Positions 1-64,000 of a stretch of DNA of 64,000 nucleotides are shown in pieces. The position numbers and the translations under genes were made by a program. How positions within the stretch are numbered: the first letter of the stretch is position 1; every line of letters starts with the position of its first letter. Below the pieces are notes generated by a model, which was given only the letters and a program-made list of their open reading frames with translations, did no database searches and was not told the DNA's origin. Source of the DNA: a virus (Duplodnaviria; Caudoviricetes); the IMG/VR virus record IMGVR_UViG_3300035510_000286, positions 64,001 through 128,000 of that record; one strand, 5' to 3'.

Positions 1-473
1 TATCCTTTTTTCTCCTTCCCTCTCCCCCATTTTCCCAACTCGCTTGACCTTTCAAACACGATTTCCTTCCCCTTCTTAACACGGAAATCCGCAAAATCTA
101 ACTTGTTCAACACAAACATCATATCAATAATCTTCCACTACTCAACTCGTAAACATTCCACTGCATATCCTAAACTAAAACTCTTCTTATCTTGAATCCA
201 TAACAACAACTCCAGACATTCCGCACTTAACCCCACAGACGCTCTCCGCAGTATCTTACCGTCAATTTCAAAATTCTTAACTTCATATCTTTTCTTCTTT
301 TGATTCCAAAATATTTCTTTACCAAGCAGATTCTTAACTCGATTAGAAACCCCAGTCCCGCTTAATCCTAAATCCTTACCTATCTACATATAAGTGAAAT
401 TCTTTTTCTCAATCCAACATATCTTCCCATCGGGAGTACTATGTTCATACAACCATAAAGTCACAGCATCCAT
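1..473 (-). CDS. HTH-containing protein, read through two TAG codons; runs off the window edge
   Basis: Manual translation from ATG at 473: MDAVTLWLYEH...NFTYM(TAG)IGKDLGLSGTGVSNRVKNL, an HTH-like segment if TAG=Gln. No TAA/TGA before position 1. Confidence 0.6.
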
Positions 474-767
474 TTTAACATCTCACTTATCAAAAAATTT
501 TTAAAACTGTTCTTCTCCACTTTTAAGAACAACTCTTAAACTCTTTAAAAAATTACTTATATTCTGAAACAAATTTTGCCCAAATCTCTTCTTTTAATGT
601 AATAATTATACTATAAATTTTATATAAATACAAGTATCTTCCAACCCAGTTCTCTCTTCTCTTGCTAACAAAATTAAAATTTGCAAAAACGAAAAAATTT
701 TGGTATTATATCTACAGAAATAAAGAAGGGCACAAGCCCGACAATCTAAAGCAAAAGGAGTACAACA

Positions 768-1112
768 ATGGACTTCAACGAAATTATCAACTCTTACCTT
801 GAGGAAGGTTACACCGAAGAGCAAATTCGAGAAGCTTTTTCCAACAATCTCGAATCTGCTACTTCCAAAAACTGGTATGCAGATACCAAATTCAATGGTG
901 ATGCAATTTATTCTCTTAAGTGTTACATTGCAAAAATCTATCAAGAAACAAAAGCAAAAGACTCCAAGATCGAGTTCTCCGAGAAAGACCTCAATGATTT
1001 CACAGACCTTGCGGATGAGGCTGTTCGTAGTACACTACTAACCTACTACAAACTCTCTAACTCCGACTTAGCTACTTCTCTGCGGGAGCTGGAGAATCTA
1101 CTCTTCCACTAA
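768..1112 (+). CDS. hypothetical protein
   Basis: 114 aa ORF with AAGGAG RBS and an upstream promoter-like element. Confidence 0.75.
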   Translation: MDFNEIINSYLEEGYTEEQIREAFSNNLESATSKNWYADTKFNGDAIYSLKCYIAKIYQETKAKDSKIEFSEKDLNDFTDLADEAVRSTLLTYYKLSNSDLATSLRELENLLFH

Positions 1113-1220
1113 CCTCGATACTAGCGGCGTTCCCGCTTGCAAAATCTCAAAAAATATTATAAAATAAAATAAAAACAAAACAACGAGGGCGTTAGCCCCC
1201 GAGTAAAGGAGAAAATTAAA

Positions 1221-1613
1221 ATGGAAAAGATTACTAAGCGTGATATGTATAAGGCAATTATCGAATTCGTTGGCGGCGAGGATCTTGCCTATCCCGCAGA
1301 TGATGTTGTTGCATTCTGCGAAGCCGAAATCAATATCCTTGATAAGAAGGCCGAGGCAGCTAAGGCTCGCACAGAAGCTAAGCGCGCAGAGGGTGATGCT
1401 CTTCAGGAGCGCATTTTCTCGGTTCTGTCTACTGAGGAGTTTATGACTGTTGAGGAGATTCTCGCTGCTCTTGATGATGAAGATCTCAGCTCTCAGAAGA
1501 TTATTCCTCGACTGAACAATCTGTTCAAGTTCGACAAGATCGAGAAGGAAGATGTTACTACTCAGAATTCTCAGGGCAAGAATAAGAAGAAGGTTGGTTA
1601 TAAGGCCATCTGA
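1221..1613 (+). CDS. hypothetical protein, probable DNA-binding (winged-helix-like C-terminal half)
   Basis: 130 aa ORF with AAGGAG RBS, followed by a terminator. Confidence 0.7.
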   Translation: MEKITKRDMYKAIIEFVGGEDLAYPADDVVAFCEAEINILDKKAEAAKARTEAKRAEGDALQERIFSVLSTEEFMTVEEILAALDDEDLSSQKIIPRLNNLFKFDKIEKEDVTTQNSQGKNKKKVGYKAI

Positions 1614-1617
1614 TTTT

Positions 1618-1648
1618 AAGGGAGGGCGAAAGCTCTCCCTTTTCTTTT
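1618..1648 (+). terminator. intrinsic terminator
   Basis: AAGGGAGGGC-GAAA-GCTCTCCCTT hairpin followed by T-tract. Confidence 0.8.
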
Positions 1649-1721
1649 CTATAAAATTCGTGGTCACACTTAATTAATCTTATTACATAACTTTTTAATA
1701 AGCGTAGGGAGGTTTTTAGTA

Positions 1722-1895
1722 ATGTCTGAAGAAGTAAAAGACACATATATCAAGCTTAGAGTAACCAAACAAGAGAAAGAAAATCTAAAATATTATTCTG
1801 AAGCTATAGGTCTACCTATATCTCAGCTTATTAGAGAAAGATGTAAGGAGATATTAGAACGAGATGCCGAAACCGACGAAGAATTGTTACATTAA
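1722..1895 (+). CDS. small ribbon-helix-helix-like DNA-binding protein (not in ORF track)
   Basis: GGAGG RBS; MSEEVKDTYIKLRVTKQEKENLKYYSEAIGLPISQLIRE fits the beta-helix-helix pattern. Confidence 0.6.
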   Translation: MSEEVKDTYIKLRVTKQEKENLKYYSEAIGLPISQLIRERCKEILERDAETDEELLH

Positions 1896-2055
1896 ATGTA
1901 GAGTAACAGGAGAAGAAAAAATGATAATTGATTTCTACTCTAAGTATAAAGGTATGACTATAAGCGATTTTGTGCGCTATGGCTGTCAATTAGCTGTTGC
2001 TAAAATAGACGACGAACTTGATGCACTTGAAAATGGACCACAAAATCACGATTAA
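1864..2055 (+). CDS. small ribbon-helix-helix-like DNA-binding protein
   Basis: YIKCRVTGEEKMIIDFYSKYKGMTISDFVR; resembles the preceding ORF. Confidence 0.6.
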   Translation: MPKPTKNCYIKCRVTGEEKMIIDFYSKYKGMTISDFVRYGCQLAVAKIDDELDALENGPQNHD

Positions 2056-2093
2056 TTTATTAACTGTGCCCACATTTTTAGAAAGGAGAAACT

Positions 2094-2771
2094 ATGTCTC
2101 AACAGATATTATCCCGAAGATTATCTTTGGAAGAAGGATTTATGCACTATAATAGTGATGATTTACTATTTGGTGCTATGCAATTTCTCGCTACTTTTCA
2201 TAATCAAGAAAAAATTTTATATCTAACTAAAATTAAATACAAATCTCGCCTTAATGATATTTATGAAATCTGCCAAACTAATCCTCAAAGTAACCGTAGA
2301 CACTTAAAGCGTTTAATGGATAAAGGATTAGTCGCAGAAAAGAATCTCATAATTGGAAATAAAGAATATGCTTGCTATATTTTCCCTTATGACGAGAAAA
2401 CTAAATACCAAATAGTAGATAATAAAATGTTATGGTATGTTATTAGTACTAGAAATCCACAAGCAGTACGAATTTATAACTACTTAGTTAATATCTATAC
2501 TTGGAAAAAGACTAAAGAAAATCAAAATTATATTTTTACTTATAAAGAATTAGCTAAGGTCATAGGATATTCTGACCAAAATAAACTTTCTTTAAGTATT
2601 ATTCGTAATATTCTACATAGCTTCAAAAATGAAGGAATCATAGACTATGAAGAATATTATGATACTCTAACTAAGAGTGACGGAACTACCGTACCAACTC
2701 CTCGCAAAAAACTTACCTTCGTAGCTCTACATGAAAATGAATTATCAAAAAATGAACCTACGGATGATTAA
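2094..2771 (+). CDS. putative replication-initiator-like protein with two winged-helix-like regions
   Basis: RRHLKRLMDKGLV and FTYKELAKVIGYS...ILHSFKNEGIIDY segments; iteron-like repeats overlap its 3' end. Confidence 0.5.
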   Translation: MSQQILSRRLSLEEGFMHYNSDDLLFGAMQFLATFHNQEKILYLTKIKYKSRLNDIYEICQTNPQSNRRHLKRLMDKGLVAEKNLIIGNKEYACYIFPYDEKTKYQIVDNKMLWYVISTRNPQAVRIYNYLVNIYTWKKTKENQNYIFTYKELAKVIGYSDQNKLSLSIIRNILHSFKNEGIIDYEEYYDTLTKSDGTTVPTPRKKLTFVALHENELSKNEPTDD

Positions 2772-2810
2772 AAAATGAACTTACGATATATCAAAAAATG
2801 AACTATATCC
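2744..2810 (+). repeat. three 23-bp-period direct repeats (ATYAAAAAATGAAC core), iteron-like
   Basis: atcaaaaaatgaacctacggatg / attaaaaaatgaacttacgatat / atcaaaaaatgaactatatcc at 2744, 2767 and 2790. Confidence 0.85.
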
Positions 2811-3051
2811 TAATAGTATTACTAATAGTAATATTCCTAATAGGTATTCTTTTCGCTTCGCTCAAAGAATACTAAGAATCTCCCGCATTAAAACAAAAGA
2901 AGAAAGATGTATTATGGTAATACTGCAAAAAAAAGACGTATTACCATAATACACCTCCCATTTTCAATTAAAAATTCCCATCAAGGCGTATAAAACAACT
3001 AACACTAACTCATACAACAAACTCTAATTTATTAAAACAGGAGGGCGTAGA

Positions 3052-3822
3052 ATGAAATATTCTCTAACTGTAGGAAATAAATACCTAGAATCTGCAGATG
3101 AAGTAACGTGCGGATGGAACAGATTAGGAGATGTATATGATCTCGTTAAAAAGAACCCTAACCGCAGATATAGAATCCTATTTCCAGAATCTAGCGAAAC
3201 AGACTATAATAAACTCCTACAACAAGTAACTCTAATTAAAGCATTAACTCCAAATTACACAATAGCAACGAAGGATTTCCATATTCTGCAAAAACTAGTA
3301 AATTCTGGAAACAACGCCTACCTCAATCTCCCCGTTACAGACTGGGATACTTTTTCCCAGCTGGAATCCGCAGGTGTATCTGATATTCTAGTAGCAGGAC
3401 CCCTAGGTTTTCAAATGAATACCATCGCCCGCCGCAAATCTCAATCCAGTATTGTCATCAGAGCCCGTCCCGCACACCCTTCCACACTTCTTCCTACTGT
3501 TTCAATCTCTGACTTCTACATCCGTCCAGAAGATCTTCAATACTACACTGCAATTGACTACTTAGAATTTGATGTCATCTATCGTGATGAAGAAGAATCT
3601 TTCTATTCTCTTTACCAAAAGCCTTCATTTCCCTTCAATCTCTCTCTCCTGATTCATGACCTAGAACCTTCAGTACCAAGTATCTACATTCCCGCAGAAT
3701 TTGGAGAACAAAGAGCAAACTGCGGGCAGCGGTGCCGTGAAGCGCCTCAAAGCTGTAGATTTTGTACTACTTGCGCGCGATCCGCAGCTATGATGGAACT
3801 TTATTCTAAGTCACAATCTTAA
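3052..3822 (+). CDS. conserved-looking phage protein with C-terminal Cys cluster (possibly U32-peptidase-like Fe-S)
   Basis: 256 aa; RANCGQRCREAPQSCRFCTTC. Confidence 0.55.
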   Translation: MKYSLTVGNKYLESADEVTCGWNRLGDVYDLVKKNPNRRYRILFPESSETDYNKLLQQVTLIKALTPNYTIATKDFHILQKLVNSGNNAYLNLPVTDWDTFSQLESAGVSDILVAGPLGFQMNTIARRKSQSSIVIRARPAHPSTLLPTVSISDFYIRPEDLQYYTAIDYLEFDVIYRDEEESFYSLYQKPSFPFNLSLLIHDLEPSVPSIYIPAEFGEQRANCGQRCREAPQSCRFCTTCARSAAMMELYSKSQS

Positions 3823-3875
3823 TTTATTTATAATAAAAAATATAATATTATATTTATATAAAGAAGGAGGGCCTT

Positions 3876-5252
3876 ATGGATATTAACGAAATTACAAATC
3901 AGATAGAAGCAGTTATCTCCAATGTTGAGGATTTTGGGGAGCGGGAACCAGATTTTGGTAAAATTGTAAATTTATGGAAAATCCGCAAGGCCCGTTTCAT
4001 CGAACTCTTTGGCGGAGAACCCATCTATGAAATTCCTGACTCTATTACTATTGAATTAAATGAAGAACAAAAGACTCAAATGTTTAGTAAACTACTGAGT
4101 CAGATGTCTCACGAAGGCGCCGATGAAAGATTCATCGAGTTCCTTGAAAAGAATGGATCTAGCTTTTACGAAAATCGAGTCTCCTATCCCGCCGAAGGAA
4201 CCAATATGAAGGAAGGGGCTAAATTGCTAAAGTCCTTCAAATACGTTCTTCCTCCTGATTCTTTGCGGAAGTGTCAAGATATCGCATCGCGAGTAATCCA
4301 ACAGAACAAAGTAACAGGAAAACTTTGCTTCTCAGTACATCCACTAGATTATATTACTATTTCCCAGAATAATTGCGGATGGAGTAGTTGCCACTACATT
4401 GAGGGAGATTATCGTGCGGGTAATTTCTCCTATATGCTAGATTCTTCTACTGTTGTTGTATATCTTAAAACAGAAGAAGATACTCATCTTAAGTATTTTC
4501 CCGAAGAACTTGAGTGGAATAACAAAATTTGGCGTATGCTAATTCACATTACTAAATCTGGGAAAATAATCCATTACAATAAGCAGTATCCATTCTTTTC
4601 TTCTGTTTTAATGGATGAAGTTAGACGCAACTACCCTGGACCGCGGCAAGACGATCTTGAATGTACCGGCTTCAGCAAGATTGATAACGACTCTGGGACT
4701 CACTTTCCGCAAGTACCCGGATTTATTTTAAATGGTTTTATCACTTCTTATGACGATATTGTGGAAGATAAAAGCGATACTTTAGCTTACAATGACATCT
4801 TAGCTTGTAACAATTTTAATCCTTATCTTTCTCATGCAAGAAGTATTACTCTTTTAAACTACTCACGTGAGGACCGCAAAGCTACTAAAGAAAAATTGCA
4901 AGTAAAAGTAGGTTCTTTAGTACCTTGTCCCTGCTGTGATAAAACTCTCGATGATTCTGAACATTATATCTGTACTTCTTGCGCAGAAGCTGCTCAAAGA
5001 TTTGAACTTGGTCTTGACCTATGTGATAATTGTAAAGATGAATTTTATAAAGAAGAATTGATAGAATTTAAAGGAAAAAAGTATTGCGCCGAATGTTTCT
5101 TTGAAATGGAAGAACTCGATCGAGAAGAAAGAGGCGTACAACTTTGTTATTGGTGTGGAGAAGAGTACGATATTGAAGATATGAGGATGTTGGATGATGA
5201 ACCCCATTGTCCGCACTGCTATGAAGAAAGGATGGCGAAATTAAATGATTGA
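3876..5252 (+). CDS. hypothetical protein with C-terminal Zn-finger repeats
   Basis: 458 aa; SVHPLDYITIS...WSSCH motif and multiple CxxC pairs. Confidence 0.7.
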   Translation: MDINEITNQIEAVISNVEDFGEREPDFGKIVNLWKIRKARFIELFGGEPIYEIPDSITIELNEEQKTQMFSKLLSQMSHEGADERFIEFLEKNGSSFYENRVSYPAEGTNMKEGAKLLKSFKYVLPPDSLRKCQDIASRVIQQNKVTGKLCFSVHPLDYITISQNNCGWSSCHYIEGDYRAGNFSYMLDSSTVVVYLKTEEDTHLKYFPEELEWNNKIWRMLIHITKSGKIIHYNKQYPFFSSVLMDEVRRNYPGPRQDDLECTGFSKIDNDSGTHFPQVPGFILNGFITSYDDIVEDKSDTLAYNDILACNNFNPYLSHARSITLLNYSREDRKATKEKLQVKVGSLVPCPCCDKTLDDSEHYICTSCAEAAQRFELGLDLCDNCKDEFYKEELIEFKGKKYCAECFFEMEELDREERGVQLCYWCGEEYDIEDMRMLDDEPHCPHCYEERMAKLND

Positions 5253-5399
5253 TGTAATTATGGGCGTTGTATGGGCCTGTTTCGGTGGAGTAGATGTATA
5301 TCTCTCCCTGAATGGCCGACCCGACTGCGTGGTAGGAACAGTTCCTTGTTTCTTCCTGGCTATTCTGCATTTTATGAGTATTATCTAAGGAGGATATTT

Positions 5400-5705
5400 A
5401 TGGCACGTAGAGGCGATATTGCACGTGAAAAGGTTGTAAAGACTATTACAGAAGCTTTTGGGGACGCATATCTAGGAACAGAAGCGAAGAAGCTATACGT
5501 GGTAGCGGATGACGGAGGTGAGAAGATTCAGTTTTCTATTAGCATCACAATGCCGAAAGCTGAATTTGATCCTGCGCGAGCCGAAGCTCCAAAGCCCGCC
5601 AACCCTAACGATTGGACCACCGATGACCCCGCTCCGAAGAAAGTTGAACCTACTGCCGCGGACCAAGCGAAAGTTGATTCTCTTCTAAAGATGTTGGGCC
5701 TTTAA
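5400..5705 (+). CDS. hypothetical protein
   Basis: GGAGG RBS before ATG 5400 (MARRGDIAREKV). Confidence 0.7.
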   Translation: MARRGDIAREKVVKTITEAFGDAYLGTEAKKLYVVADDGGEKIQFSISITMPKAEFDPARAEAPKPANPNDWTTDDPAPKKVEPTAADQAKVDSLLKMLGL

Positions 5706-5805
5706 CTCTTCTTTTGATTTTAAAGCTCTGCGGATGCAGAGCTTTTTATTTTTTTAAAAAAATACATTATAATATTTATAGAAAGTAAGGAGAGGAGAAA
5801 AGTTC

Positions 5806-6042
5806 ATGGAGATTTCTAAAGAGGATGCAAAAATTTTGTTAAGCACTATCAAAGAACTTAAACAGCAGAAGCGGCAACTCTTAGATGCTCTTCTTATCGC
5901 TGGAAAATATGCACGAGAGAATCTTCCTGCTGCTTTTCCTTCTGATTCTTATTATGCCAATATCTACGTTAATGGCACAAACCGTGACCCCGAAGGTAGA
6001 GAATTCGCAAATTACTGGTTCCATTTAGCTAGAAAGGATTGA
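5806..6042 (+). CDS. hypothetical protein
   Basis: ORF with RBS downstream of a promoter motif. Confidence 0.65.
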   Translation: MEISKEDAKILLSTIKELKQQKRQLLDALLIAGKYARENLPAAFPSDSYYANIYVNGTNRDPEGREFANYWFHLARKD

Positions 6043-6046
6043 TATT

Positions 6047-6520
6047 ATGTCAACAGCACCTTCTTTTGCAAACTACAAGCGTCTTTCTGACCCATACGAG
6101 AAAAATGGAAAGATGTACATAGATGTCGAGCATCCCAATACCAAGAATCGACGCGCCGTCCGCTGGTATACTGAGGGTGAGGTAGCTAAGAATTACGGGA
6201 AGAAAATCAAGGAAGAAGAACCTAAAGATTTAAAGCGGGTGCGCGGATTTTCTAAAGGTCCAATTCTCGTTATTCGTGGGATTCGTACTAAAGCAGATGA
6301 AGAATGGTGTCAACTTTCTAATGCACGATATGCAGTAGGTATTGGATGGCATATTGTCTCAGAAGAAAGCCTCCCTGAGCAGTGGCCACCGCATTTTAAA
6401 TTCCTTCTGCTTGGATGGAATGAAGCTTCTTATGATGATAAGCATCTTAAATCTGCAAGCGACATTGCGAATATCCTTACAGCTAAAGAAAAGAAAGGGG
6501 AGTATATTAGCTTTGGGTGA
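6047..6520 (+). CDS. hypothetical protein
   Basis: 157 aa ORF in operon context. Confidence 0.7.
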   Translation: MSTAPSFANYKRLSDPYEKNGKMYIDVEHPNTKNRRAVRWYTEGEVAKNYGKKIKEEEPKDLKRVRGFSKGPILVIRGIRTKADEEWCQLSNARYAVGIGWHIVSEESLPEQWPPHFKFLLLGWNEASYDDKHLKSASDIANILTAKEKKGEYISFG

Positions 6521-6737
6521 TTTAACAGCAGTCTGTACTGTTCATTTCTTCGTAGATAGCGAAGAATTAAAAGACAATATTGTTATGACTAATGTAAGTT
6601 CTTTAGTAGAAGTTAGTGAAAGACTTTATGCTTACTACAAAGATGATTTATATAGCGTAACTATTTCGCTTATCGACTCTACTTTCCTTGAAATTACTGA
6701 TGAAGAAAAGGAGAAAATTCTAAATGGAAAAGATTGA
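6513..6737 (+). CDS. hypothetical protein
   Basis: TTG start after GGGGAG; translationally coupled to neighbours. Confidence 0.5.
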   Translation: MGDLTAVCTVHFFVDSEELKDNIVMTNVSSLVEVSERLYAYYKDDLYSVTISLIDSTFLEITDEEKEKILNGKD

Positions 6738-7155
6738 AATCTATAGAGCAGAAGATGGAACTGATTTCGAGGATGAAAACTCCTGTATCGCATATGAAGT
6801 AGGTCTTAAACTAAAGGGAGTACAGGGAGAACTTTTCCTCTACGATTGCGATGGAGAAATTATGCCTAATGAAGATGTCGAACTTGATGAAGTTGATTTT
6901 ATTCATTTTGTGACTCCAAGAGCCGTTGAAGTACTTACCCAGATTAATGACCTTCAGGACTATTATATGCCTGAAGAACTGAGATATGCGGAAGCTCCTG
7001 CGTATTTCTTCTATGACTGCGGAGAAGGCGATTGGAGGAATCTGAAAGAAGAATACGAAAGACTGGATAGCTATGCTGAGGTTATGGGCGCGAGAAGATC
7101 TTCCTTCATTTTTGACGTTGATAATGATGGAGAGTGGACTCAGTTACAAGATTGA
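6724..7155 (+). CDS. hypothetical acidic protein, paralog of the next gene
   Basis: N-terminus IYRAEDGTDFEDENSCIAYE. Confidence 0.7.
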   Translation: MEKIEIYRAEDGTDFEDENSCIAYEVGLKLKGVQGELFLYDCDGEIMPNEDVELDEVDFIHFVTPRAVEVLTQINDLQDYYMPEELRYAEAPAYFFYDCGEGDWRNLKEEYERLDSYAEVMGARRSSFIFDVDNDGEWTQLQD

Positions 7156-7187
7156 GCATTTCCAGATTTTGGTAGAGGAGGTAAAAT

Positions 7188-7565
7188 ATGGAAATCGTCT
7201 ATAGAGCGGTCGATGGCATTTATTTTATAACTAGAGAAGCCTGTGAGAAATACGAACTCGAGAAATATAAAGATGAAATTCATCTTTATAGCAAAGATTT
7301 TGAACCTTTGGCATTAAACCACGATTATCTTGAATTTGTAGTTTATTGCTATTGCGAAACAGACGAAGCGGCTGTAGCTTTGCACGATTTCTATGAGGCT
7401 GACTTAACTTGGGTCTCGCCTTATCACGAATTTAAGCAGCCGACCGCGGGTATCTATTATTACAGTAATAATTACAATAAATTCCTTAAACTTGAAGATG
7501 AAATGACTCGTCTAAATAACATCAAAGAAAGAGTGTTGGACAAAAGCATTAAATTTATTAAATAA
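7188..7565 (+). CDS. hypothetical protein, paralog of the previous gene
   Basis: N-terminus VYRAVDGIYFITREACEKYE. Confidence 0.7.
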   Translation: MEIVYRAVDGIYFITREACEKYELEKYKDEIHLYSKDFEPLALNHDYLEFVVYCYCETDEAAVALHDFYEADLTWVSPYHEFKQPTAGIYYYSNNYNKFLKLEDEMTRLNNIKERVLDKSIKFIK

Positions 7566-7587
7566 AATTTTAAAAGGAGATATAGCT

Positions 7588-7770
7588 ATGCTGATTAAAG
7601 TTGATATGCAGTCCCCTAAGACTTGTGCACAGTCTATTTGTAACCTCGATATTAACCTCTCTAAACCTGCGGAAGCCGCCGATGCCATTAAGAACTCTGT
7701 TATCTTTCCTTTTGCTTATCGCAATGGGATTTCTGAAACAAAAGTAAAGTGGAACTGGGAGGTATGTTAA
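7588..7770 (+). CDS. hypothetical protein
   Basis: 60 aa ORF with AAGGAG RBS. Confidence 0.55.
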   Translation: MLIKVDMQSPKTCAQSICNLDINLSKPAEAADAIKNSVIFPFAYRNGISETKVKWNWEVC

Positions 7771-8258
7771 TGCAAGACATTATTGAAATTCAGGGCTATA
7801 AACTCCTTATCCTCGATGAAAATAGATTCTGCTATAAAGTTATGGTTTTAAACTCTGAACTGACTAGTACTTATACTAACATCGTAGAGGAATGTGATTA
7901 TTGGTTTAAAACATTTCCTCTTAAGAACATGGTAACTGAACTTAGAGAGGTAAGTAATACTCCTCTATATGGTGAGTGTAAGGGTGGAAAAGTCGGGCTG
8001 TGTTTACCTCTTTCTTTTGATGAATATCGTGAATATCAAGATATTATAGCGAAGTGTGATGAAGAAATTCAAACTTTGTTTTTTACACCTTGGAATGATA
8101 AAGAAGGTGCGGTAATGCTGAAAGGTGAAATTACTCATATAGGAAGAGACTCTATTGTTCCTGTTGCTCCTGTTATTAAGATTTCAAAGGATGCCCTGCT
8201 ACTTTCTTCTGCTTCTACCGAGGCTTTAATTGAAGAACTGCGCAAAAGAGTTCTTTGA
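7770..8258 (+). CDS. hypothetical protein
   Basis: GGAGG RBS; ATG overlaps the previous stop. Confidence 0.65.
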   Translation: MQDIIEIQGYKLLILDENRFCYKVMVLNSELTSTYTNIVEECDYWFKTFPLKNMVTELREVSNTPLYGECKGGKVGLCLPLSFDEYREYQDIIAKCDEEIQTLFFTPWNDKEGAVMLKGEITHIGRDSIVPVAPVIKISKDALLLSSASTEALIEELRKRVL

Positions 8259-8297
8259 AATTTTAAGAAATTTATTATATAATGTATATAGAAAGTG
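8255..8297 (+). promoter_or_regulatory. sigmaA-type promoter with conserved downstream TATAGAAAG element
   Basis: TTGAAA-17-TATAAT-GTATATAGAAAG; same layout at 8720, 9494 and 18713, with variants at 15791, 33378 and 39317. Confidence 0.75.
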
Positions 8298-8308
8298 AGG
8301 GAACCGAT

Positions 8309-8548
8309 ATGAGTTATTTCAGTTATGAAGTTAAGGTTTATTCTACGGAAGCTTGCGCAATACTTGAATCTTATCAAGGTATCGTAACTGCTGAGGATTA
8401 CCATGAAGCTATGGATCAAGTGATGGATTTCTATGGGGCTGAATATCTTAGTAGTATTCGTCTTGAGGACTGGGAAACTGAGGGCACGGTTCTTGAGCTT
8501 ACCGAACAGGCAATTCGTGACTTGAGAGGAGACGAAGTAAATGGATAA
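8309..8548 (+). CDS. hypothetical acidic protein
   Basis: ATG after GAGGGA, downstream of promoter. Confidence 0.65.
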   Translation: MSYFSYEVKVYSTEACAILESYQGIVTAEDYHEAMDQVMDFYGAEYLSSIRLEDWETEGTVLELTEQAIRDLRGDEVNG

Positions 8549-8719
8549 GAATGTGCGGAAATTGCGGCTCGAAAACCGCATTAACCTGCTGCAAAATAAA
8601 GGTGACTTTAATCAGCGAATCGTGAATAAGTTGAAGCGGGAACTGAGAAAATTCTAGGAATTAAAGTTTACTAGTATTGAGCTAGTAGATGGAAGCAGAA
8701 ATGTAGCGATAAAAATTCT

Positions 8720-8762
8720 TTGATATAAAATAAAAAATATTATATAATATCTATAGAAAGTT
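8720..8762 (+). promoter_or_regulatory. sigmaA-type promoter upstream of tRNA cluster
   Basis: TTGATA-17-TATAAT-ATCTATAGAAAG. Confidence 0.7.
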
Positions 8763-8975
8763 GAGGGAAGGCAATGTTTGAAATGATTCATTTCACTGGC
8801 AACGACCATGAGATTCATCGAGTGTATAATACCTACGATGAAGCGATTGATGAATATAATAGAATGAGGCTTCATGGACTTATCTATGAGAATGTTGTTA
8901 TTGTCGATCTCTCGACCGGAGAAGTCGCTTATGACCATTTAGATGGTTGACTGCTAGGAAAGACTAGCTCGATAA

Positions 8976-9061
8976 GGCGGTGTGATGAAACCGGTAGACA
9001 TAGCGGACTTAAAATCCGCTGGCTTTATGCCGTAAGGGTTCAAGTCCCTTCACCGCTACCA
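8976..9061 (+). tRNA. tRNA-Leu(TAA)
   Basis: Cloverleaf; anticodon arm GCGGA-CTTAAAA-TCCGC, long variable arm, encoded CCA. Confidence 0.92.
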
Positions 9062-9155
9062 GTCGGCCTCCTTGGAGTGGAGGGGCCAAGATATTAGTTC
9101 TACGGAGCTAATAGGATAAAGTAAAGATGCGTCTTGAAATATCAAACTCCATTAT

Positions 9156-9233
9156 GCAGGAGTGACGCAATGTGGTAGACGTAGCTGTCTCAAAAACAGC
9201 ATATTTTGGGTTCGAGTCCCATCTCCTGTACCA
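9156..9233 (+). tRNA. tRNA-Leu(CAA), short variable loop
   Basis: GCTGT-CTCAAAA-ACAGC; TTCGAGT T-loop; CCA. Confidence 0.85.
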
Positions 9234-9237
9234 TTAT

Positions 9238-9310
9238 GCAGGATTGGCGTAATGCAGCGTATTTGCTCAAAAGGCAAAGAATAGAGGTTCAAATCCTCTA
9301 TCCTGCACAA
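9238..9310 (+). tRNA. degenerate or pseudo-tRNA, anticodon undetermined
   Basis: Acceptor GCAGGAT/ATCCTGC and T-arm intact; loop TCAAAAG lacks U33; ends ACAA. Confidence 0.55.
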
Positions 9311-9313
9311 TAT

Positions 9314-9387
9314 GCGGATGTAGTTCAACGATAGAACGCTAGCCTTCCAAGCTAGATATGAGGGTTTGATTCCCTTCGTTCGCTCCA
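9314..9387 (+). tRNA. tRNA-Gly(TCC)
   Basis: CTAGC-CTTCCAA-GCTAG; CCA. Confidence 0.9.
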
Positions 9388-9493
9388 CGGTAGTCTTTAA
9401 TCTACCTAATTTTAGTTCTTTACTGATATAAACTCCTTTTTAGTATAGAGGTTTAAGCCGAGGGTTTCTCTATAATATAAACTTCGGCATCTT

Positions 9494-9535
9494 TTGAAAT
9501 TTAATAAAAAATATTATATAATATCTATAGAAATT
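9494..9535 (+). promoter_or_regulatory. sigmaA-type promoter
   Basis: TTGAAA-17-TATAAT-ATCTATAGAAA. Confidence 0.7.
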
Positions 9536-9656
9536 AAGAAGAGCGTACTAAGGAGGAAGCAAAATGTTTGACGATTTTGATACTCAGATTCAGAGTGACG
9601 AGATGGCATGGAAATATGAGCTTCTTGAGGAGTTTGCGGAAGAGTTAGCTACAGAT

Positions 9657-9734
9657 GTTCCGGTAGTCCAATCGGCAGGAGACAAATGATTTAGGTTCAT
9701 TTCAGTGAGAGTTCGAGTCTCTCTCGGAACACCA
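9657..9734 (+). tRNA. tRNA-Leu(TAG), short variable loop
   Basis: AATGA-TTTAGGT-TCATT; TTCGAGT; CCA. Confidence 0.85.
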
Positions 9735-9990
9735 GCGATCGCTGCACGTCGCTTAATTATTAGATGCAGTAAAGATACGAGTATGGTATCCGGCGCTTCG
9801 ATAGTCGTTAAAGGTGAGATAAAACTGAATCGAAAAGCGTTACATTGGTTTAATACTTAAGCTACCACCGGCTTTAGGAGATACGTGGCATTGTGAGAAC
9901 GCTATATAAGAAGCAAAGTAAAGTATATCCAGGTTTAAGAGTACCTTGGGTTTTAGAAACTTGTGAAGCCTAAAACATTGAACTCTTTTA
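9735..9990 (+). ncRNA. candidate structured ncRNA between two tRNAs
   Basis: About 250 nt with no ORF and a series of helices (GCTGCA/TGCAGT, GATAC/GTATC, CGCTTCGAT/ATCGAAAAGCG, GCTAC/GTGGC, AAGAGT/ACTCTT, GTTTTAG/CTAAAAC). Confidence 0.4.
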
Positions 9991-9993
9991 TAT

Positions 9994-10082
9994 ACGGGAA
10001 TCGCCTAGCGGCTGAGGGCAATGGGCTTTGACCCCATTAGGTATTATACCTCACGTTGGTTCAAATCCAACTTCCCGTGCCA
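9994..10082 (+). tRNA. tRNA-Gln(TTG) with an unusual long variable arm
   Basis: ATGGG-CTTTGAC-CCCAT; variable hairpin AGGTATTATACCT; G73-CCA. Confidence 0.85.
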
Positions 10083-10097
10083 AGAAAGGAAAGTAGA

Positions 10098-10775
10098 ATG
10101 ACTTGTGGAATTTATAAAATTGAAAATATGATTAATCATCATATTTATATCGGACAAAGTCGTAATATTGAAAAAAGATGGAATAATCATAAACGAGTTA
10201 AAGAAGAAGAAAAGCACGCTATACATAGGGCTATTGATAAATATGGCATCGAGAATTTTTCTTTTGATATTATAGAAAAATGTGAGCCAGATAAATTAAA
10301 TGAAAGAGAAATCTATTGGATAAGTAAATATAATAGTTACGAAAGAGGATATAATGAGACCCGCGGAGGACAAGGGTTTGCAGCTACAGTCAAGTTGACT
10401 TTATCCCAGGTTGAAGAAATAACTAATTTATTAAAAACAAATCAATATACTAATTTAGAAATAGCAAAAAAATTTGAAGTTTCAGAAAATACAATTTGTG
10501 GCATTAATACTGGTTATAATTGGAAAAGACAAGGCATTGACTATCCAATAGCAAAAGAAAGAGTTAAACCTGCTCAACAAAATTATTGTATTGATTGTGG
10601 AAAATTAATAACTTCTCAAGCTGTAAGATGCGTAAAATGCGCTTCTATAGCCTCTCGTAAAGTAAATAGGCCCAATAAAGAAGAATTGAAAGATTTTTTA
10701 ATTAAAAACAATGGCAATTTTACTAAAGCTAGTTAGAAATATGGAGTATCTGATTAGGCTATTAGAAAATGGTGA
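10098..10775 (+). CDS. free-standing GIY-YIG homing endonuclease (TAG=Gln at 10734 and 10755)
   Basis: GIYKIEN...YIGQS, LNEREIYWI, GYNET.GG; readthrough gives the HTH KAS(Q)KYGVSD(Q)AIRKW. Confidence 0.88.
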
Positions 10776-10829
10776 CTTACCTTATCATTCAAGAGATTAT
10801 AAAATAAAAAATAATTAAATCTTATAATA

Positions 10830-10933
10830 AGACGCTTACAGCAACTTTTTAAAACAAGTAATTTGATTAATGTACTTTCAAAAAGTAGTGCCTTTCTTTG
10901 CGGAGATTGGATAACAAAATTTAAAGCGTCTAG
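10830..10933 (+). ncRNA. ACAGCAA-stem element, copy 1
   Basis: AGACGC-TT-ACAGCAA...GCGTCT-AG terminal helix. Confidence 0.55.
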
Positions 10934-10959
10934 TTTATTTAAAAAGGAGCAAGAGAAAA

Positions 10960-11187
10960 ATGATTCATTTTAGTGATTGTGGAACTTGTAACTCTGCTTT
11001 TAATTTCAATGCGGTTTCTGCGGATGCGGCTGCGCGAGAGCTAGCTATGCATCCCGAGTGGGTTAGAGATGAAGTGGCACAGGACCGGGTTTGCCGCAAA
11101 TATGGCATTTTCTTAGACCAGATTACAGATGATGAAGCATCTTACATTTCTTCTCTTGTTATTGAATACGCGAGGGCAATGCGATGA
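10960..11187 (+). CDS. hypothetical protein
   Basis: 75 aa ORF with AAGGAG RBS. Confidence 0.6.
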   Translation: MIHFSDCGTCNSAFNFNAVSADAAARELAMHPEWVRDEVAQDRVCRKYGIFLDQITDDEASYISSLVIEYARAMR

Positions 11188-11330
11188 AATTTAAAGATTT
11201 AGAAAGAGGTATGTTTCGCTGGAAAGGCTTAGTTTATACTAAGTTTTGTAGGACGGCAGCGGCTGTTATTACTTCTGGTAAAGTAGTTAGATTTGAAGCA
11301 GAAGAAGAGATAGAAGAAATGTGAAAATAT

Positions 11331-11406
11331 TCTAGTGTAGCTTAGTAGGTTAAAGCCTCCGACTTATAATCGGAAAACTAGGGTTCAAATCCCTACACTA
11401 GGACCA
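11331..11406 (+). tRNA. tRNA-Ile(TAT)
   Basis: TCCGA-CTTATAA-TCGGA; CCA. Confidence 0.9.
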
Positions 11407-11476
11407 AGCGCTTCGCGCTACATATACCTTGCCTCCAGTGTTTTAGTCCTAAGTATGACTTAAAACTGCTTAATAT

Positions 11477-11553
11477 GCGTCAGTGGCCAAGTTGGTAAGG
11501 CTCCAAACTTTTAATTTGGAAATGCGTGAGTTCAAGTCTCACCTGACGCACCA
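11477..11553 (+). tRNA. tRNA-Lys(TTT)
   Basis: CCAAA-CTTTTAA-TTTGG; CCA. Confidence 0.9.
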
Positions 11554-11556
11554 TTT

Positions 11557-11616
11557 TAGACACTCACAGCAACTATTCTAAAGATTTAATGTTATAAAAT
11601 TTTTGCCTGTGTCTAG
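11557..11616 (+). ncRNA. ACAGCAA-stem element, copy 2
   Basis: TAGACAC-TC-ACAGCAA...GTGTCTA-G, starting 3 nt after the tRNA-Lys CCA. Confidence 0.55.
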
Positions 11617-11764
11617 TTATTTTAAATTTAGAAAGGAGAATATGAATGTACGATATTGATGATTTTATTTTTGGAAATGAGACTCCCACTATCAGCAATA
11701 GATGAATATGATGTATAATGCGGCCGATGGTGGTTCCAAGCCCACACAAACGCAGAGGATACAT

Positions 11765-11854
11765 AGAGGATTACCCAAGTTAGGTTATAAGGGGTCAGTT
11801 CGCTAAACTGATAGGGCTACGGCCGCAAGAGTTCAAATCTCTTATCCTCTGCCA
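11765..11854 (+). tRNA. tRNA-Ser(GCT), C at position 33
   Basis: TCAGT-TCGCTAA-ACTGA; long variable arm; G73-CCA. Confidence 0.85.
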
Positions 11855-11857
11855 TAG

Positions 11858-11897
11858 TAGATACCAACAGCAAACTTTCTGGTAATGTAGTATCTAG
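11858..11897 (+). ncRNA. ACAGCAA-stem element, copy 3
   Basis: TAGATAC-CA-ACAGCAA...GTATCTA-G, starting 3 nt after the tRNA-Ser CCA. Confidence 0.55.
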
Positions 11898-11901
11898 TTT
11901 T

Positions 11902-11936
11902 AAGGCTTCCTTCTTACGAGGGAAGCCTTTCTTTTA
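11902..11936 (+). terminator. intrinsic terminator closing tRNA cluster 1
   Basis: AAGGCTTCCTT...GAGGGAAGCCTT followed by T-tract. Confidence 0.8.
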
Positions 11937-11949
11937 TGCTTAAAACCCT

Positions 11950-11986
11950 GGACAAAAATATGTAATTCATAGTTTTAATTTTTTAG
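11950..11986 (+). promoter_or_regulatory. candidate second-class (late?) phage promoter
   Basis: GGACAAAA-N5-TAA-N14-TTTTTA; similarly spaced copies at 1662, 7538, 30664, 46508, 49467, 59311 and 581 (minus strand). Confidence 0.5.
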
Positions 11987-12024
11987 AATACTATGAGATA
12001 GTATTGAAAAGGGGAGACTTGCAT

Positions 12025-12360
12025 ATGATTACAGCTAGTACAAATAATATTCGCAAGACTTTCTATAATATGGCTGAGTTCTTATGCGATTATCAAAGTG
12101 ATGTAGCTGATCTGCCTACTGATTGCGGCGTTGGCTCTAAAGCTACTGTAATCGAGAACTCTAATGTTTATATCCTAAATGGCGCAAAACTTTGGATCTT
12201 GCAAAGTAGCGGCAATACTTCTGGAGGTAACTCCTCTGGCGGAAACACACCCAACACAGGCGACACTATTATCTATGAGGGCGGCGATTTGGAAGATTCT
12301 TCCAGCGACGATAACAATAGTAATGTAGTCTATGAAGGTACGGATTTAGATTTAGGCTAA
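12025..12360 (+). CDS. hypothetical structural-module protein
   Basis: GGGGAG RBS; DLPTDCGVGSKATVIE motif. Confidence 0.65.
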   Translation: MITASTNNIRKTFYNMAEFLCDYQSDVADLPTDCGVGSKATVIENSNVYILNGAKLWILQSSGNTSGGNSSGGNTPNTGDTIIYEGGDLEDSSSDDNNSNVVYEGTDLDLG

Positions 12361-12380
12361 TTATAGAGGGGTGAAGAAAT

Positions 12381-12746
12381 TTGGCCGAAGTAGTTTATAA
12401 TACTATATTTAAATTCAAACGTGGTAGTGCGGAAACATGGACACGACTAAACCCGGTTCTTGAATCTGGTGAGCCTGGATATGAAAAAGATACAGGTAAA
12501 CTTAAGATTGGTGATGGCACTACTGCTTGGAATGATTTAAAATACTTCGAAGGAGAAGGTACACTTTCTCCTGACGGAAAAACACTTACTATAAGTGGTG
12601 ATGCAATTTCTCTTATGGGGTTTGAAACGGCTTCTGCAGGCCAGTCTATTCGCAAAACCGAATCTGGAGAAATTGAGTGGTTTAAACCTCTTTCCGCAGA
12701 TGATACTTTAGTTCTATATGGTGGTTCTGCTACCGATAACATCTGA
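12381..12746 (+). CDS. tail-fibre-associated protein with hyaluronidase/Mtd N-terminal-like domain
   Basis: KRGSAETWTRLNPVLESGEPGYEKDTGKLKIGDGTTAWNDLKY. Confidence 0.8.
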   Translation: MAEVVYNTIFKFKRGSAETWTRLNPVLESGEPGYEKDTGKLKIGDGTTAWNDLKYFEGEGTLSPDGKTLTISGDAISLMGFETASAGQSIRKTESGEIEWFKPLSADDTLVLYGGSATDNI

Positions 12747-12760
12747 ATAAGGAGGTTAAT

Positions 12761-13258
12761 ATGAACGCTATTATTCGTCTTAGACGAGACAATGACTATA
12801 ACTATGCTAAGATTGCAGATACTTTCGTTCCTGCTAATGGAGAAATCTGTCTAGTGGATACCGCATCAAAAGGCTTAATGGCAGTGTGCGGCGATGGCGT
12901 TACTGCATTCTCTGGGCTAGAATATAGTAATGAAATTGTTATATTAGGTTACTTCTTTGAAGGAGCCTTTTATAAAGACTCAGAGCATACTGAACTCTAT
13001 AATGCTTTGAGTAATAGAGTTTATGTGGATTCAGAATAGGGAGCTTTTTACTATGATGGGAATGAATTCGTGTCTTTAAGTGGCTCTCTACCTACCGCTT
13101 CCGCACAGACTGCTGGTGTTATGAAGCTTTATGATACTACGGGTGATGCTATCGATGGTTCGATGACTCAACGTAGTATCACAGAAAATCTTAATAAAAA
13201 GATTGAAGCTTCTTTAAATGCCGAAGAAGAAGAGTTAATTATTTCAAAACTAATTTAA
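12761..13258 (+). CDS. tail-fibre-associated protein with Mtd_N-like start (TAG=Gln at 13037)
   Basis: ORFs 12761-13039 and 13070-13258 are in one frame, separated only by TAG. Confidence 0.75.
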
Positions 13259-13274
13259 TGGAGGAATTTAAACA

Positions 13275-14507
13275 ATGGCTTATACTTATGAGAATACTCC
13301 TGTCCTTTCAAAGGTTAAGATTGGCGACAGTGTTTATTTTGTCAAGGACGCTGACGTCCGTGCTATAATCGACGAATATGGTGACATTGTTTCTTACAAT
13401 GTTGAGACTACTCTGACTGATGGTTCTAACATTCCTACTGGTGCTGCTGTTACTGCCGCTATTAAGAATGGTGTTGCTGGTGTCACTGGCGCAATGCACT
13501 TCATCGGCGTTAAGGACTCCGTGCCTACAGACTATGATGGTGCTGCCGGTGATTTAATTATTGTCGGTACTAAAGAGTATGTCTATGATGGTAAGAATTT
13601 TGTTGAGCTCGGCGATGAGGCCATTTATCTGACTACTGCTTCTGCTGAGACTAACTATGTGCAGAAAACCTTCACCATTGCTGGCATTGATATGCAGGAC
13701 GACATCACAGTTGCTGAGATTAAGAGTGCTCTTGGTCTAAAGGCTCTTGCATATAAGGATTCCGCTTCTGGTTCTTTATCTGATTATGTTACCGGTCTTA
13801 CTGGTGCTGATTATACTCCTGCTGGTACTATCGCAGCTTCTGTGGCTACGACTGCTACTACTATTGAGTCCACTGGCGCATATACTCCTGCCGGTTCAGT
13901 TACTGGTACAGTGACTCCTACCGGTACTGTGGCAATTGCTGCTGATAATGCTAATGGTTTCCAGATTACTGGTTCTGTTGACGCTCCTACTGTTACAGTG
14001 ACTCCTGCTACTGCTCAAGTGCAGCACATTAAGTCTGTTGGTACTTTACCTTCTTATACTGCTGCTTCTTATACCGCTCCTAGCGTGTCTGAGACTACAG
14101 GCTCTTTTGCTACAGCCGGTATGACCGCTTCAGTTGAAGATGAAGTGCTGACTTTCGCTGATGCTTCTACAGCTAGTGCTCTGACTGCTACTGGATTTAA
14201 GGCAGGTTCTTTCACCGATGGTACTTTCTCTGCTGGTACTCTGCCCACTCTGGCTGATGCTCAGACTGTTGTGACTGGTATTACATCTGCTACCGCAAGT
14301 GCACCTACTTTCACTGGCGGCAAGATTTCTGCTACCTTCACTGGTACTTCTGATAATATCTCTGCTAAGTTCACTGGTACCGAGGGCTCTGTGAGTGTGT
14401 CTGGTAGCTATGATAAGGCTACTAGCGCTTCTGCCGAGTTTACTGGTACTAAGGCTACTATTACTCCCACTCTTACTAAGGGTTCTAAAACTGTTACTGT
14501 TTCCTGA
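13275..14507 (+). CDS. Thr/Gly/Ser-rich virion fibre or decoration protein
   Basis: 410 aa; YTPAG and FTGT repeats; codon bias of a highly expressed gene. Confidence 0.7.
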   Translation: MAYTYENTPVLSKVKIGDSVYFVKDADVRAIIDEYGDIVSYNVETTLTDGSNIPTGAAVTAAIKNGVAGVTGAMHFIGVKDSVPTDYDGAAGDLIIVGTKEYVYDGKNFVELGDEAIYLTTASAETNYVQKTFTIAGIDMQDDITVAEIKSALGLKALAYKDSASGSLSDYVTGLTGADYTPAGTIAASVATTATTIESTGAYTPAGSVTGTVTPTGTVAIAADNANGFQITGSVDAPTVTVTPATAQVQHIKSVGTLPSYTAASYTAPSVSETTGSFATAGMTASVEDEVLTFADASTASALTATGFKAGSFTDGTFSAGTLPTLADAQTVVTGITSATASAPTFTGGKISATFTGTSDNISAKFTGTEGSVSVSGSYDKATSASAEFTGTKATITPTLTKGSKTVTVS

Positions 14508-14539
14508 TTTAAGCAATTACTAAAGGACGGTGAAAGTAA

Positions 14540-15724
14540 GTGGCAGAATTATCTAAAATAAAATTAGGTGGCACCACTTACACCATTAAAGATAAAGATG
14601 CGAGGGATCGTCTTGATGCCGTTGAGACGACCCTCGCATCGGGGCTTATCTTTAAGGGTACAGTCTCAAGTGCTGCCGGTATTACAGGATTAACAAATTA
14701 TAAAATTGGTTGGACTTACAAAGCCTCTGCCTCTTTTAGTATAACAAATATAGGAAGCATAGAATCAGGAGACATGATTATTTGTGTTTCTGAGTATAGT
14801 TCTTCCTATAAAGCAACAGACTGGACTGTGGTTCAGAATAATGTTGATACATTTACAGGCGCAAGTGCGAGTGCGGCAGGTACAAGGGGTTTAGTACCCG
14901 GGCCCTCCGCAGGCAGTCAAGCTAAGTTCTTGCGTGGAGATGCAACTTGGGCATCTATAGACTCAGTACCTAAATTAACTACTGCCCGCACAATAACTGT
15001 AGGTGGCGATGAATCAGGTTCTGCTTCTTTTGATGGCTCTTCTAATGTTACTATCAATCTAACTGATAATCGCTTTGTAATGGGCACTCAGACAGCTTCT
15101 ACTGCAGATTGGACTGGTAATTTACATGGCGTCAAAGCATTATATGATGGACTTTGTATTAATTATTGGCTTCCTTATGCTTCTGTGAGTAGTACTAATG
15201 TTACTTTAAATTTAACTCTCGACGATGGTACTACTACAGGCGCTATTGATTGTTATAGATGGGCAACTTCAAGATTAACTACGCATTATGGGGCCAATTA
15301 TCTTGTTACATTAACCTATCATTCTGGAGTAAATATTAATGGAACTACTTATACTGGTTGGTGGGCTACTGGTGATGCAAATTCCACTTATTCTAATGCT
15401 TCACTAGGATAGGGTTATGCAACGTGCTCAACAGCGGCAGCGACTGCGGCAAAGGCAGCTTCTTTAAGTAGTTATTCTTTAACTACTGGAGGTATTGTTG
15501 CTGTTAAATTCACTTATGATGTTCCTGCAAGTGCTACTTTGGATATAAATTCTAAAGGCGCAAAAAATATTTACTACAACGGAGCAGCCATTAAAGCTGG
15601 AGTAATAAATGCCGGAGATATAGCTTATTTTATTTATAGCTCTCAATATCATTTACTAGGGAAAAATACCACTTTAGATGACGTAGCTTCTGCTTTAGAC
15701 AGTGTTACATGGTTTGATTTTTGA
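14540..15724 (+). CDS. tail fibre protein (TAG=Gln at 15410)
   Basis: GLVPGP..G...KFLRGDATW and ARTI...G..SGSASFDGS fibre motifs; readthrough gives ASLG(Q)GYATCSTAAATAAK, in frame with 15539-15724. Confidence 0.8.
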
Positions 15725-15729
15725 TACTA

Positions 15730-15760
15730 GGGGACTCGTTTATGAGTCCCCTTTTTTCTT
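15730..15760 (+). terminator. intrinsic terminator
   Basis: GGGGACTC...GAGTCCCC followed by T-tract. Confidence 0.8.
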
Positions 15761-15940
15761 TAGATTTAAGGATCTTTTTTATAAAAATCTTTGAAATTTC
15801 AAAAAAAATATCATATAATATTATTGTAGTTAAGGGAACAAAACTACAACAAGGTTTACTTTTATGGGTGTTTGAAAGGGTTGGTCAACGAGGAACCCAA
15901 ATCCTCCGTCGAGCTGTGGAACGTAGCCTGGGCTCTTTAT

Positions 15941-16014
15941 GGTAGATTAGTTTAATGGTAAAACGAGATACTTGTAATATCTTGTTGCCTGTTCAATTCA
16001 GGCATCTACCTCCA
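15941..16014 (+). tRNA. tRNA-Thr(TGT)
   Basis: AGATA-CTTGTAA-TATCT; CCA. Confidence 0.9.
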
Positions 16015-16017
16015 AAT

Positions 16018-16106
16018 GGAGCGGTACTGAAGCGGTCATAACAGCCTAGTCTTGAAAACTAGCGTGTCTACGAGGCACGGGGGTTCGAATCCCTCTCGCT
16101 CCGCCA
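16018..16106 (+). tRNA. tRNA-Ser(TGA)
   Basis: CTAGT-CTTGAAA-ACTAG; long variable arm; G73-CCA. Confidence 0.92.
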
Positions 16107-16206
16107 GATATAATTCCACAGATAGCAATAGAAAAAAGAAGCGAGAAATTAAATGTAGAAAATAATGTAGAAAGAACCTAAAGATTAAGCAAGCTATCTT
16201 ACATAT

Positions 16207-16281
16207 GGAGGTGTAGTGTAATGGTAGCACAGAGGGCTCTAACCCCTCGGGTCTTGGTTCGATTCTGAAGCGCCTCTGCCA
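16207..16281 (+). tRNA. amber suppressor tRNA (anticodon CTA), probably Gln-charged
   Basis: GAGGG-CT CTA AC-CCCTC (anticodon 16239-16241); Gln-like loop; G73-CCA. Confidence 0.9.
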
Positions 16282-16330
16282 GACTAAAAGGGAGGGAAAC
16301 CTCCCTTTATTTTTTTTTATAGGAGAAATT

Positions 16331-17569
16331 ATGTATAAAGAACATTACCCGTTTTTTAGTAGCGTGTGTTTGAACCTCACTGACGCGTGCAACCTAGAAT
16401 GCAAGTATTGCTTTGTTAAGCAATGTAACCACTATATGACTTACGAAATTGCAGAACAAAGCGTTGATTTTTTAATGAATAATGTTAAACAAAAGGAAGA
16501 ATTAACTGGAATTAAGCAAGATCCTTCTATCACTTACTTTGGCGGTGAACCTACTATAATGTGGGATAGTATTATTGTGCCGCTAACTAAGCATATTAGA
16601 GAGAAGTATGGAGATACTATTACTCTTACAATGACTACTAATGGGACGCTACTGAATAAGGAAAGAATTGATTTTATGCGGAAGTATGATATCTATCCTC
16701 ATCTTTCTTTCGATGGTCCTAAAGAAGTTCAAGATAAAAATCGTCCAATGCGGAATGGGCAAAGTAGTTATGAGGCGGCGGCTTCCAATATTTCCTATTT
16801 ATTACAAAATTTTCCAAACACCGCTATGAGAGCAACCATTGACCAAGCTACAGTTGATGGCACTTTTAACTCGTATGTTTTCGCTATGGAGCACGGTTTC
16901 CGCAATTTCTTTACAATGCCTAATGGCAGAGAAACTTGGTCAGAAGAAAATATTCAAAAACTTGATGAAGAAGTAGAAAAGATTTTTGCGTTGATGTATC
17001 TACAGTTTTCTGAAGGTCATAAACCTTTTACTTCTTTTTCTCGTATTGATAAAACTTATGAAGATATACTGAATAGAGATTTACAGTTCTATCATAATAG
17101 ATTTAACAATGTTTCTATTCATCGTGAACCTTTTAGATGCGGCCTTGGTACTACTTCTGCTTCTATCTCTTATGATGGTAGAATTTATGCTTGCCAAGAA
17201 CAAGATTCCTATGGAAATAGTTTTTTCTTTATTGGTGATATTTGGAATGGCGTAGATAGAAAAAAGCATGAAGCTTTATTAGATGAATATACGAAAGAAG
17301 CAATAAATCAGTGTGAGAAGCCTGAACTCTGCAAAACTTGTCCTTTGCGGCAGGTGTGTCAGACTAATGGTTGTCCTTCTTCTAACTATGACACCTATGA
17401 AGATTTCTTTATTAATCCAGAAGTAGCTTGTAGATGGAATCAAATCTTATTTAAGCACGCTATCAACATGATGAGATGTCTGGTAGAAGAAAATAATTTA
17501 GCCTTTAAAGATTATTTAGATAATGAATGTCATTATAAAAATTATTATAGAAAGGAGGAAAAGCAATGA
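16331..17569 (+). CDS. radical SAM/SPASM domain protein (peptide-maturase-like)
   Basis: CNLECKYC (CxxxCxxC), YFGGEP, TTNGTLL, SFDG; SPASM C..G..YAC...CKTC.....C....C...C. Confidence 0.92.
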   Translation: MYKEHYPFFSSVCLNLTDACNLECKYCFVKQCNHYMTYEIAEQSVDFLMNNVKQKEELTGIKQDPSITYFGGEPTIMWDSIIVPLTKHIREKYGDTITLTMTTNGTLLNKERIDFMRKYDIYPHLSFDGPKEVQDKNRPMRNGQSSYEAAASNISYLLQNFPNTAMRATIDQATVDGTFNSYVFAMEHGFRNFFTMPNGRETWSEENIQKLDEEVEKIFALMYLQFSEGHKPFTSFSRIDKTYEDILNRDLQFYHNRFNNVSIHREPFRCGLGTTSASISYDGRIYACQEQDSYGNSFFFIGDIWNGVDRKKHEALLDEYTKEAINQCEKPELCKTCPLRQVCQTNGCPSSNYDTYEDFFINPEVACRWNQILFKHAINMMRCLVEENNLAFKDYLDNECHYKNYYRKEEKQ

Positions 17570-18186
17570 GCTGTGAAACTTGTGTTAGCTGCGAAGTTTG
17601 CGATGGATGCAATACTTGTAATAATAGTTGTAATAGCTGCAACAATGGTAATTGTACAGTTTGTACTGACGGAGAAACGTATTGCGATACCGAAGAGGTT
17701 TATAGCACTGATTGTTCTAATAAGTTTAAATGGAACGGTGGTGTCAATACAGGAGATGCAATAATTACACTTACCGACTGGAATAGACTTCCTGATTATG
17801 TTAAAGCTTTAAGAAGTAAAGGTAAAGGTGGCAAAGACACTAGTACAATTACAAAACAAACCGATAAAGAAGTTAAAGCATCTTGGTTTAATACTTATGC
17901 TAATTTAGTAGGAAGTAGTAAAACTGCAACCGCTGGAAAAACTCTTATATACGGTTCATATTTCCAAGATTTAGCTGATTGTGCTAATAAGTTAAAGTAT
18001 GAAAAGACTCAATGTGCTAGCTGTAATACGGGATGTAAAAGCTGCGATAGTAGCTGTGAAGGTAACTGCAATCAATGTAAATCAGGTAATACTGCAAGCA
18101 CCAAATGCAAAAGTGGAAATACCTGTACTACAGATTGCAGTGAGACGACTAGTGGATCAAGCCCTTGCAGCTTAAGTGAGAGATAA
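17566..18186 (+). CDS. Cys-rich protein (24 Cys, CxxC/CxxxC repeats at both ends); candidate radical SAM substrate
   Basis: ATGA overlap with the rSAM gene; GGAGG RBS. Confidence 0.8.
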   Translation: MSCETCVSCEVCDGCNTCNNSCNSCNNGNCTVCTDGETYCDTEEVYSTDCSNKFKWNGGVNTGDAIITLTDWNRLPDYVKALRSKGKGGKDTSTITKQTDKEVKASWFNTYANLVGSSKTATAGKTLIYGSYFQDLADCANKLKYEKTQCASCNTGCKSCDSSCEGNCNQCKSGNTASTKCKSGNTCTTDCSETTSGSSPCSLSER

Positions 18187-18716
18187 TGAAAGAATTAATT
18201 GAACAAGTAGAAAAATATCTCTTAAAACAAGAGAACACAATAGCTAAAGCTGTTCTTCGATATTTTAAAACAGAAGGAAAAGATGAAGAATTACTTGATG
18301 AATACTACGATTCTTTTGAAAAAGTATTAGCTATGTGTATAAAATATATTACTACAGAATACGAGATTGAAGTCCCTGGTGATATAGCTGTATTTTCAGT
18401 AACCTATGATGATATGGAAACCTTTGAATCTCGAGTGCGGGAGTGGCTGAACTGCGGCGACCGCAATCTAGCTCTATATCATTGTCTTTTGATTCTCGAT
18501 AATGAGTGTTATACTATTGTAAATAGAATTGCTTATAACTTATTTAAGGATATTCCTGATATGTATGGTGAAATTCTTCATGCCGAGGATTGTTGCGGTT
18601 ATTGTGCTGATACGTTTGATGGACCTCCAGTCCCTGTCTCTGAAATAAAAGAAATTCCTCCTTATCATCCTTCATGTCGATGTGTTTATACTTATTTTAG
18701 AAAAGAAATTACTTGA
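18186..18716 (+). CDS. protein with a Mu gpF/SPP1 gp7-like C-terminal motif
   Basis: CCGYC...PPYHPSCRC. Confidence 0.6.
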   Translation: MKELIEQVEKYLLKQENTIAKAVLRYFKTEGKDEELLDEYYDSFEKVLAMCIKYITTEYEIEVPGDIAVFSVTYDDMETFESRVREWLNCGDRNLALYHCLLILDNECYTIVNRIAYNLFKDIPDMYGEILHAEDCCGYCADTFDGPPVPVSEIKEIPPYHPSCRCVYTYFRKEIT

Positions 18717-18755
18717 AATTTTATTATAAAAATTGTATAATGTATATAGAAAGTT
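18713..18755 (+). promoter_or_regulatory. sigmaA-type promoter
   Basis: TTGAAA-17-TATAAT-GTATATAGAAAG. Confidence 0.75.
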
Positions 18756-18808
18756 AAGAGAGATACTTTTCTTGAAAAAAGAAAAGTCAGCAGAAAAGGA
18801 GCTTTTAT

Positions 18809-20281
18809 ATGTTAAATGAATTAAAGGTTGAAGCATCTAAAACTTATACTGAAAATGGCGGCGTGAGTTATTCTACTACTGCAAATCGAGTGTTTGATCT
18901 CTTTAGCCTTGGTGGCGCATATAGAGAGCGTAGTAAAGAAGATACGATTGCACTTTTTGCTTCTGCTTATCGAGAGAATCCTACTTTTGCTTTGAAGTGC
19001 CTGTTTTACTTGCGTGATGTGCGCGGAGGCCAGGGCGAAAGAGCCTTTTTCCGAGTTTGTTTGAAGTGGTTGGCTAATTATGACCCTGATGCAGTTCTGC
19101 GGAATCTTGGATATATCCCTGAATTTGGTAGATGGGATGATTTATTCGAGTTGTTTGATACTCCGGTTGAAGCCGAGGTAATGCAGTTTATTGCAGAACA
19201 ACTTGCAATGGATATTAAGAACGCTCTTAAAGAAAATTCTATTAGCCTTCTTGCTAAATGGCTTCCCAGTGAGAATACTTCTAGTCAGGGAACTCGAAGA
19301 AAGGCTAAGAAGATTCAAGAATATCTTCATATGACTCCCAAGCTGTATCGTAAGACTCTGTCAGAATTGCGGAATTATTCTAACGTTCTTGAGCGTCTTA
19401 TGAGCGACAAGAGATGGGATGAGATTGATTTCTCGGCTGTTCCTTCTAAGGCTGGTTTGAAGTATTCTAAAGCTTTTTTAAAGAATAAGGAAACTTCTGA
19501 GCGATATCAGAAATTTATTCAGTCTAAGAATACTAAAGTCCATGCTGGGACTCTGTATCCTGCTGATGTAGTGCATAAGGTTATGGGTAAGAGCTATTAT
19601 GATATGCACTATACTGGCTTAGAAGATAGAGCAATATATAACAAGTATTGGGAAAATCTTACCGACTATTTTAAGGGCGCAAAATTCAATGGAATTGCTG
19701 TCGTTGATACTTCTGGTAGTATGTACGGACGCCCGATCGAAGTTGCAATCTCGTTAGGTTTGTATTGCGCTGGAAAATGTAATCCTGAGAGTCCTTTCTA
19801 TAACCATTATATTTCTTTTTCTAGTCGGCCTGAACTAGTAGAGATTACTGGGCAAGATTTCTGTAGCCAGGTAATTAACATCTATGATAATATGCTCTGC
19901 GATAACACTAATATTGAAGCTGTATTTAATCTACTGCTCAATACCGCTTTAAAGCACCAGCTCCCGCAGTCTGAGCTTCCTGAGAATATTATCATTATCT
20001 CTGATATGGAATTTGATAGTATGACGAACTATAGAAGCTTAGAGGGTCTTTACTCTGGTATGGAGACTATTAGAAACAAATGGGAAGAATACGGATACAA
20101 GATGCCTAATCTTGTATATTGGAATGTCAATGCTAGACATAACCTTATTCCCGAGGCTCTCAAGAACGGTGTTTCTTTTGTAAGCGGTTACTCCCCAGTT
20201 ATTTTGGATTCTATTCTTACTGGCAAGACTGGTAAAGAACTGATGTTTGAAACTTTAAAGAAGTATGATATGATTCGCTAA
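18809..20281 (+). CDS. DUF2828-type protein, Ro60/TROVE-like helical domain plus vWA domain
   Basis: TENG, FYLRDVRGGQGER, GRWDDL, LAKWLPSE, vWA MIDAS DTSGSM, IISDMEFD. Confidence 0.85.
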   Translation: MLNELKVEASKTYTENGGVSYSTTANRVFDLFSLGGAYRERSKEDTIALFASAYRENPTFALKCLFYLRDVRGGQGERAFFRVCLKWLANYDPDAVLRNLGYIPEFGRWDDLFELFDTPVEAEVMQFIAEQLAMDIKNALKENSISLLAKWLPSENTSSQGTRRKAKKIQEYLHMTPKLYRKTLSELRNYSNVLERLMSDKRWDEIDFSAVPSKAGLKYSKAFLKNKETSERYQKFIQSKNTKVHAGTLYPADVVHKVMGKSYYDMHYTGLEDRAIYNKYWENLTDYFKGAKFNGIAVVDTSGSMYGRPIEVAISLGLYCAGKCNPESPFYNHYISFSSRPELVEITGQDFCSQVINIYDNMLCDNTNIEAVFNLLLNTALKHQLPQSELPENIIIISDMEFDSMTNYRSLEGLYSGMETIRNKWEEYGYKMPNLVYWNVNARHNLIPEALKNGVSFVSGYSPVILDSILTGKTGKELMFETLKKYDMIR

Positions 20282-20296
20282 GGAGGATATTTAAGT

Positions 20297-20596
20297 ATGG
20301 ACGCTAAGATTTATCTCGATTACGCACACAAGATTATCGAATATACCGATTATCTTGACAAGATTAGTGAAGTTCTTTATCCTGTCGATCTTTATTACTC
20401 TCCATTCAACGATATCATTGATCCCGCTTGCGAAATGCTTGCGCGGTTGGTAGATCTTGAGGGGATTGAGCTCGGAGATTGGACGTGCGCTTTTATGAAT
20501 GTTGTTTTTAATAAGGACGAGCTGAGTGATACTAAGCTGCTTAGTCTAACTGACCCAGAGGAAGCTAAGGTTTTGATTGATAGATATTGCCATTAA
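20297..20596 (+). CDS. hypothetical protein
   Basis: ORF with GGAGG RBS, followed by a terminator. Confidence 0.7.
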   Translation: MDAKIYLDYAHKIIEYTDYLDKISEVLYPVDLYYSPFNDIIDPACEMLARLVDLEGIELGDWTCAFMNVVFNKDELSDTKLLSLTDPEEAKVLIDRYCH

Positions 20597-20665
20597 GGGA
20601 GCTACGGCTCCCTTTTATTTTTTATAATAAAAATGTTATAATAAAATAAAAAGGAAATAATAAAT

Positions 20666-21145
20666 ATGTTAGGAATAATTTTAGTAATAATTTCATTAGG
20701 CGTAATTATTGGTATTATTTTTTTCGTTGATGCTTACGAAAAAGGTAAAATAAAATTTATAGAAAAAAGAAAAATAGAAAAACGTTATTATGAATGTTTA
20801 TATGATGGACCAACTATCACATATGAAATATTTAAAGATTTGTATGAAGTAAATCCAGATAGATGGGAACTTCCTCGTGACTTTCAGTGGAGATATAGAG
20901 AAGATAACTTCGAGAGTCATTATGTTAGGATGAGTTTTGAAGACTTTTTAGCTACTAGAAAATTAGTTAAGCATAAAAAAGCACTTGAAACTCAAGCTAA
21001 GAATAATGAAGCAATGGTCGCTATTTATAAATCTGTACAACGCGATATCGAGAGACTGCATGAACAAGCTAAAGAAGAAATTCAAACTAGTGGTGATAAG
21101 ATCGTTGAGATTGCAGAAAGGATTGAGAATAGATGCAAGGAGTAA
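20666..21145 (+). CDS. membrane-anchored hypothetical protein
   Basis: N-terminal TM helix and C-terminal coiled coil. Confidence 0.7.
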   Translation: MLGIILVIISLGVIIGIIFFVDAYEKGKIKFIEKRKIEKRYYECLYDGPTITYEIFKDLYEVNPDRWELPRDFQWRYREDNFESHYVRMSFEDFLATRKLVKHKKALETQAKNNEAMVAIYKSVQRDIERLHEQAKEEIQTSGDKIVEIAERIENRCKE

Positions 21146-21468
21146 CTATTCTAAATGAATTTAGTGTTATCGCTGAACATAACTGGACTGTAGCAACATT
21201 CATAGGATTTATAATTATTATACTTATGATATGTGCGGTTGGAACTATAGCAGTAACTTCCCTTGGAGGTATAGGATATGTATTACTTTTATGTTCTGCA
21301 ATTTTTGGTTTTTTAGGTATTCAAGCTATTGGGTACTTAACTAGTGAGCCAGTATATGAGACTCATTATCAAGTGATGATAGATGATTCAGTTTCTATGA
21401 TTGATTTTTCAAATAGATATGAAGTATTAGAACAACAGGGTAAGATATTTATCGTGAAAGATAAGTAA
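21133..21468 (+). CDS. membrane protein with two TM helices
   Basis: Two hydrophobic stretches. Confidence 0.7.
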   Translation: MQGVTILNEFSVIAEHNWTVATFIGFIIIILMICAVGTIAVTSLGGIGYVLLLCSAIFGFLGIQAIGYLTSEPVYETHYQVMIDDSVSMIDFSNRYEVLEQQGKIFIVKDK

Positions 21469-21528
21469 TTTTATTTTATAGAAAAAATATAGTATTATAT
21501 CTATAGAAAGTTAAAGGAGAAAGAAGAA

Positions 21529-22128
21529 ATGACTTGCATCGTTGGATTTACAGATAAAGAAACTAATCAAGTTTGGATAGGCGGAGATAGCCTAGGTAGT
21601 AATGGTTATACTAAAGACATACAAGCTTTGCCAAAAGTATTTAGGCATGATACGTTTAAAAATGTCATTATGGGAAGCACAGGGTCGTTTCGCCATATGG
21701 ATTTGTTAAAGTATAGTGAAAAACTTTTTCCTGAAATTGATTGGTATAAAGGAAAAGATATTGACCATAAATATATGGTTAAAACTTTTATTCCTAATCT
21801 AATAACTTTATTTCAAGAAAATATTATTGATAAGCCTAGCGAAGAACGAGGTGGAAACTTCCTCCTTGGAGTAGAAGATAAGCTGTTTGAAATTCAAAGT
21901 GATTACTCTGTCTTGCAATCGGATTCTGGATTTGCGGCGGTTGGTTGTGGCGAAAATGCGGCACTGGCAAGTTTAATTACTACGACAAAGCATTTTAAAG
22001 ATAAGCTAACTCCGGTTGAACATATTACTTATGCTCTTGAAGCAGCAGAAGAGCTATGTGAGGGAGTGCAACGTCCTTTTTGTATTTTAAGCACGAATCA
22101 AGAAGTAGAACCAATTATTATTGTCTGA
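21529..22128 (+). CDS. Ntn-hydrolase, HslV/proteasome-beta-like peptidase
   Basis: N-terminal Thr nucleophile M-TCIVG, GGDS, AVGCG. Confidence 0.75.
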   Translation: MTCIVGFTDKETNQVWIGGDSLGSNGYTKDIQALPKVFRHDTFKNVIMGSTGSFRHMDLLKYSEKLFPEIDWYKGKDIDHKYMVKTFIPNLITLFQENIIDKPSEERGGNFLLGVEDKLFEIQSDYSVLQSDSGFAAVGCGENAALASLITTTKHFKDKLTPVEHITYALEAAEELCEGVQRPFCILSTNQEVEPIIIV

Positions 22129-22138
22129 GAAAGGATTG

Positions 22139-22918
22139 ATGGTTATGAAGAATTTTCACTCTGATGAATGGATTATGGCTCGCATGGAGGAAATTTATGC
22201 ACTGTGCGCGGACCGCTGCGTAAAAGAGGATAATATCGTGGGGCTGTTCTATTACGGCTCTGGCAACTATGGACTTGACACTGAGCAGTCCGATGTTGAT
22301 ACTGTCCTTCTTGTAACTCCTACTCTTGACCAGCTTATCAACGGCGAGATGGTTACTTATGAGACTACTACCAATGATACGTGGCATATCGTGGTTAAGG
22401 ACATTAGACTTTGGTATCAGAGTCTTACGAAGCCGAGTATCTCGATTCTTGAAACTTTGTTCACGGATTATAAAATCGTGAATCCTAAGTATAAGGATGA
22501 ATGGGATCTACTTACCGCCGCACGCGAAGATCTTGTAAGACTTCATCCTCTTGCTTTGGCCAATAACATTCGAGGCATGGCCAAGAATGAGCATAAGAGA
22601 ATCCATGATGGAAGAGAAGATTATCCTAAGTGTCTCAGTCATCTGTTCCGACTTGAATACCTTCTGCTGAATTACATGGCTACTAAGAACTATGAGGCTT
22701 CTTTGAAAGAAATTCCTTGGACTCAGGTTAAAGAAGCAAAAGAAGGAAAATGGAGTTTGGAGGAAGCTAAAGCTATGGCAGATATGATTATGCCTACTTT
22801 TGAGCTTTTTAAAAGTTATTTTCCTGTGGAACCTAGTAACCAGAACTTAAGAAAAGATTATCGAGAAGTCGTAAACTACATGGTGCGGAAGTGCGTTAAG
22901 GAGGAAGCTAATGGATAA
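22139..22918 (+). CDS. Pol-beta-superfamily nucleotidyltransferase
   Basis: YGSGNYGLDTEQSDVD (GS...DxD); KCLSHLFRL. Confidence 0.8.
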   Translation: MVMKNFHSDEWIMARMEEIYALCADRCVKEDNIVGLFYYGSGNYGLDTEQSDVDTVLLVTPTLDQLINGEMVTYETTTNDTWHIVVKDIRLWYQSLTKPSISILETLFTDYKIVNPKYKDEWDLLTAAREDLVRLHPLALANNIRGMAKNEHKRIHDGREDYPKCLSHLFRLEYLLLNYMATKNYEASLKEIPWTQVKEAKEGKWSLEEAKAMADMIMPTFELFKSYFPVEPSNQNLRKDYREVVNYMVRKCVKEEANG

Positions 22919-23414
22919 TTATATCTACGTCAATGGGCGAAAGCGTTATCTGAGCGATGAAGAGGCAAATCATCTGGAGAGCGTTTATTTCAAAAATGAG
23001 TTTGATAGACAGTCAGATGGTCTATTTTACTTCATTGATATTGATGGTGAAGTGACTGAGGAAGGAGATTGCAACTCTACCTTTGAGGATAGTCTATATG
23101 CAGTAGGAAATTACTGTACTAATGAAGCTATGATGGTTCAGCAAAGCTATCGAGAAATTCTGCGGAGGCTGCTGTGGCGATACACTATGCAGCATGATGG
23201 AGATAAGATTGAGCTGACGAGAGATGAAGCTGTTTTTATCATTTGTTTTTCTGATAATGAATTTAGTGTTAAGTGCCTCGCGGCAGGAGAGACTGAACAA
23301 GTTCCTTTTCTTTCTATTGTTTTTATTGATAGAGTTACTGCTCTTGGAGCAATAAGAGAAGTTGTGGTGCCTTTTATTAACCAGCATCCCGATTTTGATT
23401 GGAGGGTAATGTAA
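22911..23414 (+). CDS. hypothetical protein
   Basis: 167 aa ORF with GGAGG RBS. Confidence 0.7.
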   Translation: MDNYIYVNGRKRYLSDEEANHLESVYFKNEFDRQSDGLFYFIDIDGEVTEEGDCNSTFEDSLYAVGNYCTNEAMMVQQSYREILRRLLWRYTMQHDGDKIELTRDEAVFIICFSDNEFSVKCLAAGETEQVPFLSIVFIDRVTALGAIREVVVPFINQHPDFDWRVM

Positions 23415-23415
23415 T

Positions 23416-24708
23416 ATGTATTGCGCATACGTGACTACTTTAAAGAATGTGCGGAAGGCTGAGAATAGTGACCGTTTGTATCTCGCTGAATGTTATGGTG
23501 AGGGCGTTATTGTAGGCCCTGATTCTGCTGATGGTGATAAGGTACTTTATCTTCCGCAAGATGGACAGATTGAGCGATGGTTTGGAGATGCCTTTAAGCT
23601 TTTCCGCAAGAATATGGATGGTAGTATCCAAGGTGGATATATCGAGAATAATGGTCATATTAGAGCAATTAAGCTGAGAGGAAACCGCTCGGAAGGTATT
23701 GTTATTCCTATTTCTAAGATTTATAGTGTATTTGGCTATCAGAATTGGAATGATGGACAAGAAGTAACCTCTATCTTTGTGGATGGGAAAGAAAAGCGAT
23801 TCTGTAAAAAGTATATTCCTAAGCAGACTGATGTTTATCATGGGACTAAGAAAACTTCTTATAAGGGTCGCAAGGCCGAAGGTATTATTTATCCTGAGTT
23901 CTCTATGCACTCTGACACTCAGCAGTTGGCTTATAATATGGACGCTTTTAAGCCTGGTGATAAGATTAATATTACTTTGAAGATGCATGGCACTAGCCAG
24001 CGTTCTATGATGACTTATGGCGAGCTTCCTAATAACTGGATCCGCAGATTGTTCCATATGAAGAAAAAGACTAAGCCTGCTTATGTGCTTGGTACTAGAC
24101 GTACTGTCATCCATGAAAATTCTACTGGGTACTATGGAACTGATACTTTTAGATTTCCTCACCATGAAGCGTTGGCGCCTTTTATTGAAGATGGCATGGA
24201 GGTTTTTTACGAGGTAGTAGGTTACTATGGACCTCAAGAAACGCAGACTATTATGCCTATCTGTAATAATGCAAAAATCAATGATAAAAACTTCGTAAAG
24301 CAATACGGAGATACTACTACTTTTAACTATGGTTGTACCCCCGGTCACTCTGCAATGTGGATTTACCGTATTACTTCTGATAATGGACGCAAGGAATGGA
24401 CGCCTGATGAAATTACTGAATGGTGTAATATCCATAACTTTAATCGAGTTCCTGTAGTGGATGATTTTGAGTTTACTACCGCCGAAGACCTGCAGAACCG
24501 CATTAACGCATATTTTGAAGATTTGACTGATCCTATCGGCAAGACTCATATCAAAGAAGGCGTAGTAGTTAGAATTGTAAACCGACCCCGCTTTGAAGCT
24601 TATAAGTCTAAGACTGTAGAATTTAAGATTCTGGAAGGTTTAATTAAGGATAGTGCTAAAGCGCCCGATATGGAAGAAGCACAAGAGTTGGAGGTGAATG
24701 ATAATTAA
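23416..24708 (+). CDS. ATP-dependent RNA ligase (Rnl2/DRB0094-like, N-terminal OB-like domain)
   Basis: IRAIKLRGNRSEG, motif I TLKMHGTS, EGVVVR, AYKSK. Confidence 0.8.
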   Translation: MYCAYVTTLKNVRKAENSDRLYLAECYGEGVIVGPDSADGDKVLYLPQDGQIERWFGDAFKLFRKNMDGSIQGGYIENNGHIRAIKLRGNRSEGIVIPISKIYSVFGYQNWNDGQEVTSIFVDGKEKRFCKKYIPKQTDVYHGTKKTSYKGRKAEGIIYPEFSMHSDTQQLAYNMDAFKPGDKINITLKMHGTSQRSMMTYGELPNNWIRRLFHMKKKTKPAYVLGTRRTVIHENSTGYYGTDTFRFPHHEALAPFIEDGMEVFYEVVGYYGPQETQTIMPICNNAKINDKNFVKQYGDTTTFNYGCTPGHSAMWIYRITSDNGRKEWTPDEITEWCNIHNFNRVPVVDDFEFTTAEDLQNRINAYFEDLTDPIGKTHIKEGVVVRIVNRPRFEAYKSKTVEFKILEGLIKDSAKAPDMEEAQELEVNDN

Positions 24709-25186
24709 AAATATAAATACAGATTATATTCTAATTATTATTGTATGGGCTATGGTATTAGTTGGTGCAGTAATATTATTCGTAAGCGGAGAAAATTTTG
24801 ATTCGGTGCCCGTAGACTTCGCTTTAAATGAAACATCAACTACTAGGTCTTATAACCTTACAGCTACGGCCGCAGAAGAGTTTACAACTTACTCACAGTA
24901 TGCTGCCCCAGCAGAAGGATATGAAGTAGAAAGAATCTATTTCGTATTTGATAATACAAGTGAATCTTCTATTAACATTGGTAGTCTTGATTTCTCTTGC
25001 TATGCAGATGATATAATGTGTGAAAACTGGGTATTCGGAAATGAGGAAGATGCGTTTCCTATAGGAACTGAGTGTAAGTCGGGAGAGACAGTACAGGGAT
25101 GGATTTACTTTACTGTACCTTCTGATTTTCAGAAATGTATTATCGAGTTTTTGAATACTACTAAGTTTGTTATTGGAGGAAATTAA
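24698..25186 (+). CDS. membrane-anchored Ig-like protein (DUF4352-like)
   Basis: TM helix, then DFSCYADD...GETVQGWIYFTVP. Confidence 0.6.
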   Translation: MIIKNINTDYILIIIVWAMVLVGAVILFVSGENFDSVPVDFALNETSTTRSYNLTATAAEEFTTYSQYAAPAEGYEVERIYFVFDNTSESSINIGSLDFSCYADDIMCENWVFGNEEDAFPIGTECKSGETVQGWIYFTVPSDFQKCIIEFLNTTKFVIGGN

Positions 25187-25422
25187 TGGTAGATATCATT
25201 ATTGTTATTATTGCAGTAATTGTTTATCGTTTGATTTATGAAAAATGCAATAATACTTATCTATTTTTTGCTATTTGCTGGAGTATTGTACTTGCGTGTG
25301 ATATTATTGCACTTATAACGGGGATTAAGTGTACTTGGGACTTAGTTATTATGCCTGTTGCGTGTCTTGTTCTTGATAACTTTTATATGTATTTTAGTAT
25401 TAAAAGGGGGATTAAATATTAA
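25186..25422 (+). CDS. small membrane protein
   Basis: Hydrophobic 78 aa ORF, translationally coupled. Confidence 0.65.
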   Translation: MVDIIIVIIAVIVYRLIYEKCNNTYLFFAICWSIVLACDIIALITGIKCTWDLVIMPVACLVLDNFYMYFSIKRGIKY

Positions 25423-25679
25423 TGTATACTTTAATTTCTATTGGAATTTTCGTTATAGGAATTATTATTTATTGTTGTCTTAATCGCTATATTAGAAGCG
25501 GAGAGATAATAATTTTGGTTGGAATTGCAATGTTGGTAGAAATTCTTTGGTTAAAGGCAACAGGGCAAAGTTGTCCTTGGGGGCTCGCTATTTGGCCGCC
25601 AGTATTAGTAATTATTAGTGGTATTTGTTCTTTTCACCAAGAAATTACCGAATCTAAAGATAAAGAATCGAAAGATTAA
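25422..25679 (+). CDS. small membrane protein
   Basis: Hydrophobic 85 aa ORF, translationally coupled. Confidence 0.65.
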   Translation: MYTLISIGIFVIGIIIYCCLNRYIRSGEIIILVGIAMLVEILWLKATGQSCPWGLAIWPPVLVIISGICSFHQEITESKDKESKD

Positions 25680-25769
25680 GATTAAAAGCTCTCTTTAGCT
25701 AGAGAGCTTTTATTTATTTTTAATAAAATTTATATTATAATATCTATAGAAAGTTAAGGAAAGGATTGA

Positions 25770-26144
25770 TTGAAAATGATGAAGATGTGGATTGATGACG
25801 TGCGGCCTGCTCCTAAAGGTTATCGCTGGATTAAGACTGTTAATGAAGCTAAGATGTGTTTCAAAGGAATGGCTCGCTTCGAGGAGTACTACGATGAAAA
25901 TCATCAACTCTGCTGCATTAAGAAATTTAATGTAGAGGTAATTGATATTGACCATGATGCTGGTGATTATGGTTCTCCGGCCGATGGAGGAGATTATATT
26001 GAGTTTCTTAACTGGCTCGAATATAATGCTTATGTCAATGATTGGATTATTCCACCTATCAAAATCCATAGCATGAATCCAGTTGGTGTACAGAAGATGA
26101 AGGCTATTATCAAAGCAAATGGTTGGACTGAAAGGATTGATTGA
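25770..26144 (+). CDS. cyclic-phosphate-processing receiver-like domain protein
   Basis: WIDDVRPAP, IDIDHD, IHSMNPVG. Confidence 0.75.
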   Translation: MKMMKMWIDDVRPAPKGYRWIKTVNEAKMCFKGMARFEEYYDENHQLCCIKKFNVEVIDIDHDAGDYGSPADGGDYIEFLNWLEYNAYVNDWIIPPIKIHSMNPVGVQKMKAIIKANGWTERID

Positions 26145-26145
26145 T

Positions 26146-26622
26146 ATGATTTGTTTTCTTGTTATATTTGGGCTTTTTGCCTTTGGCTTGATTTGCGAAT
26201 CTCGTTCTTACTCTAAGTATCATAAAGTTGACTTAACGGATTATATTTTAGCCGTTGGTTTATCTTTTCTTATCGCTATACCATGTACTCTTCTGGCTTG
26301 CTGTATAACCACTCTTTATGCCGATACAGAGGCTTATGAATGTGAGCGGATTGAATTGGTTGCTTTAAAAGATACGAGTGATAATTTTCTTTCTATCGAG
26401 CAAGTTGATGATGGAACACAGTATACTTTTGCTATGCAAGAACCTGGTAAAGGCATAATTATGAAAACCGTTAGCACTAAAGAATATGATTGTTATATCA
26501 ATTATACTGACGGGCAGCCCTACGTGATAAAAAGCCAATATACTTATACAAATCCTGCTTTTCAAAAAGTGTTCTTTTGTTTTAAGCATGATGAATATAC
26601 GTTCTACGTGTCTAAAGAGTAA
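26146..26622 (+). CDS. membrane protein
   Basis: Two N-terminal TM segments. Confidence 0.65.
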   Translation: MICFLVIFGLFAFGLICESRSYSKYHKVDLTDYILAVGLSFLIAIPCTLLACCITTLYADTEAYECERIELVALKDTSDNFLSIEQVDDGTQYTFAMQEPGKGIIMKTVSTKEYDCYINYTDGQPYVIKSQYTYTNPAFQKVFFCFKHDEYTFYVSKE

Positions 26623-26639
26623 AGAAAGGATTGGTACTT

Positions 26640-27224
26640 ATGAAATATGTAATCTATTTTCCTTCTTCTAAGACTTACTATGCCCAAGACAGTAAAGGAG
26701 CATTAGTATTCGCTACTGGTATTGAGTCTGCTGCCAAGTTTAGTAACGCTAATTATGCAGAAAGAGAGAAAGAAATTCGATTGAATAAGGGAGAATCTTC
26801 TTTTGAAGAAGCGCAGATTATTCCTTACGATTCAAGCCTTCCTCAAACAAAAGAAGAAGTCGCAGATATTGAAGCTAAGTTTGATAACTTGCTTGATACA
26901 GCAAACGCTTTTTCTAAGAGCATTAAAAATCTTAAGTCTTTAAAAACTTATTATACCATGAAGCTAAGTGAATATGATAAGATGCAAGAAGATATCCTTC
27001 ATAAAATCGAATTTGAAGAGATGGTTGGCTTACGAGCTATTTGCTTGATGAAGCAACTGAAAGAAGTCAGAGAAAAGCGAAGAGAAATTAAAGACAAATT
27101 TACTCTTATTACAACGCTTGAAAAAGCTGGAGCTATTAACGTAACTAATCTGATTGATAAATATAACAGCAATCTTGAAACTAGAACTTACTCGCCTAGA
27201 GTATTAAAGGAGTTATTTGAATAA
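26640..27224 (+). CDS. coiled-coil hypothetical protein
   Basis: DILHKIE...RREIKD...TYSPRVLKELF. Confidence 0.7.
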   Translation: MKYVIYFPSSKTYYAQDSKGALVFATGIESAAKFSNANYAEREKEIRLNKGESSFEEAQIIPYDSSLPQTKEEVADIEAKFDNLLDTANAFSKSIKNLKSLKTYYTMKLSEYDKMQEDILHKIEFEEMVGLRAICLMKQLKEVREKRREIKDKFTLITTLEKAGAINVTNLIDKYNSNLETRTYSPRVLKELFE

Positions 27225-27241
27225 TAGAAAGGATTGATAAA

Positions 27242-27880
27242 ATGAGTGTTTATGCAGTATCAGATCTCCATGGCCGATATGATATTTATTTAAAGATTTG
27301 TGAACTTCTTAACCCCGAAGATAAAGTTTGTTTTCTTGGGGACGCCGCAGATAGAGGTCTTGATGGTTGGAAGTTGATTAAAGCTATTTATAATAATCCT
27401 CAATGGATTTATATTAAAGGCAATCACGAACAAATGTTAGAAGATGCAATGAGAGATAATTGCGAACTTCCTTTACTTCAATGGAATGGCGGGGGTATCA
27501 CTTATGCGGAATGGCAGGAAGAAGGCGCCGACGAATCTTGGATTAAAAAACTTGAAAAGCTTCCTCTTAGCATTGAGCATTTTAGCGAAACCGGACATAT
27601 GATTTTGTTAAATCATTCTGGATGTGAGAGTGAAGATCCAGAGGAAGTCCTTTGGGATAGACATAATTTCTTAGAAGAGCCGATTGGCTATGACATTATT
27701 GTACATGGACACACTCCAGTTCAAGAGATGGAAGGATATATTGGTAAGAAGTTAGAAAATCTCGGTCCTATGTGGTATTGCAACGGTCATAAAATTGATA
27801 TTGATATTGCGAGTGCGTATACTGGAAAAGCTGTCTTGTTTAACCTTGATACTTTTGAGTCTCGCGTAGTAGGAGGTTAA
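27242..27880 (+). CDS. calcineurin-like metallophosphoesterase (Ser/Thr phosphatase family)
   Basis: SDLHG, GDAADRG, GNHE, HGHTP. Confidence 0.9.
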   Translation: MSVYAVSDLHGRYDIYLKICELLNPEDKVCFLGDAADRGLDGWKLIKAIYNNPQWIYIKGNHEQMLEDAMRDNCELPLLQWNGGGITYAEWQEEGADESWIKKLEKLPLSIEHFSETGHMILLNHSGCESEDPEEVLWDRHNFLEEPIGYDIIVHGHTPVQEMEGYIGKKLENLGPMWYCNGHKIDIDIASAYTGKAVLFNLDTFESRVVGG

Positions 27881-27888
27881 ACAAAAGA

Positions 27889-28155
27889 ATGAAAATGTGT
27901 GTGCATGATTTATATTGTTTAAATTGCGGGAACCGCAGCTTACCGGTGTATAGAAATCGAGGCAGCTTCCGGGAGAAATTCCATAGAAAAAAATTGTATT
28001 GTCTTAATTGCAAGGCAGCGTGTAATCACGTAGAAATTAAAAATAGTAAAGAACTCTTAGAGTTTAAGAAGAATTTTGAAGCGGGAGAATTTAAAGAAGA
28101 AGCTGCCGCATCTATTTTAGAAGTTGAAAGAGAGGAATCTATTTATGACTTATGA
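27889..28155 (+). CDS. small Zn-ribbon protein
   Basis: CLNC...CLNC. Confidence 0.7.
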   Translation: MKMCVHDLYCLNCGNRSLPVYRNRGSFREKFHRKKLYCLNCKAACNHVEIKNSKELLEFKKNFEAGEFKEEAAASILEVEREESIYDL

Positions 28156-28648
28156 GATTATTATGATGTGCGGAATTCCTGCTTCTGGCAAGTCTACTTG
28201 GGCTAACAAGCAAGCAGAACTTCATAGAAGAGATGGAGACACTGCAGTAGTAATTTCTCGAGATGAATGCCGCAAAGAACTTATTGGTGAAGATATGGAG
28301 AATTATTTCTCCAGAGAAGAAGAAGTATTTAATAACTTTATTGATAGAATTAATTCTTCTATTAAAGAAGGTGTAAAGTATATCTTTGTCGATGCAACTC
28401 ATGTAAGTCATGCTTCTCGCCACAAGCTACTTTCTCATATTAAGATTGAAGGAAATATTATGCTGCGGGTCGCGGTAATGCTTACTAGTTATGAAAGCGC
28501 AGTTCAGCGTAATACAGAACGAGCTGGCTTCGCGCACGTACCCGATTCCGCTATTGAGTCTATGTTTGATAATTTTTCTTATCCTACTGTTCCTGAATTA
28601 ATTGGCTATGGTTTTAGGTCTGTATTGATTGAGAGGTTTGAGAATTGA
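28145..28648 (+). CDS. P-loop kinase, polynucleotide-kinase-like
   Basis: GIPASGKST, ISRDECR, VDATH, QRNTER. Confidence 0.85.
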   Translation: MTYEIIMMCGIPASGKSTWANKQAELHRRDGDTAVVISRDECRKELIGEDMENYFSREEEVFNNFIDRINSSIKEGVKYIFVDATHVSHASRHKLLSHIKIEGNIMLRVAVMLTSYESAVQRNTERAGFAHVPDSAIESMFDNFSYPTVPELIGYGFRSVLIERFEN

Positions 28649-29214
28649 GTATTTGGGTTACTTCTGATTGGCATTTTAACCATGATAAAAGTTTTATCTG
28701 GGAAGCAAGAGGATTTGAATCAGTAGAAGAAATGAACCAAGAAATTGTGCGGCGACACAATGAGTTAGTGCAGCCGGAGGATACTGTTTATGTGCTAGGT
28801 GATTTGTGCCTTAGTACAGATCTTGAAGGCAATAAAAGTCTAATTGAAAGTATGAATGGTAAATTGCATATTATTGTAGGAAACCATGATACTATTAAAC
28901 GGCAAGAAATGTATGAAACTTGTTCTAATGTATCTTATATTTCTCATAGTTACCTGATGTATAAATCTAAACCTATGATTCTATTCAGCCATTTTCCTAC
29001 TCTTGTTTCTAACGCAGATGATTATAAAAAACCCTTTAAGACTAGAATTTTGAATATTTGCGGTCATGCTCATACTCCGAACAGATTCTCCGATTGGGGC
29101 AAAGGGATGATTTATCATGCAGATATGGAGGCACATGACTGTAGACCTATTGAATTAGATGAAGTTATAAAGGAGTGCAAAGAAGCATGGAGCCCAGAAT
29201 TTATAAGAATTTAA
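28645..29214 (+). CDS. calcineurin-like phosphoesterase
   Basis: TSDWHFNH, LGD, GNHD, SHFP, GHAH. Confidence 0.88.
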   Translation: MSIWVTSDWHFNHDKSFIWEARGFESVEEMNQEIVRRHNELVQPEDTVYVLGDLCLSTDLEGNKSLIESMNGKLHIIVGNHDTIKRQEMYETCSNVSYISHSYLMYKSKPMILFSHFPTLVSNADDYKKPFKTRILNICGHAHTPNRFSDWGKGMIYHADMEAHDCRPIELDEVIKECKEAWSPEFIRI

Positions 29215-30059
29215 ACTTAGAAAGAATTTTTATTAGAGATAAAGATTTCAGCTATGCTCGGTTCGAAGATTGTGAATTTAAGAATATTATTGTTTCTGAT
29301 GTAAAGCTTGAGAATTGCGTCTTTGTTAATTGCGTATTCTATGGGGATTCTAGCTTCTATAATTGTACGTTAGATACAGTATTTTTCTTAAATTCTAGTA
29401 TTGAATATTCTAGTATTAAAAAGATGTGTTTCTATAATTGCATTTTCTGTAAGACTGATTTTACAGCTTGCATCATTAAAGGTGTATTCTTTCAGAAAGA
29501 TTGTGCCTGTATCCATTGTGATATTCAAGATAATGATTTCTTGGATGCTGAAATAAGAATTAAATTTGATAGCTGTACTATTTATAGTAATTTTTATACT
29601 TGTAATTTTTTGTATTCTAAATTTACTGCAAATAATGTTATAAATATCTATGATTTTTATCATAATTATAATTGTGGTTCATTTGAGTCTGTAGAGTCTT
29701 ATAATCTATTTTTAAAGTCTGGTATGGATTGTCCTTCCGAAGGCTCTTATATTGCCTTTAAAAAGGTTTGGAGCGAAAACTGTCGAACCGCGATTGCAAA
29801 GCTGGAGATTCCCGCAGATGCAAAGCGGAGTTCTGCAGGAGGCTCTAAATGTAGAGCAAGTAAAGCTAAAGTTCTGTTTATTGTTGATAAAGATTATCCT
29901 AATATAACGTATAATAAAGCTTTTAGCCAGTATGATAAATCTTTTATCTATCAGGTTGGGGAAACAGTAGAAGTAGAGAATTTCGATGACAATAGATGGG
30001 AAGAGTGCGCGCCAGGTATCCATCATTTTCTGGATAAATATAATGCTATTAACTATTGA
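29187..30059 (+). CDS. pentapeptide-repeat protein with DUF5758-like C-terminus
   Basis: (F/L)xNCxF repeats; KCRASKAKV...ECAPGIH. Confidence 0.75.
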   Translation: MEPRIYKNLNLERIFIRDKDFSYARFEDCEFKNIIVSDVKLENCVFVNCVFYGDSSFYNCTLDTVFFLNSSIEYSSIKKMCFYNCIFCKTDFTACIIKGVFFQKDCACIHCDIQDNDFLDAEIRIKFDSCTIYSNFYTCNFLYSKFTANNVINIYDFYHNYNCGSFESVESYNLFLKSGMDCPSEGSYIAFKKVWSENCRTAIAKLEIPADAKRSSAGGSKCRASKAKVLFIVDKDYPNITYNKAFSQYDKSFIYQVGETVEVENFDDNRWEECAPGIHHFLDKYNAINY

Positions 30060-30211
30060 TATAACCCCTGGAGGTATAATGCCTTCAGGGGTTTCGTTGT
30101 ATTAAGCTATACTTCGAGGTCCAGTTCATTGCACCCATAGGGAAATTTTTTGGTAAAATGGCTTTAATATAAAATTTCTGATATAATAAAAGAAAAAAGG
30201 AGATTCATATT

Positions 30212-30679
30212 ATGAATTTAATTAGAGTATTAAACAGATGTCCAGTTAAAGAGAAAACTTTAGACCATATGACTGTAGCTACTATTAATTACAATGGTAC
30301 TGATTATACTGGCTTTAGCGCTTGTTGCGGGGAAGATGAAGAATTCTATTCTCCTAAAATTGGATTTAATATTGCCCATCAGCGGGCTTTAATTGAAGCG
30401 GCTTATTGGGCTACTGCTGATGCAGAACGAGAGTGGAAAATTCTGAATAAAGCTTATAAAGATGCTATGTTTAATTTATATGAAGATAAAGACGCTATTG
30501 CAGAAGCAGACCCGCAAAATAGATTTAAAAGACAAGTGCGGATGGCCGAGAATAAGTACCGCCGTTATTCCAGAGATTTAAAGATTCTTAGAAACGAACT
30601 TAATGAATATCTTAAGGCTCAAGAGACTGTTATCAGTTCTCTAAAGAGACAGAGACAAAATAAGGACGAAAAGGATTAA
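30212..30679 (+). CDS. hypothetical protein
   Basis: 155 aa ORF with AAGGAG RBS. Confidence 0.7.
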   Translation: MNLIRVLNRCPVKEKTLDHMTVATINYNGTDYTGFSACCGEDEEFYSPKIGFNIAHQRALIEAAYWATADAEREWKILNKAYKDAMFNLYEDKDAIAEADPQNRFKRQVRMAENKYRRYSRDLKILRNELNEYLKAQETVISSLKRQRQNKDEKD

Positions 30680-30720
30680 ATTATTTAATCCTTTTTTTAA
30701 TATCCCTAGGAGGAATTTCT

Positions 30721-30945
30721 ATTAAGTATTTTATTTTAGGAATCCTCTTTGCCACTATAGGAACTTCTTTACTAGATTTATTAGTAACTATTATTACTTA
30801 TTTTACTGAATTAATTAAGGCTAAGTTTAGCATTAAAATTGGAGAACTTAATGCGGAAATAGCTAAGTTGAATGGTGAAGAAGAACCTACTAGAGTAATT
30901 GGTTTTACTCTAGGTGAAGAAGGAGATGAAGAAGAAGATGATTAA
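30721..30945 (+). CDS. small membrane protein, possible ATT start (not in ORF track)
   Basis: GGAGGA RBS then ATT AAG TAT...; 74 aa with TM segment and acidic tail; stop overlaps the PhoH start region. Confidence 0.45.
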   Translation: MKYFILGILFATIGTSLLDLLVTIITYFTELIKAKFSIKIGELNAEIAKLNGEEEPTRVIGFTLGEEGDEEEDD

Positions 30946-32164
30946 CTTTTATGATACATCTAGTTTGTTACTAAAAACTAGCTTTGACGATGAAAACAAG
31001 TTTTTAGTTTCTTCTATTACAATTAAAGAATTAGAAAATATAAAGACTTCTACTCATAAAAATGAAGAAATTAAGTATTCAGCAAGAAATTTATTAAAAT
31101 TTTTATATGAAAATACTGATAAGTATGACGTAATTTTACATAAAAGTGCTTATGAATTTCCGATTGTAGAAGCGGATTTCGAGTTGAATAATGATTCTAA
31201 AATCCTATCAGATGTTATTTATGCCAACAACAATTTGCATATAGACGATATAGACTTCGTTACAAATGATTTTTCTCTCGCTTTATTAGCAAATCAATTC
31301 TTGGGTGATGGCTGCATTAAAGCTATAGCTCCCGCCGAAGAGTATACAGGATATATTGAAGTAAGCGTGAGTGATAGCTCAGTAGCAGATATATATCAAG
31401 ATAAAAACCCTTATGGTTTGTTATGTGGAGAATACTTGATAGTACGAGAAGAAGATAAAGTAGCAGATGTCTTAGTATGGCAAGGCGACTCGTACAGACA
31501 CTTAAGTTACAACTCTTTTACTTCTGATTGGTTTGGTGAAGTTATTCCTTATAAAAATGATATTTATCAAAAACTATTATTTGATAGCTTGTGTAACAAT
31601 ACCATGACTATTATTAGAGGTAAAGCTGGAACAGGAAAGTCTTATACTGCAATGGCTTATCTCATGTATGCGCTAGAAAAAGGCATTATAGATAAAATAG
31701 TTATTCTATGTAACCCCGTTGCTACTAAAGACTCGGCCAGACTTGGCTTTTATCCTGGATCTAAAGAATCTAAACTTCTCGATTCATAGATTGGTAATTT
31801 CTTGATTGGTAAATTCGGCGGCTCTGAAGCAGTAGAGAGATTAATAGAAGAGGGCACTTTGATATTGATTCCTGCTTCTGATTGCAGAGGACTAGATATA
31901 GGTAGTAGGGCTGGCGTATATATCACAGAAGCGCAAAATACTACTATAGATTTAATGCAACTTATGCTTCAGCGGATTGGAGAGAATTGTATCTGTATCG
32001 TTGAAGGTGATGATAAAGCACAAGTTGATTTAAAGGTATATGAAAATAATAATAATGGTCTGCGGCGGGCCTCGGAAGTATTCCGCGGCGAACCTTACTA
32101 TGGAGAGGTAACTCTTCAAAATTGTTATAGGTCTAAAATAGCTGCTAGAGCAGAATTAATGTAA
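30938..32164 (+). CDS. phoH: PIN-PhoH family protein (TAG=Gln at 31787)
   Basis: PIN FYDTSSLL...DSKIL...FVTND; Walker A GKAGTGKS, LGFYPGS, RGLD, EAQN, GDDKAQVD; halves in frame across TAG. Confidence 0.88.
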
Positions 32165-32216
32165 GAAAAGAAGCACTTTATGTGCTTCTTTTTTTCTTTT
32201 GAAAGGAAGTGAAATA

Positions 32217-33047
32217 ATGTTAAATATTACTAAGAAAACTAGCACAACAAATACTACATCTCTGCCTAATCGTTCAATTAAATATATTGTAATTCATTAT
32301 ACAGCCGGTGTAACTTCTAAAGCTGGTACTGCGGCAAGTACTGCGTCTTATTTTAGTAATGCTAGTGTAAAAGCCTCAGCAGATTTTATTGTGGATGATG
32401 GAACTATAGTCTAGTTTAATCCTGATATAGCTAATAGATATGCTTGGCATTGTGGTGGTTCTAAATACGCTACTAAAGGTGGTTCACTCTACGGAGTAGC
32501 TACTTTAAAAAATACTATTGGTATTGAGATTTGTTCTACCAATAAAACTGGCAAGATGACATATGCTAATGATTCTAATTATTATTTTAAGGATACTGCG
32601 CTTAATAATGCTGTAGATCTAGTGAAATATTTAATGGATAAGTATAATATTGATGTTAATCATGTTATTCGTCATTATGATGTAAATGGTAAATAGTGTC
32701 CTGGCATCGTTGGTTGGAACGCAGATACAGGTGATGAAAGTCAGTGGCTAGCTTTCAAAAAGAGATTGACTACCACTACTACAACTAGTTCTAATACCAC
32801 TACTAATCAGACGAAATCGCAAAAGGAGGAAGAAATCGTGACTCAAGAAGATTTTAACAAGATGATGGATGTATACCTAAAATCTTTAGCCGAAAAGGAT
32901 CCTAGTTCTTGGAGTAGTGCAGACCGCACATGGGCAGAGAGTAATAATCTTATTACTGGCTCAGATGGCAAAATGCAGTATAAGAAATTCTTAACTCGTG
33001 AAGAGTTTGCAGCGGTGCTACATAGATATTATGAGAAATTCAAGTAA
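32217..33047 (+). CDS. N-acetylmuramoyl-L-alanine amidase endolysin with C-terminal SLH-like domain (TAG=Gln at 32412 and 32694)
   Basis: IVIHYTAG, SADFIVD, AWHCG, IGIEIC, IRHYDVNGK(Q)CPG; TREEFAAVLHRY. Confidence 0.9.
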
Positions 33048-33336
33048 TAAAGAATTTTCTAAAACACTACTAGTCCAAGAATCTATTTTAATTTGGATTA
33101 TGACTATATCTTTCATTGCTCTTGCTTTTATCTGTATATTTAAAGGTTATACAGGTTCTTTACCTTGGCTATCTGCAATGTCAAGCTTACCTTGGGGTGC
33201 TTACGCAGTAAGTCAAGCTTTTTATTATTCTAAAGCAAAAGCAGAGAATACTGCAGGTGGATTGAAATTTGAGACTATAATGAAAGATATGACTTCTAGC
33301 GCTGAAGATTTAGATGATGTTATTCCTGACATCTGA
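33031..33336 (+). CDS. holin-like membrane protein
   Basis: Two TM segments; YYSKAKAEN; overlaps the endolysin gene. Confidence 0.6.
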   Translation: MRNSSNKEFSKTLLVQESILIWIMTISFIALAFICIFKGYTGSLPWLSAMSSLPWGAYAVSQAFYYSKAKAENTAGGLKFETIMKDMTSSAEDLDDVIPDI

Positions 33337-33341
33337 TTATT

Positions 33342-33375
33342 AAGGGCGGAACTTAGTTCCGCCCTTTTTATTTTT
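33342..33375 (+). terminator. intrinsic terminator
   Basis: AAGGGCGGAAC-TTA-GTTCCGCCCTT followed by T-tract. Confidence 0.85.
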
Positions 33376-33520
33376 ATTTGAAATTCTAAAAAATTTGTTG
33401 TATAATTATTAAAGAAAAGTGATAGAGAGGACTTCCAATCATTCATTTCTCTTTCACTTAACAAAAATATTATAATTTAGTAAATTTAAAATTTCAATCT
33501 AAGGAGGTTTATACCATTAG

Positions 33521-35696
33521 ATGAAAGATAATAAAAATCTATATGATGAAAATTCTATTCAAAGCTTAGATCCTAGGGAGTTTACACGCTTGAGGCCTGG
33601 TGTCTACGTAGGTAGCACCGAGTATTCTACACAGCTTTTAATCGAGATTATTAGCAATGCTGTTGATGAATTTCGAGCTGGTAATGGGTCTAAAATTGAA
33701 GTAAAAGTAAATGATGATAATGTTATTGAAGTTAGAGACTACGCACAAGGTTTCTTAATTAACAGTGTGCGGGAAGATGGTAAAACTATCCTTGAAGCTA
33801 GTTTTAGTGTACTTAATACCAGTGGTAAGTATAGTGAAGATGGCGTATATGAAGGTACCGCTTTAGGTCTTAATGGTATTGGTTCTAAGCTTCCTACCTT
33901 TTTAAGTCATTGGCTTGAAGTTACTTCTTATCGCGATGGTAAGATGGAAAAAATCAGATTTGATGAAGGTATCTTTACATCGAGAGAAGTGGCAGATACA
34001 GAGCAGCCTTCCGGCACTTATGTAAAATGGCTTCCTAGCGAAGAATTCTTTGACCATCCCGAAGTTAATGAAAAGGTAATTAAAGACTTACTCGAGGTTT
34101 TAGTTTGTCTTTGTCCCGGACTTACTATTGAATATACTAGTCATGGAGAAATTACAAAATATTATTCTAAGGAAGGTTTAAAGAATTTAGTAGACAAAGC
34201 GGTTAAAGAAAAGGAAATTCTAAAGAATCGTTTTACTATCAATCATACAGAAGGCAAGTATAGTATTGACTTAGTAATGACGTATACTGATTCCTATTCT
34301 TCTACTATTGTTCCATATGTGAATACTGGTCTTACTGATTCTGGTCCCCATATTTCTCAGATTAAAACTATTCTAACTAGAGAAATGAATAAGTTCTTTA
34401 GAGATAAAGGATGGCTTAAAGATAAGGATAGTAATCTTTCCGGCGATGACTGTCAAGAAGGTATGTATTTAGCTTTTAATATTTCTGCACCTGGTGTTTC
34501 TTATGACGCACAAACTAAGTCTAGAATTGTAAAGCTAGATATGAAACCTTTTAACGGGATCATTACTGAATCTCTCCAGTACTGGTTTGCAGCAAATGAA
34601 AAAGAAATTAAAAACATTGCGGACAAGGCTTTAAACGCCCGAAAAGCGAGAGAAGCTGCACGCAAAGCTCGAGATGCCGCACGAGATCCTAAGAAGAAAG
34701 AAACCGGCCTTAAGGCTAAGATGCAACTCAGTAATAAGTTCATTGATTGTGTGAACAAAAAACCTGAAGAACGCACGCTGCTTATAGTCGAGGGGTTAAG
34801 CGCCGGGTCAGCTGCAGTTGAAGCGCGTAATGCCAAGACTGATTGCATCTATATGCTGAGAGGTAAGATTATTAGTCCTCTAAAAGCTAGTTTGGATAAA
34901 ATTCTAGCTAATCAAGAGATGTCTGATATTATCAGAGTTATTGGTGCAGGATTCGGTGATGCTTTTGACGTTTCCAAGATGAATTTTAATAAGATTGTTA
35001 TCACCAGTGACCAAGATAGCGATGGAAGTGCGATTGAACTTTTGCTTATTACATTCTTTTGTACTTATATGCGGCCGCTCGTGGAAGCTGGCAGACTATA
35101 TCGAGCTGTAACTCCTCTTTATATCATTAGACAAAAAGGCGAAGAGTATTATTGTTATTCTGACGCAGAATTGGAGGATTGGAAGAGTCATAATTCTGGA
35201 AGTTATGAGTTACTACGAGCAAAAGGGTAAGAGATAGTCTGGCCCTTACTTACTTTTCCCAATGACCATGGGGGTTTGTTTAATAAACAAGCTAACGAGG
35301 GAGTCTGACCAAGTAAAGTTGAAGATAATCTCGTGCCAAGTCTCATAATGAGAAAGGTGTATCGACTATTCCCTTTGTCGGGAAGTACTGGTGCTATTGG
35401 TACGCACTCTAGTTTTAGGAAACGAAGCTAGTTAAATGAGGAAACGGTAAGCTTTAAGATTTATCTTAAAGAAGAAATAGTCAGTACCATTGGAAACAAT
35501 GGATTAATATGTAGGCGAATTAAACCCAATCGATTTGCAGAAGGTGTGCTTTGAGAATGAAAGATACAAACAACTAACAATTTCTGATTTAGAAGAAACT
35601 ATTAAACTGCTAGAAGTTTTAGAAGGTCCTGCGATCGAACCTCGTAGACAATATATCTATGATAATGCTACAGAACTTGGTTTTAGCTTTGATTAA
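33521..35696 (+). CDS. gyrB: type II topoisomerase subunit B (GyrB/ParE-like), join(33521..35228,35512..35696)
   Basis: EIISNAVDE, GLNGIG, VEGLSA, LRGK, DQDSDG; splicing restores RAKG-LGELNP; 631 codons. Confidence 0.92.
35229..35511 (+). mobile_element. group I intron without an ORF, in gyrB
   Basis: 5' exon ends in U pairing in P1 (GGGU/GCCC); R TATCGACTA, S AAATAGTC; terminal G. Confidence 0.9.
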
Positions 35697-35708
35697 GGAG
35701 GGAATTTA

Positions 35709-38072
35709 ATGGCGAATATTACAGAAGTAGATATTTTAGATGAATCGAAAGAATGTTTTTTAACCTATAGTTCTGAGGTACTTACAGATCGTGCGGTGCC
35801 AGCCGCAGAAGACGGTCTCCTTTCCGCACAGCGTAAAATCTTGTGGACAATGGAAGATTATTTGAAAATGGATTCTAAAAGCAAGACTAAAAAGTGTAAT
35901 GCTCTAGTCGGATCTACCCTAGCGACCTCGTATTTTCACGGCGATCAAGCTTGTTATGGCGTGCTTTGTAAGATGTCCCAAGAATTTCTTATGAGGTATC
36001 CGCTTATTACAGGTCAAGGCTCTCTTGGTACTCAAGAATCTAATGATATGAAAGCTAGCTCGAGATATACAGAAGCTAAACCTTCTATTTACGCAGACTT
36101 GATGATGGGTGATTATAAGAAGAATGTAGTACCAACAAAAGAAACTTACAATGGCGAGTTTATGGAGCCTATTGTTTTGCCTTCTCTTTTCCCTAATGCA
36201 ATTTGTAATGGTAGACAAGCTATTGGCGTCGCATTATCTCATTCTAGTGTGCCTCATAATCTAACTGAAGCTTGTAACGCTATTACCGCTTATATTGAGG
36301 ATAAAATCTCGAATGTAGATGAATTAATGCAGTATATGAAGGGACCTGACTTCCCGCTTGGCGGTACTGTCATCAATAGTTCTGTGATTCGTGAAGCTTT
36401 TAGAACTGGTAAGTCTAAAGTTTCTCTAAAAGTTCGAGGAAATTATGAAGTAAATAATGATGAAATTATTTTTACTACAATTCCTTATAGAACTTATCGT
36501 GATAAAATTAAAGAACAAATCAATAAAAACGTCGAGGAATTAGAAAAGTATTTTGATGATTTCAGTGATGAATCAAATGTAGGTAAGAATAGATTAGTTT
36601 TTAAGATAAAAAGCGGAGTTAATGCGGCAAAGGCTTTGAATGTGCTTTTTGCTAAGACCGATTTACAGACTACTGTATCTTATAACATGAATTACATTGT
36701 TAATGGTACACCTAAGCTTTGTTCTATGTTGGATCTAGTAGATGCTTATGTTAAACACCAAACAAATGTCCTACTCGCTGCTACTAAGTTTGATAAGGAA
36801 AAAGCCGAAGCAAGAGCGCATATCTTAAGAGGTCTACTTGTAGCATTAGATAAAATTAATGAAGTTATTGAACTTATTAAAAAAGCAGAAGGAAAGAAAG
36901 ACGCTAATGCTAAGTTAGTAGATTTTCTCGGCATTGATGAAATTCAAGCTAATGCCATTCTTGATATGAAACTTGCTAAGCTAACTCGTATTGATAAGCA
37001 AGAGCTAGTAGATGAATTAAAGCAGAAGGAAGAGATAATTGAGGAATGTGTGCGGATTTGCGAGGATGAAAGCTACAGAAATCAAGTCCTTATTCAGAAA
37101 GTAACGAGCCTTAAAGAGAAATATGGCGACGAGCGCCGCACAAAGCTGGCAGACATCCAAGAAGAAAAGCCTGAAAAAGCTAAACCTGAAATTGTGCCAG
37201 AGGATTGTGTTGTAAATATCTCTAAGTCTGGATATATTAAGCGTATTCCTAGTAAGTCTTATAAGACTTCTCGCAGAAATACTGTAGGAGCTAAGAATGA
37301 AGATGTCATGGTATATACGGCTAAGACAAATACGGTAGATACGCTTCTTATCTTTTCTTCTGCTGGCAAAATGTATAGACTTCCTGTCGTTGATATTCCT
37401 GAAGCTACTAATGCGACCAAGGGTCTATTACTCACGAGTTTAGTCGACTTCGAAGCTGGCGAATCCGCAATGGCTTATACTGTGTTAAATGACAATAGTA
37501 CACCTAATTATGTATTCTTCGGAACTGCGGATGGTACAGTTAAGAAAGCTAAGTTTGAAGAGTTTACTTCTACTAAGCACTCTAAAGGTGTTAAGGCTCT
37601 AAAACTGCGAGAGGGTAATTTCCTCACCTCTGTTGATTTTATGTGTGATGAAGATATTCTTCTTATTTCTAAGAGAGGTATGATTATTCGATTCGCTACA
37701 GAAGATATGCCACTTTCTTCGAGAACCGCGATGGGCGTTAAGGGTATTAAGCTTAATGATGGCGATGAACTGGTTGCTTGCGTATCCATTAGAAAGCCTT
37801 ATCTTGCGGTTGTAACGGCCGATGGCCACGGAAAGCTTGTTGATATGGCGGAGTTTAATACACAAGGCAGAGGTGGTAAGGGAGTAAAATGTACTAATGG
37901 AGTTGACATTGGCGGAGTAGCTCAAGTTGACTTAACTAGCGATATCCTCATTACCGGCGACCGCAGTTCTGTACGGGTTTCCGCCCAAGAGTTCCCGCAG
38001 TATAGCAAAATGATGCTTGGAAATTTGGTTATTAAGAACAATGATACAGTGACTTCTATTACCGAAATTTAA
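35709..38072 (+). CDS. gyrA: type II topoisomerase subunit A (GyrA/ParC-like)
   Basis: DRAVPAAEDGL, YFHGD, SSRYTE, GPDFP; C-terminal beta-pinwheel repeats (QGRGGKGV). Confidence 0.92.
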   Translation: MANITEVDILDESKECFLTYSSEVLTDRAVPAAEDGLLSAQRKILWTMEDYLKMDSKSKTKKCNALVGSTLATSYFHGDQACYGVLCKMSQEFLMRYPLITGQGSLGTQESNDMKASSRYTEAKPSIYADLMMGDYKKNVVPTKETYNGEFMEPIVLPSLFPNAICNGRQAIGVALSHSSVPHNLTEACNAITAYIEDKISNVDELMQYMKGPDFPLGGTVINSSVIREAFRTGKSKVSLKVRGNYEVNNDEIIFTTIPYRTYRDKIKEQINKNVEELEKYFDDFSDESNVGKNRLVFKIKSGVNAAKALNVLFAKTDLQTTVSYNMNYIVNGTPKLCSMLDLVDAYVKHQTNVLLAATKFDKEKAEARAHILRGLLVALDKINEVIELIKKAEGKKDANAKLVDFLGIDEIQANAILDMKLAKLTRIDKQELVDELKQKEEIIEECVRICEDESYRNQVLIQKVTSLKEKYGDERRTKLADIQEEKPEKAKPEIVPEDCVVNISKSGYIKRIPSKSYKTSRRNTVGAKNEDVMVYTAKTNTVDTLLIFSSAGKMYRLPVVDIPEATNATKGLLLTSLVDFEAGESAMAYTVLNDNSTPNYVFFGTADGTVKKAKFEEFTSTKHSKGVKALKLREGNFLTSVDFMCDEDILLISKRGMIIRFATEDMPLSSRTAMGVKGIKLNDGDELVACVSIRKPYLAVVTADGHGKLVDMAEFNTQGRGGKGVKCTNGVDIGGVAQVDLTSDILITGDRSSVRVSAQEFPQYSKMMLGNLVIKNNDTVTSITEI

Positions 38073-38081
38073 GGAGGTATT

Positions 38082-39179
38082 ATGTTCGATAAAGAAAAGA
38101 TTGCAGAATTATATCCAGGCGCAGAAGATCTTATGCTCGAGGCGCAGCTCATTTGGAAGCTGCCTTCGGGCAAAGAAGATATGTTTGAAAAAGTCTGTGA
38201 ATCTGGAGAATACTTTCTTACAGAAAAGATTGACGGTGCTTTATATCAATTTGTAAAAGTTGAAAATGGAGCATATCTATTCGGTAGAACTATTAGCAAA
38301 ACTACTGGGTTACTTACTGAAAAACTAGATAATGTACCGCATATCAGAGAAGCGCTTTCTGTGTTACCTTCTTCTACTGTTCTGATTGGTGAAATCTACT
38401 ATCCGGGCGGAACATCCAAGAATGTAACTAGTATTATGGGTTGTTTGCCGAAGAAAGCAATAGAAAGACAGAAGGATAATCCTATTCATTATTATGTCCA
38501 TGATATTATTTTTTGTAATGGAGAAGATTTAACTGGAATTGGGGCAGAAGATAGATATAACATTTTAGCTTCTTTGTGGAAAGAATATAACCTTGATTCT
38601 TATGATTTCTTGCGGTTGGCCGAGAAAAAGGATGAAGATTTTCAAGCTATTCTCGCTAATATTCTAGCTTCTGGTGGAGAAGGTATTGTTCTTAAAAAGA
38701 GGGATGCGGTATATACTGCTGGAAGGCGCCCAGCTTGGAGTAGTATTAAAGTGAAAACTGTAGATACTATTGATTTAGTCTGTGTGGGGCTATGTAAACC
38801 CACTAAAGAATATACCGGCAAAGAATTAGAAACATGGCCTTATTGGGCTAGGGGTGAAGAGTTAATTAACGAAAATAAATATGGAGAAGAAGGATGGGAA
38901 CCGATTACTAAGCCATATTATTTAGGCGTAATTACCTCTATGGAGATTGGCGCATATCATAATGGTAGTCTAGTTAAAATTGGTACCGTATCTTCTGGTT
39001 TTACAGATGATGATCGCGCCCAAATGACTTTTTATCCTGAGAGTTTTATCAATCATGTATTTAACTTTTCTTGTATGAGTATTGATAAGAAGGAACATAC
39101 TCTGCGGCATCCGGTGTATGTAGGTCCTAGACCAGATAAGAATCCGCAAGAGTGTATCCTGGAAGAAGTGTTTAGTTGA
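38082..39179 (+). CDS. ATP-dependent DNA ligase
   Basis: EKIDG, EGIVLK, WSSIKVK, LRHPVY..RPDK. Confidence 0.9.
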   Translation: MFDKEKIAELYPGAEDLMLEAQLIWKLPSGKEDMFEKVCESGEYFLTEKIDGALYQFVKVENGAYLFGRTISKTTGLLTEKLDNVPHIREALSVLPSSTVLIGEIYYPGGTSKNVTSIMGCLPKKAIERQKDNPIHYYVHDIIFCNGEDLTGIGAEDRYNILASLWKEYNLDSYDFLRLAEKKDEDFQAILANILASGGEGIVLKKRDAVYTAGRRPAWSSIKVKTVDTIDLVCVGLCKPTKEYTGKELETWPYWARGEELINENKYGEEGWEPITKPYYLGVITSMEIGAYHNGSLVKIGTVSSGFTDDDRAQMTFYPESFINHVFNFSCMSIDKKEHTLRHPVYVGPRPDKNPQECILEEVFS

Positions 39180-39365
39180 ATATGGAAAATAAAAATGATA
39201 TAATTTATTGTGAAAAGTGTAGATGGTGGGCCGCAGAAGAACAAGTTTGTTGTAACGCAGACAGTGAGCATTGCGCAGACTTCACTTGTCCTTATGAATC
39301 CTGTTTATACTTTGAATTGAAATAATAAAAAATATATATTATAATAATTACAGAAAGGTTAAGAG

Positions 39366-39566
39366 ATGACTAAGAAACAACTCCGCAAAATCGCGGATGA
39401 AATCATCTAGCTAGACAAAGTCTATAATGATGAAGAATCTACCCATGAGTAGAAAGCAAGAGCAGAAAAACGAATGTCACAAATAACTAATATGCTGATG
39501 TGTCTACCTAATGGATTAGAATTACTAGATGAAGTCGATTACCTAATAAGTAAAAAATATAATTGA
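39366..39566 (+). CDS. hypothetical protein with two TAG codons (not in ORF track)
   Basis: MTKKQLRKIADEII(Q)LDK..., downstream of promoter at 39317. Confidence 0.55.
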
Positions 39567-39584
39567 TAAAAGGAGAAAATTAAC

Positions 39585-39848
39585 ATGGCAATTTCTGAGA
39601 ATAGCAAGAAGGTTATTAGTATTCTGCAGGCTAATGCAGATAAGGATCTGGTGGCAGCCGATATTGCAGATGCTCTGGGGCTGACTACTAAGCAGGTGAA
39701 TGGTGCTTTTACTTCTTCTCTGCAGAATAAGAAGATGGGCTACCGTGAGGAGTGCGAGGTTGAGCTGCCTGATGGTACTCATAAGCGTGTTAAGTTCCTG
39801 CGGCTGAATGAAGCTGGCATGAACTATGATGTGAACTCTGAGGGTTAA
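39585..39848 (+). CDS. small winged-helix DNA-binding protein
   Basis: LVAADIADALGLTTKQVNG; strong codon bias. Confidence 0.75.
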   Translation: MAISENSKKVISILQANADKDLVAADIADALGLTTKQVNGAFTSSLQNKKMGYREECEVELPDGTHKRVKFLRLNEAGMNYDVNSEG

Positions 39849-39908
39849 TAAAGGAGATAGTAGGGAGAGAATGGCTTAGTTTCATTCTCTCCTTATCTAA
39901 AATAAAAT

Positions 39909-40889
39909 ATGGATATTTTAGCTTGTATTCTTGCCTTTGCATTTTGTTTTTTAGCAGTTTATGCCTACAGCTTAAAGTAGGATGTTAAAAAAACTGTTAA
40001 ATTCAATGCAAAGTAGGCAGAAGAAAATAAACAATTAGAATAGACAGCAAATGACTTAAAAAATACAATAGAAAATTTAACTTTAGAAACTTCAAAAGTA
40101 AAAAGTGAATTAAAAGATAAGCAAGATTCTTTACTATATATTTCTGATTAGATTATACATTCTGAGAAGCAACAGAAGGATTTAGTAAATGACCAAGCTG
40201 AACGCCTAAGAATAGCTGGACAAGCAGAGAAGGAAAAACTACAAAGAGAATATGAAGATTACCGAGAAGAATTAAGGTCAAAACTAGAGAACTTCAAAGA
40301 TGAAATCTCGTTAAAACAAACTTCTATTTAGAGTGCTATAAAAGAAGAGGAATCTAAGTTAGCAGAATTGCGGGCAAAGTAGGATACGTATCTCTAGGAG
40401 CAACAGAGAAAAGAAGAAATGCTTCGTAAGAAAGATTATTATCGTTTATGTATCTCTGATGCGGAAATTGCGGATGTGCAAGCTTTGAGGAACTTTCAAT
40501 CTACCTTCTCGCGCAAAGAAGCTATAGATAAAATTTTGTGGGATATTTATTATAAACCCGCTTTTGACGTTCTTTCTTCACATTTGTTTGAAGGAACCGG
40601 TAAGGTTTGTGGAATTTATAAAATTACTTGCTTAGATATTGATAAAGCTTATATAGGTCAAAGCGTGGATATACGAGAACGTTGGCGGCAACATATCAAG
40701 TCTGCTTTATCTCATGAATCTACTTAGAATAAACTATATAAGGGCATGAAGGAATATGGCGTTCATAATTTTACTTTTGAAATATTAGAAGAAGTACCTA
40801 GAACGAAGTTGAATGAACGAGAAGTTTATTGGATTGATTTCTATAGAACTCAAGATTTTGGATTCAATGGAAATAAAGGTGGTAGTTAA
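39909..40889 (+). CDS. TM plus coiled-coil plus C-terminal GIY-YIG nuclease; many TAG codons
   Basis: One frame from ATG 39909 to TAA 40889, broken only by TAGs; CGIYKIT...YIGQS...LNEREVYWI. Confidence 0.75.
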
Positions 40890-41644
40890 TGGAAATTGAA
40901 AATATTTATGCAGATGGTTTTGAAGCAGCGATTCGAGGTATGAGGAATCCTATGAACTCCTGGGACCGCAGTGATTCAGCTTATATTGTAGATTTTTATA
41001 TGAAATCGTTTAATTCTAAAGTAAAAAGAATTTATGATTTATATGAAAATCCTGATTTTACTTTTGAAGAGTTTAAGAGAAATGGCTCTCTTGAGAGTGA
41101 GGTTTATGATTTAGGTTATTTCATTGGGCCTAATGACATGGATTTGGCGTGCCGATTGGTAAAATCTGGAAGTGAGCACCGTAAGTTCCTTAGACAGATT
41201 AACGTATCTATGGATATTACAGCACCGATTTATTTCTGGAAGGAAATGGACACCTATAAGCTCGGTACGACGTCGAATAGTACCTCGACAATGCATAAAC
41301 TTGCTTCCACTCCTATTACTCTTGATTGTTTTGAAACAGATGATTATGAACCTAGACTTGATTTAATTGATGATTCAAATCTCGGTATGAGAGTTGAATG
41401 TCTCATTAGTGATTTAGAGCAACTACGCCAGAGATTTAATGAAACAAAAGACAAAAGATACTGGAAGGAACTTGTGCGCTGGTTGCCTGAAAGTTGGTTG
41501 CAGACGAGAACTTGGTCAGCAAATTACGAGGTTCTAAGAAATATTTGCCATCAGCGCAAGGGCCATAAACTAAGTGAATGGAAGTATTTTTATGATACTA
41601 TTGCTACAGAAGTTCCTTATGCAAAGCAATTTATAATTGATTAA
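40889..41644 (+). CDS. ThyX-like (flavin-dependent thymidylate synthase-like) protein
   Basis: AIRGMRNPMNSW, EHRKFLRQI, STSTMH, LPESW, QRKGHKLSEW. Confidence 0.6.
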   Translation: MEIENIYADGFEAAIRGMRNPMNSWDRSDSAYIVDFYMKSFNSKVKRIYDLYENPDFTFEEFKRNGSLESEVYDLGYFIGPNDMDLACRLVKSGSEHRKFLRQINVSMDITAPIYFWKEMDTYKLGTTSNSTSTMHKLASTPITLDCFETDDYEPRLDLIDDSNLGMRVECLISDLEQLRQRFNETKDKRYWKELVRWLPESWLQTRTWSANYEVLRNICHQRKGHKLSEWKYFYDTIATEVPYAKQFIID

Positions 41645-41695
41645 AAAATAAATAAATGATATAATAATTAAAAAGATTAAGGAGAAAAAAGAAAT

Positions 41696-42613
41696 ATGGC
41701 TAAGAATAAGTTTGTAAATAGTGTTTATATTGAAGGTTATCTCTATGAGCATAAGCTTGAGAAGAAGGTTACTGGTCCTAACTCTAAGAAGCCCGGAACC
41801 GACTATATTAGAGGTACTATTAGCATTGCCACTGATGAAACCTTTATGAATGTTATTAGTGTTTACTTCTCTTACATTGATAGTTCTAATAATAACTTCT
41901 CGATTCTTGATGGTATTGTTTCCGGCCAGTATCCTTATGTGATGAAGGATGGCAAGGAGAATCTTACTTGTCTGAGAGTCAATACCAACATTGCACTGAA
42001 TGATTTCTATACTAAGGATAATGAGTTTGTTTCCACTAAGAGAAATGAGGGTGGATTTATTCATCTGATTAATCCTAGTGAACTCAAGTCTGATGTCAAA
42101 AAGCGGTCTGAGTTTGAAGCAGATATTATTATCAATGGTTTTACTCGAAAGGAAGCCGACGAGAGTAAGAATCTGCCTGAGAAGGGTATCGTGAAGGGTG
42201 CAGTCTTTAATTGGCGTGGTGACATTCTTCCTTGTGAACTTAGTGTCCTGAATCCTAGAGCTATTGACTACTTCGAGAGTCTTGAGCCTTCTACTGGAAA
42301 TCCTGTGTTTACTCGGGTTAAGGGTGTTGAAATTTCTCAGACTACTGTCCGCACTATTGAAGAGGAATCTGCGTTCGGTGAGCCTAGTGTGCGCGAGGTC
42401 GTTTCTTCTTATAAGGATTATGTAATTAATTGGGCGCAGCCTGAACCTTATATCTGGGATGATGAGAGTACCATTACTGCTGTGGAGCTGCAGGAGAAGA
42501 TTACTAAGAGAGAGATTGACCTTGCCGCAGAAAAGAAGCGGACTGAAGATTGGAGAAATTCGCAGAATAATGCTAGCGCATTTACTGTGAACAAGAACGA
42601 ATACAATTTTTAA
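41696..42613 (+). CDS. abundant replication protein, probable ssDNA-binding
   Basis: NSVYIEGYL OB-like start; high codon bias; precedes the AAA ATPase. Confidence 0.5.
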   Translation: MAKNKFVNSVYIEGYLYEHKLEKKVTGPNSKKPGTDYIRGTISIATDETFMNVISVYFSYIDSSNNNFSILDGIVSGQYPYVMKDGKENLTCLRVNTNIALNDFYTKDNEFVSTKRNEGGFIHLINPSELKSDVKKRSEFEADIIINGFTRKEADESKNLPEKGIVKGAVFNWRGDILPCELSVLNPRAIDYFESLEPSTGNPVFTRVKGVEISQTTVRTIEEESAFGEPSVREVVSSYKDYVINWAQPEPYIWDDESTITAVELQEKITKREIDLAAEKKRTEDWRNSQNNASAFTVNKNEYNF

Positions 42614-42625
42614 GGAGGTTGAATA

Positions 42626-44755
42626 ATGGCTATTAATCTTCTTAGTGTTCAGCCTCATAAGGTTTCTCGAGACCTGAGCGGCTATATTACTTTTTTATTT
42701 GGACCTGCGAAAAGCGGAAAGACGACCTTCGGCACTCAAATGCCAGGTCATCTTCTCCTAGCGTTCGAAAGAGGATTATGAATAACGCTTATGTTTCTTC
42801 TTATAAAAACAAATATTCTTTAACAGAACTTGGAAAGGATTACCTTCAAAAGCATTTGGAGAAAGGAGAAAGCTATAAAACTATAGCAAAAGAATTTGAT
42901 ATAAATCCTGATACTTTAAGTACTTTAGGTAAAAAAAATATGGTATTCAAAAAGATAATAGAAGAAAATTTTCTTTAAATGAATCATATTTTAAAAAAAT
43001 AGATACTAAAGAAAAAGCTTATTGGTTAGGATTTTTATCAGCGGATGGCTCAATTAGCGAAGATAGGGGTCGAGTAGATATTACTTTGCAGCCTCAAGAT
43101 GAAGAGCATTTAGAAAAATTCTTAAAAGCTGTTGGCTCTAATAAAAAAGTAACTCATAGTGCTTCGCAAAAGGGTAAATTCCCAAATGTTTATGTTCATC
43201 TTAATAGTGTTAAAATGGTAAAAGATTTAGTAGTTTTAGGTTGTCATCAAAATAAAAGTTTAGACTTAGAATATCCTACAGAAGGAAAAAGTACCTAAAG
43301 ATTTACAACTTTATTGGATTCTAGGATATTATGATGGAGATGGCGGGATTACTTATTCAGAAGATACTAAAAGATATAAAACATATTTTACAGGAACTTA
43401 TGAAGTAATTTCTAAAATTAATGAATTTTTGGGATATAATAATTCTATTCGCCAAGAACACAGATGTACAAATAATACTTATAAAGTTGAATATACAGAA
43501 GGAAAAACAGATGAATGGCTTAGTAAAGCTTATGATTCTGATACTAAAAAGTTTTGTTTAAAAAGAAAATTAGATAAATTTGAAAATGCGTTTACAGTCC
43601 GTAATACAAAGTGATTTGTATTAACGCCAAGAATTGAACTGCGGGAAACCCCTTAGAGCTTTAATAACCAAACTATCATAGTAATATAGATAGTGGCGAA
43701 GGTAATGACTAAGGTATGGTAAAATCATTAAAGATTGGGCAATCCGCAACGAAGCTTCCAACTTGGAAGAACGCTCAACGACTATCCAAATGGCGACGTG
43801 AAATACGTCTATAGGAGTAGGGCCTTAATGGTGGGTGAGAACCCCTTAAATCGAAGTGGTTCGCTTCTTTAAAAAAGAAGAAAGATATAGTCTATTCTTA
43901 TAGGAAACTATAAGTAGTAAAGATAACGCAATACCGGGCGCGATGGCTCAAGACATTACATCTTGGGGCGAGATGAAACAAGTCTTGCGAGAGCTGAAAA
44001 AGCCAGAAGTTAAAGAAACTTTCCAGAGTGTTATTGTGGATACCGCTGATATTGCTGCTGATATGTGTCAGAAGTATATTTGTAATCAGCTTGGAATTGA
44101 CAATATCGGGGACGGCGGATGGACTAATAATGGCTGGAGTAAATATAAAAAGGAGTTCGAAGACACTTTTAGATCTCTGGCTCAAATGGGATATGCAATC
44201 GTGTTTTTGTCCCATGACAAGGAAAAGACGGTTAAGCCGCAGAACGGAGCTGAATATCAGCAGATTGGTTCCTCTATTCAGAGTTCTGCACTTTCTATCA
44301 TCGAAAATATGAGCGATATTATTGCTTATGCACATCCTAAGATGCTAGCAGATGGTACATCTCGCATGGTACTTACTCTTCGCTCCCCTGATAATAGTAT
44401 TCGATGCGGTTGCCGCTTTAAGTATATTGAACCCGAGATTGACTTTTCTTACGAAGCTCTCGTTTCCGCTCTTAACAAGGCTATTGATAAAGAAGCAGAA
44501 ATGACTGATGGTAAATATGTTACTAATGAAAAACAGCAGATTACTGCCGCTAAGGAATATGACTTTGAAGGCATGATGAGTGAGTTCCAAAGTCTCGTTG
44601 GTACGCTTATGGAGCAGAATCAGTCTAATGCAATGAAGATTACTGCTCTTGTTGAGAAATATCTTGGTAAAGGTAAGAAAGTTGGAGATTGTACTCCTTC
44701 TCAGTGTGAGCAATTAGAGCTGATTCTTTTGGATATGAAAGATATGGTTGAATAA
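42626..44755 (+). CDS. AAA ATPase (Sak4/AAA_24-like), join(42626..42776,43923..44755)
   Basis: GPAKSGKTT; splicing gives AFERG-YNAIPG; VIVDTAD; FLSHDK; 328 codons. Confidence 0.85.
42777..43922 (+). mobile_element. group I intron carrying a degenerate LAGLIDADG endonuclease
   Basis: P AACTGCGGGAA, Q AATCCGCAAC, R TCAACGACTA, S AAGATATAGTC; terminal G. Confidence 0.88.
42778..43614 (+). pseudogene. LAGLIDADG homing endonuclease with two frameshifts
   Basis: KAYWLGFLSADG and WILGYYDGDG lie in different frames; shifts at A-runs near 42935 and 43290. Confidence 0.75.
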
Positions 44756-44845
44756 AATGAGAAAGCAAGGGCTTTGAAGCTCTTGCTTTTCTTATTATAA
44801 TATGATATAATATTTATATAAATTAAATGGAAAGGAGGAATATGT

Positions 44846-45364
44846 ATGGCCAAGCATCTCGTTAAATGTCTGTATTGTGGCGAGCAAATGGATGTAAATA
44901 GCGAGGAGTATGTAAAACCGAGATCGAATAGATATGCCCATAAAGCTTGTGCGGAAAAGGGTATAAAGATTAAAACCCCAGAAGAGCAAGATCTTGAGAA
45001 TTTGTATAGTTATATCAAGCAATTATTTGGTTATGAAACTATACCAGCAGTAGTAACAAAACAAATTAAGCAATATGCTAAAGAATATCATTATACTTAT
45101 TCTGGGATGCTTAAAACTTTAGTTTATCATTATGAGATTAAACATGGCGATTTATCTAAAGCAGAAGGTAGAGTAGGAATTATCCCATATCAATATGACG
45201 ATGCAGCTAGATATTACTACTCTATATGGCTCGCGCAGCAGCAGAATGATAGTATAGATTTGGATGAATATATACTTCCGACTAAGACCATTCATATATC
45301 TTCTCCTGAGCGAGAAATAATGAAACGGAGAAATAATTCTTTTTCTTTCCTAGAGGAGGAGTGA
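44846..45364 (+). CDS. Zn-finger protein upstream of the helicase (possible loader or partner)
   Basis: CLYC...HKAC; VGIIPY. Confidence 0.6.
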   Translation: MAKHLVKCLYCGEQMDVNSEEYVKPRSNRYAHKACAEKGIKIKTPEEQDLENLYSYIKQLFGYETIPAVVTKQIKQYAKEYHYTYSGMLKTLVYHYEIKHGDLSKAEGRVGIIPYQYDDAARYYYSIWLAQQQNDSIDLDEYILPTKTIHISSPEREIMKRRNNSFSFLEEE

Positions 45365-45365
45365 A

Positions 45366-47932
45366 ATGAGCGATTACATTGATACTACTGCTGTTATTCA
45401 GGTAATTGGATGCGTGTTAAATACTCCTTCTATCTTGGATGAAACAGATAAATATACTATTACTGATGAAGATTTTGCACAAGAGTTTCATAGAATTGTC
45501 TTTGGTAGTATTTATAATATTCATTCTAGTGGTAATGACGTCACAATAGATAGTATTATAGATTATTTAAGCAACAGACCGAAATATGATGCAATCTTTC
45601 ATCAGAATAAAGGTCCTGAATATCTAGTTAAAATTTCACAAATAGCTACTCAAGATACTTTTAATTATTACTACAATAGATTAAAGAAATTCACTCTTAT
45701 GCGGGCGTATGATAATTTTGGCTTAGATATGCGTCAGTTCTATGACCCAACTAATGTGTTAGATACAAAAAAGAAGCAACAGCAAGAAGATTGGTTAGAT
45801 AACATTTCACTTGCGGGAATAGCTGAAATGATTGATGCTAGTATTGATGACATTAGACTAAGATGTGTTGATGACGACGGGACTGAAGGTTATCAAGCTG
45901 GTGATGATATTCTCGCGCTTATCCAGGATTTGGAAAAACATCCAGAAGTTGGAATTCCGCTCTACGGGCCTCTTATTAATACAGTTACTAGAGGCGCGAG
46001 ACTTAGAAAATTTTATCTTCGGTCAGCAGCTACAGGGGTAGGCAAAACACGCACTATGGTGGCAGATGCCTGTAATTTTGCGTGTAACGAAATCTATGAG
46101 CCTGACTTTGGTATGTGGATTAGAAATGGTAAATCTCAGCCAACTCTTTTTATCGCTACAGAACAAGATAAAAGTGAAGTACAAACTATGATGTTGGCTT
46201 TTGTTTCTGCTGTTAATGAAGAGCATATCCTGAATGGTCAATATGAAGATGGAGAAAGAGATAGAGTAATCAAGGCGGCAGAAATTCTTAAGCAAGCTAC
46301 ATTATGGATAGAAGAACTACCAGATTTTTCTCTGCAAGATATCGAAAACAAAATTAAAAAAGGCATTAGAGATCACGACGTAAAATACGTGGTTCAATAA
46401 AGTGAGCCAATGAAAAACTTTTCCAGCTACCACTGGGGTTTGTTTAATAAACAAGCTAACGGGGAAGCCTAAACTAGTAATAGCATGGTAATCCCGTGGG
46501 AAACTTTGGACAGAAATAATCAAAGTTGTTGTGACTATTTTCATATATAGTATAAATAAAAAAAGGAGAGTTACAATAATGGGAATTATTTATTGTTTTA
46601 CCAATCTTATTAATAATAAAAAGTATATCGGACAATCAATTCGAGAAGATAACACTAGATATAATAATCATATTTATGATTCAAAACATGAAAAAAGCTC
46701 TGGATATGAATATCCTTTACATAGAGCCATTCGGAAATACGGCATTGAAAATTTTAAATATGAAATTTTAATTAGTGGAATTGATGATATAAATATCCTT
46801 AATTAGTTAGAAGTATATTATATACAAAAGGAAAATAGCCAAGTACCAAACGGATATAATATTGCAGATGGCGGCAAAAATTGTTCAATTCCTAAGACAG
46901 AAGAACAAAAAGAAAAAGCTACATGGTCGCAAGCTAAATTAACTAAAGAAGAAATTATTGAATTAAGATTGGCGTATTAGAGAAAAGAAAGCCCGAAGAA
47001 GATTTATAATGAAAAATATAAAGATAGATTACATTATAATTCTTTTTTAAATATTTGGTCTGGCAGACGATACAAAAATATTATGCCAGAAGTACTAGAA
47101 AATGGGCGTCACACTAAAATGACTTTAGAGTTAGCTAATGAAATAAGAAATATTTATCAAACTGAGAAAATTTCTTATCAGAAGTTAGCTGATAAATATG
47201 GAGTATCTAAAAGCACAATAGCGGATATTATCTCTAATAGGACATGGAAAAATGTCTAAAGAACCTGTATCGACTATTCCCGAGGCCTTCTGGGCGGGGA
47301 AGTAGGGCTGTTATTGGTACACAGCGAGATTTTAGGAAACGAAGTCTCTGAAAACCGAAAAGGTTTCCTTCCAAAACGGAAGTAAAATATAGTCAGTTCT
47401 TATTGAAAAATAAGAGGAAAAATGTCACGATTACATTCATACTAGCTTAAAAATCTTAAGCGAGATTACGAGGAAGAGTGGCGGTGTTAGGTTGCGTGAG
47501 GACAATGTTCTTTTTATGCTTTCAGCTCGTTTAAAAGATATTGCTAATACTTATGGTGTTTTTATTTTATCGGGCACTCAGCTTAATGGTAGCTATACAG
47601 ATAGCGAGACTCCTGACCAAAATTTACTTCGAGGTGCAAAATCGATAGCGGACAAGATTGATGTCGGTATGATTCTATTGAACGTAAAAGACGAAGATCT
47701 CGTTAAATTAGAACCAGTTCTTGCTTCTGGCAGATTTAAAACTCCAAATATTAAAATGTCAGTTTATAAAAACAGAAGAGGTAGATATAAAGGAGTTTAT
47801 CTCTGGTGTTATGCCGATTTAGGAACTTGTAGAGTAAAACCGATGTTTGCAACTACTTATAATCACGAAATGGTTAGTATTGAAGATATTAAAATTATGG
47901 TGGATGATGATGCGCCACCTTGGGAGGAATAA
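45366..47932 (+). CDS. dnaB: DnaB-like replicative helicase, join(45366..46393,47425..47932)
   Basis: SAATGVGKT, FIATEQ; splicing gives KYVV-HDYIH; TQLN, KNRRG; 512 codons. Confidence 0.9.
46394..47424 (+). mobile_element. group I intron in dnaB with a GIY-YIG ORF
   Basis: P1 UGGU/GCCA; GCTAACGGGGAA, AATCCCGTG, GTATCGACTA, AATATAGTC; terminal G. Confidence 0.9.
46579..47259 (+). CDS. intron-encoded GIY-YIG endonuclease (TAG=Gln at 46804 and 46978)
   Basis: GIIYCFTN...YIGQS; LN(Q)LEVYYI...GYNIADGG; C-terminal HTH. Confidence 0.85.
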
Positions 47933-47933
47933 T

Positions 47934-48194
47934 ATGGATTTAGATAAATTTGTTTAGATGCTTAACTCGCATCTCTGCCTAGAAAATAAATTTACAGTTC
48001 AAGAATTCACTGATTTATTGAGCGAGTATGAAGCAGAAGGCGGTAAATCAGACGCTTTGCTTCTATCTTTATATTATATTATAATGGCTATAGACAATAG
48101 AAGTGCTAATAATGTTGCTTATTGGAAAGGAAGAGCAGAAGCATATTAGACTATTTTAGAACAATTCTTTGACCAAAATGATATGATGATGTAA
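47934..48194 (+). CDS. hypothetical protein with two TAG codons
   Basis: GGAGG RBS at ATG 47934; frame broken only by TAG. Confidence 0.55.
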
Positions 48195-48207
48195 AGGAGA
48201 ATATATT

Positions 48208-48369
48208 ATGGGTGTTGAATATAAGATGTCTAAGGAAACTTATGAAGGTATCCTGAAAACTCGCAAGAGTGAAACTGAAAAGCGCAAGAATCCTAAGGAT
48301 TATGTCATTGATTATCTGAATAAAACTGCTGGAATTAAGGGAGAAATTACCAATCTGATTGTCGGCTAA
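48208..48369 (+). CDS. small hypothetical protein (not in ORF track)
   Basis: AAGGAG RBS; 53 aa. Confidence 0.6.
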   Translation: MGVEYKMSKETYEGILKTRKSETEKRKNPKDYVIDYLNKTAGIKGEITNLIVG

Positions 48370-48372
48370 ACT

Positions 48373-49482
48373 ATGGCTGGATATTATAATAAGGATACAA
48401 TAAAAAGCCAACTAGAAATCGAACAAATATACGATTTATTGGTACAGCTTGGTGGAGAACCCGAATATGTAGAAACTGGATTAATTTCTCAGACTATATG
48501 TCATAATCGACCTGGAGAAGGTTCCCGCAAGTTGTATTATTATGAAAATAGTAAACTTTTTAATTGTTATTCAGGTTGTGAAGAACCTAGTTTTGATGTG
48601 TTTCAACTTGTTATTAAAACTGCTAAGATTCAAAGAAATTTAGACTATGAACTATATGATGCAATGTGTTATATAGCTGATTTCTTTGGACTTGCGGAGG
48701 CTCCTAGACCGAAGGAGTATAATAACGAGTTAAAAGACTGGAAAATCTTTGATAGATATGACTATTCTACCGAGAAAACTCAATTAGTACAGCTTAAGGA
48801 ATATGATAAGTCTATTCTTAATAGATTTAATTATCCTAGAATCTTAAATTGGGAAGCAGAAGGAATAAGTAAAGAAATCTGTAAAAAATATATGATAGGC
48901 TACTATCCCACGCATGAGCAAATTACAATTCCACATTTTGATATTTCTGGTAGATTAGTCGGGATACGCGGCCGCAGCTTGGCGGAAGATGATGCTAACC
49001 GATATGGCAAATATAGACCTCTTACTATAGATGGTAAGACTTATAGTCACGCATTATCTATGAATCTATACAACCTTAACTTTAGCTTTAAGGCGATTCA
49101 GACCGCCAAGGCCGCAATCGTGTATGAAAGCGAAAAAAGCTGTATGAAATCAAGATGCTTGTATGGGGACTCTGATATTTCTGTTGCTTGTTGCGGCAGT
49201 AGCTTATCGGCATATCAAGTCGAGATGCTATTACAACTTGGGGTTAGAGAAATCATTATTGCTTTTGACCGGCAGTTTCAAGAGATTGGCGACGAAGAAT
49301 TTAAACGTCTAAAGCATAAGCTAATAGGATTTCATAACAAGTATAAGAATCGAGTCAAAATTACTTGTATCTTTGATAAAGGTATGCTTACAGACTACAA
49401 AGATTCCCCTATCGACCAAGGTAAAAGTATTTTTGAAGAATTACTAAATAATAGATTTATACCCACAAACAAAAATGATTAA
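48373..49482 (+). CDS. DNA primase (DnaG-like, Zn-binding plus TOPRIM)
   Basis: CH...CYSGC; IPHFD..G.LVGIRGR; YESEKS; IAFD. Confidence 0.85.
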   Translation: MAGYYNKDTIKSQLEIEQIYDLLVQLGGEPEYVETGLISQTICHNRPGEGSRKLYYYENSKLFNCYSGCEEPSFDVFQLVIKTAKIQRNLDYELYDAMCYIADFFGLAEAPRPKEYNNELKDWKIFDRYDYSTEKTQLVQLKEYDKSILNRFNYPRILNWEAEGISKEICKKYMIGYYPTHEQITIPHFDISGRLVGIRGRSLAEDDANRYGKYRPLTIDGKTYSHALSMNLYNLNFSFKAIQTAKAAIVYESEKSCMKSRCLYGDSDISVACCGSSLSAYQVEMLLQLGVREIIIAFDRQFQEIGDEEFKRLKHKLIGFHNKYKNRVKITCIFDKGMLTDYKDSPIDQGKSIFEELLNNRFIPTNKND

Positions 49483-49536
49483 TTTATTTAAGAGTTTTTT
49501 AAAATAAATTGTGGTGTTTTGGAAGGAGAGACAAGA

Positions 49537-51279
49537 TTGAAGTATTAGCTAATAAATCCAATAAATAAAGAATATACACCAATCGTTTAGGTATTAACAA
49601 ATCGAGGAATTGAATATGATGAAGTTTCTCATTATCTAAACACCACAGATGAAGATATTTATTCTTCTCTTCTGCTTGATAGAATTGATGAAGCTGCTAA
49701 AATGTTAGTAAAGCATTTAGCTGATGATAAACTGATTTATGTGATTGTTGACGCTGATTGTGATGGTTTCACTTCATCTGCTATCTTGCTAAATTATTTA
49801 CATGAGTGGATGCCAAGTATAGTTGAATCTAAGTTTTATTATGTATTTCATCCCGGCAAGCAACATGGTATTGATGTTTCTTAGATTAAAGAAGGAACTG
49901 GCCTAGTGATTGCCGCCGACTCTAGTAGTAATGAAGTTGAAATTCATAAGGAACTTTTTGAGCAAGGTATTGATGTACTTATACTGGATCACCACCACGC
50001 AGACAGTATTTCAGAATACGCTTGCGTAGTTAATAATCAACTTTGTGATTATCCTACTAAATCTCTTTCGGGCGCTGGAATTGTTTACAAATTCTGTCAA
50101 TATTTGGATACGCTCCGAGAAGAAAATAAAGCTGATTTACAGCTTGATTTAACTATGTTAGGCATCACCGCTGATATGATGTCGCTACGAGACATGGAAA
50201 CCCGCCAGATTATTTCAAAAGGAATCGCATAGATTCGTAATCCATTTCTGGCTGGTATGGTAGAGAAGAATGAATACTCAATAGGAAGTGCAGTTACTCC
50301 AATAGGAATCGCATTTTATGTGGCTCCTTACGTTAATGCAATTACGAGAGTGGGAACATTAGAAGAGAAAATAACTTTATTTGAATCTATGCTTGAATGG
50401 AAAGCATATGAGGAAATACCATCTACTAAACGTGGATGTAAAGGTTTGTTTGAATCTAGGGTTGAACAAGCTATTAGGACCTGCATTAACGTGAAAAATA
50501 GGCAGACAAGACTTAGAGATGATAGCTTAGAAGCAATAGAAAATAAGATTGAAGAAGAGAAGCTACTAGATAAAAAACTTCTTATTATTAAATTAGATAA
50601 TATTTCAGTTGATCGTTCTATTGCCGGATTAATAGCAAATTAGCTAATGTCTAAGTACCAAAGACCTACAGCTATTCTTAGTCCTTATGAATCAGAAGAA
50701 GGATTAAAGTGGGAAGGTTCTGCTAGAGGCTACGATAAATCTCAATTAAAAGATTTTAGAACCTTTTGTGAAGATTCCAATTTAGTCTATCTTGCGCAAG
50801 GACACGCAAATGCTTTTGGATTAGGTATCCTTGATTCTAATTTTGAAGCATTTATGGAATATGCTGAAAAGGAATTAGAAGATATAGAGTTTGAACCTTC
50901 ATATCGAGTTGACTATATTTTTTCTGCCAATGATTTTAATTCCGCTATGATTCTTGATATTGCAAGTTTAAAACCTTGGTGGGGCCAAGATATTGACGAA
51001 GCCTATGTAGCAATAGAAGGAATTAAAGTGACAAGAGATAATTTATATCTGATGTCGCGTGATAAAAATCCCACTTTAAAGATAAATTTACCGAATGGAG
51101 TTAGCTGCATTAAATTTAAGTCAAGTGAGGAAGAGTTTAATAAACTATTCTCTGAATCCGGTTGTGTTGTTATCAATGTCGTAGGTAAATGTGAAGCAAA
51201 TGTATGGAATGACATGGTAACACCCTAGATTATCATTGAGAATTATGATATTATGGAAACTCAGCAATTTTATTTTTAA
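49537..51279 (+). CDS. recJ: RecJ-like DHH exonuclease with six TAG codons
   Basis: DADCDG, DHH, SGAG, ADMM, GSARG, GHANAFG, TP(Q)III; four track ORFs share one frame. Confidence 0.9.
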
Positions 51280-51351
51280 TCTCAATAGCGCAACCGACTT
51301 AAACGAATAAGGGATAAACCCTTAAACATTTAAGAAAGGAAGCAAATTTAA

Positions 51352-52116
51352 ATGAAACGCTTTATTACAGTATTTTTATGTTTGGTGATTGCGGCCGGAG
51401 CTTGTGTGAGCGCAGGAGCTGCCTATGGTATTGAATATAATGGAACTACTTATACTTATAGTGACATTAATAATCTCGCTTCTATGGCATATACGCAAGG
51501 CCAGAAAATGGAAGCGGCACACGCTATGGCAGAGGCCGCCCGCAAGTTAGGCTATGATGAATCTCATTCTACTATTGTTTTAGCGAAACAAGAATATAAT
51601 GACGCTAAGGCTTTGAAGAAGGGATACCAAACAACTTATGATTCTTTAGTAGCTGATTATAATAGCCGTTGGTCTTTAAAGGAATCTCAATATCCTTCTG
51701 CTACTTATGTTTGGAGATATTTAACTGAGACTCTGGGATATAATAACTACGTCGCCGCAGGAATTATGGGTAATATGATGGGCGAGTGTGGTGGAGGCAC
51801 TTTAAATCTCAAGTATTGGGTTACTAGTAGCAGTGGTAGCTATTATGGTCTTTGCCAGTGGTCGAGAGGTTACTCTGGAGTTTGGGGCGCTTCATTAGAA
51901 GGGCAGTGCGCTTTTTTAGCTAATACAATTTCTTACGAGCTAAATACTTATGGTAGAGCTTATGCAAGCGGTTTTAATTATTCTAAATTCTTGAATTTAA
52001 CTAATGAACAGCAAGCAGCTAAAGCCTTCTTTAAGTGTTATGAGCGAGGAGCAGCTAGTACTTGCTCAGCTCGTATGAAGTATGCAACAATAGCTTATAA
52101 TTATTTTGCAGCTTAA
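51352..52116 (+). CDS. signal-peptide-bearing phage tail lysozyme-like protein
   Basis: Signal peptide; AAGIMGNMMGEC, YGLCQW, AKAFFKCYER. Confidence 0.75.
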   Translation: MKRFITVFLCLVIAAGACVSAGAAYGIEYNGTTYTYSDINNLASMAYTQGQKMEAAHAMAEAARKLGYDESHSTIVLAKQEYNDAKALKKGYQTTYDSLVADYNSRWSLKESQYPSATYVWRYLTETLGYNNYVAAGIMGNMMGECGGGTLNLKYWVTSSSGSYYGLCQWSRGYSGVWGASLEGQCAFLANTISYELNTYGRAYASGFNYSKFLNLTNEQQAAKAFFKCYERGAASTCSARMKYATIAYNYFAA

Positions 52117-52120
52117 TATT

Positions 52121-52153
52121 AAGGGACTAGGAAACTAGTCCCTTTTATTTTTT
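52121..52153 (+). terminator. intrinsic terminator
   Basis: AAGGGACTAG-GAAA-CTAGTCCCTT followed by T-tract. Confidence 0.85.
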
Positions 52154-52301
52154 ATCTAGGGTAACAGGTATATCGGGGCGCATACAGTAGTTAAATCCAT
52201 AAACCTCAGATTAAAAATGGCTTAGGGAAATTTTTACCCAAAATTGTAATAAATTACTTTATATGATATAATATTTATATGAAATAAAGGAGATTTTAAT
52301 T

Positions 52302-52508
52302 ATGGATTTTAGAGAAGTAGAAAATAAGATTAAAGGTTATGGGTTTGACAGCTTATGCTTGAGATACAGAATCGCACGAGAAGCACAAGCTAGATATGAA
52401 GCCCATAATCTATATAATGGAGATATGGAGGCTTCTATGCGTGTAGCTCGCCAAGATATGTTAAAATTTTTCCAGATTCTTGATGATTTAGTTGGGGAGC
52501 ATGACTAA
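52302..52508 (+). CDS. hypothetical protein
   Basis: 68 aa ORF with RBS. Confidence 0.6.
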   Translation: MDFREVENKIKGYGFDSLCLRYRIAREAQARYEAHNLYNGDMEASMRVARQDMLKFFQILDDLVGEHD

Positions 52509-52718
52509 ATGAAAAGTAGAAAAAGAAAAGCAACAGCAGACGATTATGCAATGTTTACGTATGAATGGATCAACCATATAGCTGGAGAAGAGGGCTATAA
52601 AGCTTATTGCTCACTTTTAGAGGGAAAAATTAATTATGAACAATTTGATGAATATTTAAATATGGCAATAGATAGAAAAGAAAGGAGGGAGAAACTAAAC
52701 CATGGTTCTAGTCACTAA
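52509..52718 (+). CDS. hypothetical protein
   Basis: 69 aa ORF with RBS. Confidence 0.6.
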   Translation: MKSRKRKATADDYAMFTYEWINHIAGEEGYKAYCSLLEGKINYEQFDEYLNMAIDRKERREKLNHGSSH

Positions 52719-53913
52719 ACAAGAAGAAGGTTTAAAGATCGCTGTAGCCAGATATAGAGCAGGAGAAAGATATACTTGCATATCTGGTTACGCCTGAACT
52801 GGAACGGGGAAGTCAACCTTGGTTAAATTCATTATCGCAGCATTGAATTTAGACCCGGAAAGCGTGGCTTATATTTCTTTCACTGGTAAAGCTGCTCAAG
52901 TTCTAAGACAAAAAGGTAATCCTAATGCCACAACCGCACATAAGCTACTTTATTTTTCTAAGAGAATGAAAGATGGTAGATATGCTTTTATCCCTCGAAA
53001 GTCTATAGATAATTATAAACTTATTGTCGTAGACGAGGTTTCTATGCTACCTAAAAAAATGTGGGATTTACTTCTATCGCATCATAAATACGTAATAGCT
53101 CTAGGGGATCCTGAGCAACTTCCTCCTATAGATAAGACACAAGATAATCATGTTCTTGATACGCCTCATGTTTTTTTGGATGAAGTGATGCGACAAGCAA
53201 AAGGAAGTGAAATTGTGCGGTTGTCCATGTGGATAAGAGAAAATAAGCCAGTTAGTATGTTTCCTTTTGCAGGAGAAGAAGTACAGTATTTTAAAGCAAA
53301 AGACTTAAGTATGGGTATGTTACTTTGGGCCGACCAGATTTTATGTGCTACTAATAAAACCAGAAATCTACTTAATAGTACTGTGCGGGAGGCGCTAGGT
53401 TATGGGCCTCTACCCGACGAGAAAGATAAACTTATATGTCTACATAACCATTGGGACTATGAATCTGCGTCTGGCGAATGGGCACTTACTAATGGAGTTA
53501 TCGGTAGGATAGAGAACTATAATATAGTTACAGAGCGGTCTCCAACTTTTAGAAATCTTGATTCTAAGAATGTAGATATTATGTATACTGATATTTTATT
53601 AGAAGATGGAGATAGATTTGTTAATTGTCCTATTGATTATAATTGTTTGCTTACTGGACAACCAGCTTTTACTCCTAAAGAATTATATATTCTAAATAAG
53701 AACAAGCCTAAAGACGAAGATATGCCTTGTTTTACTCCTCCTTATGAGTTCGCTTATGGGTATTCAATGACGACTTGGAAGGCGCAGGGGTCCCAGTGGA
53801 ATAAGGTTACCGTACTAGAAGAAGGATTTCCTTATGATAAAGATGAGCATCGTCGCTGGTTGTATACTAGTTGTACGCGTGCAAGTAAGCGTCTTACCTT
53901 GATTGGTCAGTGA
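52702..53913 (+). CDS. RecD/Dda-like SF1B helicase with an in-frame TGA (52795) in the Walker A region
   Basis: GGAGG RBS at 52702; ISGYA*TGTGKST; FTGKAA, VDEVSM, GDPEQLPP, KAQGSQW, YTSCTRA. Confidence 0.8.
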
Positions 53914-53967
53914 TTTGAACTTCATAGAAAAATATGATATTATATCTATAGAAAGGATGTGAAAGGT

Positions 53968-56900
53968 ATGGATTACCCTGGCAGTTTGCATAATCATACT
54001 GGATATAGTAATCTTCGACTTAGAGATTCTATCATTATGCCAGAAGAATTAATTGATTATGCTATCGAGTTAGGACATGAAGTAGTCGCTATTACTGAGC
54101 ATGAATGTATTAGTAACGCAGTAAAAGTAGAAAAATATTATGAAAAAATTAAGAAAACACATCCTGATTTTAAAGTAATTCTTGGAAATGAAATCTATCT
54201 ATGCCGAAACGGATTAAAAGCTCAAAATTTTGATAAAACCTCTGACAAATACTGGCATTTTATTCTTTTGGCAAAAGACGCTATCGGTCATCAGCAGATT
54301 AGAGAAATTTCAACGAGAGCTTGGATGCGTTCTTACATGACAGGCCGCACAAGACGAGTTCCTACATATTATAGCGACTTAGAAGAAATCATTGGCCAGA
54401 ATAAAGGACATATTATCGGGAGTACTGCCTGCTTAGGTGGAGTTCTACCTACCCAAATCCTAAAGTGGAAAGAACTTCCTACCGATGAGCTGTATTCCAA
54501 AATCTGCCATTGGTGTCAAAATATGGAAATGCTCTTCGGAAAAGGAAATTTCTTTCTTGAACTTCAACCTTCTGCTTCCGAAGAACAAACGTTTGTAAAT
54601 CGAGAATTGATTACTCTATCTGAAAAGTTAGATATTCCTTATATCATAACAACAGATAGTCATTATCTCAAGAACGAAGATAGATACGTCCATAAAGCTT
54701 ACTTAAATTCTGAGGATGGTGAGCGAGAAGTTGATGCTTTTTATGCTACGACTTATATGATGGATACAGAAGAATTAGAGTCTCGCCTCGCTTTAACAAA
54801 AGAAGAGTTAGAAAAAGCTTACTCAAATATCCGCAAGATTAAAGATATTTGTGAAGATTATAGTTTGCGGAAACCGCTTAAAATTCCTGAGCTGGCTTGG
54901 AAGATACCAGAATACGTGTCAACCGCAGATAAGGATTTCTATATTAAGAAAATTCCTTATTTATTTGAATTCATTGCTTCTGATTATGAAGGCGATAAAA
55001 TACTCGCAAATGTTATTATTCAAGCAATTAAAAAGGAAATTACTTATCAAAATCAAGAAACTTATGACGCTGTAAATGAATGTTTGCAGATGACATGGGA
55101 TTCTTCTATTGTTAATAAAACGCATTGGAGCGCATATTATCTAAATCTGCAAAAGATTATTGATACTGTGTGGGAAGCTGGAAGTCTAGTTGGACCAGGC
55201 AGAGGCTCGGGTGTTGGCTTTATCCTACTGAATATGATGGGGATCACCCAGATAAACCCATTGCGCGAAACCACTAAAACTTTCGCTTGGAGATTAACCT
55301 ATAGGTTTAAAGGTCTCCTAAGTATGGTGACATACTTATAAAAAACCTCGTGAACGCATGAAAAAGCGGTGTGAAATTATGCTAAATAATTTTGCTAACG
55401 GTGGACAGTTTTAATTAAACTCAATACCGTGCTTTTTACTTTCTATTGAGTAGTCAAAGGAAAGTAAGGAGTGTATCGACTATTCCTGATGAGTGTAAGG
55501 AAGTAGGGTAGATTTTATCACTATCCGAAGCGCGAGGACTCTCCTTTATTTTCCTTAATATAAGGAGGAAGATAAAATGGGATATATTTATAAAATTACA
55601 AATTTAATTAATCAAAAAGTCTATATAGGTTAGACCGTTAAAACGGTAGAAAAAAGATTTTAGCAGCATAAAAGTAATAGTAATAAAGAATATTTTTCTC
55701 AAATAGTTTTATATAAAGCATTTAACAAATATGGAATTAATAATTTTAAATGCGAAAAAGTTGAAGAAGTTGATAATCAATATTTAGATGAAAGAGAAAA
55801 ATATTGGATAGAATATTATGATAGTTATTTTAATGGTTATAATAGCACTTTAGGCGGACGAACAGTTCAATTATATAATTGGGATATAGATGATATTATT
55901 GAAAAATATATGAAATTAAAATCTGCTAGAAAAGTGGCTTTAGAGATTGGATGCGACCATTCTTCGATTGACAGAATCTTAAATGAAAATGGAATTAAAC
56001 GTTTTACTCCAGGATAGCAACAATCTAAACCATTATTTTTAATTGATAAAAATAATAATACCTATGAATTTGAAACCACAAGAGAAGCTGCTGAATGGTT
56101 AATTAAAAACAAATATACTAAAATGACCAATCTAAATTCTGTAAGGCAAGAAATATGCGACAGAATTAGGAAAGGTAAAAAGTATTTAGGATTTTAGGTG
56201 TTTTATAAAGGAGAGTAAGATATAGTCAGCTCCACTGGCGACAGTGGAATAAGTGTTTTAAATCCTAGCCGAGTTTCTGTGTTGGATGTAGATATAGATG
56301 TCGAGGGATCTCGTCGTCAAGATATTTTAAATAAGCTTAGAGAAGTTTATGGTGAAAATAGAGTAGCTAATGTTATTACTTTCGGTACAGAAAAGCCTAA
56401 AGCGGCTATCCTGACGGCCGCACGAGGCTTGGGTATAGACGTTGAGGATGCCCAATATATTTCTTCTCTTGTTCCAGAAGATAGAGGAATATCCAGAACT
56501 CTTCATCAATGTTATTATGGAGATAAAGATAACGATTATGCTCCAGTAAAGCCTTTTGTAGATGAAATGAACGCAAGACCAGAGCTTTGGAAAATTGCAA
56601 GAAGTATAGAAGGTTTACCTTGTAGAATGGGAGTTCATGCCGGCGGGGTTATTTTCGTCGATGAACCATTTACGAATACAACTTCTTTAATGCGCGCTCC
56701 TGATGGAACTATAGTTACAGCTTTTGACCTGCACGATAGTGAGGAGTGTAGTCTTATTAAATATGATTTGTTGAGCGTTGAAGCTGAAGATAAAATCCAT
56801 ATTTGTCTTGACCTATTATGCGATGCTGGAATAATTGAACGTAAAGCCACTCTTAAAGAAACTTATGAATCCACTGTTGGTATTTACAATCTTGAAAGAG

Positions 56901-58777
56901 ATGACCCTGAAATGTGGAAAATGGTATGGAATCATCAAGTTATTTCGCTATTTCAGATGGAGAAACAAAGTGGTATTCAGGGTATTGCTCTTACTAAGCC
57001 TAAAAGCGTTGAGGATTTAGCTCACCTTAATTCTGTAATTCGTCTTATGGCTCAAGAAAAAGGTGGAGAACAACCTCTTCATAAATTTGCAAGGTTTAAG
57101 AATGATATTACTCAATGGTATGAGGAAATGGATGAATATGGTTTAACCAGACAAGAGCAAGATTTGCTAAAGCCATATCTTTTAAGCTCGTATGGGATTG
57201 CAGAATCCCAAGAATCATTCATGCAGCTAGTTCAGATTCCCGAATGTGGTGGATTTGACTTAAACTGGAGTGATCGTCTCCGCAAGAGTATTGCAAAGAA
57301 AAATCCAGCCGAGTTTGAAAAGCTGGAAGAAGAATATTTTGAACAAGTTAAAGAGAAGAATTTAAGTAAGAATCTCTGCAACTATGTTTGGAAGGTTTTA
57401 GTCTCCACTAGCCGAGGTTATGGGTTCAACTTATCTCACACACTCGCTTATTCACTCGTGGCTCTCCAAGAAATGAATTTAGCTTATAAATATCCTACAA
57501 TCTATTGGAATTGCGCTTGCTTAATTAATGATAGTGGTTCAGTAGGAGAAGATAGTTCTAGTAATTATGATAAAATGGCTAGTGCTATTGGCAAGATGAA
57601 AGAAGCAGGAGTCCAAGTTAGTTTACCTGATATCAATAATTCTAGTTTTGGCTTTGTTCCTAATGCCGAAGAAAATAAAATTTACTTTGGGTTAAAGGGA
57701 ATAGCAAATGTAAATGATGGGTTAGCTAATCAAATTATCGAAAATCGACCTTATAATTCTATGTTGGATTTCTATTATAGAGTTAATCCTAATCGTAAAG
57801 TTATGGTTGAATTGATTAAAGGCGGAGTTTTTGATAGCCTAGGACCTCGTTACCGCACAATGGTAGAATATATCTGGGAAACTTGTGATAAGAAAAAACG
57901 TATCACGATGCAGAATTATTCTAGTCTGCGGAAATACGATCTGATTCCGCAGGATAGCGAGGAATTTGTGATTTCGTCTCGGGTGTATGAATTTAATAGA
58001 TACTTAAAAGATACTTGCAAAGTTGGAGAATATTATCAGCTTGACGAAAGAGCGGTTAATTTCTTAGTATCCACTAATATTTTAGATGGCATCCCCGTGG
58101 GTTATTTAATGCCGGTTAAAGATTGGAATAAAACCTACCAAAAATATATGGATGTTTTTAGAAATTGGATGGCGGAAAATCAAGAAGAAATTTTGGATGC
58201 TCTGAATACTTCCATATTTTTACAGGATTGGGAAAAATATGCAACCGGCAATTTGTCCGCATGGGAAATGGAAGCTGTGTGTTTCTACGCGCATGAGCAC
58301 GAGCTCGCGCACGTTAATAAATTTAAATATGGTTTGTCTGATTTTTATTCTTTACCAGAAGAGCCTGTGGTTAAAGATGTGATTAAACGAGGAGATTTTA
58401 CAATTCCTATCTATAAGTTAAATTGCATCTGCGGGACTTGTATTGCAAAGAATAAAGCAAAAGGAACTGTGACTCTACTGACTACTGATGGCGTTGTACC
58501 TGTCAAATTCCGCAAAGAATATTTTGCTTTATTTGATAAACGTATTTCTCAACGTAGAGAAGATGGAACTAAAAAGATAGTTGAATCTAGTTGGTTCAAG
58601 CGCGGTGAGAAGATTCTGGTTAGTGGAATCAGAAGAGGAAATGAATTTGTCGCTAAGAAGTATGCTTCCGGTGGATTAGAGCATCAGCTTTATCACATTG
58701 ATTCTATTGATGCAGAAGGTAACTTAGAACTTAGAAGTGAAAGGTATAAAGGGGAGGAAGAACAAGATGATGATTAA
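53968..58777 (+). CDS. dnaE: DNA polymerase III alpha subunit, join(53968..55294,56256..58777)
   Basis: PHP HNHT...ITEH; GRGSG; splicing gives WRF-LNPSRVSVLDVDID; HAGG; KYDLL; 1283 codons. Confidence 0.93.
55295..56255 (+). mobile_element. group I intron in dnaE with a GIY-YIG ORF
   Basis: P1 GGAGAU/GUCUCC; GCTAACGGTG, AATACCGTGC, GTATCGACTA, AAGATATAGTC; terminal G. Confidence 0.9.
55577..56218 (+). CDS. intron-encoded GIY-YIG endonuclease with several TAG codons (absent from ORF track)
   Basis: MGYIYKITN...VYIG(TAG)TVK; LDEREKYWI; GYNSTLGG. Confidence 0.85.
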
Positions 58778-59330
58778 AGTAATTGCGATTTGCGGGAAAG
58801 CAGGTTCTGGGAAGGATGCAATCTTGAATGAACTCGCTAAGCTGTCTAATAGCTTTCATAAGATTATTAGCTATACTACTCGACCTATCCGGGAAGGAGA
58901 GAAAGAAGGCGAGAATTATTTTTATCTAACTAACGAGCAATTTCAAACTGCCATTTCTTCTGGTGAAATGCTAGAATGGACTAGATTTAATAACTGGAAC
59001 TATGGTACTAGCATTGAAGAACTCGACGAAGATAAAATCAACATTGGAGTTTTTAATCCTTATGGAATCTATAATCTAAGTAAAAATCCTAATGTCAAGC
59101 TTAGTATCTATAAAATTAACTGCTCTGATAAGACTAGACTTCTTAGACAGCTTAATAGAGAAAATAATCCTGATGTGAAGGAGATTATTCGCAGGTTTTC
59201 CGCAGATGAAGAAGATTTCCTCTTTCTGTCTAATTCTGATGTATCCGGTATTATTCCCATTGAAAATGAAGGAGTTACACCTCTTGCTTCCGCACTGAAA
59301 ATTGCTGAGCAGGCAAATGTAATTAAGTGA
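58767..59330 (+). CDS. gmk: guanylate kinase-like protein
   Basis: GKAGSGKD, SYTTRPIREGE.EG..YFY, NYGT. Confidence 0.88.
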   Translation: MMIKVIAICGKAGSGKDAILNELAKLSNSFHKIISYTTRPIREGEKEGENYFYLTNEQFQTAISSGEMLEWTRFNNWNYGTSIEELDEDKINIGVFNPYGIYNLSKNPNVKLSIYKINCSDKTRLLRQLNRENNPDVKEIIRRFSADEEDFLFLSNSDVSGIIPIENEGVTPLASALKIAEQANVIK

Positions 59331-59385
59331 CTTATATGATTTTTTAAAGTATAATATAACTTATAGAAAGCAAAGGTGATTAACT

Positions 59386-62300
59386 ATGTATATTGTGAAA
59401 CGTAGCGGTGAAACCGTTGAGTTTGATAAAAATAAGATTATCAATGCTATTAACAAAGCATTTGTAGAAGTTGATGGCACTTTATATGAAGATGAAACAG
59501 CACAAGAAATCGCTAATGATATTGAGAAAGAAATCAACAAGTCTCCTGCTAATGTAACTGTTGAAATGATTCAAGACTGGGTCGAAGATGAATTAATGCA
59601 GTCTGAACGCAGAGACGTAGCTAGAGCTTATATTAGATTTAGATATAAGAAGGAAGTAGCTAGGGATGTAAAAGCGGATTTCTTTGATGCTATTGGCGAA
59701 AAGCTTTCTGCTTCTAATATCCAAAACCAAAATGCGAACGTAGATGAAGCTTCTTTCGGAGGCCGTATCGGTGAAGCTTCTAGCGTTATGACTAAACAAT
59801 ATGCTTTAGATTATATTGTATCTAATATGGCAAAGCAGAATCATTTGAACAATGAAATTTATATTCATGATTTAGATAGCTACGCAGTCGGGATGCACAA
59901 CTGCTGTGCACGAGAGACAAAATTCATCACTAAAGATTTCGGAGTTCATTCTTTTTCTGACCATGAAGATGGTGATAAAATAGTAGTGTTAAGCCATGAT
60001 GGTAGCTTTAATAACGCTACAGTTAAAAAATTTGGAGTTCAAAAGTTGAACAAGGTTACTTTTTCTCTTGCTGGACAAAGATTTGTTACAGAGCGTTTTA
60101 CAGCAAACCATAGATGGATATTAGAAAATGGGGCAGAAACAACTCATTTAAAAATAGGAGATAAACTTTATAAGGCGCCGATTAGTATTAGAAGGTTTGA
60201 CTGGGATATGGCGACAGAAAAAGAACAATATTATTGGTGTTTAGGATTTGTCCTTGGTGATGGTACAGAGGCTTGTAGATGGTCGCACGGAAAGAAGAAT
60301 GAAGATATTAAATTCGTTCGTATGAGACTTTGTGGCGAAAAAATTAAATACGAACAAAGGTTTATAGGGTTGAAACATTCTACGAAGGAAATGCCTAACG
60401 GCGACCTATATCTAACATTCAGTAGCACGATTGGATTTAGGAAAATCTTCCCCGACCTTAATCTTATGACAAGAAACGAAAAACTAGCTTTATTTGATGG
60501 ATTATATTGTGCAGATGGACAGCATACAGGGAGCAGTAAAACGATTACTACTACAAATGAACAAATAGCTAGCTTTATAGAAGATGAAGCCCCTGCGCTG
60601 GGGTATTTTATTCTTGGAATTAAAGACAAATCTGGAGAAAAGACAAATTATACCACAAGAGGTTTCACTAAACAATATACCTTTATTGGAGATACAAATA
60701 AATACTATTGGACGGTTGTAAATATTGAAGAAGATAAGGAAGAAGAGGTATGGTGTTTGCAAGTTGAAAATACTCATAGCTTCGTTCTCCCAAATGGCAT
60801 TACTACTGGAAACTGCTTAAGTGTACCTTTTGATGATTTACTGGCTAATGGCTTTGATACTAGACAGACTGATGTGCGGCCGGCCAATAGCGTTAATACA
60901 GCTTTTCAGCTTGTCGCGGTGATTTTCCAGCTTCAGAGCTTACAAGAATTTGGTGGAGTTAGCGCTACACATCTTGATTGGACGATGGTACCATACGTCC
61001 GTAAAAGTTTTTATAAACATTATATAGATGGATTAAAATACATTGATAGCTTTGAGGCCGAACTCAAATTGGCTATTTCTAGTGATGAAGCTAAAGATAT
61101 TAGTATCGAAGATACTAAGATTTATAAGCATAAAATGTCTTATAATTATGCTATGGATATGACAGTTAAAGAAGTTCATCAGGCAGTAGAAGGAATGTTC
61201 CATAACCTTAATACTTTGCAGAGTAGAAGCGGGAATCAACTCCCCTTTACTTCTATCAATTTTGGTACTTGTACTCTTCCTGAAGGCCGTATGATTATTA
61301 AATCTCTATTAGAAACCTCTATTGAAGGAGTAGGTAAACTACATAAAACACCTATCTTCCCTTGTTCTATCTTTCAGTGTATGAAAGGTGTCAATAGAGA
61401 ACCTGGAGATCCTAATTATGATTTGTTCCAACTGGCATTGAAGTCTACTTCTCAAAGGCTTTATCCTAATTATGCAAATGTCGATTGGAGCGGCAATGAA
61501 GGGTATGACCGAGATGACCCGCGGACTTATTTCTCGACCATGGGTAAGCGTAAACTACAGCTCATGTAAAATCTTTTGAACCTCGCTCGAGGGTGTCTAC
61601 TTATAAAGTAGGCTAACGGTTAGGACCTATGAATGTTAAATAGGCTGAGACCGTGGGAAGTTTAATATATTTGATTTAAATTTGGCTCTTTTATATAATA
61701 TAGCTATATTAAAGTAAAGGAGTAAATAAATATGTTTATCTATAAAATTACTAATAAATTAAATGGCAAAGTATATATTGGTTAGACAATAGGCAGCATA
61801 GAGGCTAGATGGCATCGTCATCAATAGGATGCTTTAAATGGTAGATTAGATACTCATTTTGCCAGAGCCATTAGAAAGTATGGGCCTGAAAATTTTGATG
61901 TTGAAGAATGGGATAATAAAAATACCTAGGAAGAATTGACATTAGCAGAGCAATATTGGATTAAGTATTTTAATAGTGTAAAAGAAGGATATAATGAGAC
62001 TGATGCAACATCAAAATGTGGTGGCAATACTTATAAGAGTAAGACCGAAGAAGAACTAAGGCAAATCGGGGAAAAAATTAGAGAAACGAAATTAGGGGGT
62101 AAAAATCCTAATTCAACTGCCGTTAAATGCAAAAATATAAAGACGGAAGAAGAGTATTATTTTAATTCTCAAGCCGAAATGCAAAAATTCTTTAATGAGA
62201 CTAATCATCTTTTTATATCTAGGCGTTGTCTTGGAGAAATCCAAAAACCTTATAAAGACGAATGGCTAATTGCCTATGCTGATAAAGAATACGGAGAAGT

Positions 62301-63651
62301 TCAAAGGCAAGACCGTGAAAGAAAAGTGTCTAAAAAACCAAAAAATATACGAGTAATAAAACTTTCTACTCAAGAAAGTAAAGATTTTTCTTCTTACGCC
62401 GAAGCAGAAAGATACTTTAATATAAAACCTCGCAGTTTTAGCTCAAAAGCGTATAAAAGAGGAAATGAATTTACTTATAAAGATGAATATAAAATTATTA
62501 AAATATATTAAAAACCTGTATCGACTATCCCTGATGAATGTATGGGAGTAGGGCTGGAGATAAGCACCAGCGATGTTTTAGGAAACGAAGCATCTGAAAA
62601 CCGAAGCGGAAGACTACTTAGTCACAAGTAGAAGATATAGTCAGTACTAATGGTAACATTAGATAAAATGTGTAGAACAGCTAACGGCTACGACATCAAT
62701 GGGTTCGGCCAGCTAAAAGATGGCCGTGGTAATATTTGCCCCGTAACTATTATTATGCCCACTTTAGCTATGGAAGCAAAAGAAGAATATGATGGAACCA
62801 CTGAGGACGCTCCAGATAAGATAAGCTTATTTATGAATCTTCTTGATGAAAAAATCCATGAAGCTAAAGATATGCTCATTGAGCGATTTGAATATATTTG
62901 CTCTCAATCTCCAGCCAGCGCCAAGTTTATGTATAGAAATCATGTTATGGCAGGGTATAATCCAGAAGAAGGCATTAGAAGCGCGTTAAAACATGGGACT
63001 CTGGCTATTGGCCAAATTGGATTAGCTGAAACACTTCAAATTTTAATCGGTTGTGACCAAACAACAGATAAAGGAATGGAATTAGCCAAACGGATTGAAC
63101 AATTATTTAAAGATAGGTGCGCGGAATTTAAGAAAAATTATAAACTTAATTTTGGTGTATATTTTACTCCGGCAGAAAATTTAGCTTATACTTCTATGAA
63201 AAAGTTCCAGGAAAAATATGGTAAAATTCCTAATGTAAGTGAAAATGATTATTTCACAAATTCTATTCATACGCCGGTATGGAAACAAGTTTCTGTATTT
63301 GAAAAAATTGATATTGAATCTCAGCTTACTGGATATTCTTCGGCTGGATGTATTACTTATGTAGAATTAGATTCTAGTGCAAAGCATAACCCAGAAGCTT
63401 TAGAGATTATTGTAAATTATGCAATGGATCACGATATACCTTATTTCGCGATCAATGTCCCCAATGATACTTGCTTAGATTGCGGATACACCGATGAAAT
63501 GGATGATTCTTGTCCTATGTGCGGCGGCCAGAATATTCAGCGCCTACGTAGAGTTACTGGATATTTAACAGGTGATTATAAGAGTGCTTTTAACCTCGGC
63601 AAGCAGCAGGAAACTGAAATGAGAACTAAACACGTAGGAGTGAGAGAATGA
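59386..63651 (+). CDS. nrdD: anaerobic ribonucleoside-triphosphate reductase, join(59386..61545,62671..63651), containing an intein
   Basis: ATP cone, IYIHDLD, splicing gives STMG-CRT, GRGN, TPAE, YFTNS, RRVTGYL. Confidence 0.94.
59902..60813 (+). mobile_element. 304-aa intein with a LAGLIDADG domain, in NrdD
   Basis: GMHN|CCARET...TANHRW...LGFVLGDG...DGLYCADG...VWCLQVENTHSFVLPNGITTGN|CLSVP. Confidence 0.92.
61546..62670 (+). mobile_element. group I intron in nrdD with a GIY-YIG ORF
   Basis: P1 AUGGGU/GCUCAU; GCTAACGGT, GACCGTGG, GTATCGACTA, AAGATATAGTC; terminal G. Confidence 0.9.
61732..62511 (+). CDS. intron-encoded GIY-YIG endonuclease with TAG codons
   Basis: MFIYKITN...VYIG(TAG)TI; AEQYWI; GYNET. 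Confidence 0.85.
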
Positions 63652-64000
63652 GATATGCAGGGATTATACGAAATGACATAGCCTCAGCCCCAGGTATATG
63701 TTTAACTTATTTCGCTCAAGGATGTAAATCTAAGTGTAAAGGATGCCACAATCCAGAAACTTGGTACTTCAACGAAGGTAAGGAATTTACTCAAGAGACA
63801 CTTAATTCTATTATCTCTGGGCTTACTGCTAATGGTGTATCTCGTTCATTAGCAATTCAAGGCGGGGAACCGCTTTGTGAAGAAAATCAATTCCTTACAA
63901 ACCTCATTATAACAGAAGTAAGAAAAGTGTATCCAGATATAAAAATATATTTATGGACTGGATATTTATATGAAGATTTATTAAATAATTTAACCACGCA
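63648..64000 (+). CDS. nrdG: anaerobic RNR activating protein, partial
   Basis: QGCKSKCKGCHNPETW, GGEPL, IWTGY; ATGA overlap with nrdD. Confidence 0.92.
   Translation, partial: MRYAGIIRNDIASAPGICLTYFAQGCKSKCKGCHNPETWYFNEGKEFTQETLNSIISGLTANGVSRSLAIQGGEPLCEENQFLTNLIITEVRKVYPDIKIYLWTGYLYEDLLNNLTT

Follow-up and report, generated by a model that had tools for sequence, protein, structure and literature searches.

The window analysed here, 64,000 nucleotides of a 136-kb uncultured gut phage record, holds the replication and nucleotide-metabolism arm of the genome and raises the question of whether the codon TAG ends proteins in this phage or is read as an amino acid. A sequence-only reading of the window had proposed that TAG is reassigned to glutamine throughout the genome. 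The motifs on which it drew were all located where it placed them, namely YIGqT at 55631 and 61783 (q marks TAG; paralogs read YIGQS), NGKqCPG at 32694, TPqIII at 51226, LGqGYATC at 15410 and SqKYGVSDqAIRKW at 10734/10755. Our results favour the reading of TAG as glutamine (NCBI table 15) with TAA and TGA as the sole terminators, and we assign a probability of about 0.9 to this explanation as a whole. The assignment of Gln is supported by four independent lines of evidence: homolog columns and their likelihood, exchanges between TAG and CAG/CAA, a suppressor tRNA(CUA) encoded by the phage itself, and coding density. The relevant features are listed in Table 1.

Table 1. Features of the window that bear on the meaning of TAG
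Feature	Position	Strand	In-frame TAG	Basis and remarks
GIY-YIG endonuclease	10098..10775	+	10734, 10755 (C-terminal)	Pfam
ORF of unknown function, 165 aa	12761..13258	+	13037	Both halves in frame, scores 29.7 and 32.8
Fibre-like protein	14540..15724	+	15410	Frame kept in both halves, scores 104 and 36
Amber suppressor tRNA(CUA)	16207..16281	+		ARAGORN; encoded CCA, discriminator G73, weak G1-U72 pair
PIN-PhoH protein	30926..32164	+	31787 (one coding TAG)	Pfam
N-acetylmuramoyl-L-alanine amidase (endolysin)	32217..33047	+	32412, 32694	Pfam Amidase_2 covering both TAGs
GyrB-like, GyrA-like and ATP-dependent DNA ligase	33521..39179	+	none	Pfam; TAG-free block
Coiled-coil and GIY-YIG endonuclease, 326 aa	39909..40889	+	8 sites	Pfam GIY-YIG (234-314) covers TAG 40725
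GIY-YIG endonuclease inside DnaB helicase gene	46531..47259	+	46804, 46978	Pfam
RecJ-like ssDNA exonuclease, 586 aa	49519..51279	+	49546, 49588, 49882, 50230, 50641, 51226	Pfam DHH/DHHA1/RecJ_OB
GIY-YIG endonuclease inside DNA polymerase III alpha gene	55577..56218	+	55631, 55661, 56015, 56195	Pfam
GIY-YIG endonuclease inside anaerobic ribonucleotide reductase gene nrdD	61732..62511	+	61783, 61825, 61927	Pfam

Reading frames, terminators and coding density

Continuity of the reading frame was assessed on stretches between TAGs that spanned 10 codons or more, using a codon-usage model trained on TAG-free ORFs only. The original frame scored best in 32 of the 33 segments, where about one third would be expected by chance, and the proposed in-frame continuation past TAG was thereby borne out. 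Pfam domains likewise bridged the TAGs, with DHH, DHHA1 and RecJ_OB extending over the six sites of RecJ, and with PIN and PhoH, Amidase_2 and the five GIY-YIG domains doing so in their respective genes. When TAG was read as Q, 167 genes were called, 119 ending in TAA and 48 in TGA, so that the description of intact genes as ending in TAA or TGA held for every called gene; the single ambiguous terminator belongs to the gene at 10056-10775, which might conceivably stop at TAG. Several TAGs that lie in the 5' ends of "extended" ORFs (30911, 16214, 28118, 43901, 62629/62638 and 6026) are not coding and sit upstream of the real start or within intervening sequence, the one at 30911 preceding the likely start of the PIN-PhoH gene.

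Naive ORF coverage did not discriminate between alternative stop reassignments and was replaced by a purpose-made gene caller scored by codon usage. With this caller, the coding density of the whole genome rose from 0.666 to 0.866 with TAG read as Q, compared with control values of 0.673 (TGA as W) and 0.714 (TAA as Q); the density comparison suggested alongside the original proposal thus improved for TAG reassignment only. The structural arm had a density of 0.53 under the standard code and 0.86 under the new one, while the gain in the window was small (0.822 to 0.878) because the window is the TAG-poor arm. With standard-code annotation, about 70 genes of the phage come out broken or missing, among them RecJ, the endolysin, PhoH and the five homing endonucleases of the window, as had been anticipated.

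Homolog columns and an independent assembly

A Codetta-like alignment analysis identified Gln as the maximum-likelihood residue at TAG, and the TAG columns were enriched for Q. The site-weighted log-likelihood over 28 window sites was -74.0 for Q, followed by S at -87.7, and over 41 sites it was -110.6 for Q against -128.6 for K; because of phylogenetic redundancy within the homolog sets, raw counts make the sequences look more independent than they are, and the weighted test rests on these 28-41 sites. The probability of Q in a homolog was 0.34 at TAG codons, against 0.41 at Q codons and a background of 0.035. In the aligned genes of about 45 related phages, 985 in-alignment stops were TAG, seven were TAA and one was TGA.

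At the conserved sites, homologs had Gln or TAG itself. Compared with 120 full-length homologs (56-64% identity), Q was dominant at four of the six TAG columns of RecJ (background Q 4.4%), and the column at 51226 was Q in 120 of 120. The PhoH column at 31787 contained 46 Q, two TAG and one S among 49 sequences, and PIN-PhoH homologs were collinear in 42 of the 45 related phages. The YIG-X column at 55631 comprised 25 Q and 13 TAG out of 38, and the two columns of the endonuclease in dnaB gave Q in 4/10 and 4/7. Many other TAG columns varied, among them the two in the amidase, RecJ 49882 and the greater part of the coiled-coil region of 39909-40889.

The earlier statement that TAG falls where Gln is expected was accordingly upheld for RecJ 51226 and YIG-X 55631, but not for the amidase 32694 and fibre 15410 examples, which were uninformative. 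The amidase columns carried no Gln signal, 32694 aligning to L/T and 32412 to Y/A/Q; the amidase genes of relatives contain one to three TAGs each and no other stop. Fibre 15410 likewise gave no Gln signal, its alignable homologs being limited to a near-identical contig, and the helix-turn-helix example (10734/10755) rests on one paralog and was equally uninformative. The 12761..13258 ORF matched no family in Pfam.

This near-identical contig (G001) was assembled independently, is about 96% identical to the phage and conserves 74 in-frame TAGs. Among 26 TAG differences between the two, 13 were exchanges of TAG with CAG/CAA and four with AAG/AAA. Conserved TAGs together with TAG-CAG/CAA exchanges in an independent assembly argue against assembly error. 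At 21 window sites alignable to G001, the contig has TAG in 18 and CAA in two; in the endonuclease within nrdD its codons at 61783, 61825 and 61927 are CAA, AAT and CAA. All six RecJ sites and all eight sites of 39909..40889 are TAG in G001, the frame of the latter gene being held in every segment. The fibre TAG at 15410 is also conserved, and G001 has a TAG at 14834 where the phage has CAG.

The suppressor tRNA

The phage has 12 tRNA genes, one of which is the suppressor. The tRNA(CUA) scored 38.1 bits against the Rfam tRNA model (cut-off 29 bits) with a weak T stem, and its sequence is identical in G001. The tRNAs closest to it are tRNA(CUA) of other phages, one of them from phAss-1, at 68-73% identity. 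A BLAST search of the 75-nt gene against 45 relatives gave two weak matches only, DNA similarity being too insensitive here. Gln identity is probable in view of the discriminator G73, a weak pair at 1:72 and the likeness to other suppressors; we take the discriminator and the weak pair to be identity elements for GlnRS. ARAGORN labelled it "Pyl" from the anticodon alone, while its D loop of 7 nt and variable loop of 5 nt are taken not to match the compact shape of pyrrolysine tRNA. The tRNA would presumably be charged by the Gln pathway of the host. Neither a release factor (PCRF) nor a GlnRS/GluRS (class Ic synthetase) domain was found in the 136-kb record, which is estimated to be 79% complete, and no RF1-antagonist or RF2 gene was found in it.

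Distribution of TAG and the endonuclease genes

Recoding was claimed to be genome-wide, which is correct for the genome as a whole but not in the sense of evenness, as the window is the least recoded part and mostly avoids TAG. The structural arm outside the window has 18.3 TAGs per 1000 codons, about 40% of its Gln-type codons, against 1.3 in the replication and other non-endonuclease genes of the window; replication genes thus avoid TAG about 14-fold relative to structural genes. TAG is avoided in the gyrase, ligase, helicase, polymerase and NrdD genes and in the tRNA cluster. The TAGs of the window cluster in the five GIY-YIG endonuclease genes, with 15 per 1000 codons, and are also present in RecJ, PIN-PhoH, the endolysin amidase and the fibre-like gene. 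Outside the window, virion genes contain 13-66 TAGs each (66 in one gene), a LAGLIDADG endonuclease has three and a reverse transcriptase (RVT_1) has 19.

Three of the endonuclease genes split genes that are uninterrupted in relatives, as seen for the DnaB halves in 75 related loci, for the polymerase III alpha halves in 63 related loci, and for the NrdD halves. Around these three insertions, an Rfam search at a permissive E-value detected no group I intron, the only one found being at 43582-43914, and the three are putative introns. The 10098..10775 endonuclease adjoins a replaced tRNA(UUG) gene in a cassette that is missing from G001; an exact-pattern search of viral contigs for the odd long-arm tRNA(UUG) gave no match.

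Alternative explanations

It is improbable that TAG is translated as another residue, be it Lys, Glu, Ser, Tyr or pyrrolysine. Such a reading could draw on the several TAG columns in which K, E, S/T, Y or L prevails, on the four AAG/AAA exchanges with G001, and on a tRNA whose Gln isotype is deduced from its features and whose automatic label is "Pyl". Against it, the site-weighted test put Gln ahead by 13-18 nats, TAG coincides with invariant or near-invariant Q columns at RecJ 51226, PhoH 31787 and YIG-X, exchange with CAG/CAA was the most frequent kind, and the loops of the tRNA were judged to be unlike those of pyrrolysine tRNA. For the tRNA-Sup-CTA of the related phAss-1, tRNAscan-SE gave the type Gln (PMC10607447). 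We consider it just as improbable that TAG is mainly a stop with inefficient read-through, the truncated products being the main or functional ones and full-length proteins minor. The host presumably has RF1, one suppressor tRNA gene stands beside no detected release-factor or synthetase gene, and the gene at 10056-10775 could end at its first TAG. However, the heavily loaded virion genes are essential, and by arithmetic a read-through of 90% per site would leave about 0.1% full-length product of the 66-TAG gene, so suppression must be near complete. TAGs also lie inside catalytic domains (the GIY-YIG motif, DHH and PhoH), and no well-supported gene has TAG as its sole terminator.

Still less probable is a host that itself reads TAG as Gln, to which the phage would merely be adapted with no switch of code during infection. 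Had TAG been an ordinary codon all along, its 14-fold avoidance in replication genes would be senseless, and the phage supplies a suppressor tRNA of its own. The hosts of the closest cultured relatives are standard-code Bacillota, and the recoded phages of this kind in the literature also infect hosts with the standard code (bioRxiv 10.1101/2021.08.26.457843). Assembly or sequencing errors, or decaying pseudogenes, are effectively refuted as the source of the TAGs: the interruptions in the alignments of relatives are by TAG alone (8 TAA/TGA in all against 985), the 74 shared sites recur in the independent contig, and frame and codon usage persist past the TAGs.

Comparison with known recoded phages

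Reassignment of amber to Gln has already been published for related phages, in agreement with the earlier remark that it occurs in several gut phage lineages (Borges et al., 2021; the phAss-1 group), and the present phage is an added lineage of this known type, matching the code-15 phages. It is a siphovirus-type phage and distant kin of the assemblage formed by phAss-1, SPbeta and Enterococcus EF1. Its nearest relatives are about 500 IMG/VR contigs; among deposited phages, RecJ identity reached 36% at best, and a megablast of 8.4 kb against INPHARED phages gave no match.

The code-15 gut phages surveyed by Borges et al. include crAss-like, Lak, Garnet, Amethyst, Agate, Topaz and others (bioRxiv 10.1101/2021.08.26.457843). 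For crAss-like phages, Peters et al. demonstrated code 15, with Gln at TAG, by means of peptides (PMC9523058). The present phage shares with the surveyed phages the in-frame TAGs with a phage suppressor tRNA, the recoding of structural and lysis genes alongside standard-code DNA-replication genes, the preferential recoding of an intron-type endonuclease in an early gene, and a genetic code that is patchy among close relatives, a quick RecJ tree requiring at least 6-8 changes of code state. Agate phages carry a TGA-recoded intron homing endonuclease inside an early gene (bioRxiv 10.1101/2021.08.26.457843), whereas the recoded endonucleases here use TAG, with five in one arm. Unlike some of those phages, this one has no detected "code change module" (release factor or synthetase), which is optional in the published clades.

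phAss-1 (OQ749652; also the NCBI "Caudoviricetes code 15 clade"), of the proposed genus Phassvirus within a wider monophyletic group, reads TAG as Gln and has a tRNA-Sup-CTA (Babkin et al., 2023; PMC10607447). Both are gut phages of about 136 kb with this codon meaning and such a tRNA but without a dedicated synthetase; in both, the TerL, tail and amidase genes are recoded and Pol III alpha, a class III RNR and a tRNA cluster are present. They have 45 of 167 genes in common and a syntenic structural block. The shared proteins are, however, just 22-53% identical, nucleotide similarity is confined to one 368-bp blastn HSP, and the 12 tRNAs with one suppressor compare with 36 and three in phAss-1. 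Members of Phassvirus have 80-86% mutual nucleotide identity (PMC10607447); the phage falls short of genus-level nucleotide similarity to phAss-1 and lies outside this genus. E. coli supE is similar in being a Gln-type tRNA(CUA) whose anticodon reads UAG, but it suppresses only partially, in a cell where TAG still serves as a stop, whereas here TAG has been dropped as a terminator and has hundreds of sense uses.

Implications for gene expression and annotation

Replication-type genes avoid TAG and can therefore be translated by the unmodified ribosome of the host. According to the model of Borges et al., recoding may act as a translational timer: the TAG-free genes would be expressed first, from host-type promoters, and as the suppressor tRNA builds up, the TAG-bearing late, lytic and selfish genes would become translatable. 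As expected of a late-gene timer, structural and lysis genes are rich in recoded codons, and early and replication genes are poor in them. The model is based here on gene class and on a promoter motif picked out post hoc, TGnTATAAT (an extended -10 box), which precedes 9 of 43 TAG-free genes versus 0 of 37 TAG genes; a k-mer search for motifs peculiar to the TAG-bearing genes returned T-runs only.

A more tentative reading is that the amber codons might keep selfish or hazardous functions translationally locked inside an otherwise standard-code early arm. The locked set would possibly comprise the five GIY-YIG endonucleases and, outside the window, the LAGLIDADG endonuclease and the reverse transcriptase, all of which would be active only once the suppressor tRNA has built up. 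The lock would then be an adaptive gate and not a neutral by-product of elements moving between recoded phages.

The recoding of TAG to glutamine makes table 15 necessary for annotating this genome, as well as hundreds of related IMG/VR contigs, and the recoded phages gain a large lineage of Bacillota type. Near-complete suppression is needed by genes that contain dozens of TAGs, yet a single suppressor tRNA was found and no release-factor gene. The window also provides a clean internal contrast, in which TAG-free replication exons are split by TAG-rich endonuclease genes, in keeping with the published proposal that recoding sets the time at which late and selfish genes are expressed.

Genome Organization and Gene Content

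The virus record comprises 136,132 bp (36% G+C, CheckV completeness 79%), and the window, bases 64001–128000, carries genes that are nearly all on the + strand. These genes encode a radical-SAM enzyme, an RNA ligase, phosphoesterases and PIN-PhoH. The window further holds a cluster of 12 tRNAs, an Amidase_2 endolysin as the lysis gene, GyrB-like and GyrA-like proteins, an ATP-dependent DNA ligase, an AAA_24 protein, DnaB, RecJ, a UvrD-like helicase, DNA polymerase III alpha, guanylate kinase and a class III ribonucleotide reductase. By this gene content, the window is the arm for replication and nucleotide metabolism. Terminase, tail and fibre genes lie outside it, in a minus-strand arm that shares synteny with the structural block of phAss-1, a published gut phage using code 15. 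The beginning of the record is repeated at its end, and both ends are bridged by G001, an independently assembled near relative, so that the record could be an almost closed circular permutation and not a 79% fragment. The coordinates of the features are collected in the table.

Features of the phage genome (window coordinates unless marked as genome)
Feature	Coordinates	Strand	Remarks
tRNA(UUG)/GIY-YIG exchange	9994–10829		89-nt tRNA, then endonuclease gene
tRNA(CUA)	16207–16281		75 nt, encoded CCA
Radical-SAM gene	16331–17569
DUF2828/DUF7788 gene	18809–20281		downstream of radical-SAM gene; whole block TAG-free
Group I intron	43582–43914		Rfam RF00028, 53.3 bits, E = 1e-10
AAA_24 ORF	43943–44755		directly downstream of the intron
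dnaB	45366–47932		split by ~1-kb insertion with GIY-YIG gene
Pol III alpha gene	53959–58777		split by ~1-kb insertion with GIY-YIG gene
nrdD	59386–63651		split by ~1-kb insertion with GIY-YIG gene
First NrdD part	59386–61569		intein-like insertion, residues 193–473
TGnTATAAT boxes before TAG-free genes	13361, 20634, 25009, 30179, 39196, 41657, 44803, 52264	+
Terminal repeat	genome 1–264 and 135869–136132		94.7% identity
Structural arm	genome 1–47 kb	−
LAGLIDADG endonuclease gene	genome 34309–35346 (locus L004:14309–15346)	−	3 TAGs; within structural arm
RVT_1 reverse transcriptase gene	genome 133628–134827 (locus L007:5628–6827)	−	right end; Pfam E = 6e-16

TAG as a Sense Codon

The sequence-only reading had proposed that TAG is recoded to Gln across the genome, and every motif that it cited was found in place. 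Its claim that genes continue in frame past TAG was borne out by the Pfam domains: the DHH, DHHA1 and OB domains of RecJ extend over six TAGs, and others are spanned by the PIN and PhoH, Amidase_2 and five GIY-YIG domains. When the inter-TAG segments of ten window genes were scored with a codon-usage model trained exclusively on ORFs without TAG that were 250 aa or longer, the original frame gave the highest score in 32 of 33. With a simple scored gene caller, whole-genome coding density rose from 0.666 under table 11 to 0.866 under TAG=Q, as against 0.673 for TGA=W and 0.714 for TAA=Q as control reassignments. The gain was from 0.822 to 0.878 in the window alone and from 0.530 to 0.862 in the left arm. 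All 167 genes called under TAG=Q terminate in TAA (119) or TGA (48), as had been claimed. A TAG terminator is conceivable in one gene only (10056–10775), whose TAGs are all near its end. The TAGs at 30911, 16214, 28118, 43901, 62629/62638 and 6026 were rejected as coding, being located in intervening sequence or 5' of the true start.

Assembly error as the source of the TAGs was weighed against G001, a contig of 76.6 kb that belongs to a separate IMG/VR record (IMGVR_UViG_3300035498_000413) and aligns over ~65 kb in blocks of 83–98% identity, mostly 94–98%. The two genomes share 74 in-frame TAGs over the 19,070 codons compared. Differences involving TAG number 26, with 13 exchanges for CAG/CAA and four for AAG/AAA; several of the remainder sit in a badly aligned stretch. 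At the alignable window TAG sites, G001 also has TAG in 18 of 21, the others reading CAA (61783, the YIG-X site, and 61927) and AAT (61825). Conversely, TAG in G001 corresponds to CAG of this genome at 14834, 31970 and 40404, and to CAA at 12202. On this sequence comparison, the shared TAGs and the TAG–CAG/CAA exchanges exclude assembly error.

Amino Acid Assignment

Homolog columns at the TAG sites were enriched for Gln. RecJ, translated with TAG=Q, had at least 120 homologs among the matches listed (~580 aa, 56–64% identity, 99% coverage), all called uninterrupted in their own assemblies under the standard code. Gln was present in 102/120 and 109/120 of these at the first two TAG columns, in 89 at the fourth and in 120/120 at the sixth, with L in 91 at the third and K in 89 (Q in 11) at the fifth, against a Gln background of 4.4%; such raw counts overstate independence because the homolog sets are redundant. 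Using tblastn with X at every TAG, ~130 loci from ~45 related IMG/VR phages were also aligned. The columns comprised Q 46, TAG 2 and S 1 at PhoH 31787, Q 60, TAG 17 and K 1 at RecJ 51226, and Q 25 and TAG 13 at YIG-X 55631. Stops within the relatives' alignments were TAG in 985 cases, TAA in seven and TGA in one.

A Codetta-like test, with substitution frequencies taken from the same alignments and every site weighted once, favoured Gln (log-likelihood −74.0 versus −87.7 for Ser over 28 window sites; −110.6 versus −128.6 for Lys over 41 sites). The probability of Q in a column given TAG was 0.34, versus 0.41 given Q. The claim that TAG falls where Gln is expected thus held at RecJ 51226 and YIG-X, but not at the amidase, whose columns give no Gln signal (32694 aligns to L/T, 32412 to Y/A/Q), nor at fibre 15410, where no distant homolog covers the site. 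The coiled-coil N-terminus of 39909–40889 is mostly variable. TAG is a sense codon in this phage, best read as Gln; the earlier observation is confirmed and its Gln interpretation supported.

The cognate tRNA encoded by the phage has the anticodon CUA, scores 38.1 bits as an Rfam tRNA (cut-off 29 bits) and is identical in G001. Among 69 tRNAs compared, from this phage, G001, phAss-1 and two relatives, its closest matches are other CUA suppressors (68–73% identity). Common to these are G73 as the discriminator and a 1:72 pair that is weak or mismatched, which we take to be Gln identity features; tRNA(CUA) would accordingly be of Gln type by its sequence. No PCRF (release factor) or class Ic synthetase domain was found in the 136,132-bp genome. 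The phAss-1 suppressor was typed as Gln by tRNAscan-SE, according to its authors (PMC10607447). One gene outside the window holds 66 TAGs and, by arithmetic, would give nearly no full-length product at 90% read-through per site; suppression is therefore predicted to be nearly complete, as it must be for such a gene.

Split Genes and Inserted Elements

The halves of dnaB, Pol III alpha and nrdD are uninterrupted in 38–75 related loci, and Rfam identified no intron at the three insertions, which may be introns or reflect free-standing endonucleases that split the genes. The Pfam match of the AAA_24 ORF begins at profile position 43 and, given the group I intron upstream, this gene is probably intron-split. 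Pfam Intein_splicing scored 28.7 bits in the first NrdD part, under the 35.8-bit cut-off. At the exchange site, G001 has an ordinary 74-nt tRNA-Gln(UUG), whereas this genome has an unrelated UUG tRNA (Rfam, 55 bits) whose variable arm is long and which carries G73. Up to the exchange point the flanks match G001 at 100% identity, and the arrangement is reminiscent of SegB in the T4 tRNA cluster.

Distribution of TAG and Proposed Timing of Expression

Recoding is genome-wide insofar as 370 in-frame TAGs are spread over 71 genes, but it is uneven. TAG density was 18.3 per 1000 codons (41% of Gln-type codons) in the structural arm, 19.2 (34%) at the right end (genome 128–136 kb) and 14.9 (28%) in the five window GIY-YIG genes, versus 1.3 (5%) in the other + strand window genes, the last density being partly a 5'-extension artefact. 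Beyond the endonucleases, TAGs in the window occur in RecJ (six), the amidase (two), PhoH (one) and two fibre-like or unknown ORFs (one each). The reverse transcriptase gene, with 19 in 399 codons, is among the densest of the called genes. Overall, replication genes avoid TAG, and virion, lysis and selfish genes are rich in it.

Within 120 nt upstream of genes preceded by a gap of 50 nt or more, the extended −10 box TGnTATAAT was found before 9/43 TAG-free and 0/37 TAG-bearing genes (Fisher p = 0.003, which is optimistic because the motif was picked after a k-mer screen). Many further boxes are clustered among small genes at genome 48–62 kb, probably an early region. We infer that TAG-free genes, the tRNA cluster included, would be expressed first by the standard-code apparatus of the host, and that TAG-bearing genes would become translatable as the suppressor tRNA accumulates. 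This proposed mechanism matches exactly the timer model of Borges et al. (bioRxiv 10.1101/2021.08.26.457843). In Agate phages, the same authors described an early gene holding a group I intron endonuclease that is preferentially recoded (TGA); its production, they argued, is delayed by the in-frame stops.

Relationship to Published Phages

For crAss-like phages, TAG = Gln is reported to be supported by peptides (PMC9523058). Babkin et al. described phAss-1 as a 136-kb gut phage with TAG = Gln and tRNA-Sup-CTA, within a broader monophyletic group close to SPbeta- and EF1-like phages (PMC10607447). Our genome has 45 of its 167 genes in common with phAss-1 (22–53% identity, syntenic structural block) and is essentially without nucleotide similarity to it; by these comparisons, it is a distant relative and not a Phassvirus. 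Nearer kin comprise more than 500 IMG/VR contigs, with RecJ 48–58% identical in the 79 kept. In a quick RecJ tree of 80 rows (this phage and loci L021–L099 from related phages), 61 rows, this phage included, had at least four in-alignment TAGs and 14 had none or one, the TAG state being taken from the TAG-poor replication region only. TAG-bearing and TAG-free loci were interleaved in a patchy distribution of recoding within this clade, requiring at least 6–8 state changes. TAG=Gln recoding, its late-gene bias and the recoding of intron endonucleases have all been published before; the present finding is of practical importance for annotation and of moderate biological interest.

Follow-up and report, generated by a model that had tools for sequence, protein, structure and literature searches.

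Sequence comparison identifies a radical SAM/SPASM enzyme and the Cys-rich protein encoded after it as a conserved two-gene module of phages infecting anaerobic Firmicutes. From these sequence data we strongly infer that the enzyme modifies the protein encoded directly downstream. Homology and a repeat motif argue, with moderate confidence, for Cys-S-to-carbon thioether chemistry. We give a little better than an even chance to the full reading, in which many thioether staples are placed on a leaderless, full-size protein produced late in infection.

Gene layout of the locus

The module lies in a large gut phage in which TAG is decoded as glutamine, within the 64,000-nt stretch of its DNA analysed here (the window). 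ORF calls place three overlapping plus-strand genes at 16331-18716, encoding proteins of 412, 206 and 176 aa (Table 1). The first-pass annotation had described these genes as translationally coupled, and we found overlaps at both junctions: the enzyme and Cys genes meet at ATGA (4-nt overlap, with AAGGAGG 8 nt upstream), and the Cys gene and third gene at TAATG (1-nt overlap). The start codon of the enzyme is fixed by an AGGAG ribosome-binding site together with the preceding hairpin. No terminator-like site was found between the three genes (16331-18716), and no promoter was identified ahead of the enzyme gene.

Table 1 Positions of genes, domains and signals at the enzyme locus (window numbering)
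Feature	Position	Strand	Remark
Suppressor tRNA(CUA)	16207-16281		Directly before the terminator-like hairpin
Terminator-like hairpin and T-run	16287..16308	+	22 nt upstream of the enzyme start codon
Radical SAM/SPASM enzyme, 412 aa, without N-terminal RRE	16331..17569	+	Phage clade with a Cys-rich gene always next
CX3CX2C motif (C20/C24/C27), SAM-binding [4Fe-4S] cluster	16388..16411	+	
SPASM region	17138..17431	+	Cys ligands expected for two auxiliary Fe-S clusters
Double-ended Cys-rich protein, 206 aa, proposed substrate	17566..18186	+	Overlaps the enzyme gene (ATGA)
N-terminal Cys tail, residues 1-50, 12 Cys	17566..17715	+	Mostly C-[D/N/E]-x-C units
Middle domain, ~residues 41-153, mainly helical, conserved	17686..18024	+	pLDDT 74-95
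C-terminal Cys tail, residues 150-206, 11 Cys	18013..18183	+	pLDDT <50 for 154-198
Third protein, 176 aa, C-terminal PPYHPSCRC, probably short MuF-like	18186..18716	+	

A SPASM enzyme without a peptide-recognition domain

The enzyme belongs to the Radical_SAM superfamily (PF04055; 56 bits against a Pfam cut-off of 29.5), with a core that starts at about residue 13 and contains CX3CX2C. Across 16 homologues, C270, C288, C334, C337, C343, C348 and C367 are invariant and C328 is nearly so. Their spacing (C270, G-x4-C288, C334-x2-C337-x5-C343-x4-C348, C367) is that of a SPASM domain and aligns to the SPASM region of CteB. The Pfam SPASM model (PF13186) scores 18.7, just below its cut-off of 21.5, and we assign the enzyme to this class on the seven-Cys motif.

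The RRE is the N-terminal peptide-recognition or leader-binding domain of such maturases and spans ~80-100 residues. Models of RRE-bearing maturases align to the phage enzyme only from model position 78-97, at query residue 10, and CteB aligns from its residue 97. Because these proteins align only past their N-terminal ~78-97 residues, the enzyme has no N-terminal RRE, and its early core leaves no room for one, as had been read from the sequence.

Among curated models, the best match is the PapB-family ranthipeptide maturase NF047865 (1.3e-55), followed by SCIFF, QhpD and CcpM; the PapB-family model is also the top curated match for every enzyme of the phage clade. For none of the named maturase families does the enzyme reach the curated cut-off, so its reaction type is an extrapolation. 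The PapB model and the CteB structure agree with the earlier assignment to SPASM-type maturases and place the enzyme nearest to the thioether-forming ranthipeptide enzymes. In a 98%-identical relative, a mini-intein is inserted exactly at the third, cluster-binding Cys of CX3CX2C, a placement that suggests that the enzyme is important.

The partner is a full-size protein with two Cys tails

Of the 24 Cys in the 206-aa protein, half lie at residues 3-50 and half at 139-201 (one at 139 and eleven in 150-201), in keeping with the reported 12 and 12 around a Cys-poor middle. It matched no family in Pfam, NCBIfam or PHROG. Exhaustive HMMER searching was needed to assemble its relatives and yielded about 48 homologues (~50 representatives, 172-326 aa); by these comparisons, the Cys-tailed protein defines a family without a Pfam or NCBIfam model. 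A word-based protein search returned two close clusters only, and a related-locus search with the Cys-protein alignment, confirmed by tblastn to the first sequence, returned two close relatives only. In the phage GenBank collection, blastn searches with the locus and tblastn searches with the Cys protein gave no match.

Since the first Cys is already residue 3, the window protein has no leader; across the family the first Cys lies at median residue 5.5. These positions, the length of the proteins and their folded centre uphold the claim that the partner is a full-size leaderless protein. They also set it apart from a RiPP precursor, defined as a short peptide with a removable leader or follower and a core.

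With a 50-sequence alignment, AF2 modelled residues ~41-153 at pLDDT 74-95 and the tails (residues 1-37 and 154-198) at pLDDT <50, with no ordered or zinc-finger-like structure in the tails; the single-sequence model of the Cys protein reached pLDDT 34. The middle domain carries the motifs WN..(I).Y(I)N (WNRLPDYVK in the window), (T)A..FN and IYGSYF..L...AN, and the most conserved motif of the family, QC..CN..C..CD.C..C..C, opens the C-terminal tail. Fold searches with the AF2 model gave nothing convincing in the PDB by Foldseek (best E 4.4), in BFVD (best E 0.32) or in a wide VIA-align search (best Z 4.8, to a BARA domain). To judge from the model, these searches mark the middle domain neither as a new fold nor as a known one.

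Compared with its relative, the Cys gene is 76% identical, against 98% for its neighbours, and its dS is 1.0, against 0.16-0.24 in flanking genes. Positive selection behind this fast divergence was ruled out, since dS is also ~5x higher and dN/dS is 0.16, a value that indicates purifying selection. These values instead show an allele exchanged by recombination and held under purifying selection. One-to-one pairing of N-tail with C-tail Cys, as disulfides or a zipper, found no support: the two counts correlate at a Spearman coefficient of only 0.50, and total Cys is even in only 40% of members.

The enzyme and the Cys gene travel together

The gene pair is found in dozens of phages of anaerobic bacteria. 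At all 40 non-redundant IMG/VR loci of the enzyme clade (at least 238 bits against the clade profile), a Cys-rich ORF lies immediately downstream; much of this linkage stems from related phages that keep the same gene order, so the loci do not count as 40 independent events. Among background six-frame ORFs, about 5% are equally Cys-rich. Twenty-three of the downstream ORFs match the 200-aa family profile (3 of them weakly, in longer proteins) and 17 are longer Cys-repeat proteins. Among 36 non-redundant loci of distant radical SAM genes (<175 bits), a Cys-rich ORF is missing downstream in 26, while 5 stop at a contig edge and 5 have such an ORF (2 of these being marginal family matches). Conversely, when distant family members were picked out by sequence alone, the gene directly upstream was that of the enzyme in 4 of 4. 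The first-pass annotation had named a lack of conservation of the Cys gene beside rSAM homologues as a refutation of its proposal; the pairing was found in both directions, and that refutation does not hold.

A tree of the enzymes groups all Cys-linked ones in a single clade (SH-aLRT 98) and those of the long-substrate class in one subclade (SH-aLRT 93). The window enzyme sits in a 17-row clade (SH-aLRT 96) in which a family gene follows every enzyme. Substrates of the two enzyme subclades have only Cys repeats in common, so the repeats are the likely target. GTDB genomes contain both classes, the 200-aa family at two loci (L099 and L100) and the long class in Lawsonibacter faecis and Ezakiella peruensis.

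The pair is currently annotated as hypothetical or missed. In the published phage phAss-1, for example, an unannotated 174-aa family member comes right after the enzyme, and the phAss-1 paper nowhere mentions radical SAM. Full-text literature searches turned up no publication that deals with a pairing of phage SPASM enzymes and Cys-rich proteins.

An acid or amide residue follows most repeat Cys

The dominant repeat period in the family is three (CxxC). D/N/E/Q directly follows Cys in 75% of the 502 CxxC units and in 84% of the 251 CxxxC units, compared with 19-23% at other repeat positions and an overall background of 29% (binomial p 1e-98). The long substrate class follows the same rule (63-83%, mostly E/Q). 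These residues are best explained as thioether acceptors, matching the acceptor residues of PapB and NxxcB. PapB links Cys-S to Asp C-beta or to Glu, over spacings that range from adjacent positions to six residues (PMC10739248). The streptococcal RaS-RiPP enzyme NxxcB forms a beta-thioether from Cys to the C-beta of an Asn that lies upstream at a fixed short spacing, and it also accepts Gln and Asp (PMC9389541).

The tails are ~25% Cys and His-poor, and their CxxC/CxxxC spacing with Asp/Asn/Ser/Gly resembles that of metal-thiolate proteins. They might simply bind metal (metallothionein-like, Zn, Cu or Fe-S) with no covalent crosslinks, the protein sequestering metal or passing Fe-S clusters or electrons to or from the enzyme, whose true substrate would lie elsewhere. 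The enzyme's need for three Fe-S clusters and the moderate correlation of N- and C-tail Cys counts (Spearman 0.50) fit this picture. However, searches of the 50 members with metallothionein, ferredoxin and zinc-finger models gave no match at E<=1, and AF2 gives the tails no ordered or knuckle-like structure. A strict D/N/E/Q after Cys is not known for metal sites and fits thioether acceptors; moreover, the conserved neighbours of the enzyme include no further candidate substrate, and the repeat is the only trait that the neighbouring proteins of the two subclades have in common. We consider metal binding an unlikely explanation.

Relation to known maturases

To our knowledge, radical SAM thioether synthases are known almost only for small secreted peptides and are guided by a leader and an RRE. 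Reportedly, the SPASM enzyme QhpD installs several Cys-to-Asp/Glu thioethers in a protein subunit, QhpC (the gamma subunit of quinohemoprotein amine dehydrogenase), and not in an exported peptide. QhpC belongs to a periplasmic enzyme, loses its leader by cleavage and carries three links, whereas the phage protein has up to ~20 candidate sites. The QhpD model matches the phage enzyme at 1.1e-34 (119.9 bits, under the 453-bit cut-off) and aligns from model position 93, the N-terminal domain of QhpD being absent in the phage enzyme.

Systems in which CXXX-repeat proteins are radical SAM targets are defined bioinformatically. Like the phage pair, these systems (TIGR04115; TIGR04114/TIGR04117, PF27846) set an RRE-less SPASM enzyme beside a tandem Cys-repeat protein. 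The phage enzyme falls outside TIGR04115 (87.8 bits against a cut-off of 350), and against the CXXX target models the window protein has no match and 1 of 50 members reaches E 0.05 (TIGR04117). An Atlas look-alike cluster of viral 308-aa proteins has PF27846 in 52% of its members. The phage family differs from CXXX-repeat targets in being mainly CxxC, with repeats at both ends and a conserved folded domain.

The PapB model NF047865 starts at the radical SAM core, as does the phage enzyme, but the latter scores 189 bits, far under the 340-bit cut-off, and so lies outside that family. PapA likewise has repeated Cys/acidic-residue units; it is short and leader-bearing with six CXXXD units, whereas the phage substrate is ~200 aa and leaderless, with a folded domain, two tails and the putative acceptor directly after Cys. 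The phage tails carry Asn and Gln as often as Asp and Glu, and the genes belong to a phage. The window tails, full of N-x-C and D-x-C units, recall the description of the NxxcB/NxxcA system; NxxcA is short and leader-bearing with a single motif. Both PapB and NxxcB are described as acting on leader-bearing precursors, in contrast to the leaderless phage substrate.

The closest solved structure is CteB, the SCIFF (thermocellin) maturase (PDB 5WGG; E 3.8e-23 over query residues 10-369). Both are SPASM enzymes with two auxiliary clusters, and CteB is a thioether-forming maturase of a Cys-rich substrate in anaerobic Clostridia. Unlike the phage enzyme, CteB has an N-terminal RRE of ~96 residues, and its substrate is a ~45-residue peptide with six Cys and a Cys-to-Thr C-gamma link. 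At 128.8 bits the phage enzyme is under the 425-bit cut-off of the SCIFF maturase model TIGR03974 and outside that family.

SPASM enzymes of similar sequence also catalyse sactionine alpha-carbon links, the conversion of Cys to formylglycine by oxidation known from anaerobic sulfatase maturases (anSME), epimerisation and carbon-carbon links, any of which might be the chemistry performed on the tails. Models of anSME, cyclophane-forming and sactipeptide enzymes match at 1e-15 to 1e-28, and with no curated cut-off reached the enzyme is placed in no family. Yet the top models and the best structure are the beta/gamma-thioether formers PapB and CteB. The tails have few aromatics for cyclophanes, and inspection of the alignment by eye showed no C/S-x-P/A-x-R sulfatase motif in the repeats; the conserved acid or amide residue beside each Cys is best read as an acceptor. 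We judge a different chemistry to be quite improbable.

Neighbouring genes, virion links and timing

The third protein, which ends PPYHPSCRCVY, had been described as carrying a head-morphogenesis-type HPxCRC motif. The motif itself is there, in PPYHPSCRC, and support for a likeness to MuF/head morphogenesis proteins is weak: phrog_4728 matches at E 5e-4 over residues 118-174, and Pfam gives no match even at E<=1. In the corresponding Atlas look-alike cluster (score 0.95), 60% of members have PF04233, the MuF/SPP1 gp7 head-morphogenesis family. We examined the third gene as a possible part of the module and rejected it; its homologues occur only in close relatives, and unrelated genes take its place elsewhere, so the conserved module consists of two genes.

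Virion location is suggested, weakly and indirectly, by the in-frame TAG codons of relatives described below and by two further observations: the Cys gene of this lineage shares a translationally coupled junction with the MuF-like gene, and a sister enzyme clade adjoins Hoc-like Ig proteins bearing the same Cys-[EQ] repeats. Against Hoc-like head decoration proteins, the substrates of the sister clade gave matches at 1e-85 to 1e-101; their true CxxxC repeats are fused to 500-800-aa Ig-domain and amidase-like proteins. The 206-aa protein itself showed no PHROG match and no fold match, and most large relatives have nucleic-acid-metabolism genes (TROVE, GyrB-like and DNA ligase), not structural genes, on the flanks of the pair.

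Late timing is likewise suggested weakly. In recoded relatives, in-frame TAG codons number 4-9 in the enzyme gene and 2-7 in the Cys gene, with 0 in the adjacent TROVE and GyrB genes. Recoded stops are reported as a mark of late genes (PMC10607447), and together these findings point to late expression of the pair in those phages. The window phage has 0 TAG codons in all three genes, so this argument reaches its pair by way of its relatives.

The protein might instead be an oversized RiPP precursor, with the middle domain as internal leader and one or both crosslinked tails cleaved off as small, stable bacteriocin-like or signalling peptides that target the host or rival bacteria, in the manner of SCIFF-derived clostridial ranthipeptides. 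This would suit the 40-70-residue tails, which are of RiPP-core size, the movement of the pair as a cassette with an allele swapped by recombination (dS 1.0 against 0.16-0.24), as is often seen in conflict genes, and the role of ranthipeptides in clostridial quorum sensing (PMC9389541, citing other work). It is very unlikely given that the conserved neighbours of the pair include no gene for a protease, a transporter or immunity, that the alignment shows no evident conserved cleavage motif at the domain-tail borders and that the sister-clade repeats sit on 500-800-aa Ig-domain and amidase-like proteins, not on peptide precursors.

Proposed mechanism

Thioether stapling would most likely proceed as follows. 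Because the enzyme has no RRE and the substrate no leader, docking would fall to the folded domain in the middle of the substrate or to its invariant QC..CN..C..CD.C motif. Each Cys thiolate would be presented to an auxiliary Fe-S cluster, and the 5'-deoxyadenosyl radical would take a side-chain hydrogen from the acid or amide residue found after almost every Cys (Asp/Asn C-beta or Glu/Gln C-gamma). A thioether would then form from Cys-S to that carbon, and the cycle would be repeated up to ~20 times. The tails, floppy beforehand, would become compact, redox-insensitive, protease-resistant knots. The product may be an exposed virion or accessory protein, a guess that we hold weakly. Its thioethers would stand in for disulfides, which could neither form nor persist under the anaerobic, reducing conditions of host and gut.

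A more specific version of this proposal is possible though doubtful: that in phages of strict anaerobes the RRE-less enzyme staples a folded, leaderless, full-length protein with a dozen or more thioethers, that the globular domain replaces the leader-RRE pairing and that the result is a redox-proof and protease-resistant virion or surface component. If so, this would be a protein-scale ranthipeptide and a case of enzymatic virion-protein maturation, which we found in no paper, and the strategy would be common to at least three unrelated architectures (200-aa double-tailed, Hoc-like Ig and amidase-like).

Implications for phages of anaerobes

The analysis offers a functional label for a pair that recurs in uncultured, stop-codon-recoded gut phages and in Clostridia prophages. 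If the proposed function is true, it would extend radical SAM thioether chemistry to whole proteins, with neither leader nor RRE and at very high crosslink density. It would also reveal a new recognition mode for RiPP-type enzymes, relevant to peptide and protein stapling. For the phages themselves, it would place thioether chemistry inside late-gene programmes and would answer how phages of anaerobes stabilise exposed proteins without disulfides.

A Cys-tailed protein family accompanies one clade of phage radical SAM enzymes

The 206-aa protein had no match in Pfam, NCBIfam or PHROG, and word-based searches with it returned near-identical sequences only. An exhaustive HMMER scan uncovered 48 family representatives at E below 1e-3, mostly of 170-260 aa and aligning end to end. 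Their common plan opens with a variable count of CxxC/CxxxC units from the very start (first Cys at median residue 5.5 in the alignments) and a conserved C...Q..C element, passes through a middle region bearing WN..I.YIN, TA..FN and IYGSYF..L...AN, and closes with a near-invariant QC..CN..C..CD.C..C..C and a variable Cys-rich end. AF2 with the family alignment predicted a small helical domain at residues about 41-153 (pLDDT 74-95), with pLDDT below 50 for residues 1-37 and 154-198; fold searches with this model gave no convincing match. Against the closest relative, IMGVR_UViG_3300035497_000258, the Cys gene is 76% identical and its flanking genes 98-99%; a dS of 1.0 (flanks 0.16-0.24) and dN/dS of 0.16 indicate an allele swapped by recombination and under purifying selection. 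These proteins form a genuine, conserved family.

Enzyme homologues at 43-63% identity are numerous, often on 100-200-kb TAG-recoded contigs. We retrieved 80 IMG/VR loci with the enzyme alignment and binned the non-redundant ones by bit score. With enzymes of at least 238 bits, a Cys-rich ORF lay directly downstream in 40 of 40 loci, although many are related phages with a common gene order, so that such counts overstate independence; 23 of these ORFs fit the family profile (the fit is weak for three, which belong to longer proteins), and the other 17 encode longer Cys-repeat proteins. Below 175 bits, 26 of 36 loci had no downstream Cys-rich ORF, 5 met a contig edge and 5 had one, two being marginal family hits. 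About 5% of background six-frame ORFs are equally Cys-dense. In reverse, four distant family members were picked by sequence search, and in every case the enzyme gene directly precedes the family gene; one of the four contigs reads TGA as Trp. In three relatives (L006, L008 and L010), a family member comes next and overlaps the enzyme gene. Among GTDB genomes, the family appeared at two further loci, and the long class was present in Lawsonibacter faecis and Ezakiella. In a quick maximum-likelihood tree, all Cys-linked enzymes form one clade (SH-aLRT 98) and those of the long-substrate class one subclade (93); a family gene follows every enzyme in the 17-row clade (96) that includes the window enzyme.

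In the published phage phAss-1 (OQ749652.1), an unannotated 174-aa family member contains three TAG codons in frame. Immediately upstream sits a second radical SAM gene that has 10 TAG codons; radical SAM is nowhere mentioned in the phAss-1 paper. L094, a 1530-bp Logan contig (DRR595514), carries a family member and, upstream, its enzyme; both reading frames require TGA = Trp, so the module is also found where a phage or host recodes its stop codons differently.

The enzyme resembles thioether synthases and lacks a leader-recognition domain

The features countable in the first-pass annotation (gene trio, motifs, Cys counts) were all borne out on recount: CX3CX2C near the enzyme N-terminus (C20/C24/C27), 12 Cys in residues 3-50 and 12 in residues 139-201 of the 206-aa protein, and HPxCRC in the third protein, whose C-terminal end reads PPYHPSCRC. 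Pfam scored Radical_SAM at 56 bits and SPASM slightly below cut-off; C270, C288, C334, C337, C343, C348 and C367, the SPASM ligand set, are invariant in sixteen homologues. The PapB-family ranthipeptide maturase was the top curated model (1.3e-55, 189 bits, cut-off 340), followed by nif11-type maturases, SCIFF maturases, QhpD and CcpM, and none of the curated maturase models passed its own cut-off. RRE-bearing models match only from model position 78-97 onward, and residue 97 of the nearest solved structure, CteB (5WGG, E 3.8e-23), pairs with enzyme residue 10. Judged by these alignments, the SPASM enzyme is thioether-synthase-like, has no leader-recognition domain and belongs to no named family.

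In the closest relative (locus L004), the enzyme is 98% identical and contains a 137-aa mini-intein (CAPAGTK...FAVHN; Pfam Hom_end_hint 34 bits, above cut-off) exactly at the third Cys of CX3CX2C. The same insertion is present in 3300035498_000413; the window's copy has no intein.

Acid and amide residues follow Cys in both substrate classes

Encoded downstream of the sister-clade enzymes, the long class includes proteins of 500-570 aa whose main part matches Hoc-like head decoration proteins (phrog_10993, 1e-85 to 1e-101) and Ig domains, proteins of 750-800 aa that contain an amidase-like segment, a form of 243 aa, and an ORF that reaches at least 1371 aa before its contig ends. Every form has an N-terminal Cys-repeat tract. 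Many have conserved, leader-like short motifs at their start (M..ELI.IP.FL, or MALKEDDIKDLG), whereas the 200-aa family is leaderless. In that family, D/N/E/Q directly follows Cys in 75% of CxxC units (n = 502) and 84% of CxxxC units (n = 251), and in the long class in 63-83% across all spacings, mostly as E/Q, compared with 19-23% at other positions and 29% overall (binomial p 1e-98). The residue types that follow Cys in both phage classes are the ones used as acceptors by the nearest enzymes so far characterised: PapB joins Cys to Asp or Glu, adjacent up to six residues away (PMC10739248), and NxxcB joins Cys to Asn C-beta, tolerating Gln and Asp (PMC9389541). The strongest argument for the repeat as target is that it is the sole feature common to the neighbours of the two enzyme subclades. 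Rival readings of the pair are metal binding by the Cys tails, radical chemistry of another kind, and cleavage into peptides.

Genomic setting and a possible virion role

The source is a 136-kb IMG/VR phage record of estimated completeness 79%, of which the window spans bases 64001-128000. The window encodes 12 tRNAs, one a CUA suppressor, and many of its broken frames fuse with TAG read as Gln, which marks the phage as TAG-recoded. The trio's junctions are ATGA and TAATG, with a strong AAGGAGG site ahead of the second gene; fibre-like genes lie upstream, beyond the tRNA block. No promoter was recognised between the hairpin and the enzyme start codon, so the operon could be expressed only by read-through or from a promoter that escaped recognition.

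Positions of the module and related features (window positions unless a relative's locus, L plus number, or an accession is given)
Feature	Position	Strand	Remark
Suppressor tRNA(CUA)	16207-16281		50 nt upstream of enzyme gene
Strong terminator-like hairpin and T-run	16287-16308		just after CUA tRNA; ends 22 nt before enzyme start codon
Radical SAM/SPASM enzyme, 412 aa	16331-17569	+	
Cys-rich protein, 206 aa	17566-18186	+	
Third gene, 176 aa	18186-18716	+	
TROVE/phrog_850 gene near pair	18809-20281		also L006, L008, L015, L020, L041, L098
Examples of frames fusing under TAG=Gln (TAG codons)	14540-15724 (1); 30899-32164 (2); 39909-40889 (8); 49519-51279 (6)		
Second Radical_SAM match, weak	63711-63920		25 bits, below cut-off; ORF 63648-63998 leaves window
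Mini-intein	L004 6079-6489		
phAss-1 family member	L093 5147-5671; about 67828-68352 of OQ749652.1	reverse (OQ749652.1)	gap between annotated radical SAM and GyrB-like genes
Long-class proteins, N-terminal Cys-[E/Q]-x-x repeats joined to Hoc-like Ig domains or amidase-like segment	L031, L034, L042, L047, L053 (about 5040-6780); L030, L039, L045; L025-L027, L035		
Cluster upstream of pair	L008 377-4437		second radical-SAM-like gene, 456 aa; 448-aa protein with CxxxCxxC; 113-aa gene; aldo-keto reductase fused to ferredoxin-like domains
SLH-domain proteins	L010 7264-8178; L017 5933-8266		just downstream of module

In recoded relatives, in-frame TAG codons number 4-9 in the enzyme gene and 2-7 in the Cys gene; the TROVE and GyrB-like genes alongside have none. 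Recoded stops have been reported as characteristic of late genes (PMC10607447); the window trio has zero TAG codons, making this point indirect here. In large relatives, most genes directly beside the pair belong to nucleic-acid metabolism (TROVE/phrog_850, GyrB-like, DNA ligase, nucleotidyltransferase). The third gene probably encodes a short MuF-like protein; it had no Pfam match, and its homologues are confined to close relatives. A virion role for the Cys protein, suggested by the Hoc-like sister class, the TAG codons in relatives and the coupling to the MuF-like gene, is the less probable outcome.

Many of the large relatives also carry the TROVE gene (DUF2828-DUF7788; Ro-like, vWA) no more than a few kb from the pair, a recurrence that may reflect a functional link or merely common gene order. 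All genes of the L008 cluster have in-frame TAG codons. The SLH-domain neighbours fit hosts with S-layers or secondary cell-wall polymers (Firmicutes).

Proposed maturation

A full-text literature search found this radical SAM/Cys-rich protein pairing nowhere described. We read the module as putative ranthipeptide-type maturation acting on leaderless, double-tailed, full-size phage proteins. The folded middle domain or invariant C-terminal motif would dock on the RRE-less enzyme; Cys thiolates would bind an auxiliary cluster one after another, a side-chain hydrogen would be abstracted from the neighbouring acid or amide residue, and thioethers would accumulate until both tails are knotted. Such cross-links would be redox-independent. 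The hosts of these phages (Clostridia, Tissierellia) are strictly anaerobic, a setting in which radical SAM enzymes function but disulfides fail.
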